From contig OZ037772.1 in assembly GCA_964035545.1 (NCBI GenBank), forward strand, positions 9,727,150 to 9,791,149: DNA of 64,000 nt, in the 5' to 3' direction. Of this stretch, positions 1 through 64,000 are shown piece by piece. The notes under the pieces are model-generated. The model did not search any database. It worked only from the letters and a program-made list of their open reading frames with translations, and had not been told where the DNA came from. Position 1 is the first letter of the stretch, and each line of letters opens with the position of its first letter. Both the position numbers and the translations under genes were made by a program. The DNA is from Bugula neritina. Lineage: Eukaryota; Animalia; Bryozoa.

Positions 1-2128
1 TACTATTTAAAAGTTTGTTCAAGTTAGATTTTTAGCTAACATAATTAATTTTAGGTTTCATCGGTAGAAAATACTGCTACCTTCCTATTAGAATCAGGGG
101 TATTCTTAGAAAATGGTAAGGTAAAGTGTGTCCAACAGTAAAAGTTTATTGTTGGGAAATTCTGGTTTTACGAAAGTGTTATCACCAAAACAAGTCTAAT
201 CAATGAAAATGTGGAGCAAGCTTCTCAAAGTTTACTGTTTAGCATACCTTCAAATCTAGAATTTAGAAAAAACTATCTATTGGAAGGCACAAGTTTGGGG
301 CTCTCAGTGGGACACCCCTGATTAGAGCAACAAAGGTACACATACTAGTTGGCTACATGAAGGAAGCAATGTCAGTTTCCTTTTAATTCATTTTCTGTAA
401 AGGAGGGAAATCACTTGATGCAGCACAAAGTTTAGAGTCACTAAGTGCATTGATTTGTGATTTGGAGTTTGGACAATGACCTGGACATTGTGACCCCAAA
501 AGTTGTGCTGCATCTATCAATCCAATATTAGATAAACTAAATTACATTACTAGTATCTTCACATGAACGTGTGACAGGAAACATGGAACACGTATAAACA
601 AATAGGTCTGATGCAATGTAGCATACAATAACAAAGTGTTTATAAATATTTTGTATCCAATATCTTTGATGAAATGATTGTGCAATAGATTAAACAAGTT
701 CCAAGTACCATTAGGAATTTGTGACGGAGATATAACACTGGTACATCCTAGAATTCATAGCATATTAGCAGCTGCTAATATTGCACTAAAATATCTTCTA
801 GTGCCAAGTGAATACCACAGTTATTATTGATATCCCTACTTGGGATTTAAAATTACTTTAATTATGTTACTAAAATAAATTTCCCCCATATTTTTCATTT
901 AAATTATCTTTTCAAACTGCCATTAAAATTATCTTTAAATTTCCAATTAAAATGGAAGATTTTACTTTGATGCAGTTGGCTGCTTCCAGTAGAAGATTAT
1001 AATTTATCTATGAAAATAATTAAAATCTGACTGCATTTTTAGGGAAACTTACCCCACCTTCCCCTACCATAGCTAACAATCTCTGGTACTTGGGCTAATT
1101 CCAATAAGCTAGAACAATTTACACGAAAACCGATGATGTCACCAGGTATGTGGTGTATGCCAGCATCTTTAGCTGTTTATCAACAACTGTTTGAGTAAGA
1201 GTGTCACAATGTAGCAGCTACTGTGCCAACTGTACAAGCCGAGGAATTCGAGAAACTCGACTATTAAGGCTGTAGAGTATTACCTCATAGTCTACTAACC
1301 TCTAATGACTGCTTGCTGTATATAACTTCATAACTTGAACTATTATTTCTACGTGAATGCAGTATAAAAGAAATAATTTCAAAGAATCGAAAATTAAAGA
1401 TTTAATTTCAGATTAGATGAAGTTCTATACCCACATAACTATTCTATTTGCTAGCCAGTCTATATGTATAAGAGTCATTCCCCTAACAAGCTATAGTCTA
1501 TTTCATGATGGGAGGACAACTCATAGAGAAAACTAATGAATTGTAATTATATAACATGTATCCTAATAAGAGAAAAACAATGTATTTTATATGAGTACAC
1601 TATATACTAAATCTAGGTGGGTATATACTATATACTATATCTAAGTAGATATATAGATATATATTATATATAAGTAGATATATAGGCTACTATAATGTAG
1701 CAACCCTGAATGCCAGGGTGTTGTCTTGATTTAGAAATTCAAAAGGCGTATCAATATATTGTACAAGTACAAAGAGAGTTACTGATTATTCCAATGGGAT
1801 GACTGCCAAAAATAGCTCAACTGAAATACAAGATATGTTTTAGAAGAAAGCTTCCAATAAATACTATTCTATAAACTTCCCTAAAATAGAAACAGGATAG
1901 AAAATTATTTTTAAATAACGCTGTATGAAAAAATTGAGCAAGAAAAGATAAATTCTGAGATAAATTTCAGTCTAGACTACTTACTACCGCCAATCGAGTT
2001 AATCTAAATATAGCACAACGTTTTGACTTCCACTGCCAACTTATTTTTAAATATTAGGAACTCCCAAAAATATGTTCTGTTTCATGTTTAAAGCCATAAA
2101 TCACACAAACATTCTATAGCATTATTAA

Positions 2129-2250
2129 CTAGTACCACCTACTAGCACCAGCTACTAGCACCACCTACTAGTACTACCTACTAGCACCAGCTACTAGGAC
2201 TACCTACTAGTACTACCTACTAGTACTACCTGCTAATACTACCAGCTAGC
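2129..2250. repeat. 13-bp minisatellite (TACTAGTACTACC-like), ~9 copies
   Basis: Direct inspection. Confidence 0.85.
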
Positions 2251-2807
2251 TTTAAAAACTTTACACCATTTACTATAATTGAAAGGCACCTGTCAATTAC
2301 ACCACACCCCTTAAAGCCAAAGGGGGAATGTTTGGAGCAAACTCAAAGTGCAAAATGACTCAACTTGGCCAACGTCACATGAATGTAGTGTGACAGTGAA
2401 ATTGAAAGCATGGAAAGCATGTCAATGTTCACATTTGATGCAAACAATAATAAATAAGCAACTTTGATGTAAACATAAACATGTCAGAGAGAAGCTAAGG
2501 TGATGAGCTGGCAATTTCGTCCTATGGAATCGCCCACTCATCGAGATATGGAAAACTCTTTAAAAATTATGGTATATTTTATTGATGGAATTATCTGCTC
2601 AATGCAACAAGACTGCAGGCATTGTACACAGTGATACAACCACCAAAAGAATTGCCTACTCAATACAGCTTACAAACTGTACCATATACACTACCTAAGA
2701 AATTATCTTCCCCTGATGTAGAATACTAATTAAACCGCATTATTAAGGTACAGGACACCACAGGAATTGTCTACCCACTACGACATACTATAGAATCGTC
2801 TACTCAC

Positions 2808-4156
2808 TGTGGCATGTCTCCAGGAATGTAGAATATCTTTTATATTGGTTACAGGTCTCAGGAGGAGAAAATTCCTAAACTCTTCCCAATTTATCATGTT
2901 AGACTTGTCTTCATCCATTCTAACAGCACAAGTTTATTTGTAGATATAACATTACATGATATTATGTTACATAATACAATATTATTATAAAATTATATTA
3001 CATATAAATAAATAATAATTAAATATCTCACACTACTATACAGTCTAATATTAACAGTAAACAGTAAATCAAAGCTACGAAGAAATTCATATACAATAAA
3101 GCGAACTGTGAGTGAAAATCTTGATAAACCAAAGAATGTGAGAGAAACTGGAACAGCTGTGATTGGCTCACCTTTTGAGGAGTAGCTCCGCCTCCTCTCT
3201 ATCAATATCAATACCCAGGTTCTTGAAAGAGGAAATTATCTCCTCAATGTCCAGCAGACCTTTAAATAGTTAACAAGTTGTAAATTTCTTTACAAAACAA
3301 ACTTCGAAAGACAAAAAGCAACTATAAAATATTACGTTAGCCAACACCTAAAAGTAGCATTCTCAGTGAGCTAGTAGTAGGTAAACGAGTGTTTGAAGTT
3401 AACCTGTATCATTGTCTACATATCAGTGGGTTTTCACTATTTCTTTCAATTTCAATTACAAAAGAAAAGCAAACCTATTAATGCACAGTGCATTTAGAAT
3501 TAGTAGTGGAGAAATTGAGATCACCAAAATTCTTTGACTGTATTATCAAATTTTGGTTTAGAGCGTGGGTGTAAATTTTCACAAGAAAATAACTTCTTTT
3601 GCTACATTTCTAATCTAGAACACAGGCTTTTCACAATGTCTTTATTACGGCACCCAGCTCAATCCCTGGGGGATAAAAATAATTCTCGAAATCAGCTGAT
3701 TTTTAATAATTTGCTTTTTAGTAAGAAGCTGTTAATCGTTTACTACTCACATGTCTGCCTTATTCAAAAAGAGGACACAACTCTAATTCATGTAAAGCAA
3801 GTCAACTGCTAGCATTGAAGAATGAAAAGTATTATATTTTCTAAAGGTCAGACAGTGTGGTGGTATAAGAGGAGGAAATAAAACTTCACCAAATGAGAAT
3901 TTTGTATGATAATTAGCTTTTGTAGAAATCAATATAATATAATATTTTGAATTAATAGAATTGTACAGCGCAGGCATGTGGGTTACATGTCAAACTTGTT
4001 ATAATGTAAACGAACCATCATTTTTAGAGTCTAGTTTACTAAACTGTAGATGTAAATTTTTCTCATGTTCTGTTAGGTACTCCACCAGTTCCAGTAGGTC
4101 TAGCTTCCCGTCATTGTTGGAGTCAGACTTCTTTATTATTTTCTATAAAATATACA

Positions 4157-4237
<81 letters not shown>

Positions 4238-6067
4238 TGGTACTACGTAGTAGTGGTAGTAGTAGTAGTAGTGGCAGTAGTAGTAGTAGTAGTGGCAGTA
4301 GTAGTAGTAGTAGTAGTGGTAGTAGTAGTTAGTAGTAGTAGTATAGTGGTAGTAGTAGTAGTAGTTAGTAGTAGTAGTAGTGGTAGTAGTGATAGTAGTA
4401 GCAGTGTATAAGATTCATATTAACCACCACTTCTCACTAGTCGCTACCAACAATGATATATTATATTATATTGCTCTGCCATACAATATAACTGAACACG
4501 AAGTATCAGCCAAATTAAATCTGAAAAGCCATTAACATTGAAAGGGCAAGTCAGTTACCTACAACATGTTATGACAGTATTGCCCTTATACTAAGATATT
4601 TTATTACTCTAAGTGGATAGAATTACATATGAAATACTGCTCACGGTGTAATTAGACTGGAAGGCAAATAGCAACTAGTCTACTTTGATACTTCTTATAA
4701 CTAATCAACAAGTATATGCAAATCAAAGACTCGGCCAAAGGGGATAAAAGAGTCTATAAGTGAATGTCTGCTAGCAGCAGCTAAAAGCAAATATTGCATC
4801 TCAAATACTAAACTCTGTCATTGATGCTGAATTATAGCTCAGGAAATTACATGTTACAGAAAAACTCACTTTAGTTTATAGTCGCTATCCCTGTTTTTAA
4901 AGCAGGCTAAGGACTTACTCAGATGTGGCACTGTAGGAGCAATTATGACTGGATGTTCTTCCTACATCACCAATGGCCTTTACTAGGGTTCAAACCCATG
5001 ACTTTGTGTTTACTAAATCACTGTTACTCCCTTAAATTTTGCACAGAAAGGAAGACTAAATTTCATTTCCACATTTCAAGTGTTTTACTCATTAATTAGT
5101 CTGCAAAAGTCATTACCTGCAGATCACAATGGCTGCAGAATTCACATACTAAGGGTGACCAAAACCTGCATATTTACTTGCTATTTGAAAGCAAAGTAAA
5201 CCTAAATTTCTTCTCCTCCCAGGAATATTTAGCTGTTGTACGTTCCCACATAGTAATGAATTACTACATACCACCAACTCATGTTCAATATTGTGGCCTA
5301 ACAAATGGAGTATCCCTACTATTGTGTAGCACTATGCATGCACTACTGAGTACTAGCTTATCCACAACACTCAAGAGTAAATGGGGGCAAATTTGTTACT
5401 CATATGTGCTACCATTTCAGTTCTTCCAAAAAGCAACCAATTAAATTTGACTTTTAAAGCATGAATTTTAGACAGGAATAATATCAGCAAAGTTTTAGTA
5501 TTTAATCAAGACTAAAAAGAAATACTTTTAAAAGAAATTTGAATTTTTGTCTGTAGTTAACAACCAGAATTAATACCATAAAAATATATGAGAAAGGCCT
5601 AATGAAAGTGTTTTTTGTTAAAGCAGTTTAAGGAAATATTCAGATGAGGTACAAGAGCAATTATGACTGGATGCTCTTGTCAGGTTCGAACCCATGACTT
5701 CGTGCTTACTAGTCAAAAGCTCTAACCTCTAGACCATGGCTGCTCCTTACCATTAAAATATATCTACCAGGTGCTTATTTAAACGCCTGAAAATAACACT
5801 TGTAGATCTAAGTTAGGAGCGACATTCATGGGATGAAAGCGACAAAATATCATTCTAAATTACCTGAGCAGTTTGTGACTGGTTGCCCAGTCCCATGGCA
5901 CTGAGGGCCTGAGTGAGATCTGCTATGCATATTGTGCCGTCTTTATTGACGTCCAGTTTACTGAATAGTTCTGCATATCTCTTCTGTCTCTCTTGCTCTG
6001 ATTCCTTGCTATAGTTCCCCCAATGAGAGGCCGGAGTTGGTTGGGTGACCCGTCTGTCCCCCGACAT
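2808..6067 (-). CDS. Calcium-binding mitochondrial carrier (SCaMC; SLC25A24/A25/A23-like), N-terminal EF-hand exons; carrier domain presumably beyond the left edge of the window
   Basis: Exons 5864-6067, 4016-4142, 3172-3259 and 2808-2919 have GT-AG borders and join in frame (177 aa): YAELFSKLDVNKDGTICIADL...SDSNNDGKLDLLELVEYLTEHEKNLHLQFSKLDSKNDGLLDIEEI...LLLKRMDEDKSNMINWEEFRNFLLLRPVTNIKDILHSWRHAT. Four EF-hand loops plus EHEK.L...F and WRH are typical of SCaMC N-termini. Confidence 0.88.
4157..4402. repeat. (TAG)n/(GTA)n microsatellite next to a SCaMC splice acceptor
   Basis: Direct inspection. It explains the poly-V/poly-S ORF. Confidence 0.97.
4864..5031 (-). mobile_element. Same SINE family copy
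   Basis: Reverse complement of core (GGAGCAATTATGACTGGATG..CATCACCAATGGCC) and head. Confidence 0.8.
5609..5746 (-). mobile_element. Same SINE family copy, internally deleted
   Basis: GAGCAATTATGACTGGATGCTCTT joined directly to GGTTCGAACCCATGAC...AGACCATGGCTGCTCC. Confidence 0.75.
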
Positions 6068-6870
6068 TCTTCAAGTAAAAGTGAAATGAACTTCTGCTAA
6101 AATAAGATTAGCTTGACTGAAAACTTTCACAGACTAAGAGATTTAAAACCAGTCTTTGTAAGAATCAAATGTTGACTTAAATTCGCACATGAACATAGAA
6201 TAAAAACTATAAGGGTCATTTTACTTAGTTTATTACACACTTGATATCTCTAGTTTTGACTCTTTTTTACAATTTAGCTGCTAATATATATGTTTTTGCC
6301 CTGAACAAATACAACTAAACAACTTGAGTTGTTTTCTAATTTTGCCTGAATTTCGATATTTTTTCCTAACTTTTTAGTAATAGGGGGAGAGTTATGGTTT
6401 TTTCATAATGATCCGCAACCAAGTTTTAATTACCAATATGGCAATTATTAGCACTTTATTTCCCCAGGTTTCCCTCTCAGCTTTTTTTTTTGCAAATACT
6501 TTGTAATAATGATAAAAATATTACTAATAGTACTAGCGTATATGCTAATACAGTAGTAGTTATAGTATTGGAATTATTAGTATTACTATTAGTATTAATA
6601 CTACTAGTACTACTAGTATTAGTAATAGTAAAGCTAAATGTAATATTAATATCAATAATATTTTATGTCATAGATAGAATTATCAACATTATCTTACTGA
6701 CCTAAATACTAAAGTAAAAACTATGGGCATTACTAAAAGTGTTCACTCAGAGTCACACAGTTAGAGGTACTGTTAGTACTAGTGGTAGTACTAGCTCTAC
6801 TGCGAGTACTAGTACTACTACTATTACTAGCAACAGTAGAAGTAAATGTAATAGTATGAGTATGCATATA

Positions 6871-8641
6871 CAGTGATGTGAAAAAGTTTAAGAACGCTTG
6901 CAGAAATTTCTATGTATCTTGTTTAATAGGCATTTCTTGTAAGTTCTTAATATTTTCCTGCAAGTTCTATATATCAAAATGACCCTTAGGATGTGCTCTA
7001 CAATTTCTATCTTCTAAATTCTTGCTGTTGTGATGTTTTCTACCCATTTTTGGGCCAACTGCACAGGCAGCTAAGGAAGCGCAACTCCTGTATTTTTATG
7101 TAACCAAAGTTTATCGACTTTTATAACCACAAAAGGCTAAATAGTGAAATTTGACTTTGTGCATGGCATCATGATATCATAAAGTATAACTTTCTTTTAT
7201 AATTTTAAATATGTCATTTAGCTGTGAGCTTTTACATGGTGTCCACTTGGGTGCTGCCCATAGACTAAATGAGAGCTGTAAATCTTCCTTCAGAGACAAA
7301 GTTTGTAATAATTTTCTTGCACAAAGAAGGTTATTCAATTAGAAAAATATCTGAAAAGGTTGGCAAAGTAAAGACAACTGTACATCAAATTATCAAGAAA
7401 TTTATGGACACCGGTAGTGTAGCAGATGGACCTGAAAATAGCCGACCAAAAATAAGCACACCTAGAGATGACAAGGTTCTCATTGGGATCAGCAAGAAAG
7501 ATTGCCATAAAACAAGTCTTGAGTAGGCAAGGAATAGTCAGAATCAACAGGAACACCAGCTTCAACATCCCTGATAAGGCAAGATTGCTGAGCTATGGTT
7601 TACATGGCCGCAAAGCAAGAGGAAGCCTCAACCAACCGAGAAGCAGCAAAAAAGCCGGTTACGGTAGACCAGGGAGCCTGGTAATTAGACAGTGAATGAT
7701 TAGAAAAAAAGTAATTTTTTCAGATGAATCCATATTTAATGTGAACAATCATGCTGGAAACTGTTGCGTTAAAAGATACCTGTATGAGAAATATAACCCC
7801 TAATGTATTCTTCGAACAATTAAGCACTCTATCGGTGTTATGTTCTGGGGTTGCATAACACGAAAAAGTGTAGGTCGACTCTTTAATTGCTCTGGAATGA
7901 TGTTAATGCTCAAAAATATATGGATAATCTTAATGCTAAACATCTTCCAATCATAAAAAACTTCTTTTTAAATGAAATTACCATATTTGAAGATGACAAT
8001 GCACCATGCCATTGGGCAAAAACTGTTAAAAAGTGGATGAAAAAGCAGAGGGTCTCAACGCTTAACTGGCCAGCACAAAGCCGGGACTTGAACCCAATAA
8101 GAAATTCATGGTCAAGAATGGCTAAAATAGTCTCTTCACAAAAGCCAACAACTAAGGTGACACTCATAGAGCCTGTAATTCATGCATGGCATCATGTCGT
8201 GACTGAAAAGGAGTTGGAGAAGCTGTACAAGTCGATGCCTCGTCGCTGCCGACTTGCGATTGAGAATAAAGGCTAGCCAACAAAATATTGATACTAAAAT
8301 TTAAAGCACTGTGTGTTGCAATGCTGCTATAATGTGTATAACAATTCACATATAATATTTTTCTATGTTTCAAGTAAAATATTCTGATGTCCTACAGTAC
8401 ACACAAATTGTGAGAACATTGAATAATTCCCATATATGCATAGTATCTCATTGTTTCACCCAATTTTTTGGAGGATGTAAAAAAGACACTTATAATTTAT
8501 ATGAATGAAATAAGGAGATCTTAAGGATCATTTTGATAGGCACCATGCCTGTGGAAATGCATTAGTTGTGTCTTAAAATTAGCTTGGAACATTGCCTTTA
8601 TGGAAAACAGGGAGGCGTCCTTAAACTTTTTCACAGCACTG
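6871..8641 (+). mobile_element. Tc1/mariner (Tc1-like) DNA transposon, full length but decayed
   Basis: TA target duplication at 6869-6870 and 8642-8643. TIRs CAGTGATGTGAAAAAGTTTAAGAACGC and reverse complement CAGTGCTGTGAAAAAGTTTAAGGACGC. Internal transposase remnants. Confidence 0.95.
7269..8276 (+). pseudogene. Tc1-family transposase pseudogene
   Basis: HTH (GYSIRKISEKVGKVKTTVHQII), VIFSDES near 7711, FEDDNAPCH and WPAQSRDLNPIRNSW (canonical SPDLNPIEN altered), SMPRRC. Broken by stops and frameshifts across several ORF fragments. Confidence 0.92.
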
Positions 8642-10984
8642 TACTTATACTACTAATAGTTAAGTCAACGTTAGTAGTTACTAATTACATTCGAGTTGAT
8701 AAGACTCACACTGAAACTGAGATTAAAACTAAAGCAACAAGTAATTGTAAGTATCAAGAGTTAGATTAAGCGCAAATTAAATTTAATTAATAAATTATTA
8801 ACTTTGACTTTGAGTGATAATCACAATGATTACCGTATTCATATTGATATTGTCATTCAGTTTGAATTTATTTATAATATTAATCATGATGAAGTTTTTG
8901 TGACTATAAATTATAATTATGATTATAAAATTAAAAATATTCATTGAATTTGATTCAGGTTGTCATTCAAATTGTGATTGTGATTGTCACTCACAGTCAC
9001 ACTCACACTGTGCTTAATAAACTTAAACTTAAAGTTAATTAATATATAAACTTAATATTTAAATTTTCAATCAAACTCCAACCCCAAATCTAAACCCACG
9101 TTTACTTAAAAATTGGAACTATACAATACTGCATTGATATTTTTCAAATCATCAAATAATAGAAACTATTATTATAGTGACAGTTGGTAAAGAGATTTGC
9201 AACACAATTCAAGTGCCAATCCAGGATTATTCGAGTGGTGAACAGGAAACAATAAACAAAATGAAACTGCGCTCAAGTTGTAGGCAAAGATCGTCAAGGA
9301 TGAGTGTTTGGCAATGATAAAATATAATATCGTCGGTAGAATAGGCGGATCGCCAGCTATATCATCTTCTCAGTCAATAGTAATAGGCGGCATATTTTAT
9401 CGATAGGTTATGTTAGAAGTCACTAAGAGCATCATCAGGTTGGGGGTCGACTTAGTGCAGAAATTGTATAGATAATTAGATACTGTTTGTGTCGAACACA
9501 AGTTGTGAAAACTTGGGATCCTTTCCCCGGTAATCATTCACCGACTTGGTGCTGCTTCAAGCGATCTTTGAGTTTCCTCAATAACGGTCTAATCGTTTAA
9601 TTAATATACCAGACGTTTAAAACATCGTAATATAATTGTGTTTCACCATTTATAACAAATAACTCGCTTGTAATGCGTGTAAATGATTATAATAAATAAT
9701 CATGTAATGCAAGATAAACCTCATATGATGCAAAAAATAAATACCAAGAACAAATCATGAACTGAGACATGGTGATTGAAACTGTTAATGTTTAATTGAA
9801 CTGGATAAAAAGTTGCAGCAGTGTGATATAAAGACAGGACAACCCTTAAAATGGAATCTTTGTAATAATTTTATAATTTAAGGTTCCAGTTAGTGCACGA
9901 ATTAAAATTTACTTTGTTGAGGTATAACTTGCAGTAAGTCATTCAATTCACAACATTATAAAATGTGCATAACCTTGCATTTGGCAGTAAAAGTGCTAAT
10001 TTTCACAAATCCTGACAAATCTAAAAAACATTATTATAGAATATTATTGTAAAATATTTAACGTGCATATAAGCTGTTGAAAACCAGTCAAGTATTAAGA
10101 TGATATTAGTCATAGTAAAGAATATTTACTGTCACTATGGAAACATTTAACCTTGAGATGAAAGGTCTATTATAACCTGCATAAAAGCTGTTAACACCAG
10201 AAAAGGTTGGCGAGAAATTTCACTGTGAATTTTGGCTACATTTTAACATGTCAGCAATAATTATAAAACAATGAACTAAAGCTAAAATTGTCATTTTTAT
10301 TGAGATGCAAAGTTTTTGCTAATTTTGCTTAATTATAATTAGCTTAAAATATACTTTGTTAACATCAAGTAAACCTGGCATTTGTAACAGTAAAACAGCT
10401 ACTATTGTATGCATAAAACAAAATGATGAACAAAGTTCTAAACTCTATCAGCCATGTGTAAATTCCACAAGCACAATAGAATTTTTTTTATCTAGGCGTT
10501 GTGTATTACAACATGATTTAGGGTTTGAAATGGCTGTTTTTATTCTCACCAAGTTATTTCAAAAAAGACTTTAGCCATGATGTGCAACTTGGAGATATTG
10601 ATTAATTCTAAATTTCAAAACCTTCTAGCACAAAAATACAGCCAACTGTATAAAAGTACATGATTGAGCATACGAACATAGGAGACTTGGGTATAGGTGG
10701 TATAGGGTGTATTGTGTAACTGTAAATACTATTACTATATTAAACAGGTTCCAACATGTTAATTTACTTGTATTTCTATTAAAATATGTGTTATAAATGC
10801 TATTAGGCTAGTAAACAAGAAGAAACTAAAAAAAGAACTTGAGATTTGATGAAATAATTCATTGCTATTCAAATCTAACAGTCGTGGCAGCAAAATGGGA
10901 TGCCTTTTTGGTGATACTTTGAGACTTGGGAGCTGGGAACAGTTCCTGATGTGTGAATGCAGCCAACTATGTGACCGAAAACTT

Positions 10985-13900
10985 TTACAAATGATCGGCT
11001 GAAGATCTCTTTGAAGATTTCTTCTTTGATAACTTCTTACGTGCTTTTTTTCCATTATCTGCTGCAACATCATTGGCTATATTTTCCGTTATATTTTCAA
11101 GAGGTTTGTCTGAGGCGTTTGTTGAAAGAGCTTTAGCGAGGCCCTTTAGAAGCATCTCCGACATTGTTTCCAAGTCGGTCTTTGAAAGAGTTGCGCTTGG
11201 TTTTTGACTTTGAGAAATCTCAAGTAGCCTTCTCTCAAGACTTTGTGAGAAGTTCACAGAATTTTTAGACATATTTTCATGAATGCTTTCAATCCTGCCT
11301 TTCAATGCTTTATCGGATAGTTTTTTTGACCCATTCTTTGACTTTTTTTTAGTTTTAATTGCTGGAAAACTTTTCGGAGTACTTTCAGAATGTTTCACCA
11401 CTGAACCTGTGGCAGATCTTTCCGTAAGAGAAGGTTTATGAGTATTTGTAGACGTTTTAGTTAAACTTTTAAAATCATTTTCAGATAAGGTTTTTGAATA
11501 AGTTTTTGCTGATTTTGTAAAAGTACCATCAGCAGACTTCATTGGGCCATCCCTGGAGGTACTATCATCGGAGCTTTTTTGACTGCCGGCTACTTTTGTT
11601 GAGTCTTCTACAGCAAAACTTATTTGGTTGTGACTTTGAAGAAATTCCGGTAGTTTTCTTCCAAAGATGGTTGATGCATCTTCTAAATTATCAACAAAAC
11701 TCATTCGAGCTGCCACTGTTACTTTACTCGAACCTGATGCCAGCTTTGTAGCGTGTTCTTGAGTTCGATTCATGCTATTTGATGGCAAACTTTCACCAAT
11801 TTTCTCTTTCACAATTTTCACAGTTTCTTTTTCTGAACTTTTAGCCGCAACATTAGGTTTACTGTTCAGTTTGATTGAATTAGTAGAAGGCCTTCTTGAG
11901 CTGTTTCTGGAAACAACTTTCTTGCGGGTTCTTAGTTGAATGTTGACCGGCTTTTCCGTAACTTTAGATTTGGATTCGCTTTTGAGTTTCGACTTGCTCA
12001 CAGTTTTTATTACAGTTTTTTCTTCTTTTCTAAAATAAATAATATATAAATGCGTGAAAATGACCTAAACAATTACAATGAACAGAATAATTGGTATATT
12101 TATGATCAAACAAATGTCTAGAGATCTAGGGATTAAAGTATTTGCTTAGTAAACACAAGGTCATGGGTTCAAACTCTGACCAAAGCCATTGATGATGTTA
12201 AAAAAAGCATTCAGTCATAAATGCTCGGTGCCCTATCTGATTAAGTCCTTGGCCTAATTTAAAAAGAAACCATTCCATCAGGGATCTCTCACGCAGGGAT
12301 GGCAAACATAAACTTGCTTATGCATAATATATACATAGGTAGACATGACATAACAAGTTTTTGCTGGTGCACAAGCATGCAACTAACACGTACTTCACTC
12401 CTGCAACTCGTTTTCACACCAGCGGCCATTTACTGTAAGAGTGATGGAAAAAGTTGAACAAAACTTTGAAATTTTTATTTAACTTGAGGTCAAAGTTCAT
12501 AAAAAATAGTTATCTCCTACATATCAAGTCGACAAGCATCTGAATAATATAGTAGTAAAGGGGGTTAGTTTGATTCAATAATAAACAATTGGCCACGTCG
12601 TAGATACATCCTTGAAATATAGCCTAAGCACTTAATAAATGTATTAAATACTGTGGCTGGTAATCACAAGCCCTGAAGACTGTATACAGTTTTTGGGAAT
12701 ATAACTATATAGTACCAGCTGAACGCACTTACTCTTCCTTTTTCTTCCTTCTCCGTCTTATAAAGCGACTATAAAGTGTATAAGCCCTGGAATATAGAAT
12801 ACAAGAGAATTAGACAGATATATTTATATATTTGCATTGCAGTATGTTATGCCAATACCTATGTTTTAGATTCTAAAGCTACATTCAGTCTAATGGGATA
12901 GTTTGCTATATATTAGTTTGAAATATAAATTACTTCAACTATATAATTATCCATCATTATATGAATGAAGTTCTTTTTTGATACTGCAGCTTTCTAATTG
13001 GTCAAGACCTCAATAACTTAGTCTTTGCTAAATTTTCTTTTTATAAGCTTTGTGTAGCTTTTAATTACAACGTTACATAATATTATTATATATAAACACA
13101 CAATATTATAATATACATAAACACATAGTATAATATACACAAACAAACATAATATGATATAATATACTTTGTAGTTCCTGAGTCTGTATCCAAGGCATCA
13201 AACTTCTCAAGTAACTTTTCAATACCAAAACAACTACAATGAAGAGACAAGGAATAAATATTAAAGGTGTTCCTATGATAACCTGACAGACTGAATGCCA
13301 ACTAATTTTTGAAAATTGGAGTCTAGCTCATTTTATTTTGTAATATGCTCTATTTACGTGCATCTATTTATTGCTTAATACATTGATGCAATTATATTAT
13401 ATATCACATTATATTATCATAATATTATATTATATTATATATTACCTTATATATAGAAATAAATGTGTAGATGTTGTATAGTAATATAATGAAATTTTGC
13501 ATATAAATTTTATCTCTTATACTAAAAATAAATTTATGTATACATAGATACAAGATTTCATAAATAATATAAAATTTTAACGAAACAATGTAGCAATATT
13601 TAAAAACAGCACAATTTATAAATATATAGGATATACAACAATACTGCAGTATGTTACTGCTTATAAATTTCTGGTCGGTGCTATACACACACACTTGCAC
13701 ACGCATGAGCACACACACACATAATAAAACAGAAATATATATATATATATATATATAAAAAACATTTTTATATAAAAATAAAACATTTTATTGTGATTAG
13801 AATATAGAGAGATATCATAACACAAATGGTATAAACCTCTAAACACAGCTTAATAGTATATGACTAACATAGTTGTATTATTTCAAACAAGTAAAATATT

Positions 13901-15740
13901 ACGGGAAAATATTATTTACTTGTAAGTTATTACATACTAGAATAAAGCAACTGTGAGAGATCCCAAAATAAGAACCACTCCGCCTCCTGTCATTCCACCC
14001 ACAAACTTCTTCTGTTGCTTGAATCCTATAACAAAGTATAGCCTTAAGTTTTTAGAATTGTTAGCATAAATTGGAGTGAGGGATTTTGAAACCCTACATC
14101 ATGCAAGAAAATCATCAGACAAATTATGGTCTATGTAACAGCTTTTTAATAATTTAATTTCCAAATGATAATTTATGATGAACAGTAATGGAGAACATTG
14201 TTACAGATTTTATGTCTTTTGGCTATATTTAGATTTATAGTTACTATGCTCTTATTTTTAATAGAGATTTATAAGTTTCAATTCTTATGTCCTAATATAA
14301 TATTGTATTTGTTTTTGACTATAACTGGAATTAGTCACTATCCAATATACGGACAGCAGCTTCTCAAAGATTCTATAAGCAACATAAAGAAGAGAAAGTT
14401 TAAATTTATATAAACTTCACTTCCTAATCATATATCGTAGTAAAAAGCAACCACCCTTGTAACATAACATTGAATTTATATTGTGAATGGCATAAATGAA
14501 ATTTAAAACTATCTTGTTACATAAAGGTGGTAGACCAGGGTTGTCCAACCTTTGCTGATCGAGGGGCACTGAAATGAAATATACTCCATGTTGGGGGGGG
14601 GTCACATTATAAACTTTAGGTTGAGCTGGGAGCCCCAGCATCAGTATCTTTCAAAGGACTTTTTTCACAATGCTCATAATTTATTACAGTATGAAGTCCC
14701 ATAGTAGTTACTGTAGCCTGCATGCTTTTTGCATGTATATATTATGTAGATATGACATTAAAAAGTTTTTTCTGACTCTAATTTATACATGTCAACAAAA
14801 TAAGCTTATTTCTTATGCTGTTGAAAGCCACATATATAATTTAGGCTAAAATTCACATCCATACGCTTTGCAGAAGGCCGAAGTTATTATCTTTGCTTGA
14901 CAGCATTTTTTCATTTAATTTTAAACACAAAATTACTGTAAAGTAGTTTGCTGATCTTACTGTCACTGATAGTGAAAGGGTTGCTGGGTTTACTCAGTTC
15001 ATTATCGGATACTGAGTAGACGTTGGCAATAAAGTCCCCCTCGACTGGTGGAATGGTGTAGGTAAGTTTAGTCTTCTTCTGGTTGTAGTGTATGAAGTAA
15101 GTATACGGGCATGTGCTGAAGTTGTCAGGCTTACACAACGTTAACAAGAACCTGTCCAATTTCTAAAAAATTGTTTGGTTTTTATTTAGAAATCTGTTAT
15201 AATCTATGAAAATGCACTTAGAGGCTTTCATGATTTTATAAAATACCATCAATTAGTTGTTCTACCGTATGCTTCAAAGTAACTTAAGTTAGCCATGTTG
15301 TTTCACCCTTTATTCTGTGTTAATTATAATGTGATTCCTAAAGCTAAATGCTTCACATCATATATATGAAATTAAATCAGGTAGGATAAGATTATACTAA
15401 TTATGCTAATTATATTAGGCATTGAATTAAATAGAATAAGCGATGCCAGTGATACTAAATAATGGTTATGCTAAAACTAAAGAAACAATGACATGAGACT
15501 CACTCCAGCACGTCTGATTTGCCAAATAAACGTGGTTTTGCCTGTGAGTAGGAGTTGTACCTCCAGATTTGTCGGTGGTATGGGTCCTGAAAAATCAAAG
15601 TAGATATATATAGTTAGATGTTGAATAATATATATATAAGCAATCATAGTGGTTAATTTATCTGACGAGTGCACATCGTTCTTGTGTACGAAACTACTAG
15701 TAATAAATGCCATTATATTAATCAAATCTCATTTTATTTC

Positions 15741-15797
<57 letters not shown>

Positions 15798-18700
15798 AAT
15801 ATGCTCATACATGCATGTACATATAATCCATACAGATACGTACGCGTAGTGTATTCTCTGGTTATGACAGGAAGAAAGGTGCGTTTCGAGTTTAAACTAG
15901 CCCAGACTGTATAGTTATTGGCAATTCCGTAGTTTAAACCGGTCCATGTAAAAGGCTTAATGCTCCCTTCTTTGACCTATATATAGATACACACTGCATT
16001 TTATTGTTGGATTTTTGAAATCTTCACTCACTCACACACGCACGCACACATGCACGCACATACGCACATGCACAAGCACACGTGCACACACAAGCACACA
16101 CAAGCGCACACATACACACACGTGCACACATACAAGCACGAACACACGCACACAAGCACGCACAAACACACACATAATGACATTTTTGCTTCACCCAACT
16201 AGTTTCAAGAAGGAAAGCCAGGAAAATTGCTAAAGGAATAGCTGAATTTTTAGGAAATTATATAAATGTGATGCTCTTACAATTTTGACAACTCTCTCTG
16301 GGTTATTCGAACAGATGGCTTGTAAATAGTCAAATTTGTTGTACCTCTCATTGTAGAACTCAAAGCTCATTATCACACTGTTTCCATCAGATTCGAAAAT
16401 TAAATTTTTTGGTGGCTGAGGAGCTAAAACAGTTTGATTTAAATTGTTGCTTATAGATAAAGCATTTTGAAAGCAAAAAGTTGATAAATTTCACTGCACC
16501 TAAAAGTCTTAAATCATCCTAATTTTAACAGCTTGAATGAGTCCTTTACAAAAATACTAATTAAAAAAAATAAAATGATGCATGAGTCATAAAATAATTT
16601 GAATCTCTTTCAAAAATTTAAGTTTATTTTTGCTAAATTATAATTGTAAGTTTTGTTTGTTTGTTTGTTTGTTTTGTTTGTTTGTTTGGTTTATTTCATC
16701 AAAGGTATTTAATAACACAAGGACATTAGAAAATGCCAAGGAGGCGATGATGAGGCCCATTGCGCTATAGCCTAGCTAGTCATGCGCGGGCCAACACGAG
16801 CTGACAGCGACTCTATCCAGAAAAATACAAAAAAAATACAACTATTCTAACAGATAAAGCCTCAACTTCCTCCCAAATTCATTAGGGTTGCTGATTGACC
16901 GTAAAGGGATTGGCAGTTCATTCCATAGTGCCACCTCCTGATAACAGTTTCTCCTGTGACCTGCTGCTGTTTGAGAGTGAGGAAGGGGGAGATTTATGAA
17001 TGATTGACGTGTATTGATAGAGTGAGTGGGAAAAAAATTGTCAGAGTAGAAAAAAGAATGAGCTTTCTTTAACACTTTAAAACGGTAAATCTGGTATATT
17101 GAGAGAACTTTATGCTTAGTAAATAGAGGCGCTGATGGATGGTCAAACGGTTTTTTGTTCATGATACGCATTACCTTTTTTTGAAAAATAAAAATCTTGT
17201 TTAGATGGGTATTAGCTGCATTTCCCCAGGCCTCTGCACAATAATTTAACTTGGAATTGATGAAAGAATTATATATCAAAAGTAAAATTTTTTGAGGGAG
17301 ATATTCAGAACATCGGTATATTAATCCACTAAGTGGTCGTAATTTTGTAAGTAGGTTTGAGATGTGCAAGCTCCAATTTAAATTTTTATCTATTTGTACA
17401 CCTAGAAAAGTTATGCTGTTAGAGTAATTTATAGGTCTTTTATTTAATAATATACAGTTTTCTAGAATTTGAAAAGGATTTTGGTAGTTTTTTAAAACAA
17501 TATAGTTGCATTTTTCATAGTTTATAGTGAGTTTGTTTTTATTGCACCAAATTGACAGAGAGTTTAGATCTTGATTTATAGCTTCCAAATGGGAGTTCAA
17601 ATCTTTTGATTCAAAAAATAAATTAGTGTCGTCGGCATGCTTCATTGTTAAAGTTATTTACTGGTTTATATTTTGCCAATTTGTTGTTTCCTTATCTGGA
17701 CAGTCTGAAACTTTTAAGCAAAATACAAATATTTGTGTTACCTAAATTTGAATTTAACATTCGCAGTTAGCCAGTTACACAAAAATATATGAAATATAAA
17801 TAGAAATTGCTGATCACACATAGTCCGAAGTGCATTAATCATAATTTTATTCCAGTATGATGACATAATCTTTCGCTAAAATGTTTGAGCTTGTATTTTC
17901 ATGCATTGTATTTGATTTCGATATGTAGAACAGAGTTAACTTTTTTTAGTACAATAAATGTTCTAATAACTGAATTTATGAAAATATAATATTACTTTTA
18001 ATTAAACTTAATTTAATTTTTTGTCTATCAGGTAAGTGATTAAAGGTTTAAAATTATTTCCAACATAATTCCTTGTTTTTAGCGTTTGAGTGACAGGCTA
18101 GAGTTCATTATAAGATAGCCAGAGAACCTAATCAAATTTACTGTGATTGTTTATACAACTGACAACTGATATAATCACCTGCAAAAATTTGTTTTTCCTG
18201 TGACTTTGCCTTCTTATAATAGGCATCTATAGAGGACACAACTCTTAGAAAGACTGTGTAATATTTTCCAAACTCCAGGCCAGTTACATTAAACTAAAAA
18301 AGCAAAATATATGTAGACTACAGGTGGCGCTCTAGCCCATTATAGACCACGGCTGCTCCCTTTGACTATGTTTGAAACACGAATTAAATAAATTCTGCAG
18401 AAAATATCAAATTACTTTGAGGTCTGAAATTTTTGCTCCTCTTAGTATTGTTAATTTTCCATTTACAGACATCTCTACATAAGAGAACGAGTCTGTTTCA
18501 GCTGTCTTTTCAGCAATTGCTGTTAACTTCATTGCATCGTTTACACCAACTTCGTAATGTAAGGATGAAAGAATCAGTGGAACTGGCTCTATAAAACAAT
18601 TATTTTTACATTATTTTATATTTATTTTGTTAATTACTTCAATAATATGTTTACTTCATATAGTTTGGACTTGAAAAGTAGAAATTTGCAGCTGTATAAT

Positions 18701-21700
18701 ACAGTTTGGTAGCATTTAATTGATTTTTGTTAAATACCTACACTATAATGTGAAAATCAAATATTCAAACTAGTTTCCTATACTATAATATTTGGTCAAT
18801 TGCAGCTTATCAAAATCTTTAAACATACTTTGGTCAAATAAAATAACCTTTTCAGCATTTAATGAATAATCTAACACCATCATAAAATGCACTGATAAAA
18901 CATCATGTCTTAAATAATATATATAGCTAAAACTAATGACATTTCCTGCAAAAATAACTGTGAAGAGAATGTTTGTTTTTTTCAAAAGTTATTTGGAAAA
19001 AGTCAAAACAACTTTTTCAGGTTTATACATGTGATTTTGAATTCTACAAACCAAATTTAGACAATTAATTTTTGCTCAAGCGGAACAAATTTTAACTTAA
19101 TTTACCAAGCATTTTGTTAGTTATGTGCAAACGCTGCTATAAGTTAAATTTTGTAAATGATGTTCATCAGTGCATGAAGATGAAATAAACTTAATTTAAT
19201 AAGTAGAAATGCATGCTCACGTATCACTAAATAGTCTTCCAAGTTGTAGCTTTTGCCGTGGGTTTTGGAAAAGAGAGTGCAAGTTATTATCTCCCCATTC
19301 TCAAATTTCGCCTCACTTCTGTCGACTAGAAATTTCTCCTCACGTTGCAAACCTGGAAGTGCACAAATGACTATTAGATGAAATTTAATTACCTACAAAA
19401 TTTTCGATAAATTTAATTGAATATAATATTTTTTTCTTGAGCTATGCAGTTCTGATGCGCCATTAATCATTATGCTGTTTTAAACTAGCTGTAAAACTGC
19501 AAAGAATAGCAAAAAGCAGCAGACAATTTAGATAAAATTTCATTTATGTTTGAAAAATAATTTTGCTTCCACTGGGATTCAAACCCAAGACCTCAGGCTT
19601 GCAAGCAAGTGTGCTAACTACTACGCCACGGAGACCACTGGATAAACTCATTGCTACAAGGTTTTAGTTGCTTCTAAGTCTAGTGCGTAAATTATTATGT
19701 AAACAAAAACTTAACCTGGAAGTGGAATAACTTTCATTTCAGCGAGTGCGATTTTGCCAGCTCCAGTTTTGCAAATTCGAATAAGGTTAAGCTTCCTTAT
19801 GTTGTTTGGCCATACTGAGTACATCTTCTCCAGTTCCTGCACAAAATTCTCTTGATTAGCGATTTCAGACGCACTTCCGCAAGATGGCGTGCCGGAGCTA
19901 ACCCCGTAGATCTTTACGTCTTCCATCCAGTCAGCTAAAAACAATTATTAATATGAATTCACTGGCATACTTAAGAGCCAAAGTTAACTTGTGTCAAATT
20001 TCTAAAAATAAATCTTTGTGAATATTTACTAAACGCTTCACTGCTCACTCTACTGTGTTTTTGTTTCAATCATTTTTTATATTAAATAATTACTGTATAT
20101 ATCTGTTTTATAATTGGTTTTTTTTGTTAAAAATTGTTCATTAGTTCCATTCTTAGTTATATCTGCATATAATATGTCAATCAACAAAACTAGTTAAAAT
20201 TATTTGTTGTTTCTACAAGTTACACATTTTGCGACATAAATTTCAAAGTGCAAAGGTCAAAAATATACCACATATTTACCAATTGAGTAGTCTCACGGAA
20301 AATAAATATATAAAACAAACAAACATCACTATTTAACAGATTACGTACTACAGCTAATTGAGGAACCGCACTTCTTGTCAAGAAAGTACAGGTAGAGGTG
20401 AGAGATCCATCTGGTGGTTCTCAGGTTTACCTGCCACCATTTCACTCCCTGGTGACTGATTTCAAAGCCATCGGCGGGGTAGCTAGACCCTATCAAACCG
20501 TTTACTGCTTGACTGGTGGGCGTGGCCGGGACTAAAACATCGCATGGCATAATATAGTTTCCCAATGCGATTTCTAATACATCATATTTTTAAAGGGGAA
20601 ATTACTTCTTAGACGGTTAGGATGGAATATCTTTTTATCTGATTGATTGCATGGGAGTTATGTAACTCGCAAGTGCCTGCCTTCTCAAAATTACCATAGT
20701 GCAATTCGAAACTTATTCAAATAATTGAACTTAATATTTTTATTCAAATAAAAATAATACTTATTATTTACTTTAAGAAAATAATTTTCTATTCAATGCC
20801 AATGAAAAAGTATTTTAATAAACCTGTTTTGATAATTAATAGCGTCTGTTGAGGGAGTAATGTTTCAGTATTCAATGTCAACAGTTGTATCGTCAAACTT
20901 ACTATTGAGAGTGCCCGTTCCTGCACTGCTTCCTGTGTTAATAACTGCTAGAGCCAAGTTCTCTTCATCTGTGGTAATAAGAGTTAATTATGTAATTTTT
21001 AACATGAAAGTTGGCAACAAGATATAGAAATGATGTCAAATTGGTTCTCTATCACTTTGTTTCCATTCTTTCGCATTATGAAGTTGTGGTTTCATTCAAT
21101 GTGACTGTTTCCAAATATGGAATGAGAAATCTATTTACATAACGTGCTTGGAAATGTATTGATTGATAATTAATACAAAACTGGGCAAATATAAAGGAAA
21201 AAGGAGGGGATAAAGATAGATGATTCGGTCATAGTTACCCAAAGAATCCCCGAAAAACTTAAATTATACAGTAGTAAACTATTTATGTATATTTTCGCTA
21301 TCATCTGCATAATATTTGAGAATTGCATATTCAACTATTTTTGATTTATAAAATATTTTCTGCTAATGTTAATAAGAGTTTTTAATCAACTCTAAAAGAT
21401 ACTACAGAATTAATTCACAAATTACAGTAGAGTTTCATAAAGATTTGTTTTGAGCTGCACAATCACAGAGTTTAGGTAGGTTGCTAGGCTGATCCCTAAA
21501 GATTTAAACTCCAGCCCACACAACTATTATAAAGCTGTTGAAAAGTTGTTATAAATAATAACTAAGATAAATATATATTATTGCATATTATTATATGTCA
21601 ATTCTGCATGGATAAAATGTGTCAACAACCCTCATGGTGCAGAGTTGGACTTAGACCTAGAACCAACTATATTTTATTATGAAATGCTATGTTTCCTAAA

Positions 21701-24700
21701 TGTGCAAATAATTTGTCATATGTAAGAATTAACTAAGAAATGATGCACACACAATTTATTGAAGTACGTACATTCGTTGAACACCATAATTTCCAGGATC
21801 CTGATTATGTAACGAGCAGGACTCCGGAGTGCCAAGTATTGCGCAAGAAAGCCGTTGGTTTCCATTACGAGTAGATACAATGAGTTGGTGGGGATAGCTT
21901 TCACCCCTCTATCAGTCCACTGTTCTGAACTTACATCTGGGTCAGCTCTGGGCTGTTTAACAGCAGACAGCAGTCTATATGATGTCAAATCTGAAACAGC
22001 AATTATAGTCTATTTATGAAACTTGGCTGTTAAGTTTTTTTTGTCAAAAGTCCGAGAGAGCTAATCAAACTGATGTTGGAGACACTTACTGGTCCAAGTA
22101 TAGTCAAAATAAACTTCCATTTCTCCAATTTTGGTCACCGTTTGTAGGTCAAGTAGCAGCCACGAGCCCTTGCTGCCTGGCCTTAATTCAACGTACGTTA
22201 AGTGTGACGTGTCTAACAGTTTTGAAAGGTCTCCTGTAGTCTCGGCATTTGCTGTAATCTTTGCACTGGATGCAATATTTTGGGCTGAAAGTATGAAATT
22301 TGTAATGTTATTCGTTATTATTATATCATTTATACTTGAGTCGCTAAAATCAAAAGTTATTGAACAGACCGGAAGCACGAGGACGTTGGAACATGTCTGA
22401 AAGTTAATTGTTAATGAGTTTGGTATTTCTCTTTGTATCACTAAACATCCTTTTACTTAAATGTCCCACTTGGCTGGCCAGCCATTATAACTCCCTAGTT
22501 TAGGTCCGACATTTATTATAGAGCTACCGGAAACAGAATGACAGGTAATACTGAACACTAATAATACTGACATTGTATACTAATATTACAAAATTCATCA
22601 TTGACATAAATAAAAACATCCGCAAACTTGCACGGAGATTTGCAAACCATATACGTCAAATTTTTGAGAGGTTACATTAGTATATATAATAGCTTTTATT
22701 TGATTAATGCAAGAGGTAATTGAGTCATATATGTGTCAAAGTTTACTGAAGCTTTTTGCACAAAACTAGGGATTAGAAGAAGTTATTCACTCCGTAGGTC
22801 AACGAGCCACGTATTTCCAAAATTTAATAAATATTTTTTAATAAATTTCAATGCTAGTCTAAACATTAGCCATCATTCATGAAAACCTACTATTCTTATA
22901 AGTGAATCTTTTTGTAGTAGAATATTTCTCAATAGTTTGGAGTTTAACATCTCTGCACGTAATATCAAAGCCTTCGGTGAACAAGGCCCGGGAATGTAGG
23001 TTGTAGGTAAACAAAATTCTATCAGAGTATTCCCCTGTACCTGCATTTTCTCGTACATTCACAGCAGTGAATGTAGGATTTCTTGCTAGTTCTGAAGAAA
23101 GTAATAATTATAGCTGTACAAAAATCATTCTGCAGTGCTAAGTTCGACCCTGTGATCTAATGGCAAGCACCCTGCAAGAAATCTGGAGGCCCCAGGTTCA
23201 AATCCCAGTACGAAAGAAAGTTTGATAAGTTATATTTGAAACATAATTTTGCCCCCACTGGGAATCGAACCGGAGTCTTCTGGCTTGCAAGCAAGTGTGC
23301 TACCATTACACCACAGAGGCCACTGGGTAAACTCAACACTACATCCCACCCAGTTCTCTGAACTCTACTGGCCTCTCTACTACTCCTTCAGTCATCAGGC
23401 TCCCCTGGCCTCTCAACTCCCTTGGAGTACTACTAGACTTCATTAGAGGCTGAAACAGCTTGAAAAGAAATTGCTCTCACCAGGAATTGAACCCGAGACC
23501 TCCGGCTTGCAAGCAAGTGTGCTAGCCATTACACTACAGGGATCTCTGGGTGACCTCATATTTACAATATTATTTCTTTCAGCCTTTAGTGATGCCTAGC
23601 AATAATACTCTGAGAGAGTTAGGAGGCCAGTTGAGCCTGAAAACTAAAGGAGTAGTACAGAAGCTAGTTGAGTTCAGAAAATTAGGTGAGATGCAGTGTT
23701 CAGTTTACCTAGTGCTTATTGCACCGAAGGTCTTAAGGGTTTGAATACCAGACAAGGGCTAAACTTTAATATTTTTAATTTAAACAATGCTTTTTATATA
23801 CTTAGAATGTCTAAATAACATGTGTTTAATATAGCCATCTTGAGGGAGCAGCCGTGGTCTAGGGGTTAGAGCGTTTGCCTAGTAAACACGAGGTCATGGG
23901 TTCGAGCCTGACAAAGGCCATTGGTGATGTTAGGAAGAGCATCCAGTCATAATTGCTCCTGTGTCTCATTAAAATTATTCCTTAGCCCGCCTTAACAAAA
24001 AACCCTTCCTATCAGGGGTTTTTCACAGGGATAGTGACTATATACTTGCGTGAGGTAATATAGCCATCTTGGTAAAGACTTACCAAACACTTGACTCTTG
24101 GTTTTAGTAGATATAACAATGCCATTGCTAGTCAGTTCAACCTTGAAGTTCACAACATCGCCATAGACAAGGAAAGGAAAGTTGGCAATGACCTGCACAA
24201 TGATCACCAAAATAACAAATTTGTTTATGACATCATAAAGATTTAAAAACATCACACTGAGTTTAGCAGAGAGCAGCCAGGGTCTATGGGTTAAAGCGTT
24301 TGCTTATAGTAAGCACAAAGTCATAGGTTAGAGGCTGAAAAAAGCAGCTGGTGATGTTAAGAAAGGCATCTAGTCATAAATTCTCTTGTGTCCTATGTGA
24401 ATAAGTCCTTATAAGCTCGATTTACCAAAAACCCCTTTCATCAAGGGTTTCTCCCAGGAATGGTGATCATAATCTTTGATGTAACCTGTAATCTCAGTTT
24501 AAAGTTTACACTTTAAACTGACTATTTATATATTTAGTTGCTTAACTTTAAAAAGCAATTTATGTCAACAAACAACGTATTTAAACTGAAAGCCTGCAAT
24601 GTTTATACTGTAAAGTTCATGTTATATTTTATGTATAACTTTAAAACTTCTGCTACCCGAACAGAACAAAGGGGAGGTAAGTGAGATGAGGATGTGTAAC

Positions 24701-26255
24701 ATAAAACAGCTGTGAACCTGATTGATTAATTCTTTATCATTAGTTGATCGAACATTAAACTACAATATTAGACTGAATTTTATGAAATTAATTGAAGTTA
24801 AAGTTTCATTTGCAATATTACATTTAAGTATGGCAGATTTTCTCACCGATCTTTGATTATCGTTTACAGAAATCTTATGTTTTCTGCAGACTGGGCGTTC
24901 TTCTTCACATGCTGAAAAAATGACAGCCAATCCCGTCCAAGTCTCTCCTGCTCTTGCAGTTAATTTTGCCGTCACAAATGTCTCCTCATTGCGCCGCGTA
25001 AATATCGGTTCACCATCAAGAACCACTCCATTAATCTCAGAACTGAAACTAAGACAATTGTGTAGATTAAATCCATAGTTTAGGGGGTAGAGCGTTTTCC
25101 TAGTAAACATGAGGTCATAGGTTCAAACTCAAAAAAAAGCCATTGGTGATGTTAGGAAGAGCACCCAGTCATAATTGCTCCTGTGCCTCATTCAAATAAG
25201 TCCTTAGCCAGCTTTAACAAAAAACCTTTTTATCAGGGGTTTCACACAGGGATAGCGACTATAAACTTCTATGAGTTTAGAGTGAAGGTTAGTAGAAACA
25301 TTGCATTTGCTGCAGGTTTTGTATTTCAATATAAAATTTGGCTCTCAAAACTGCCCTACTGCATTTAAAATTGTAGCATATCAAATCTTATAGTATAAAT
25401 GCCTAATAGTGGTTTGAAAAGCTGGGCATATTAATTTTAAAGGCATATTTCACATTTTTAATACTTTGCCTTATATATTTTGAGACAGTATGATATAATA
25501 ATGTTATAGTTGCTTTGTTTTAATATTTCTATCGTTCATGTCTGTGCAACAAATTACAAAATAAAATAAAATTGTTATATTTTGTTTATTTTTAAACTCA
25601 ATGAAAAAATATTTAAGCTAAAAATATATTACTATAAATTTAAAAATTAAAACTTTTGACTGATATTCAGTATACACCAGTAAATTAAAAAAAGTTAAAA
25701 TTGACTCATGTTTTTTGAAAGATTTACTAAAACTCTAGTATATTAGTACCTAAAATTTTATAAACTATGCAAAAGATAAAGACGTTTACTGTGTATATTA
25801 AGTAAAACAAATTTACCCATATGTAGTCAATATTATGTGCGGATAGAGAATTTGTAAATTAAAAGAAAGTAGCTAAACAGAGCTGAAAAAATGAAACTGC
25901 GAATGTATAACATAGGAATGTAATAGCTGGGATCTCCAAGACAGGAAACACAACTGTTGATAACTACCCAAAAAGCACCCAAGAACTGCTAATCAACATA
26001 AGAACTGAAGCTAAGCATTTTGCTGAGCCCAGCAAAGTAAAATTCAGTAAATCAACCCCTAAACTACACATGGAGGTGGCTTTACTAAAAAATTATATTC
26101 CAAATCACCAAACATTTACAATTTACACTTATCTTGCGTAATGAAATTTGACAAAAAATTAGAAATTCTTTCAAGAATAGACAAGCTAATACCTAAGTCA
26201 TATCAACTTACCAGCTAATCGCAATGACTGTAATTGCTGTTATCAAGTTTTGCAT
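10985..26255 (-). CDS. Gene A: type I single-pass membrane protein (signal peptide, FN3-like domains, two F5/8C/F-type-lectin-like domains, TM, ~385-aa basic Ser/Lys/Thr-rich tail), ~1221 aa
   Basis: 20 GT-AG exons: 26212-26255, 24847-25042, 24084-24192, 22891-23091, 22090-22284, 21772-21990, 20903-20968, 20349-20531, 19716-19934, 19221-19352, 18416-18588, 18179-18293, 16281-16423, 15844-15976, 15504-15586, 14961-15162, 13938-14025, 13168-13233, 12733-12786, 10985-12029. Total 3666 nt, open frame. Signal MQNLITAITVIAISCSEING. FN3 motifs PQPPKNL, PIPPTNL, VTGLEFGKYYTV. F5/8C-like motifs WLLLDLQ and WWQVNL...LAEMKV. TM FVGGMTGGGVVLILGSLTVALFYCFGI. Confidence 0.85.
12120..12320 (+). mobile_element. 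Same SINE family copy
   Basis: TAGTAAACACAAGGTCATGGGTTCAAAC...GCCATTGATGATGTTA...CAGTCATAA. Confidence 0.8.
16025..16175. repeat. Degenerate (CA)n microsatellite
   Basis: Direct inspection. Confidence 0.9.
16650..17645 (-). mobile_element. 5'-truncated non-LTR retrotransposon (CR1/L2-group-like LINE) in intron 12 of gene A
   Basis: ORF 16842-17645 carries the C-terminal RT region (ADDT, WCNKNKLTINYEKC, FLGVQIDKNLNWSLHI, SKLNYCAEAWG, LWNELP). It is followed by a short 3' UTR and a (CAAA)n tail at ~16650-16692. Confidence 0.9.
19550..19657 (-). repeat. Dispersed copy of the second tRNA-like family (another diverged copy at 39683-39783)
   Basis: CCACTGGGATTCAAACCC..GGCTTGCAAGCAAGTGTGCTA..CCACTGGATAAACTCA matches 23246-23342. 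Confidence 0.75.
23147..23763. repeat. Fold-back cluster of four tRNA-like units (second family) with long inverted arms
   Basis: tRNA-like units at 23147-23215 (+), 23246-23325 (-), 23473-23545 (-) and 23713-23763 (+, partial). 23321-23455 is an imperfect reverse complement of 23577-23713. Confidence 0.75.
23843..24055 (+). mobile_element. tRNA-Thr(AGT)-derived SINE, full-length copy with target-site duplication
   Basis: Head GGGAGCAGCCGTGGTCTAGGGGTTAGAGCGTTTGCCTAGTAAACACGAGGTCATGGGTTCGAGCC contains A box, B box and CTAGTAA anticodon loop. Core GGTGATGTTAGGAAGAGCATCCAGTCATAATTGCTCC. 16-bp TSD TAATATAGCCATCTTG at 23827-23842 and 24056-24071. Confidence 0.9.
24270..24475 (+). mobile_element. 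Same SINE family copy
   Basis: GAGCAGCCAGGGTCTATGGGTTAAAGCG head with diverged core and tail. Confidence 0.8.
25074..25277 (+). mobile_element. Same SINE family copy
   Basis: AGAGCGTTTTCCTAGTAAACATGAGGTCATAGGTTCAAA...GGTGATGTTAGGAAGAGCACCCAGTCATAATTGCTCC. Confidence 0.85.
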
Positions 26256-27174
26256 TTTTTTCCTAGTTGCCCTACATCATGGCTTTTTTGTTTTCTTTTT
26301 ATGAGTGAATTTTTAACTTAAACTAGTTTGTTTGATCGAAATTCATGAGAAAATTTAAATTGTTTTTAGGGACATTGTTGAGCTCAAAGATATGCAGTTT
26401 GACACATCTAAACACGATTGTGATTTGTGTCTACATTGTGTGATGGTGCAAATTGAAATTATCAGTTTGCTGCCATTTTCACAAAAATAGACAGCTGCAG
26501 CTTTTTTAAAAAAATCGCTTTCAAAACAGCTACTATATTGACAGATCGAACTTTAAACTATTTAAAGTAAATCAAAATGTAATGAAATATTCAGTTTCTA
26601 TTAAGAATTAAAGTTTAAATCTATAATTGATCAATAAACTTGCTTTGTATAAAACAGCAAAAAATGCAATAAGATTGTTTGCTTTATTTTTTAAAAAAAA
26701 AACATACTTTAGCATAAAACTTTTTTGAAATAAATTTTTCTAAAGAGATGATTTTTGCTTGCAATGTCTTTAAAATTCTTTTTTGCAAATAGCTAATGCT
26801 ATGAGAACCTAGCTAATATTACTCTAAATAATTTTTAAATATTGCTTTTGAAATTTGAATAAACTTCTAGCAAGCAATTTCCCATTTATCATAATTTTAT
26901 TAAGCAGAAATGAGCTTTTTAAAGCAAAATATTTGTCTTTCACATATTGCAAATAGACAAAGGAATATCAAAATGCAAATTAAACTGGAAATTCAGAATC
27001 TTTTAAAAAATAAACATATAACATAAATAATTAGTGTACGTATAGTTCAATATTCCCTTAAAGTTCAACAATATAAAAAAAATTTTATTCAAAGTCAAAA
27101 CACATTAAATTTTTAATTTTTATTGTTTTCAAAAAATATTGCAACAAAAAAACTCAACTATAGATAAAAATAAT
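26256..27174. promoter_or_regulatory. Probable bidirectional promoter and 5' UTR region shared by genes A and B
   Basis: 919 bp between divergent ATGs (26255 minus, 27175 plus), with no other gene or recognisable repeat between them. Inferred from position only. Confidence 0.55.
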
Positions 27175-30100
27175 ATGAATAATTTTGCCAAAAGAATAGT
27201 TTTGTTAACCGTATTACTCTGGTAAGTAAAAATTTATACCTATATGTTATTTACTTACCAGTAATCTAGCTATTATACATATAACTAATATAATTTTCAA
27301 AGATTGATATACGCTTAATCATAAAGATATTATATATTTTTTTTAATAATGATGTGACTTTACGATGCAATCTGCCATTTATCTACAAAAAACTATTATC
27401 AAAATTCTGCAATAGTTGCAAATAATGGAGAAAAAGGCTTTCATTATTTTTTATTCACTCTAAAAATAAAATATACCTGAATATTTTCTATTTTCATAAC
27501 TCTTCCTGCTTTTATAATTACCGCAATGCACACACATGTTGTGTATTACCATTGTTATAGTTTCTATATCAAAAATACATTTTATATATTACGTTATTTC
27601 TACGATGCTTTTCATGGTAAAAATTAATGGAAATATCAAGGCTATTGCTATAATATAAATTTGTATTAGCTAGTTATATACAATTTTATTAAATACAAAA
27701 TAAAAATAATGATTATACAAATTAATAAAGTATGCAATCGCACTGATTAAAACATGCACTGTATGTATTTAATACATACAAAGCAATTTAGTGTATACAG
27801 TGCTCTGGGCATAGCAATGTATATATTCTACATTGATTTGTTCAAAGCAATTGCACTTTATTCTTTACTGCAACCAAAATAAAAACACTGAAATATATAG
27901 CTGCTAATTTAGCTATATGCATGTGTGTTTCTGCATGCGTGTTTGTGTGAGAGCATGGTGTAGGTGTGTGAGTAGACAATTTCTATGCAAGTAGTATATA
28001 TTGCATATACACAAATAACAACTAGCTTTTGTGCTGGAATATATGATATACATTTATTACGTATATTACACACACATGGGTAGTCTAGAAAGTACATACG
28101 CAGTAAGGCTGAGTGGCGACATTACGTTTGTACGGACTGGTGAAAAAGTTAAAGTAAGCACTCGAGTGTCTGGTAGCCCGTACGAAAGTTGGACAAACCT
28201 CGTAGCAATTTTTACGGCCTGTGGACAACATCGCCCTGTTTGCAGGACAGAAAGAGTTTCACTAAGAAATGATCAAAAACTTGTAAGCAATTTACTAAAT
28301 TTGTTTTCAAAATTTTCAATTTTTCAGATAATAAAAAAGTTTTCTATAACAGCTAGGGCTTGACAGTTGGTCCTGGTTTGCACAATCTGTATTGTATGCT
28401 GTTAATTGTTGATCACATTTTCTAGCAATTGTTTTATTTGTGTACATATATGTAGCATACTTCAAATCATGTATTTTATATGCAATGAAAAGGTTACCTA
28501 TTTATTTATTAGGCTATATGTACATTTTGTTATATACTATAAAAATTTTGGAAATATTATTTTATAGATTTCTGCCACATTTTCATTTCTTTATTATGAT
28601 GAAGAAATTAACTTTAGCACTCAGTTGTATCGAGGCAATCGTGTTATTTCAACAAACTTTATCAACAAGATATTTGGTAAGTGCATGCTTATAACATGAA
28701 ACAATTATTTTGTTTATCTAAAGTGTATAGTTTGAATTAGCATGCATTTAGTTGTAGATGAAGTTATGGTAATGTGCATTTACGTCAATTGCTTATAATT
28801 AAATCTGTTATTATGAGTCAATATTATGTAAAGAAACACTCTAGCCATCCTACATCACGTTCTATTTGCATAAAAAAGAGAAACACAAAATAATGTTATG
28901 TTAAAGTGGTAAACGCGCATAAATCACAAATACTTTATAGATTTCAAATATAAACAAAAATTATTCTCCTATAATGTGCTAGATGTTTGTAGAAAATTGT
29001 AAAATTGGCATTTGTTGTGCTAGTTTTCATAGGTTTACACTACTTTTTGTAACATGAAGCATTAATAATTTATTTTTCTATGCCAGAAAATAGTTTTATC
29101 AATATTCAAGGATAGACTGTTGCAACTATATAGCCACTTTTACTGTATATTAAAATAATGTGTTGATCGATCAAAGTTTAGATTAAGTTATTCTCATTTA
29201 TGAATACAAGATTTGCATCTCATAGTTATAAAACACAAAACTAAAAGCAAAAAAATCCAAAACTCTGAAACCATTTACTTTTACAATTTTGAATTAAAAA
29301 AATTCGCTTTTGCTGTTACATATAATGGAGTAGCTTTAGCAACTATGCTAGCTGAAGCCTTGCTCAAACTGTTGTATACACACATAATCTGAAATGAACT
29401 AACACACACCAGCATATATGCCAACGCATTTACATAGTGTAAGCTTAAAATATATACACACATGCACTAACACACAAAGATGCATAAAAATAAACAAAAA
29501 CAGACACCAACACACAAAAGCAAAACCATTGCACAATAAAATGAAAAAATGAATACACACTTTTGTATTATTTATGCTGAAAAAATGGCAACAAATCTAT
29601 ACACATATCTATAAAATATACATTTGTATTTCTATTCTTTTTATATTAATTATTATATTTTATTATTTGGGAAGCAGCTGTGGTTTAGGGGTTAGAGCGT
29701 TTGTCTAGTAAACACGAAGTCATGGGTTTGAGCCCTGACAAAGGCCATTGGTGATGTTAGGAAGAGCATCCAATCATAATTGCTCCTGTGCCTTATTTAA
29801 ATAAGTCCTTAGCCAGCTTTAAGAAAAACTCTTTCTATCAGGGTTTCTCACAAGGATAGTTACAATAAACTTGCGTGAGTTTTTTTCATTGTATTATATT
29901 ATTTATTGCTCGTTTAACTTGTTTCAGAGATGAATGCTGAAATAAAAGTGATAGTAGAGCACTTGAGAGACAACGTCGGTACACCAGCATATTTAGATAG
30001 GATTAGATTCATTCTGGTGCTACACTCCCGAGCCAAGTACCCCGAAGGTTTTGAGATCAGTTGCCGAAAGTATCAGGGTCTTCTTGACCAGAAGTATTCT

Positions 30101-31819
30101 GTCACTCGGCAGTTTGTCTTTAATAACTGTGAGTATACACCATCTTGTTTTGGCTCAATATCATGCAATATTCTTTTGAGAATTAAATCAATATGTACTA
30201 ACTCATTTACTCGCTCACTCACTTAGTCAATCACTCACTCAATTGCCTCCTTGTTCACTCACTCACTCGCTCAATCGCTCATCACTCATTCACTCACTCA
30301 CTCATGAACAGTAAATGTTGTCATGCTATATTTAGCAATAGTTCATAGATATAGGCCTAAACTCATTTAATTGATTGTATAATTTAATTATGGATCACTG
30401 TTTTTATTACAAAAATAATTATTTGTTATTTAACATTTTGTTAGATAATGACTTGCATCAAAAGAAAAGATATATAGATTTTGCAATATGAAAAATGAAA
30501 ATCATATTTACAGCTGTTGTTTTGATAAATTTGAACAAATTCATCAAATCTTTTGTTGGTTGCTGTGATTTGAAATGCTCATATACATATAAACTTAAAA
30601 GTTGGGTTTTTATTGAATTTGGTAAGAAAAATAAATAAAGAATTTTTGGAACGATATTATAATTTTTAAATAGTCAGAAAATGTGTAAACAAATAATGTT
30701 TCTTGTTTTTCAGCACAGAATAAAGCAATTAACGCGATGGCAAAAACAAATAATGTTCAGATAAATGGAGATCCTGCCAAAGTAGTGGATGACTCATTTG
30801 AGACTTACATTGATCTATACTCTAAAAACAACGGCGCTTGGGTGTCTTTCGATATGCAAAAAGTAACAAAAATTGGAGAGATTGAAATTTACTATGAATG
30901 GTATCACACCAGTAAGAATTTCAGTTCACTTTGTATTAAATGTTTTGCCTAATGTATATTTTTATGTTGAATCAAACTAGTAATTTAAATTATTATGACA
31001 CAATAATATTTAGTTTTTCACAAAATTATTCATACTATTTACATTAAAGAGAGAAAGATTGTTATAGCTATATAGGGTAGTAAAAGTCTATACTATTAAA
31101 GCAGTTTTAGACTAAGGGATTTTTAAATGTATGTATTGGTCAAATTACAAGCATTTTAAAACGTGATTATTATTTATAATAAATTTTTTATAATATTTTT
31201 TATAATATAAAACAATGTCAGCTATACACTTAATAGCTTTATTTTCAAATGGCTAACTTTACTACAACAAAACAACAATTGTTATTTGTCAATTGTATCT
31301 TTCTAATGACCTTCTGCCAATTGAAATTTGTCAGTTGTTTATTGCAAATCTTTATTTATTAATTATCAATTTTAAATTGTCAATATGGTTGCTAGTATAG
31401 ATCTTATCATCATTATAATATATCGATATTACTGATGGCGCAATGTGTTGGTAACAGAATAAGAGGTTGCATTGGGGTGTGGAATTATTTCAGGTGCAAC
31501 AACATGCACGATTCTATCAGCCATACTAGAGCCTCAAGTTAATCCGGCTAAAGACACACCTTGGTGGACAAATAAGGGAGACAAGTTTATACCCCCTACT
31601 AAGACATACTTGATTATAGCGAACAAAGGCCAGTTTCTGGCTCGGTACATTGCTCTGTATATTAGTGCAACGAATACAAAGATGAGACTTTATGAAATCA
31701 AAGTGTTCAGTGAATGTACGTATTATATATATATATATATATATATAATGTATGCTGATTGTCAATCTAGTTGGAGTTCCAGCAAAGTAAAGTGCTCGAT
31801 ATCACGGGTGACAGAGCTA

Positions 31820-31864
<45 letters not shown>

Positions 31865-34284
31865 GTTTTAAAATATTTCTATAATACATGTACTATATTT
31901 TGATATGTAGAAATTGCTGTGCAAACTTTTCGTAAATTACTAGCAGCACAATAAAAATAATTATTGTATGTCTAGAATAAAAAATGTTTTCTTTTTATGC
32001 TTTTCTGGGTTTAAGATCAAAAGAATGTTGGATTTGGAGCTGAAAGTTCTTCTAGTAGTGACGCCGACAAAACAACTGCGAGTAAGTCTTGTGTCGTAGT
32101 TTAAAACTTGTTGTGAATTTGAATCATAAATCTAGACAGAACAGCTACTTGTAAAGTTACAAAAGTGTTTTAAAATATAGCTTTAAAAATTACTTTACAT
32201 AAAGTGTTAACTCATCACAGCTAGGTCAACAAGTTGTGTTAACATCAAAGCTAAATTTGGATCTTTTACAAATAATATGGTAAATTACACAAAGACTTTG
32301 ATGAACATTTAAATTGAAGATGCTATAAATTATTAAATTAATTTGCTCACCATTCTTTGTACTTGATTATATTGTCCTGCTAAACTATAATATTGTATTG
32401 TTATATACTATTATCGTTGCATTATTATAAAACCTGAATACAATTTTGTCTGTTTTATCATAATATCACATTGTTATACTACTAGATGATCATAATGTGA
32501 TATGATTTATTTTTATATTACTATATCTTATCATATTATTGTATTACTGCTTGTATTACTATCCTAATGTACCAATGCAACTATATGTTTACCGTATTAT
32601 CACCGGTCAACTCTGATTAGCTATTTGCATGTACGTGTACTGTATATGCAATATTATTGATTATTATGTATATTCTGATAACACAATGTGTGGTTTTGTA
32701 GCATTCTTTCTAAACACAGAAAATGCATTAAATGGATACGTTGGCAGGAGTCACTATTACGATGGGTTCTTATTGGACAGCCCACAACCAAAATGGTTCA
32801 GAGTGTCCTTGAAGTCACTGACCTGGATTTCTCACATGTATATTTACTTCTTTGATGATAAGTGTGGTGGACCTAGCACTTGCTGTGAGTATTCATGTCT
32901 ATAATGAGAGAATAACTCTTAAATATTAAATTTCTATTTTTAGATCGCAATTGCCTATATCAATTTAAAGAAAAGCAAATGATTATTTTACTACTTCTGA
33001 AGTTCAAGAAAAACTTGCAAAAACGCCTGTGTTCTAGATGAAATATGTAATATAGCAAAGCAAACTTTGTTTTTGTGAAAATTTTGTTTCCTGTCTCAAA
33101 CCAAAATATATAAAAGGCATTTCTGCACAAAAATATATTTCACCGTGTTATTGTTGCTAACTTCAATCAACTAATTTAAGTAAATCATTATTTTTGTTGA
33201 CTAAAATATTTAGCAGGGATTATTTATATAAAACCAGATTTTCTAACAATTTTCAGTATGCAGTTTTGTGTATTGGAATTCCCACCATTTCTAGCTCAGT
33301 GGTTGAATGACGTAACAGTTACAGCTACGGCAGCTACTCCTGCTGTCGTTTCAAGGTGCAGTAGCTCTGACGTCATTGCTCCTAAATCAAACTTTATCAA
33401 AGAAAACTTTGTCAACTCGCATGTATACTCCGTGTGGCCTAACAATATCAAACAATACAGACACATCCAACTTTGCAAATCTGGACCCGGGAAGCTAACA
33501 CTGGCTGAAATGAAGATCTTTGATATTGGTAATAATAAAACATTTCACATTATCTACTTATTTGAAACTCATTGAGTGTGACTTTAGATGTAGACGTAAT
33601 TTCAAACTTTAAACATAAAAACCTTTTTTGTAAAAACTTAGAAATTAATGGCATAACTTATTATTACTATAATAAGTTACACTAGACTACTAGAAAAATA
33701 CGTTAGTATATCAGCAAATCACATAGCAACACATAATTCAAGAAATATAAAATAATATATCATATAATTTACTGTAATGAAACATAATATAATACAGTAT
33801 ATTAAAATGATATAATATACAGTATGTTTTAACATAATACAAAATAACATGATTTTTAATAATTATATTAATTAAACGTAGCATAGTAATAAAGTGTTCC
33901 ATATAATATAATATAATATGACGTGATGAATAACATTATCAACGTATAATTTTCAATATATTTTGAAATTGCAAACTAAACTAAATAAAAGTGCGATGAT
34001 GGTGAAAATACAAAATTGCTATTTCTTTCAGATTTAGACTTAGAGCGCTACGAAATGTTTGCTGTCGACAGAGCTGAAGCAAATTTCTCCAATGGTGAAA
34101 TAATGGCCTGTAATCTTAGATCCAAGACTAAAAACAAAATCTACAAATTGCAGGATTATTTGATAGTTGGTAAATGTAGTGATTCAGTGTTTCAATATTT
34201 TCTTGTGACAAACTATTTTATATTGATTCACAAAAAGTAATTTGAATGTAATCTCTAATGTGTAACAGAACAGCTGAATTATAC

Positions 34285-34350
<66 letters not shown>

Positions 34351-37300
34351 TCTATAATTGAAAAATGAATTAAGAGAACTCAATAATTTGAAAAATAGAG
34401 TATTCATATTGGGTATTGAAACTATATTGGGTATAATAAATTTATTTCCTAATTTAGATGACTACAAATTTGTTTCGCGTTGTTTAAACTACGCTCATCA
34501 TATATGTATGTATGTATATGTAATTTTAATAATTCTTTTGCAATTGTAACTCTCCACAGATCCTGCGCCCTTGAAAATATTGTCATTCTCTTACTGGCAA
34601 GACGAAGACGGCTCTCTACGAATCACGGTGACAGCAAGAAAGCTACAGGAGTCAGACATGTTTTCATATGTTGAAATGGTTATCAACGACAAAGCAACAC
34701 CATTTCGAGGGAGGCAACTGCAAGATCTCAGAGTAGGTGGCTGGTTTATATACACATCGTATAATTATATAGCATATGCATTCTTTGTACTTCAGGTATT
34801 CATAGTCAGGTTGCAGTTCTTAGAATAAGTTATGATTGTATTTAATAATAGATATACAACAAATCTAAATGCCCATTAGCAACAAAAAATTATAAAAAAT
34901 ATTTTCATGCTAATTATAGGTGTTGTGAAATTATAAAAAAGAAAGTAAATAATGTAATATGATGATTAAATTAAATGCGGTGAAATAGTATATTATATCC
35001 AATGATGAACTAGATGTTTAGTTTTATTTTATTTCTTGTATCTTGTAAATTTACTTTCTATAGTTAGGTACATTTTACAGTATCAATATAGTTTGATAAA
35101 ATATTATATATATTTAAGTCAAAAGATTGATAACATACGTAAATAGGTTAGTAACAAATTGATAAGATTCACGTATAGATTAGTGAAGATAAATAAGACA
35201 CATATACAGATAGATTAGTGAAGACAGACGGTAGATATGCGGATGTGACCATATGTCATGTGACTTGTAGCTGAGTGTGACAGGGCTGTCCTATGGTCGA
35301 GAGTATACTGTATTTCTCAGGACTGTCGCACTCGTAGAGTCACAGTATAAGAATGCGGATTCTGAAAAGAGACGATTCATCGCAGGTAGCAAAAATCTTA
35401 AAGCTAAATTCTGATTTGAATATATTTACAGTTTATATAATAAGCTATGTCAATAAACATCTAATCTATTAATCTAGTAATTTTCATTTTCAACATTAAT
35501 ATAGATTTTGATAATAAAATTTGAAATTATATAGCAGTAAAATATTTTAGATTTAAACTTATTTCTCCAGTAGACAAATAGCAAAAACATCAAAGCTAGC
35601 ATAATCATAGTAAATTGGGAAGATAAGTTGTAAAATCTAGAAGTATATTTTATAGAGCATATGTTACAATATCATATAATATAATAAAATATAATATAAT
35701 ATAATGAAATATAATATCATGCAATATAATATATTGCGTTATAATAAAATATAATATGATATGACATATTATAATATAATACAATACAATATAATACAAT
35801 ATAATATTATTTGATATATTAATATAATCCTTCCCTAAAAATTTAGTTTTAATTTCAGGCTACAACAAAACGCAATCATGTTTGTCTATTTTATACATAT
35901 AGAACCTCTACCACCGAAGGAGTTGCTATTTGAGACTTCAGGGACAACTGTGACAATGAGTTTACAGCTACATAACCCGAGATTCAATAACTTTCATCAA
36001 CTCAACATAACTTGTTCGGCGTATCCTGGCACCGTTATTGTTTCTGTAAGATCTAAAAACTATTGCTAAGTGCTCCCATTCTTGATATCTGAAAATTATT
36101 TTAATCTGGTTAAAACCGAAGTTGAACTTTGAGCTGTGAAAGTTAAGAAAAGTTTCAATTTATGCATAGATGAAAAAAGATATCTTGAAGTCATATATTT
36201 GGGAGAACCTTGTTCCAGGCGTTGCACATAACTATACAATTTGGACCATTTTTCATGGCACCCCTTCGTTAAGGTCATCCCTCGTAAGAGAATATGTCAC
36301 CAGTATGTATTATCTTAAAATACTCTTTCGTAAATAAATCAACATAAAACAATGCATTACACTACATTAATTATGTGACTGTTATAGAAACAAGATGCAT
36401 ATACTTTAAAATTATACTATAACATAGGATTTGTTTTATCTAAACACTTGTTGACTCATCTCCAACATATGCAGACGGCATAGATTAAGCGAATGCTTAT
36501 TATACCTAAAGCGCTTTTTGGTAACATTCTTATATTGTGTAATACCTTTTTTGTAAAAACAATCAAATAACTTGTTATACAATGTGCGAATCGAACAATT
36601 TTCTAATGAAAGTATAGTTCAACAGACATTTTCCTGATAAGCATGTGGTTTTTATATTAGGTAAGTTTAGGACACTTTGAGTTCTCAACTAATCATTTAG
36701 AGATGTTGTTTGTAACTGTTTACTTTCTTTTATTGACCTCTAGAGCCAATTGCTCCAACTGATCTACAAGTAAAGTACCTCTACACGGGAAGGACGAGAT
36801 TCATATGGAGAATAAAACCTACGGGAGTAAGTTCTTTAAGGTCAACGTTAAGGCTCTGCATGGTCTCTAAAAAAATTCAAGATTTTAAAGTAAATCAAGT
36901 CCTACTTCATAGGTTAAGCATGAATTGTCGTTGAATATTAAATCTTTTTGCCGTACAACATTGCCGAAAGAAAATTACACAAAAGAAAAACAGTAATTGA
37001 ATAAAGGAAAAATGCAGAAACAAATCATTTTTTGTGATTAGGTTGCTAAGCTGCATCTTTTGTCACCTATTCTCACCTATCTCTGCTTTGTCCTGCTTGG
37101 GTCTCTAAGCTAAATGCAAATACTAAATTCGTGATTTTACCTTATTTATTGTACATGCAGGACAGATAATTAAAACCAAGAATTAAAATTGGTTAAAAAT
37201 CATAAAAATTTAGCAGGTTGCCATATAATTTATAATGAGTACAAATATGTATAAGAACATAGGCTGGGAGAAAACCCTGCAACAATGAAGTGCATTTCAT

Positions 37301-38335
37301 TGTCATATTGGTAACCAAAAATGTGGTTGCGAACCAATATGGTTCCGTCCGCATATCCCAATTTACTAAAAAAATAGGAAAAAATATAGAAAATCAAAAG
37401 ACAAATTACCAAAACTTTAATTATTTAGCTGCATTTGTTATTATTCAATTAGTTTAGGGTAAAAAAATATAATAGCAGTAAACTGTGAAAAATAGCTAGA
37501 AGCTAAAGATATCAATTGTGTATTAAATTAGGTAAACTAAATTAAGGAAAGGGATATGATGTTTATACCACCACGCAAGTTTATATTCGCTATCCCTTCT
37601 GAGAAACCCCTGATGGAAAGGGTTTTTGTTAGAACAGGCTAAGGACTTATTTAGATGAGGCACAGGAGCAGTTATGACTGGATACTCTTCCTAACATCAC
37701 CAATGGTCTTTGTCAGAGTTCAAACCCATGACCTCATGTTTACTAAGCAAATGCTCTAACCCCTAGACCAGGGCTGCTTCCAGTACTGCATAAATTAGTT
37801 TATTGTAGACAACCGTGACTTTGTGTTCACAAAGCAAATGCTTTAACCCCTTGACCACGGCTGCTCCCTATGATGTTTACACTATGTGCAATATAAAACG
37901 TTATTTTTAGAAAATTGACGGTTTTATGATAGAGCTGTGTCTCTCTCAAAACCTGAGTATGTGTCCCCACAGATACTCTACAGAGTATGACCAAGTATCA
38001 TACATAGTGAGGCGCGGCATTCCACCAGTTGACGGAAACTTTACGGTCAAAGTCTACTCCGTCTCTTACAACCAGCTCAGTGATGAAAGCAACACTGTAG
38101 AGATTAGTGGAAGTAAGTATAGAATATACTATAAAATAAATGACTGCAAAATAAGGCTGTATTATATTACAAAGTGTACTAAGATAGGCAATCCTGAAAA
38201 AAGTTATTTCTGCGAAATAGTATTTTAAATAAGTGGCGTAAAATGTTCTAAATTAATGCACTATTTTTTGTAATGAGTTAAATAGGTGCAAGTTATGGGC
38301 CTATATATTTTATTATATCATGCGAAAGTAGGTTG

Positions 38336-38390
<55 letters not shown>

Positions 38391-40186
38391 CTATAAAATA
38401 TAAAAAACAAGTTGTTATAATAAGATAACTTATATTATACCTCAATTTGTGAGAAAATAAATGACTGTTAAATGAGTCTATATTATATGGTAACTTGTGA
38501 GGAGATAATGTAAGTGACTGTATAAAAATAAGTTAAACTATGCTGCAGAATGTAATAAAATACAAGACTATAAACAAGTGTATATTATGTTTCAGGGTAC
38601 CAACAGTACAAGGGATTTGCGGGAGGAATGACAGTGTTTGGAATAACTGTTTGGCTACTTTCACTAGGTGTCATCATTTTCTAGTAGGTGTCATCATATT
38701 CTAGTAGGTGTCACCATTTTCCAGTAGGCGTCAACATCTTCTAGTAGGTGTCATCTTTTTCTAGTAGGTGTCACCATTTTCTAGTAGGTGTCATCATATT
38801 CTAGTAGGTGTCAGCATTTTCTAGTAGGTGTCACTATTTTACATTAGGTGTCACCATTTTCGATTAGAAGTAGCAGGTGCCTGGATGTTGTATCTTGCAT
38901 ATCATATAAAACTTACTATTGTTTATAAAATCATAGCATATATAAGCTTGCCATTGTTTATCAAGTCACATCGAATAGAAATTCACTAGCTTTATATGGA
39001 GTCTCAATCTTTTGAACAGCTTCTGATACAAATTTTGGTCTTAAGCAGACTAAGGACTTTTTTTCTGTTGCAGCAAAATTTTTTTTCAGTAATTTGACTT
39101 CAATACCTTATTTTCAATTGGTGAACCTACAGTAAAACAAATTAATTATGTATGAATATTTATTTATAGAAGCTTTTTTGCATTTTAGTTGCTATGGTAT
39201 CGGGAAGATGTACGAGTTTTACGAAGGAGCAGTTGGAAAACTAAAGTATGTCAATTAAATTTTTATATTTTCAAGTAGATAATACCTTAGAAAGTCCATG
39301 TGCAATACCTTGGAAATTAAATGTGCAAAACGTTGGAACTTTAATAATGATCTCTATTCTTATATGAAAAAATTCTGAATGATAGAAAAATAGTTTGCTT
39401 TGGTGTGAAAAAAATATAAAATTAGAATAACATATCCTTTAAATGCTCCCTCCCACACAAAATCGACATAAGTGTACTTAAAAAAAACTTAAAACATGCA
39501 AATTGATAACCCTAATTACAACAATCAAGCATTAAACATTTCTAAATTGAACTTATAAATGTCTATATAGTAAATGCTAAATTGCACTTAATTTTTTTAT
39601 AAATATATATGATTTTATAAGCATAAACTAAACTTAATTTACTGAATATTAGTATTTTAGTTTGCAAGTTGATTTTGTAAAGTATTATTTTGTTTTACTC
39701 GAATTTAAACCCTTGACCTTCAGCTTGCAAGTGTAGTAATCATTACGCAGCAGGGACTGCTTAGTATAGATTCAACGCTACACATTTTGCTTTTTTTACT
39801 TAGGAAATTTAGCCTTCGAAGTCTTTGTGGCTGCTGTAAAAAAGAAACGAAGACTGTTGAAGTGGTGAAGATTCAACAAATGTAAGTGCATAGTTATAAT
39901 TACATTAGAGAGCAGACAACTCATTGCAACGTTGATATATTTTCATCAGTTGTTTTAAAAACACTTAAAATATAGCTTAGTAATTGCAATATGAATGGCT
40001 ACTAAAATAGACTATATTTAACAATAGAACTAAACTGTAGTTTACAAAATGTATTTGTGTATTTGCAGTCAGATACTGAAGCTAGATACAGGGAATATAT
40101 CAGATTCAAAGGATGAGATGGTGATGAATCAGGGAAAGAGAGTAGGAAAAGTGCCAGCGCACATGAGCAATGGCAATAGATATTGA
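27175..40186 (+). CDS. Gene B: paralog of gene A with the same ectodomain and TM and a short (~80 aa) tail, ~928 aa
   Basis: 20 GT-AG exons: 27175-27221, 28084-28282, 28568-28676, 29928-30128, 30714-30911, 31494-31715, 32016-32081, 32702-32884, 33295-33528, 34032-34169, 34560-34732, 35271-35385, 35903-36045, 36170-36302, 36744-36826, 37911-38112, 38596-38683, 39189-39245, 39804-39881, 40069-40186. Total 2787 nt, open frame. Signal MNNFAKRIVLLTVLLCLESTYA. Motifs shared with A include RPVCR, VTKIGE.E.Y, YSVWPNNI, LAEMK, IPPV.G.F...VYSVS.N and FYC.GI.K. Confidence 0.85.
29669..29880 (+). mobile_element. Same SINE family copy
   Basis: Near-complete match to the 23843 copy. Confidence 0.88.
30203..30304. 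repeat. (ACTC)n microsatellite
   Basis: Direct inspection. Confidence 0.85.
34286..34346. repeat. (TA)n microsatellite (others at ~13735, 15745, 31725, 31825, 38339)
   Basis: Direct inspection. Confidence 0.95.
37570..37869 (-). mobile_element. Same SINE family: one full copy (37570-37781) plus an extra head (37811-37869)
   Basis: Reverse-complement match to the 23843 copy. The second fragment ends GACCACGGCTGCTCCC. Confidence 0.85.
38664..38863 (+). repeat. Minisatellite, 10 x 20 bp (GTAGGTGTCATCATTTTCTA), starting inside the TM exon of gene B
   Basis: Visible 20-nt period. The first unit is coding (LGVIIF). Units 2-9 each begin with GTAGG. Confidence 0.95.
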
Positions 40187-40205
40187 TACATAATTATGTT
40201 GTATT

Positions 40206-40280
40206 AACTATGTCAAACTATGTCAAACTGCTTCAAACTATGTCAAACTATGTCAAACTATGTCAAAATGTGTCAAACTT
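40206..40280. repeat. 10-bp tandem repeat (AACTATGTCA)n in the 3' UTR of gene B
   Basis: About 7 units starting 20 nt after the stop codon of B. Confidence 0.9.
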
Positions 40281-40570
40281 TTCAAAAAAGTTATTTAGAG
40301 CTCTAAATTTTAATTTCTCCCTAGTGGAAACTATTTTAAAATGTGGAATAAATTACCGATTACCGAAAAAAGCCTAAATAATATAAAAAATAACTTTCTA
40401 TATTGGCTATTCAAACAATATATAGAGTGAGTGCTTTCAAAAATATTCACAAAAAGGGTTTTAATAAAAGTCATGCTAAGAGACATAACTGTCTATTGGT
40501 GATAATTTATTATCAAGAAAGACTCGACAGCAACAACTAAAATATTTTTTTCTCAAAATTTGCCTAAAAA

Positions 40571-43500
40571 TTACACAAGAGTTTTATCTTTCAAAACATT
40601 CAACATATAGTCAACTTCGCATTTTGCTTTTGGAACCATTTCAGTGTTCGTCATATCTGATGCACCGGAAATGACATCACCAGTGACTCCATCTCCACAC
40701 CTTTCACAAGTTGTTGCAAACCTCTGTTCAGAAAATTCTTGATTTTCAGACTTTAGGGAGTTGTCTCTACTATAAGACAGACAACTCTCTTCAGAATTCA
40801 CCTCCGTGTAGCTGTCACACTCTTTCACTGAGTTGTATTTATCTTCCGACAGACATTCCTTACAAGAATTTCCTTCATCAGTTGAAAACTTACCACTGCC
40901 GCTGTTTTCACATGTCTGGGATTCGTTAGTCGGAGAAATTGCAAAGACAGTACTTAGATTTGACTCAGAACATTCTTCTTCATTGACAGTAGATTTCTTC
41001 AACAAAATTATTAAAAAAACAAATATAAATATCACACAGTTAAACCTTTTTGTTTGACAAAAACATTATGCAATCACACAATGGCACTGAAGTGAATTTT
41101 GTATAATTCTTCAAAATTTAATTTGATATAAAAGTAAAGGGGACAACCAAGCACATTGTTTGTATACAGTCCAATATTTTGTATATACAACTCAATTACG
41201 TTTTTATCATCTAAAAATTTCTTCTTTTCCAAAATTCCCTAAGATATTTTAATTACAAGTAGTTTTGAAGAGGATTTTAACTTGTCAAATTTGAAGCTCG
41301 TAAAGGTGTGATCAGTGGTGTTTATAATTGACAAACTGTTCATTGTTTCAAACTGGAAACATTAATTACAGCCTAATGCAAGTATGCTATTACCAAGTCT
41401 TTAAAAATCATGCAAGTTTAATGTCACTTACCCTGTAAAAATCTCTGAAAAAAAGGGGTTACTATATAAAGCAGGCAAAAGACTTATTCATATAGGTGAC
41501 AGATGAACAATAATATTCTATAGATGCTCTTCCTAACATCACCAATGGTATATTTACTAGAAATTGAACCCATGACCCCTAGACTACGGCTGCTACCTAG
41601 CTTACCGAATCTTTACTTTCACACAGGATGTATTCAATCCTGTGCTGAGCTGGCAGTTCCAGTAGAATGGGGTCCTCTATACGACGCCATGTTTCACCAG
41701 GTCCCAAAGCAGTTAGAATGTACCTATGGTTCAGCTGTATGACATCTAAGTCTCTCATTCTCAGGAGTTTCTTCTTATTAATAAACAAATGACCCTGAAA
41801 AAAGGTCAAATAATTATGTACATTAAACATTTTAGTTTCAACACAACAACTTTTTGCTTATGGGCAAAAAACTTTTAATTCTAGGTAGTCAAAAACTTAT
41901 AGTTAGCTTTATAATTAAAACATTTATTTTATTTAATTTATTATATTATGTTTATATAGTATTATTTCTTTTCTATAGATGTTTTAAAACTTATTTGTTG
42001 TCAACATTTGTAGCATAAAAACTAAAACTAGAGCAAGATTTGACATTATAATAAAGAGGCTTTTGTGTTTGAAGGTCTACAATAAATAAATTATTTATTT
42101 AAAACATTCAAACTCTTGAAAAAGCACTAAAAGCACTAAAACACTGAAATTTAAAAAACTTTACCGCTTTAAAATTTGTTTTAGTGTACATATGCATGTA
42201 ATACATGTATTTAAGTCAAATAATTTACAATATACATAATATTAGAAAAAACTTGCCTAAATAAAGCATTATTAATGGATAAAACTGTATATAATTAAAT
42301 ATCCATAAGCTATAAATTACAAAAGACTGGGTTTGAGCAAACTTTACCCAAAACTGAGAGCACTCAGAGTCTGTTAGAGGAGAGACAAGCTTACAGAAGT
42401 CATCTATTAGACTTCCTGACCAGTTGATCATGGAACTTTCTAGAGCTTCAGAAACTACACTCGAAACAGCCATCATACACTGCAAGTGTTAATGACCAGA
42501 GTATAATATATCTCAATCTAGCTTAAAGCATAGAAATATTATAATTAAAGTGGTTTAAATCAAAACAAATGATTTGCTGGATTGTATGTTATAATTGTTG
42601 AAGAGTATATGACCAATTAAATAAAAGCAATATTTTTTACACGCACACATCGTAATATGATATATTACAACGTAATATGATATAAGTAAAACTAGTCTGA
42701 TAGCAACTTATAAGAATTTTTTTTATTAATTGTAGGTTTTTAGAAAAAAAATTGCGCGGTCACGATAAAAAAGAGCAGTTTTAAGGAATATATTCATACA
42801 ATTTAAATTTTTGACTTTGAATTTGAAGTCTTTTTAACATTTATAAAATGTAAATATCTTCTATTTTTTCAATATTCCCTAAAATTTATATCAATTTAAA
42901 AATAATGTGAGCAACCATTTTGCAATGCCTTTGTATCACCAATAAAATTAAATTTAGAATGTGAAGTGACTTTTTTTTTAAATTTTATAGTAGCTTTGGA
43001 AACAATAATAAAATATTGTGAAGGTACACAATCTTAGCTATAATACAGTAGTAAAAATATTGTATTTGTTTTGATAGAATCTGCACACCTGAAAAAATTG
43101 ATAATGTAATTAATTTTCTTTGTCATTAAACCTTTTGGCAAGAAATTTCCAAAGCATTAAAAAGCTTTATATAAATGACATTTGTAAACTTATACTCACG
43201 CTTATGATTCTATCAGGACTGCATTTTGCAGGCAGGCAGAATGGCCCAGCGATTTGACTCACTACAGTTCTCATTGTGTGCAGTGCAGAGTAATTAGGCA
43301 GAAAGTGGGGCAGTTCTTTTTTCAACTGTCTAACTAATATTTTATATCTGTAATCTGATCGTATCTTCTTCACTGATAAAAAAATTCAGGTAATAATTTT
43401 AACTTGCACTTAAAAAGTCAGTTTATCTTTTATAAGTATTTAAATTTAAAAAATGAAAAGAGTGTTTGTTAGCTGAAAAGCAATTATTAGTTCAAAGAAT

Positions 43501-46500
43501 ATAAAAAAATTTAACACACTCTGAAGTAGAATTTAGCGGAATAACATTCGTTACTTAATAGGTTACTTTTATATACGTATATAGACTATAAAAATTGTCA
43601 AACATCCAAGTGTAAAATTAAGTCTATAAACATTGGAATATTTCAAATAATAATTTGTTTTAAATTGGATGACAAAGTTATGTTGACCTTTATTATATTG
43701 CCAGATTTTTCATATATTACGTCAAAAATGTTAATTTTTAAAACAAGCATATATATATAGCAGGATCAAAATCAACATTTAGTATAACTTTCATTAGCTT
43801 TTGATTAATAAAATAGTATATATTATATTTACTGTATTTAGCTGAAAAATACATGATAAAACTACAGCCAACACAATTTTTTATGTTATTTAATTTCTTG
43901 AAGGATATGCTAACAAAAAATTGCACTAAACAAAACACTCTATTTACATTGTATGTATTATATTTCAATAAAAATATTTTTAGCAATAACTTTATATATA
44001 TTTGTCTAAGTTAGGCAATAAAGTTAAAAGCATAACCTACTGTATTCCAGCAAGAAATCTGAAAACTCTGTGTCTTGTAGCTCTTTCAATCCTTGAGGAC
44101 AAACAATTAAACATTTCAACGGTGTTTTAGCTGGAGCACAGACCCTGAAACATGTGGCACACACATATCAATTTCATGCGTGAAATTCATTGTAAGGAAA
44201 TTGCTTACTAGTGTATATAACAAAGTAAATGAATCACAGTTAAAAAATATTTGTTTCACAGTAAAATCTTATGAGATAAATTTTTTGACTCGAAAAGTTT
44301 TTTTTCTATATTAATACACGTTTGCAGACTGACACTATTAAAATTTTCTTAGAGGACAGGGGACAGCTAATTAATTTACCTGATATATATTTTGGAAACT
44401 ATTGTTTACAAACTGAATTGAATGATCTCACAGCTGAATAATTTTCAATACTTATATAAGAATATCATATGTTTAGATTGCTTGCTGCATGCTGCAGTTA
44501 TGTACAGGTAATTATAGTTACCGCTGTCATGTAAATTTCTTTTATTATGGTTAAAACATGCAACTACCTGGATCTCTATAAAATAAACTTATAATAATAA
44601 ATTCACCAGCAAAAATAAATAATTAGCCATTGATTATTGAATGTATTTTTAGTAAACTTACATTTGTTTGATGCCTAAAAGCATCACATTTTTCATAGTA
44701 AACTTTCCCATGTCCACTGTGTCAAGTGGGGATAACTGAGCCATTGGAATCTGCTGTACTAAAATATCATAGTAAAGAACTGAATGATTTTTCTTACTAT
44801 TTATTGAAATGTGAATAATTACGAAATTCTAACTTAAAAGTGCAAAATATGACACAAATATTTTAAATCGTAAATTAAATATTTTTTTGAATATTTGCAA
44901 TAATTAAATTTGAATGAAAAAAAAATGCAAATGATTAAAATAATTAAAGCTAATAAAAAATTAAGCTAATACAATATTCTAAACTGTTATATAACTTATA
45001 GAAGCATTTTGATTTATAACACTAAAGAAAAATTTAATTAAAAAAAAACATATATATAGAATCATAATACTTTAGTGACAGTTAGTATGCAGTTTGAAGT
45101 ATATGCAGTGATAATTATAGTCTGGTTTTCTTTTATTCTTATAGCATTCAATTTTTAAATCAGCAATTATAACGTACACTAGTTTTATGCTGTCTAGTTT
45201 ATGTCATGTATTTGGAAACAATATCTAGAACTATTGGTGTAAAGATTCTATGCGCATATACAATAAAATAGCCTAATCATTTAAAAACAGGTGTTAATGC
45301 AGAGTGTCAAGAAAGCATAATTTCAAATCGTAAAAAAAAATTTGATTAAAAATTTTCAAAATAACCTAAAGTTTTTTAAATTGAAAGGCTTTGCATCTAA
45401 GACACAGTCTATTATAATGACTGTACTTATAGAGTTATATTAATATAATGAACTAAATGCATACTTATATGTGAATTCAGCTTGAGTACAACTTGAATTT
45501 ATCTTAAATGGAACTTGACTCAACTTAAGTTCATTAAAATAACTTTGCTCATAAAATAGTTGAACTAGATCAAAAACTCTTAGCAACTTGATAGCCAAAG
45601 CTACAAAAAGCAACAAATGAAACTTTTAACAAAAGCTTCTGCTTTGGCCTTACAGAAATTATGAGTAAAATGTAAACTATTATATTGGTACAAAAAGCTA
45701 GTTTATTCTTATAACATTTCAAAACTCCTTTGCCTATAGGCACAAAGAAACTAAAGAAAGCAACCAAAGCCACTGTTATAATATACTATTGGTTTTTCAA
45801 AAAAAACATATTAATGATGCTGCAAGTATATTACTGCATGTTTTGTTCCCATTTAGGTATTTAGTTTGTTTTTCAAAGTTATTAACATTAGTGTTAATTC
45901 TTCCTGCAGTTATTTTGACTATTTTGCTAATTGAAGAAATAGAATTTTAAATAGAATAATTGCCTATATATATATTCTAATAATACAAAAAATATTTGTT
46001 GAATATTTATACTGTATGTTATTATATGCAAAATTCAAATCTTTAATCAATATGTTAATAGCATGAACTTGATAATTATCATATTATTTAATTTTCAGAC
46101 TAACATGCACGCATATTTCCTTTTTTAGTCTTTGTATTCAGTGATTTCAATGAAATTCTGTGAATGTAAACAGAAAGTGTACAAATGGAGTTGCTAAAAA
46201 AAACTGTACAAATATGTTATATAATCTTATATTATAAAATTTCTGTTTGTTTCAGAAATAAATGTTTGCAATTGAAAGTTTATCTAATTCTAATAAGTGT
46301 TTAGGTAGTTGTAACTAAAGAAATGTACTGCTGACATAGGCTAAAACAAATGTTCCATGCAACTATAATATCGTCTGCAAATCTTTCCACCCGATATTCA
46401 ATATGGCCGCCTGTCTCCATCAGTCTTTGTTCATCCATCAGAGAAGACAACTGGCTAGCAAAGATCCGTAGAGTAGCACCAGGAGGGTTGCCTATAATGA

Positions 46501-47143
46501 GCTCCCTAACTTTCAGTGCTAAGCGGACAGTGGAACCAAGGATATTGGGTAGCTCTCTAGCTTTTAAAAAATAATACATACAGTCAATGACTCTTAGCAA
46601 CTAAATTTTTGCTGAAAAAATAAAATAATTGTTTTCCAACTGGTTATTTGAATAAAATATATCACTGATCAATTTGTTCAAAAGTTTAAGTTTTAGTGAT
46701 TCCTGCATATGTAAGACTTTAATATAAAGCATTGAAAATTATATTACTATATAAGTTGAATGAATACAAAAATTGTTAAGATATAAATTAAAAGTCCAGT
46801 GTTTATAGGCAAAAGGATGTAGAAGTAGATATTGTATCAACAACTTGAATAGCACCACTTAACAAAAGCTGAACCACAACCTAAAAAAATACTCTTTATA
46901 CTTTTATAAGTTTAAAAGTTTCAAATATATACAGCTACATGCAGATATTGAAATGGAACTTAGGCAATTAATTTTAAAATTTTTAATACCTTCTTCATTT
47001 TGCGAGTTTGCGTTTCTAGTTTGAGACCGAATTCTGTTGAAATATTCGGTGTAATGAGTTCGGAGCTCAGAGATATTTCTTGCTATAACTCGCATCAGCT
47101 GTGTGTCATATCCACACATTTGAAACCTGCAACATAATGTCAC

Positions 47144-47204
<61 letters not shown>

Positions 47205-47542
47205 GTGTTGTGTGTGTTGTGTGCGTGTGTGTGTGTGTGTGTTGTGTGTGTTGCGCATGTGTGTGCGTGTACTTGAGTGTGTGTTGTTTGCTTGTGAGTG
47301 TGTATGTGTTTTGTGTGTGTTGTGTGTAGTTTGGTGTGTGTGTGCGTGTGTGTGTGTGCGTGTGTGTGTGTGCGCGCGCGTGTGTGTGTGTGTGTGCGTG
47401 TGTGTGCGTGCGTGCATGAGCGCGTGAGTGTGTGTGTATGATACTAGCAAAGAGTATAAAATATTTCTTTTCATGATGCACTAAATAACATTAATTCTTT
47501 ATCTAACCTATACATAACGAAGTCAACTATTGACTGGTCCAT
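40571..47542 (-). CDS. Gene C: uncharacterised multi-exon protein with an acidic Ser/Glu/Cys-rich C-terminal exon
   Basis: Phase-consistent exons 47508-47542 (MDQSIVDFVMYR), 46990-47126, ~46329-46560, probable ~45464-45600, 44662-44758, 44041-44144, 43200-43372, 42348-42479, 41606-41794, 40571-40996. Splice sites between 44.8 and 46.3 kb are unresolved. No family recognised. Confidence 0.7.
41523..41596 (-). mobile_element. Same SINE family fragment
   Basis: GATGCTCTTCCTAACATCACCAATGG...GAACCCATGACC..AGACTACGGCTGCT. Confidence 0.75.
47146..47440. repeat. (TG)n compound microsatellite
   Basis: Direct inspection. It explains three spurious ORFs. Confidence 0.97.
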
Positions 47543-48953
47543 TTTAACTATTCTTGTAACTTCCTTTCCTTTTCATTTTTTCTTTCTAAAAAATACGCAG
47601 TAATAAACTAAATTCCAAACAATTCATCATTTTTTTAAAGAACATCATAATTTATTCAACTTGTTGATTTAGCATTACACAAAATAAAAGATAAAGTTAC
47701 ATGATTAGATGAATAATATTTTAGAGACCAAAAGCTACATAATTTAAATATACTGTATAATATAATATAACAATAAAATAATTAGAATGTCATGTGATAT
47801 ACTGTATAATATTTACATGTGTATATAATAGAATATAACAATTTATGATATATAATGACATGATATAGAAAAATGTAACATTCAATATAACAAAACTCAT
47901 TATGATCATAAAGTAATTATAATACTTATCATGGTATGACGAAATATATACTTTATTTATAAAACATAATTCAAACTTATGCAGCATAATATTATAATGT
48001 TTAGGTAAAGTAAAACACAGCAGTTTGCTTAGTAAACATTATCAATATTGTTCACTTTAAAACAGCTGAGTTGAGTTATTGATTTAGAAAGCAGCTTTTA
48101 AATATCTACATTGAAAGCATATGCGAACAAAAAGATGAAACAATACAAAATAAACAAACAAAACAGCAATTTAAAGCTCAGATGTATAACTTACAGAGTT
48201 AAAGATTTTTCGATTTTTTTTGAAGTGTTTATAATAATATTTTATGAAATATAATACTTTTAATTAATCTCACAGACTATTGCAATTTAAAGTATAAATT
48301 GTTAACATTCTTTTTTTTTAGGAAATAATAGTTTATTTTGATGATAATATTATGCCTAACCATGTTCATTGAAATTATGAAGTGAAATATCTAAAAATAA
48401 ACCAGAAAAAGCGCTTCAAAATTTATTGTTTTAATTGCGACATAAATTATAGATTATTATTGACCAAAAGTAGACAGAATATTAATTTTTGCTTTGATGT
48501 CATATAAATTGTAAAAGTTGACATTATTTATTTTTTAATGTAACTTTATAAGAACAGCCTTAAAATATTATTCTGTGTCACATGAATAAAAACAACTATA
48601 GTTATGCTTCTTTTTCTGTAATAAATTAGTAAAAATACTTGTCATAAATTATTATGTATACAATTTTTTGTTTTAAACTTTTTTAAATTTTTTAATAGAT
48701 TAAAGCGTATATAGTAAGTATTTTAACTGCAAACTTTTTTAAAAAGACATAAGTGGAATTCAATTAAATTTTTGTCCTAATCATAAATAATTATTCTTTT
48801 ACAAGTCAAATCAGCTATTAAAATTTGTTAATTGGAATGACAAGAATGTGGGCCATTTTTTTTAAAATGAAACTTTTTTTAAAAAGTTCCAATTTTATAT
48901 TTTGTTTTATTTTTAAGAGCTGGTCTCTAAATTAAAATTAAAATTAAATTAAA

Positions 48954-51900
48954 ATGCCCAAACTAGGACAAATGCCTGGACTGATATTAATATCTTCGTC
49001 GCTACTTTCTCACCCCCTGAGAGTTCGACATCATCGCGATAAGTACCCTTTTGACGACCTCATCATTTCTGTCATTCGTCAAAGGTATATAAACACGCTC
49101 ATCAAATCAGTTATAATCTTATACCACTGAGGCATAAAGCAAAAAAACGTACTTATAGCACTTTTGATAAATCTGAAAATAAAATCAATTGCATGCAACT
49201 GAAGCCACTAGTTTCAGTTCTACAAAAAGCAAAACAACAGTGTTTTCTTTAGTAGGATGCAAAAAAACTTATTGGAAAGCAATAATTATTGGTCCATTCT
49301 TCATTTTAAACCATTTAGTTATATAAAAATATATTAATAGTCAATATTTTTATGCTTGAGCCTGAAAAAAAATTGCAAAATTTTCTAATAAATACTACAC
49401 AATAATTTTGAATTTTTAATAGCAATTATTGCATGTCTATTAAATAATTTGAAAGAATGATTTATGTTTAATTTGTCCCATAAGTTATTTGCTAAAAATT
49501 GGAAATGATGATCACAAATGATATAAAAGTTTTAGCATTATATAGGTGTAATAGTACTCAGTATGCAGTATATAAGTTTGCAAATTTAAACTTATTGAAT
49601 TTAAACTAGTAAAATATTTTCAGAAAATAAAGAACTTTTGCATGCATGTATCAAAAACAAAATTTCTAAAAACTTAATAAAATGCTGCAGCAAAAACCAA
49701 AACTTGCGACATTTAATTCTCAAAAGTATATATAGAGAAGCTCAATTTACTTTTTACTAAAATTAACATAGATATAACGTTGCATTACATAAAACAATTT
49801 AGATCAATTATACATAGCTGTAGTCAACTGAGTATAACTTCGAGTGCGGAAAAAACGTAGCCTACAATAAATGTATTAAAACAATACAACATTAAAGAAG
49901 TGTATAACAATAATTTAAAATAAAATTCAGCTAACTAAACTTTTATATTGCAGTGCCCCTGTAGAAGTCAAGCGAACCGGTCTACTAAAAGGACTGAATA
50001 AACTGTCATGTGACCATGTGGGTCGGCCAATGGGTGTGCTTCTACATCTTTATGGTATGTTTATATGTTATTTTACATATTCTTTAATCTCTGATTGAAT
50101 AAATTTAAGTTTATTGATTGGAGTTGTCAGCACACTTTATTCGGATGCTTTAATGTGTTTGATTCAATATTGTGCTGACAATTCCCACAAATACAATTTT
50201 TATTAGCATTGCAAGCAGTGTTATGAGATCTTTAATGAGCTAAAAAATTAGATTTGATTTTAAAAAGAGCAGACACTTCCTAATAGGTTTATTCTAAAAT
50301 CATAATATTGCTATAGCGATGCTTTAGGACTGAGGATTGCTGCTGCGGATGGATATGAGGCTCTTATATCAGAATTCACTTCAGCAGTTTCTCCGTTTGA
50401 ACCAAATGATGTTGCTAAAACTAAGCTTCTCTTCACTATCTCTAAATATTTTAAGAAAGACACTGTTTACGGCCTCTTTGAAGATGATCAGTTAATGATG
50501 GTTGGTAGCCATAGTGTTCATAGCAACCAGTTAGCGATTATAGCAACTAGCTAGCAACCGTAGTAACTAGCTAGTAACCATAGCAAATGTCTAGTAATCA
50601 TAGCAACTAATTAGTAACCATGGCAACTAGCCACAGTAACCATAGCAACGGGCTGGTAACCACAGCGACTGGTTATAGTAGTGACATATTTATGCTTTAA
50701 AAAAATTCATACTAAAAGCAGCTGAAATATTAGTCATGTGAATCCACAATATTCATCAAAAAATAAATTTGAGTTGCAATAATTTTAAATGCATATAAGA
50801 TATTGATAATGATTTGATGATACAAGAATGTAAAATATTCTGCATTCAAATTTTTTTTACGTATCCTTTGCAGATTATGTGTATAACGTCAAATTTGGTG
50901 GTTGATTCTATTCTGAAGCTTAAAGATAACTCCAGAGGAAAAAATATTATAAACTGGATAATGCATCATGTGGTGACAGAGCAATCTTCAGATGCATTTA
51001 GAAACCAGGCAGTGGGTTCTCATATCTATATCTATATTAATACAATTGCGGTTCAAAGTTCATATTTTCTTTATATTAAACAATAGTAACATGTAAAGCT
51101 AAGATCAAATTTTACCGTCTGCTAAGGGTTTAATTAATTGATCAATAATTTTTTCAGGGTACCACCACTGAACAAATTTTTTACCACATTTATTAAACAA
51201 AACTAGATGGAATTTTATTTCTGACAAAATCTAAATAACACTATTTTCAGCTTTAAAACATGATTGTTTGCTAATTTCGTGTGTCGTCTGCAGGAATCAT
51301 GGATGTCGAAGTTTGATTGGATGATTGACCCTGCAAGAGAAATCACTCTGTTTTCTGGAGCCAAAAAGTTAGCAACAACCACTAATCCTAGTAGCTGTCT
51401 CGCAAGTACCCCAACAACAGCTTTGCCAACTTACAGCTCAAAGTCTAATACTAACCAGCCAATGAAATCATTGCTAAAACCTCTAGTGGTGAGTCGCATA
51501 GGGTATTCACCAGTTTTACCTGGTAACTCAAACCAAGGGCCTGTGGCTTCGCAAATGCAAACACCTTTAAAACCAGTTTCACCAACAAAAGTAGCTGCAG
51601 CAACTTTACCCGCTCCACCAACAAAAGCCAAGGTTACCATTTTACCATCAACTGCCTTGCCCTACTCACCTCCTGGAACTAGTGGCTTATATAACCAACT
51701 GAGATCCACTTCGCCCAGATCATTGCTGAAAAATACACAAAATTCAAGCGGCCAGCATGTTGTCCTCTTTTCTCCATTTGCAGTGTCTGGAGCTACTTCC
51801 ACGGTCCAAGCAACGCAACCACCGGCAGCCAGTTCAAACCAAGCAGTGGTCAACCCTAATAAGCTTTTTGTGCTGACACCTCCACCACACACTCTCCAAC

Positions 51901-52325
51901 CTGCTACTCCTTGTTTACCATCTTCTACAGTTGTTGCCAGTCAACCTCATTCACCAGAAACATATAGAAATGTGTTGCCGAAAATGCCATCTTCAGCGGA
52001 ACATTCCAGAATAAGTCCAGAAACTTCTGGGGAAAATATATTTGAAACTGATAGCCCAAGAAGTAATCTGTCAGAAATTGAATCCTCCCAATCTTCACCA
52101 AATTATTACAAAACGATACCAGTTACACCAACACTTGGAGATGATATATTTGAAACTGATAGTCCTAGAAGTGATTTGTCAGAAATTGAATCTTCGCGAT
52201 CTTCACCAAATTATTACAAAACAATACCAGTTACACCAATGCTTGGAGACAATATATTTGAAAGTGACAGTTCAGATGAAGATCAAAGTTTTTCGTGTCC
52301 TCCAGCTAAAAGAAGAGCTAAATAA
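48954..52325 (+). CDS. Gene D: uncharacterised, probably nuclear protein (~524 aa) with a ~200-aa N-terminal domain, Pro/Ser/Thr-rich disordered region, 36-aa repeats and C-terminal NLS
   Basis: Exons 48954-49084, 49954-50054, 50328-50500, 50874-51011 and 51294-52325 join in frame (1575 nt). Begins MPKLGQMPGLILISS and ends PPAKRRAK. Confidence 0.75.
50505..50680. repeat. Degenerate ~19-20-bp minisatellite (AACCATAGCAACTAGCTAG-like) right after a gene D donor
   Basis: Direct inspection. Confidence 0.8.
52035..52265 (+). repeat. Coding tandem repeat of 108 bp (36 aa), ~2.2 copies, in gene D
   Basis: IFETDSPRS(N/D)LSEIESS(Q/R)SSPNYYKTIPVTP(T/M)LGD twice, then IFESDS. Confidence 0.95.
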
Positions 52326-52937
52326 AATTTTTTTAGGCTGATGCAATTTAAATTGCGTGAAAATAGAATTAACATGTTTTTGTTTTTAGCATAAATAATT
52401 TATGAATTATACAATAAACAGTTAAAACATATATTGTTATGGTTATAATATATGATTGTGAAATAACTAGTAATTAACATGATTGATTTTGCTGTATTAG
52501 CTTGTTATCATTTAAAAAAAAATAAGTAACAGTGTTAGTGAAGAAAGGCAATAGTCTCCTCACAGTCTGTAGTGGTTACAGAGCAAAATTTTATTATGAC
52601 AAAAAATTGTACATTGCAAAGAATAATTTTAATATACTGTCATTTTCTAGATATAATATATGTATGCTTATGTGAAGAGAGATAATATTAAGACAACTTC
52701 TAAGCTACCTACCATGGCTTTGGAAATTTGTGACATTCTACTTTATTTCAATATAAAGTGTATATTTCATACATATATTGATAGCAGATATTATATAAGC
52801 AACCTTTAATAATCCAATTATATAAATAGGAAAACTTAACAGCAAATTCGATACAATATGGAATATATTGGCAAATTATAATGATTATTATCAGCATTAT
52901 TTCATAAGTTTAACCTGTTCTTGTGTATCATTATCTT

Positions 52938-55900
52938 GCGATCTATGAAAAATATTGGGGTAATTTTGGCTTCCAGATTTCTTTAAAAAATGTATTGCAC
53001 TTTGAAACTGCATCAAGTTTAGATTGGTCAGTATTACGCTGATGACAATTATCATAAAGAGGGATTACAAAGACAAGTAAATGCTGTTAAAAACATGATT
53101 ACCATTCTTTTTATGATAAATAGCTTTTTATTCTATTTCGGACATTTTCATGATGAGCTGTGCATCTTTTAGGCATTTGCTCTTATAGAACAACGTCATC
53201 TAAATGTTTTATGTTGCCCACATACTAGTACATTAAGGAAAGGTAACTCCTAACACACCTGCTTTACGACTGATTATAACACCAGTATTATGAAATTCTT
53301 GTTGATTATGCTGCATCAATAGTCAATAATAGTCAGCTTTATGTTATTTCATAATAATCAATAACAATGCTGCTATACAATATATGATACATATACCCCT
53401 CATCATTCTCTGTGTAATAAACACACAAGGGTCTAGCATGGGCAGAGGTAAAAATATTGTTTGCTGTTGAAGTAGGTGAATTGTTGCAAAAATTTAAAGT
53501 AAGGTAGGTATACTATAATCACAGCAGAGCAAATTTAATTGGTGCTGCCTTTTTTGTAAAACACATTTCTTGTTTAAAAGACATTTTCGCTATATAAATT
53601 TTTAGAATAAACAGGCAAAAACTTGATTTAATATCAAATTTATATTCTTAAATGTATTGCACTGCTTTATAGCCATGCAAAAAAGTCTTTTAGATTTGAT
53701 TTTCGTGACCTTATTTAAGATAGTAGAAATTAATACACTTGTAAAATTGATTATAACAAAGTTTTGATACGTTTTTCTTAATCAACTCTTTAAGCAACAT
53801 ATTTTCATGGCTTAACTGAATGTTTTTTTATCCAAGTGATTTTAGTTGAAAATTATTGTCAACACTGATAAATTGAACGTTTATTTGTATAATGTCAATA
53901 TTAGAACCATATATAATTATCATAGTGATTTAAAGTGATCATGGCGTCGTTTGTTTCTTCACTAACTTAGATTGTATAGATGCATTAACAGTTCATTAAC
54001 TTCAACAATGATATTATTTTAAATAAGTATTCTTTTCACTTTGCTCAGGTTTTTATGGTAAGAGCCCATAAATGAGTTTTTTCAAACCTAATAAGTATTT
54101 CAAACTGCCAAGTTACATAGCTTCATTGTTTTATTGCAGCACTCAACAATTAGCTTCTTAACAGGCTCTAATTAAACTATTATTTAGAAAAATGTCTTTG
54201 CTGTTGTTTTAAAATGCTTTCAAATAAGAATATTGTTTAGGCAGGTAAAACTTTTTATTCTATAGTTTACATAGTTTACTATAATGTAATGTTTTATATT
54301 TTAACATAGTATATTGATATTGTTTAATATTTATTTGTAGTATTTGCCATTATTTTCATCTGTCTCATAAAACATGTTACTCATCTTTTCTAGTAAAATT
54401 TTCAACTGATTCTAATCAATCAGCAATAGTTAGCAACAGAAAACAAAAAAATGTGTAAATAACACATCTTTAAAATAATAGCTATATTATTATATACAAT
54501 CAGCCATCATATAATACTTCTTTTGAACGAAATCTAATTTAAGTCATTATGTATATTTATTCATTAAATTGCTGAACACATTTCTACTGCTAATTGTTAA
54601 CGTTTCTGCATGGGAGAGATTAAGGGAGTTACGATAGTAATTTTGCTTTTTTTTAACTCTGCCTAGCTTTTATTAATGACTGTTGATAATAAATATAGGT
54701 GTTCGAGTCTGAATATATATAAAACTTTTGGCGTTCTATGAAAAATATTGAGATAGTTTTAGCTTCCAGATTTTTAAAAAAAAATATATTGCACTTTGAA
54801 ACTGCATCAAGTTTAGATTGGTCAGCATTACACTGATGACAATTATCATAAAGAGGGATTGCAAAGACAAGTATATAAATGCCGTTAAAAACATGATTAA
54901 CATTCCTTCCACGATAAATAGCTTTCTAATCTATTTCATACTTTTTTCACTTGCTCTTACAAAAGAACAACGCCTTCTAAATGTTTTATGTTGCCTATAC
55001 TAGTACATCAAGGAAAGGTAACTCCTAACACACCTGCTTTACGACTGATAATAACACCAGTATTATAAAATTCTTGTTGATTATGCTGCATCAATAGTCA
55101 ATAATAGTCAGCTTTATGTTATTTCATAATAATCAATAACAATGCTGCTATACAATATATGATACATATACCCCTCATCATTCTCTGTGTAATAAACACA
55201 CAAGGGTCTAGCATGGGCAGAGGTAAAAATATTGTTTGCTGTTGAAGTAGGTGAATTGTTGCAAAAATTTAAAGTAAGGTAGGTATACTATAATCACAGC
55301 AGAGCAAATTTAATTGGTGCTGCCTTTTTTGTAAAACACATTTCTTGTTTAAAAGACATTTTCGCTATATAATTTTTTAAAATAAACAGGCAAAAACTTG
55401 ATTTAATATCAAATTTATATTCTTAAATGTATTGCACTGCTTTATAGCCATGCAAAAAAGTCTTTTAGATTTGATTTTCGTGACCTTATTTAAGATAGTA
55501 GAAATTAATATACTTGTAAAATTGATTATAACAAAGTTTTGTTACGTTTTTCTTAATCAACCCTTTAAGCAACATATTTTCATGGCTTAACTGAATGTTT
55601 TTTTATCTAAGTGATTTTAGTTGAAAATTATTGTCTACACTGATAAATTGAACGTTTATTTGTATAATGTCAATATTAGAACCATATAATTATCATAGTG
55701 ATTTAAAGTGATCATGGCGTCGTTTGTTTCTTCACTAACTTAGATTGTATAGATGCATTAACAGTTCATTAACTTCAACAATAATATTATTTTGAATAAG
55801 TATTCTTTTCACTTTGCTCATGTTTTTTTTTATGGTAAAAGCACATAAATGAGTTTTTTCAAACCTAATAGGTATTTCAAACTGCCAAGTTACATAGCTT

Positions 55901-56870
55901 CATTATTTTATTGCGGCACTCAACCATTAGTTTTTTAACAGGCTCTAATTAAACTATTATTCAGAAAAATGTCTTTGCTGTTGTTTTAAAATGCTTTCAA
56001 ATAAGAATATTGTTTAGGCAAATAAAACTCCTTGTTCTGTGGTTTAAATAAAAAACATAATACATTATTTGCAGCCTATAACTGCTTTTGTGTTTTCTAC
56101 ACTATTCCATGATTGATTAAAACATTTGAGTAGCAAGTTCCTTCCTTCTTTTAGTGCATTTCATAAAGAGGTTGTTTAAATTTCTACTTTTACTCAGTCT
56201 TCAACACTCAATGTGGTAAGTGTTGCGGGTTCTCTCATACCCATCATTTTCATCTTGTATGTCATCTTTTCATCTTGGAGTCTGTAAAACTGTTATAGCT
56301 ATAATAAACTATCAGAAAATTTAAATTTATAAATATTTTATATATATAAATATAAATAGTAATTTCATTGTTCTCAAAAAGCGGCAACTTATTCATGATC
56401 ACAATAACAATAATGTAATGTTTTACATTTTAACATAATATACTAATATTATATAATATTTTATTTGTAGTATCTGTCATTATGTTTATCTGTCTCATAA
56501 AACATGTTACTCATCTTTTCTTGTAAAATTCTTAATTGATTCTAATCAATCAGCAATAGTTGGCAACAAACAACAATAAAATGTGTAAACATGTCTTTAA
56601 AATAATATCTAGATTATTATATACAACCAGCCATCATAGAATGCTTCTATTGAAGAGAATCTAATTTAAGTCATGGTGTATATTTATTCATTAAATTGCT
56701 GAACACATTTTTACTGCTAATTGTTAACGTTTCTGCATGGGAGAGATTAAGGGAGTTAGGATAGTAATTTTGCTTATTTTTAACTCTGCCTAGTTTTTAT
56801 TAATGATTGTTGATAATAAATATGGGTGTTCCAGTCTGAATATATATAAAACTTTTGGCGATCTATGAAT
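52938..56870. repeat. Tandem segmental duplication, two units (~52938-54730 and ~54731-56857)
   Basis: Long near-identical stretches (e.g. 53235-54240 vs 55007-56020). Junction motif GCG(A/T)TCTATGAA at ~52938, ~54731 and ~56858. Unit 2 has ~370 extra bp at ~56045-56410. Confidence 0.95.
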
Positions 56871-57556
56871 ACTACTCTTAGATTATTCATACGCCTATCA
56901 GAATTTTAATGAAATATTCTGAGGCAAAAAGTAATAGCTAAAGAGTAATATATGCTTGATACTGGCAGTTTTAAAAGGTTAGAGGGTTGTAAGTTTATTA
57001 GAATAGAGGATACGTCGAAGGGTTATATATAATGGTAAATGGTACTACTAGGCTTAGTATGGCAGCCTTACAACATAATTTTGAATTATAGGTAATCATT
57101 AAAAGTTATTTTGTCTTGTGATGTATAAAATGAAGCCAGCAAATCTGCATGCACCAAAACGTCTTCTAACTTTCTACCACACAAAAAAAGTTGCAAATAG
57201 AAATATCATTTTTACAACTAAGCCAACTCACTTTTTATGTAGATATAGCATAATAACTTCAGAATGAATAGGCTTACTATATGTAGAATAGTAAATAAAA
57301 CAGAATATGTGTGTCGTTGTTTTAAGTTGCTGCAAATGCTATAAACATGTACACGGAAACTTTTAGGTACTTAAACAAGATTCCAGTCTTTTTAAATAAG
57401 TTTTTCTTACTAATTCAGCACATCATAATTAATTCTTCAACTTCTTATGAATATAAAGCATTAGAGCAACAGATTTTAGACATTAGTAATTATCAAGTAA
57501 ATGTCATTTACCATAATTAATAGCTAACGTTACTATGGAATGCTTTTTTGCAGAAA

Positions 57557-60500
57557 ATGTCTACAGTAGCAGAAGTAGCAAACCTGAGCAGAGGAAAGTG
57601 TTCATATTGTATGCAAGTCCTTAAGGAATCTCAGGATCCCAGGGCATTAAATTGTGGTCATGCTTTTTGTTACCAGTGTCTGGTTAAAGTCTACAATGAC
57701 TACATGCTTATAGTATGTCCTCTCTGCAGGCAAGTTGCTATGAAAAAAATGAAATATAGCGATCGTCACACTTTAAATTTGAGTATAAAACCAAATATAA
57801 ATTGAATGATTGATTTATTGCATACCATAGACATGAAAACATTTTGTGAAACTTAGTGCAATAATTGGCTGTAATAATTGATGAACATGATTTTGTATTT
57901 CGATAAAAGTTAATGTTAACTATGACCAATTTATAACAAGAAGGGAAAAAACTTCAATAGATCTTCCAAAAAATAAACCAGTTCGATTATTTTAGAGAAT
58001 GCTGCAATACGCCTCCAGAAAACTTGCCATCAGCCATCGAGGCAGTGGAAGTTGACAAATCAGTCGTTTGCAAAGTCTGTAAAGAAGAAGGAAAGACTGA
58101 GATTGCCATTACCTTTTGTACCGATTGTCCAAAGTTGTACTGTACCAAGCATCAGCTAGTAAGTTTCACAATACTTGAAATTGTAATGATTTATTCATTT
58201 GTATTTGAGACAAACAGTTGTTGCTGAGTTGAAAATATTCAGTGCAATTAATTTTTTTAATTCTATTAGTTACCATGACTTAATATAATGCTCTTTTTAC
58301 TAATATTGGCATACGTTGTGGTGCTATGTAATTTGTTAATATTGGGACCAGCTGAAATAGTTGAAGGAGCAAAAAAGATTTTACAAGAGTAGCTAAGCTT
58401 TTTAATTGATTGGGTTTAATTAAGCACACATAAATCCATAGCACATTGATTGTGCCTATTGTAATAAAGCTCAGACATTAATTTGCAGACATAAATCAAT
58501 GCTACATTATTGATTGCCGATTACTGATTAACATTAAAATTCTTTTGAATACATTATATAATTGAGCTACTCAACGTATATTATTTCAATACTCAACAGG
58601 AACATGATGCTCTATTGAAAGAACATTCTAGAATCAATATTGATGAATACAAGCGCAGGCTACCAAAATATAAAGAAATTAAAATGTGCACCAAACACAA
58701 TTCCCACTACGTAATGGGGTGTGAAAACTGCAATGAAGTTCTATGTGTGCATTGTATTGCAAAACAACAAAAATGCAAGCTTGGTAAGAATTTAGCAGTT
58801 TACCTTATAGTTTATAAAATATAGCTTCATTTTGTTGGCATGAGCTATTATTACAAAACTGCGTTATTTCATAGACTTACTGAAAAATATTAATTGTTGC
58901 ATTAAGAGAACTCCATTTTTTGTTATATATATATTCTTAATATTTTATCACAAATTAACAGTGTTTTGTTACCCGTTTTTTTAATTGCACATATAACTGC
59001 TTTAATATATTTGTTTCCTATGTAAAATTAATAGATGTCACAAATATGTATAACTTCTGCATAACTGCAATATACGGCAAGCAATCAGTTTTGTATTGGA
59101 TAGTGTAATTGCTACGCCCAATACTGTACCGACAAAAAAGTGTAGTTTTGTAACACTGTAAAAGTTAAAGCCTATTGAGATAAAGCACTTCAGTAAAAAT
59201 AAAAAAGAATTAACTTGAAGCAGAAGACAATTTCTCCATATTGTTTGTTAATCCATAATTCAAAGATCATGAAACAATAGCCCAACTTTCTAATTATCAA
59301 CCACAGATGCATCAGGTTTGCCACACAAGCTCCTACCTTTGAAAGAATTGGTGAAGAAACTGACTAACATAGAGCACCTTGAAAAAAGATACAACACACT
59401 CAAGTCTTTATACAAACAGATGTCGACTGTGCTGTGCTCCTACAAAACAGAAACAAGCAATCTCTTGCAAGATATTCAAAACCAATGTAAAATTCAGGTA
59501 AAAAACGGCTGCAAAAATTAGCTTTGTAACTTTGAAATTTATCACAAATTAAATTCTTGCGCAAATATGTATGTTTTCTTTTACAGTTTTGTATACTTCA
59601 GTCAGGTCTCTGATATAGCAATATTTCTCAAAAAGGCTAAGCCTAGGGCCACACTGTGCGTATTTTCGCATGCGATAATATGCACAGTGTGGCCCTAGGC
59701 TTAGAATTTATTTTAGTGTGGCACACTGACAGTTATGACCAAATTATATATTTCTTATCTAACTAATAGGCTTTTTTATGTCAGCTTTCTGTTGCACTAA
59801 CCTGGGCAATTGGTATATAAAATTATATATTTTTAACAAATTAGGAAAAAGTATAGCGCAAAATTAAGAAATAACTTTTGCTATACTATATAATAAAGTT
59901 TGCTAAAATATGATGCTATAACTAATTTATTCACAATAATAAACTACAATGGTTGAGCTTATTATATATTTCGTTGTATAAATTTGTGCAAGCAAAAAAT
60001 AATAAATTCCTATTCAACCGCGAGTAGTCATATGTGTTTATTTTTAGAACTAGCTATTAAATTTTAAAAACTTTCTTTAGTAAAACAATTGCAAATAAAC
60101 TGAGCAAAATATATGCTTGCAGCATCATAACGTACGGCATGCTTATGAAACTGCAAGATTGGGAAAGTATGTCATAAAATATCTTCATAATAGTTTCATT
60201 TTGAACTCTAGCAGGTGTTTGAAAAAAAACTACGTATACTGTTTAATTATCTATCAAACTTATGTAAGTTTATAGTTGCTGTCCTTGTAATAACCCTGAA
60301 GAAAAGGTTTTATTTAAGTAGCCTAAGAATTTATTCACATGTGGTACTGAAGCAATGGCTGGATATTCTCACAGCCTGTGTTTGAACTCAAACCGCTAGC
60401 TTAATGTTTACTAACTCGCACAGCAGCATTTTAGCCAGTAAATCACAGCTGCTCCCTTATCGTGCTCTAAAACAATGTCTAGTGGACTCTAAATAGTCAT

Positions 60501-63500
60501 TTTATGCTAGTTGAATTTATTATTTTTCTAATAACTATAACTCATCCATAATATTATTTATACAGTTTTTCATTGTAAGCAGAAGGTTTTTAAATCAAGG
60601 TGTAAATTTATTTTATTTTATAATGAGAAGCAAACCTATGTTACTATTTTGTAGATTGATGCTATTAAGGCCAAATATGAAGAGATTCAGAAGGAATTTC
60701 TACAAACAAGAAGAAAGACAGAAGAAGAGATGCTGTATTACTTTGAAGAGATAGTTGGAGTGTCATTTCTGGAATTTCACATGGAGAAAAAAAGAATCCA
60801 GACAGAACTAGCTAGCAGCCACCCAGTTTGTATAAAATTTTGTCCAATCATTGACTTGTTTAAATTAGGGAGCTATAAACAAAGTTACAAACTATTGTTT
60901 TAGGATTTGTTTTTTGCGTTATTATTGCTCTTCAGTATTGAATCATGTTTTTAAGAGTGATATAAAAACATTCAATTTATTCATGCATCTGTTTGTTTAT
61001 TAGCATTAAATTTTAGAGAAGACTAAAATTAGCCAACTTTTGGTTTTTCCAATATCACAAAATGTGCAATGGTCTATATTTCCTGCTTGAAGATCCCAAC
61101 AAAATGACTAAATATTTTAATTTATTTGCATAAATATGCAAACTGTCATTTTCCATTTTATTTTCTTTATGTTAATTTTGCAAAAACATTTTTCTACAAA
61201 CCAAACAATATTGTTAAATGCAATTTTGTTATTTTGCTGTAAAAAGGACCATATGTCGTCCACAGCTGTGCAGTTTAGCTGTTATTAAACAATGATTCAA
61301 TCTCCAGAAATTTTCTTACAAAAAACTGCGTATAATCTTGTATTACAGTGAGTATTTTAAACACATCTGTAAGGTAAATGCATTATTTTTAATTTTTTTT
61401 ATAATTACAACAAATATAACGTGGCAACGTACTTTGAAAAAGTCAATTTTCAGCCACTTGTAATGCTTTAAAATTTGATTCAATGTGATGATTCAGGTTG
61501 ACATAATAAGAAACTTTGAAACACTAAAAGAAGATATCCAAAAGCTTCTTTCAAAGAAGGTTCCGTTGCCAGAGTTATCAAACTCCTGCTCCTTAGCATT
61601 TAAAGGTTAGAAAACCCATTTAATTTAAATTTATATTATGTTGTAAAGAGCAACTGTAGTTTAGTGGTTATAGTGTACTAATTTTTTAAATATAAGGTCA
61701 GTGGTTTGAAGAAAACTTCATGGTGATGATTAAAAAGCATCCAGCTCTATTTGCTCTTGTGCAGTTAAATTAGAAAACAAGATCTAGCCCTCTTGTAAAA
61801 GTTGAAATGTTAACTGGGCATACCAGTAAAGTAATATGTTCCAATAAATATATATGAAAACTTTGAGTTCAAAGTGCCTAAATAGGTTTTGAAAGCAATC
61901 AATCAAATATAGCCCTAGCATTTCGGCAAATTTTTCAGAGTGACTGCCACCATTGCAGGATATATTAACCAAACATTCAATATATGTTCAAATTTGATTT
62001 TAAAGCTTACTATTTCTGTAGTCAGCTAAAGGCTTCGTCGTTTGTGCAAAAATGAAATTATGTTTAAATGCTCTATCCACTAGAACGCAACTTCTACTTT
62101 GTATACGTGCTATAATGTTGCACCAAATTTAACTGCTAAACTGGATGTGAAACATTTTGATGAACGGCATCTTATTTAAACAACTATAGAGCCTAAAGTA
62201 TACTTTAGCAGTTTAGCGCGTCATTAGATTTAATGAATTCTTAGGTGATGGAATGCACAACTATGAATATAGATCAGAGAAGAGTAAAATTTAGCGCTAA
62301 GTTTTTATATTTCCCACTTTTCTAGAGTAGTTAATAGCGTTAAGTTTTTTTGTCACTCTTCTTGTAGCTAATTTTACAACGTAGCAATTTTAAAAACAAA
62401 CTTAGCAATAAAAAGCTAAAAGCATTGATCTTTATTAATCCCTATACACGCAGCGTAACTATATAACAACAATAGAACTTACTTAGGTAATTAATGAGAT
62501 GTTATAAATCTGTATGGTATATACTAAAGCACCCATCCTTTACTGGCATAAATGTATAGTTTATATATAGTACAATTACGTGTAATTAAGAGTTTAAACA
62601 AGTTCAATACTTTTTTCTTTGTATTATAGAAAAAAGAGACCCTGAAGTAGAGCTTTGCACCTTGAATCTTGATGATTTCAGTTTAAACGCTAAACTCGAA
62701 ATACCATCACACTTGCCCAGCTCCTTGACATGCTTGCAAGACTCTAAAGTTTCAGAAAGCTGCTTGTCTGTTTATCAGCTACAAAACATGTTATTGGTTG
62801 GACTAAAAAATGGCAGAGGCATAGAAAAGATAGAGGAAGATGGCCAAATGAATAAAAGCTTTTTGAAAATCAGTACCAATGTAAACGACATTAAGATACA
62901 TGACAATAAAATTTACACCTTAGGACTGAGATGGAACTCATTTACTGTAAACGTTTATGAGACAACTGGTAAGGCACTACATACTTGGAATCATGCGCGC
63001 TACGATGGAGCATACGTCAATAAATTTGCAATTATTGCTGATCAGATTATTGTGCCTCATCGTAAAGACAGGTGTCTTGTATGTTATTCCATGGAAGGGG
63101 ACGAGATATGTCGTGTTCCATGTCCATTTTTAAGCTCTGAAAAGAGTAGCACATATATTTGCAAGGCGAGCAAAGAATCTGCCATCATATCTGATTCATT
63201 ATCCAGCCAAGTTTTTAGGGTAAAAATACCTTCAGGCGATGTCGTGTGGGTGTCCGATAGAGTAAAACATCCACAAGCTGTGGAAATTTACAAAGAGGAG
63301 TATGTCTTGATTTCTCAACCTGGAACCTCTGTCATCATATTTATCCTGGACGTTGAAACCGGTAAATTAAAGAAGTTATTAAAAGTTAGAAATTTTTAAT
63401 AACTTTGGCGTTTCTTCGAAATGTGAACTTAAAAATTGCTTCAATCTAAAATATTTTTTGCAGGGAAAAAAGGTTAGTTGCATAATTTGAAAACATGGTA

Positions 63501-63848
63501 ATTCTGAGCTAGACTATAGCAGTAGCATGTAGTTTACTTGGTCAAAATAATTGCATTAACACTTTTTTATTATATATAGCTTGCTTTTGACCAGTTAAAA
63601 ATTAATCAAATTGTAATAGAACCGGTGCAGCAAATATTAGGTTGTAGTTTTACTTTTATTTCATTGTTTTTTTGTTATAAAACTAATTATGTGTTTTAAT
63701 TTGATTCAAAAAAGGTGGTTTACTTCACCTGCTTACTGATCCAACAGTTAGAGTTTTCTCTCATGTGGACGATCTCCATGTATATCAAGACAAACTCATT
63801 GTACCAAGATTTGATGAAAAGACGGTTGTGCTATATCAGTTGGATTAA
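57557..63848 (+). CDS. TRIM/RBCC E3 ubiquitin ligase with C-terminal NHL-like beta-propeller (~618 aa)
   Basis: Exons 57557-57729, 57996-58158, 58600-58783, 59307-59497, 60655-60825, 61497-61605, 62630-63361, 63715-63848 (1857 nt). C3HC4 RING CSYC...LNCGHAFCYQC...CPLC. B-box1 CKVC...FCTDCPKLYCTKH. B-box2 CTKH...GCENCNEVLCVHC. Coiled coil, then propeller-like repeats (AIISDSLSSQVFRV, HPQAVEI). Confidence 0.88.
59637..59704. mobile_element. 68-bp near-perfect palindrome, probably a minimal MITE
   Basis: CTAAGCCTAGGGCCACACTGTGCGTATTTTCGCA|TGCGATAATATGCACAGTGTGGCCCTAGGCTTAG has 2 mismatches between arms. GC-rich within an AT-rich intron. Confidence 0.65.
60268..60457 (-). mobile_element. Same SINE family, diverged copy
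   Basis: Ends CACAGCTGCTCCC, with degenerate core and tail. Confidence 0.6.
61647..61762 (+). mobile_element. Same SINE family, diverged copy
   Basis: GAGCAACTGTAGTTTAGTGGTTATAG...GGTGATGATTAAAAAGCATCCAGC..TTGCTCTTGTG. Confidence 0.6.
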
Positions 63849-64000
63849 AAGGTAATGCTCTCAGAATAGCTTGTATTATGTTTAATATCTGAATTGCATT
63901 TGGCCTTACTGTTCAAATTACATTATTAATTGTTTCTGCTTAGATAAACTTACATAAGGGTATTTATATTTTTTTAAAGTATAAAAAAAACATTGAGAAA

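Follow-up and report, generated by a model that had tools for sequence, protein, structure and literature searches.

A divergently transcribed pair of lectin-like/FN3 membrane protein genes in Bugula neritina, probably derived from an old inverted duplication

Introduction

The window analysed here, 64,000 nt of Bugula neritina contig OZ037772.1, carries two genes, A and B, that diverge from closely spaced start codons and had been proposed to encode related surface receptors with a role in recognition. This layout raises the question of whether A and B are old duplicates that have both stayed functional and, if so, whether they behave as a hypervariable self/non-self or gamete-recognition system, as members of a characterised receptor family, or as an ordinary receptor pair.

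Results

Layout of the locus

The head-to-head arrangement described in the initial annotation was recovered exactly. The ATG of gene A lies at 26255 on the minus strand and that of gene B at 27175 on the plus strand, so that transcription is divergent. No meaningful inverted repeat is left in the spacer, and four small RNA-like contig sets placed no RNA contigs on it.

10985-26255, minus strand: gene A, ATG to stop, rebuilt exon chain; the stop at 10985 closes the long tail ORF
26256-27174, no strand: spacer between both ATGs, 919 bp, putative bidirectional promoter
27175-40186, plus strand: gene B, ATG to provisional stop, rebuilt exon chain

Start codons on opposite strands 919 bp apart are reminiscent of bidirectional gene pairs sharing a promoter of less than 1 kb. 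Typical pairs of that kind consist of unrelated genes, whereas A and B are paralogues that probably stem from an inverted duplication.

Shared gene structure of A and B

Each gene was modelled with 17 exons, exon 1 encoding the signal peptide and exon 17 the transmembrane segment; exons 18–20 beyond them are provisional. The features of gene A are as follows.

26212-26255, minus strand: exon 1, signal-peptide-like MQNLITAITVIAIS, 44 nt, phase 2 end, donor PWM 9.2; joined to the acceptor at 25042 (PWM 6.7)
24847-25042, minus strand: exon 2, 196 nt, 33% identical to B exon 2
24084-24192, minus strand: exon 3, 109 nt
22891-23091, minus strand: exon 4, 201 nt, contains conserved Cys162
22090-22284, minus strand: exon 5, lectin-like module 1, N-terminal half, 195 nt (ESM Atlas, local HMM)
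21772-21990, minus strand: exon 6, lectin-like module 1, C-terminal half, 219 nt
20903-20968, minus strand: exon 7, start of lectin-like module 2 ('ENLALAV'), 66 nt
20349-20531, minus strand: exon 8, lectin-like module 2 ('KWWQVNL'), 183 nt (ESM Atlas, local HMM)
19716-19934, minus strand: exon 9, lectin-like module 2, C-terminal half, 219 nt
19221-19352, minus strand: exon 10, 132 nt, contains Cys502; at 57% identity to B the most conserved exon
18416-18588, minus strand: exon 11, FN3-like domain 1, first part, 173 nt
18179-18293, minus strand: exon 12, FN3-like domain 1, second part, 115 nt
16842-17645, minus strand: reverse-transcriptase fragment ORF in intron 12 (1755 nt), Pfam RVT_1, E 7.7e-5
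16281-16423, minus strand: exon 13, FN3-like domain 2, first part, 143 nt
15844-15976, minus strand: exon 14, FN3-like domain 2, second part, 133 nt
15504-15586, minus strand: exon 15, FN3 domain 3, first part, 83 nt
14961-15162, minus strand: exon 16, FN3 domain 3, strands C–G, 202 nt (AF2 fold)
13938-14025, minus strand: exon 17, transmembrane segment, 88 nt, phase 2 end
10985-12029, minus strand: last exon, Ser/Lys-rich cytoplasmic tail, about 347 codons plus stop

The corresponding features of gene B are listed below.

27175-27221, plus strand: exon 1, signal-peptide-like MNNFAKRIVLLTVLL, 47 nt, phase 2 end, donor PWM 9.9
28084-28282, plus strand: exon 2, 199 nt, acceptor with a poor pyrimidine tract; the exon starts at 28084 or, with the alternative acceptor, at 28093
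28568-28676, plus strand: exon 3, 109 nt
29928-30128, plus strand: exon 4, 201 nt, orthologous fragment P0005 / L036
30714-30911, plus strand: exon 5, lectin-like module 1, N-terminal half, 198 nt (local HMM)
31494-31715, plus strand: exon 6, lectin-like module 1, C-terminal half, 222 nt
32016-32081, plus strand: exon 7, 66 nt, acceptor PWM 4.3, donor 10.4
32702-32884, plus strand: exon 8, lectin-like module 2, N-terminal half, 183 nt (local HMM)
33295-33528, plus strand: exon 9, lectin-like module 2, C-terminal half, 234 nt
34038-34169, plus strand: exon 10, 132 nt
34560-34732, plus strand: exon 11, 173 nt
35271-35385, plus strand: exon 12, 115 nt
35903-36045, plus strand: exon 13, 143 nt
36170-36302, plus strand: exon 14, 133 nt
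36744-36826, plus strand: exon 15, 83 nt
37911-38112, plus strand: exon 16, FN3 domain 3, 202 nt, orthologue P0002 / L003
38596-38683, plus strand: exon 17, transmembrane segment, 88 nt
39189-39209, plus strand: exon 18, provisional, 21 nt, alternative donor 39245, best-scoring phase-consistent chain
39804-39881, plus strand: exon 19, provisional, 'KFSLRSLCGCCKKETKTVEVVKIQQ', 78 nt, phase-consistent chain
40069-40186, plus strand: exon 20, provisional, 118 nt including stop, phase-consistent chain

When stop-free stretches of the A and B loci were compared by blastp, 15 collinear matches with 32–58% identity were obtained (E 1e-6 to 1e-18). AG/GT splice sites fall at equal alignment offsets in A and B, the junctions look canonical, and all 16 introns of the 17-exon models match in position and phase. 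Twelve exon pairs are equal in length (109, 201, 66, 183, 132, 173, 115, 143, 133, 83, 202 and 88 nt): the 11 reported initially, every one of which was reproduced, and the 132-nt pair, which had been missed. The remaining five pairs (44/47, 196/199, 195/198, 219/222 and 219/234 nt) differ by multiples of 3. The 66-nt exon is present in both genes with weak acceptors, that of A scoring a PWM of 0.2 beside a strong donor (9.5). A mirror-image structure of 20 exons had been claimed; it stands for 17 exons and 16 introns, while exons 18–20 are provisional and exons 18 and 19 of A ambiguous.

Both frames are intact, as first read, and up to the transmembrane exon they translate without stops, A into 833 aa and B into 842 aa. 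At 40.7%, the identity of the two proteins lies within the third to a half estimated by eye, and 11 Cys are conserved between them. The introns are indeed dissimilar, DNA similarity between the loci being confined to copies of an interspersed repeat of about 200 nt, and blastp of the locus segments found no counterpart in B of the reverse-transcriptase fragment in A intron 12. Shared introns at 41% protein identity, non-homologous intron sequences, orthologues of both genes in a sister lineage and purifying selection (below) support the earlier proposal that A and B are probably old inverted duplicates, both retained.

Two modules resemble discoidin/F-type-lectin domains

No Pfam model matched any single exon of A or B at E ≤ 1, and a sequence search of the PDB returned no match to their exons. 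In the ESM Atlas, the neighbours of A exons 5 and 8 belong throughout to the galactose-binding-like clan: F5_F8_type_C and F5_F8_type_C_2 for exon 5 (0.94), and PF22633 clusters for exon 8 (0.96, 183–185 shared features). An HMM built locally from 28 PF22633-matching exons of the same genome scored the real proteins at 12.5 and 12.3 bits, as against at most 6.1 across 1000 shuffles. Its alignment places both modules in register ('NLAL', 'AvdG', 'WWxVdL'), with A exon 7 aligned to the 'NLAL' start of PF22633-type exons. When a profile of A/B exon 8 was run against the 216-Mb genome, three weak further matches were found, two of which are independently PF22633-matching exons. Module 1 matched module 2 in hhalign at P = 0.011 only. 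Based on these comparisons, it appears that the two modules resemble discoidin/F-type-lectin (F5_F8_type_C_2) domains, with weak scores.

Like F-type lectin/NedA-like domains (PF22633, PF00754), both modules have the motif order 'NLAL...', 'A(V/L)(N/D)G', 'WWxV(D/N)L', then a strand of alternating hydrophobic residues and, at the C-terminus, 'LxExxV', and introns cut each into half-domain exons as in PF22633-type genes of this genome. They differ from those domains in that single exons fall below every Pfam threshold and in lying within a membrane protein with FN3 domains. F-type lectins bind fucose through a His and two Arg; in the local HMM alignment these positions are mostly replaced, with the His alone retained in A and all three lost in B. 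For this reason, it is uncertain whether A and B bind sugar.

FN3 stalk, membrane segment and tails

The AF2 model of A exon 16 has a pLDDT of 84.3, and in a fold search of the PDB the best 20 matches were all FN3, as were almost all of the 50 listed (TM 0.55–0.80). The membrane-proximal exon 16 is thus assigned to the FN3 class on the level of predicted fold. An HMM from the genome's titin-type FN3 domains did not separate the A and B proteins from shuffles, and hhalign found no match among the three FN3-like units. The domain reading in the initial annotation is largely supported, namely for the two lectin-like modules, for one FN3 domain by fold, and for the signal peptide and transmembrane segment, which were taken directly from the sequence.

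The tails are unlike in length. That of A is long (about 350 residues, Ser/Lys-rich), without a Pfam family or kinase domain; AF2 predicts it to be mostly disordered (pLDDT mostly below 50), with helices towards its end, at tail residues 239–303. The short tail of B, built from provisional exons, has about 70 residues and a juxtamembrane Cys cluster. 'KKETKTV' in provisional B exon 19 is similar to 'KEEKTV' at the start of the A tail.

Purifying selection acts on A and B

Orthologues of both A and B are present on contigs from a diverged sister lineage (coding dS about 0.41, intron divergence 17–19%). In three sampled ectodomain/TM exons of A, 1 of 122 residues changed across a dS of 0.41 (dN/dS 0.018, 122 codons); exon 15 has no difference in 27 residues, and exon 16 none in 67 against 15 synonymous differences. 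The A tail gave a dN/dS of 0.10 (323 codons), with 93% identity, no indels other than in-frame ones, and the acceptor conserved. For B, dN/dS was 0.116 (331 codons, both lectin modules included), and 4 of 67 residues changed in exon 16. Exons diverge far less than introns, and silent changes outnumber replacement changes 8–50-fold in both genes. Purifying selection maintains both A and B; from the low dN/dS it follows that both genes are functional and conserved, which weighs against hypervariability of the allorecognition type.

The first suggestion, that the pair serves allorecognition or gamete recognition with a hypervariable ectodomain, would fit linked paralogues with similar ectodomains and unlike tails, in a genome where F-type-lectin-like exons are greatly expanded (at least 150 matches); oyster F-lectin repeats have a role in gamete recognition. 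Lectin module 1 of B is also the least conserved part sampled, with 12 of 61 residues differing in exon 5. Even there, however, dN/dS is only about 0.2, all sampled parts lie far below 1, and searches with three different exons found just two copies in the genome, A and B, without a multigene cluster. We therefore regard the suggestion as very improbable.

Intact frames could also persist for a time in transcriptionally silent relics, one or both copies being unprocessed pseudogenes still free of stops. In four RNA-like contig sets from four studies, coverage of 22300–28299 consisted of intronic SINE-like repeats only, with no contig on the exons, and no transcript-derived protein of A or B turned up in the protein libraries searched. 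These runs are small contig sets, however, in which gaps prove nothing, and more than 830 codons are intact in both frames of an AT-rich genome. Given also the excess of silent changes at a dS of about 0.4, silent relics are hardly credible.

Searches for a known family

Sequence searches used single-exon pieces of 43–77 aa. With exon 16, HMMER run exhaustively against 1.84 billion representatives matched only genomic fragments of A and B, and Pfam gave no CUB, MAM, LamG, EGF or Ig signal on any exon. To our knowledge no named family shows such a succession of domains, and a literature search returned none. Membership in a characterised metazoan family (discoidin-domain, neuropilin-like or FN3 adhesion receptors) could nevertheless have been missed exon by exon, since queries of this length are blind to relatives below about 35–40% identity in libraries of billions, and neuropilins, DDRs and factor V/VIII-type proteins contain discoidin-type domains in tandem pairs. 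Against these points stand the results above and the A tail, and we consider such membership unlikely.

Discussion

We favour, with some confidence, the reading that A and B are a functional pair of type I lectin-like/FN3 membrane proteins from an ancient inverted tandem duplication, which would have left two genes transcribed apart across the 919-bp spacer. Each protein would begin with a signal peptide and an N-terminal beta-rich region, followed by two tandem jelly-roll modules, presumably distant relatives of discoidin/F-type-lectin domains, a short, highly conserved connector, three FN3-type stalk domains and one transmembrane helix. The lectin-like pair, held off the membrane by the stalk, may bind an extracellular ligand (glycan or protein); the A tail may recruit cytoplasmic partners, and B could be a partner chain or a separate receptor of other specificity. 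The analysis establishes the exon–intron organisation, the paralogous relationship, purifying selection on A and B alike and, at the level of fold class, one FN3 domain and more weakly the lectin modules; that the proteins bind a ligand, are co-regulated or form an A:B complex is only inferred.

Two adjacent jelly rolls of the same clan are also found in neuropilin (b1b2), DDR1/2 (DS and DS-like) and MFGE8/EDIL3 (C1C2), all of them type I or secreted proteins whose ligand-binding unit is formed by the adjacent modules. DDRs have, in addition, a long disordered cytoplasmic juxtamembrane stretch, as is predicted for the A tail. In contrast to these tandem-discoidin receptors, A and B lack CUB, MAM, EGF and kinase domains, have their lectin pair separated from the membrane by three FN3 domains, carry about 170 additional residues at the N-terminus, and show no detected sequence similarity to them. 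In Hydractinia Alr1/Alr2 and paired immune receptors, too, linked paralogues combine related ectodomains with cytoplasmic tails that differ. Those systems, however, have Ig-like domains, are highly polymorphic and form multigene complexes, whereas A and B have lectin and FN3 ectodomains, number two genes only and differ from their sister-lineage orthologues mainly by silent changes.

Because purifying selection maintains both genes, the pair looks like an ordinary lineage-restricted receptor pair rather than a hypervariable self/non-self system. We judge A and B to be a real and moderately interesting pair of lectin-like receptors restricted to their lineage.

Gene structure and paralogy of A and B

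With the A and B loci oriented head to head (window G+C about 31%; assembly of 216 Mb in 321 contigs), we compared all stop-free segments by blastp and obtained 15 collinear A/B segment pairs with 32–58% identity and E values of 1e-6 to 1e-18. In nearly every pair, A and B have their AG acceptor and GT donor at equal alignment offsets; two acceptors required closer inspection, and a 66-nt exon pair was placed between anchors 5 and 6. Splice junctions appear canonical: AG is preceded by a pyrimidine tract and donors are gtaagt-like. When all AG/GT of the region were ranked by a weight matrix trained on A/B junctions, most of the real sites came within the top few percent. The 5′ ends and the region between them are as follows.

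26212–26255 (-), A exon 1: hydrophobic signal-peptide-like core, strong donor, phase 2 end
26256–27174, spacer between the ATGs: 919 bp
27175–27221 (+), B exon 1: hydrophobic signal-peptide-like core, strong donor, phase 2 end

The ATGs, at 26255 (-) and 27175 (+), reproduce the head-to-head layout and the spacer length reported in the initial annotation, and the divergent starts, measured from ATG to ATG, fall within the <1 kb by which bidirectional pairs are defined. An inverted-repeat search of the spacer returned only AT-rich chance matches.

When the first 17 exons are joined, both genes are stop-free, encoding 833 residues (A) and 842 residues (B) with the transmembrane (TM) exon included, as expected from the intact frames noted before. 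The proteins are 40.7% identical, inside the range of a third to a half judged earlier by eye, and have 11 conserved cysteines in common. Twelve exon pairs are equal in length (109, 201, 66, 183, 132, 173, 115, 143, 133, 83, 202 and 88 nt); these comprise all 11 previously listed and, in addition, the 132-nt pair. Length differences in the other 5 of 17 pairs are multiples of three, and intron phases are concordant at 16/16 checked introns. A 20-exon model with the same phases, as originally proposed, can be drawn for both genes; it holds at all 16 introns of the 17-exon models, and the exons after the TM exon are provisional. At the DNA level, similarity between the loci is confined to copies of a ~200-nt interspersed repeat, in keeping with the earlier description of the introns as dissimilar.

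Splice-PWM dynamic programming gave the following 3′ ends. The B chain is provisional, plausible and phase-consistent. In A, the long last exon is secure and one or two small exons before it are ambiguous; the stretch around one candidate shows little conservation in the sister contig.

39189–39209, 39804–39881 and 40069–40186 (+): provisional 3′ exons of B
10985–12029 (-): last exon of A
12821–12949 (-): candidate small exon of A

At 38665–38861, a 20-nt unit, TAGGTGTCACCATTTTCTAG, is repeated in tandem 9.9 times; the array begins within the last bases of the B TM exon and repeats the splice donor of that exon.

Divergence from a sister lineage

Sequences related to A or B from outside this assembly came only from JGI metagenomes 3300002729 and 3300003318, in which contig names carry AY690838, the accession of the Bugula neritina mitochondrial genome (PMC2678162). 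Word-indexed searches returned fragments of this sister lineage only and no transcript-derived protein, and two metagenome scans for the A lectin exons gave no match. dN/dS was calculated from Nei-Gojobori counts.

Coverage of A and B by sister-lineage contigs (L numbers), with substitution estimates
A exons 15–17: L005; 122 codons, 1 replacement, dS 0.41, dN/dS 0.018
A tail: L038; 323 codons, dS 0.33, dN/dS 0.10
B exons 4–6: L036
B exons 8–9: L037
B exon 16: L003/L004
B exons 5, 6, 8, 9 and 16 (gapped exon 4 dropped): 331 codons, 32 replacements, dS 0.41, dN/dS 0.116

Introns differ from the sister lineage by 17–19%, exons by 7.5% (A) and 11.4% (B). The A tail differs from its sister contig by in-frame indels only, and its acceptor is conserved. 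From the low dN/dS, the in-frame tail indels and the conserved acceptor it follows that both genes are under purifying selection, A as sampled in exons 15–17 and the tail. The A/B duplication is older than the split from the sister lineage. The initial view of an old inverted duplication with both copies kept is therefore well founded: 16 introns are matched at 41% protein identity, both copies are constrained, and the event predates the lineage split.

These data also bear on the suggestion that A and B form an allorecognition or gamete-recognition system. The Hydractinia Alr and Botryllus fuhc loci have hypervariable ectodomains and consist of clusters of many related genes or pseudogenes. 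In the present pair, dN/dS is far below 1 in A (0.018 over 122 codons) and in B (0.116 over 331 codons, including both lectin modules), with sister-lineage divergence serving as a proxy for polymorphism, and a search of the 216-Mb assembly with each of three exons yields exactly two copies, not a large gene/pseudogene cluster. Because dN/dS is low and copy number is two, self/non-self or gamete recognition is disfavored, and the proposal finds no support here.

As a separate observation, dS between host DNA of the AY690838-labelled metagenomes and the assembled genome is about 0.4, and introns diverge by 17–19%. They represent separate lineages with a deep split, not one population, which raises the question of cryptic species.

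Lectin-like modules and the exons that flank them

Pfam searches run exon by exon with 20 exon or open-segment translations gave no useful match and none at E ≤ 1 on any exon, GBD_Hemicentin (E 0.14) being the one weak hint; the queries were single exons, and each lectin-like module is spread over 2–3 exons (5–6 for module 1, 7–9 for module 2). Among PDB sequences, exons 5, 8 and 14 and an exon-16 profile gave chance-level matches or none.

Three concordant lines, each weak, suggest that both central modules may be F5_F8_type_C / F5_F8_type_C_2 domains (discoidin, F-type-lectin-like). ESM Atlas neighbors of A exon 5 fall in the galactose-binding-like clan, led by F5_F8_type_C / F5_F8_type_C_2 (0.94), as do those of A exon 8 (0.96), and the ten best named matches of both exons all lie within the clan. 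A local HMM of 28 PF22633-matching exons from the same genome scores A at 12.5 bits and B at 12.3 bits, whereas none of 1000 shuffles exceeds 6.1, and aligns both modules in register (NLA..., AxDG, WWxVDL, beta-strand pattern). Significant matches of an A/B exon-8 profile across the whole genome are A and B only; of three weak others, two (contig C4, 20.00 and 20.02 Mb) are exons with a PF22633 match of their own.

F-type lectins bind fucose through a His plus two Arg/Lys in the motif HX(24)RXDX(4)(R/K). As read from the alignment, A module 2 retains the His ('ISHQ') but has 'YFLDKKCG' in place of 'NRGDCCGER', B module 2 lacks the His too, and module 1 has neither part of the motif. The fucose-binding residues thus appear to be mostly lost.

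PF22633 (F5_F8_type_C_2) exons are expanded genome-wide, with at least 150 matches and large tandem clusters; none of the matches listed falls inside the window. Most cover model positions 1–45 only, so in those genes, too, a fixed intron divides the domain.

Clusters of PF22633 exons in the assembly, by contig
C3: 7.6–8.1 Mb
C5: 0.46–0.52 and 1.24–1.33 Mb
C6: 10.7–12.6 Mb
C8 (the contig that contains A and B): 5.1–5.5, 9.57–9.58 and 10.40–10.43 Mb

The lectin pair is bracketed by exons 4 and 10, with one conserved cysteine each. Exon 10 is the best-conserved exon (57% A/B identity).

22891–23091 (-) in A, 29928–30128 (+) in B: exon 4, conserved Cys in 'ITC'
19221–19352 (-) in A, 34038–34169 (+) in B: exon 10, conserved Cys in 'GEIITC' / 'GEIMAC'

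FN3 stalk and cytoplasmic tails

Structure prediction was informative for the third stalk unit. The AF2 model of A exon 16 (67 aa, about 70% of an FN3 domain) has a pLDDT of 84.3 and a pTM of 0.67, and its top Foldseek matches are fibcon, fibronectin III-8/10/11/EDB, tenascin and IL-12 receptor FN3 (probability 0.97–1.00, TM 0.55–0.80, E only 0.06–0.3). As modeled from exon 16 alone, this unit is predicted to have an FN3 fold. Sequence profiles gave a different outcome: Pfam fn3 matched no exon, an HMM built locally on 30 FN3 domains of the genome scored the A/B proteins no better than shuffles, and hhalign between domain units gave no signal. In ESM Atlas, exon 16 has fn3 and Ig-like families as neighbors, scoring only 0.90–0.92, and an exhaustive HMMER search of 1.84 billion representatives with the exon-16 profile recovered nothing but genomic ORF fragments of the two genes themselves. 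The domain reading in the initial annotation thus stands for the FN3 fold of unit 3 and, weakly, for the lectin-like modules; FN3 sequence profiles do not bear it out.

The A tail comprises 347 residues (18% Ser, 16% Lys). Pfam gave no family for it at E ≤ 1, and AF2 predicts disorder over most of its length, with helices at tail residues 239–303 (pLDDT 70–85). These long predicted helices (window about 11120–11314, -) show almost no change in the sister lineage; they may act as a docking or coiled-coil element. The B tail has only about 70 residues on the provisional exon chain. Discoidin domain receptor tyrosine kinases, in contrast, carry a tyrosine kinase domain in the cytoplasm.

Could A and B belong to a characterised receptor family that single-exon searches fail to see? 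We regard this as unlikely: those searches gave no kinase, CUB, MAM, EGF or Ig signal, and literature searches found no published matching architecture.

Repeats, RNA-like contigs and neighboring elements

Four RNA-like contig sets examined over 22300–28299 showed coverage on repeats only (23237–23435, 23843–23965 and 25168–25241) and no contig on any exon of either gene, which bears neither way on expression; their word shares of 0.05–0.14 are due to these interspersed repeats. Copies of the ~200-nt repeat are 72–88% mutually identical, lie within introns and near A exon 2, and are extremely abundant in the RNA-like contig sets. The repeat has loose ends with 'GGGTTCGAACCC'-type motifs, which suggest a tRNA-derived SINE; ARAGORN found no tRNA within the window. 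The repeat copies and other elements are listed below.

12125–12317, 23844–24054, 24272–24476, 25078–25278, 29670–29882 and 37572–37781: copies of the ~200-nt repeat
16842–17645 (-): 267-aa ORF, reverse-transcriptase fragment (RVT_1, E 7.7e-5), in the longest A intron (1755 nt)
7887–8273 (+): ORF matching DDE_3 transposase (E 4.7e-9)
62662–63396 (+): ORF with a weak WD40-like / CPSF_A match (E 4e-4)
3961–4329 (+): ORF with a weak PRT6_C match (E 0.01)

The RVT_1 ORF is a retroelement insertion that the matching B intron does not have. Given its E value, the DDE_3 ORF is a DNA-transposon remnant downstream of gene A. The WD40-like / CPSF_A and PRT6_C matches point to unrelated flanking genes.

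Interpretation of the A/B pair

The results fit two conserved type I membrane proteins, derived from an old inverted duplication, each with a tandem lectin-like head on an FN3 stalk, and with unlike tails. Such an architecture most naturally suggests a ligand-binding adhesion or receptor role; a putative common promoter and a putative A:B complex are both possible. Counterparts outside this lineage have not been found so far. In a far more specific reading, which we consider improbable, A and B would pair as chains of a heteromeric surface receptor that is co-regulated and specific to bugulids. Exons 4 and 10 would together form one beta-sandwich, closed by a Cys162-Cys502 clamp, into which two degenerate F-type-lectin modules are inserted; the receptor would recognize an external cue (e.g., a settlement or symbiont-derived ligand) and signal via the long conserved tail of A.

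Overall, the initial annotation was accurate in observation and sound in its evolutionary inference, and unsupported in its functional speculation. What results is a well-supported annotation of a variant of a familiar protein kind, with no new principle. The pair is nonetheless a clean case of ancient inverted duplication, with 16/16 checked introns kept, proteins at 41% identity and both copies strongly constrained. Its architecture (signal peptide, N-terminal region of about 170 residues, two lectin-like modules, three FN3 units and a TM helix) matches no named family here. It comes from a phylum, Bryozoa, whose genes have hardly any functional annotation, and from a genome that shows a massive expansion of F-type-lectin-like exons. 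If A and B are indeed ligand-specific receptors, they would open a way to study cell-surface recognition in an animal that causes fouling and carries symbionts.
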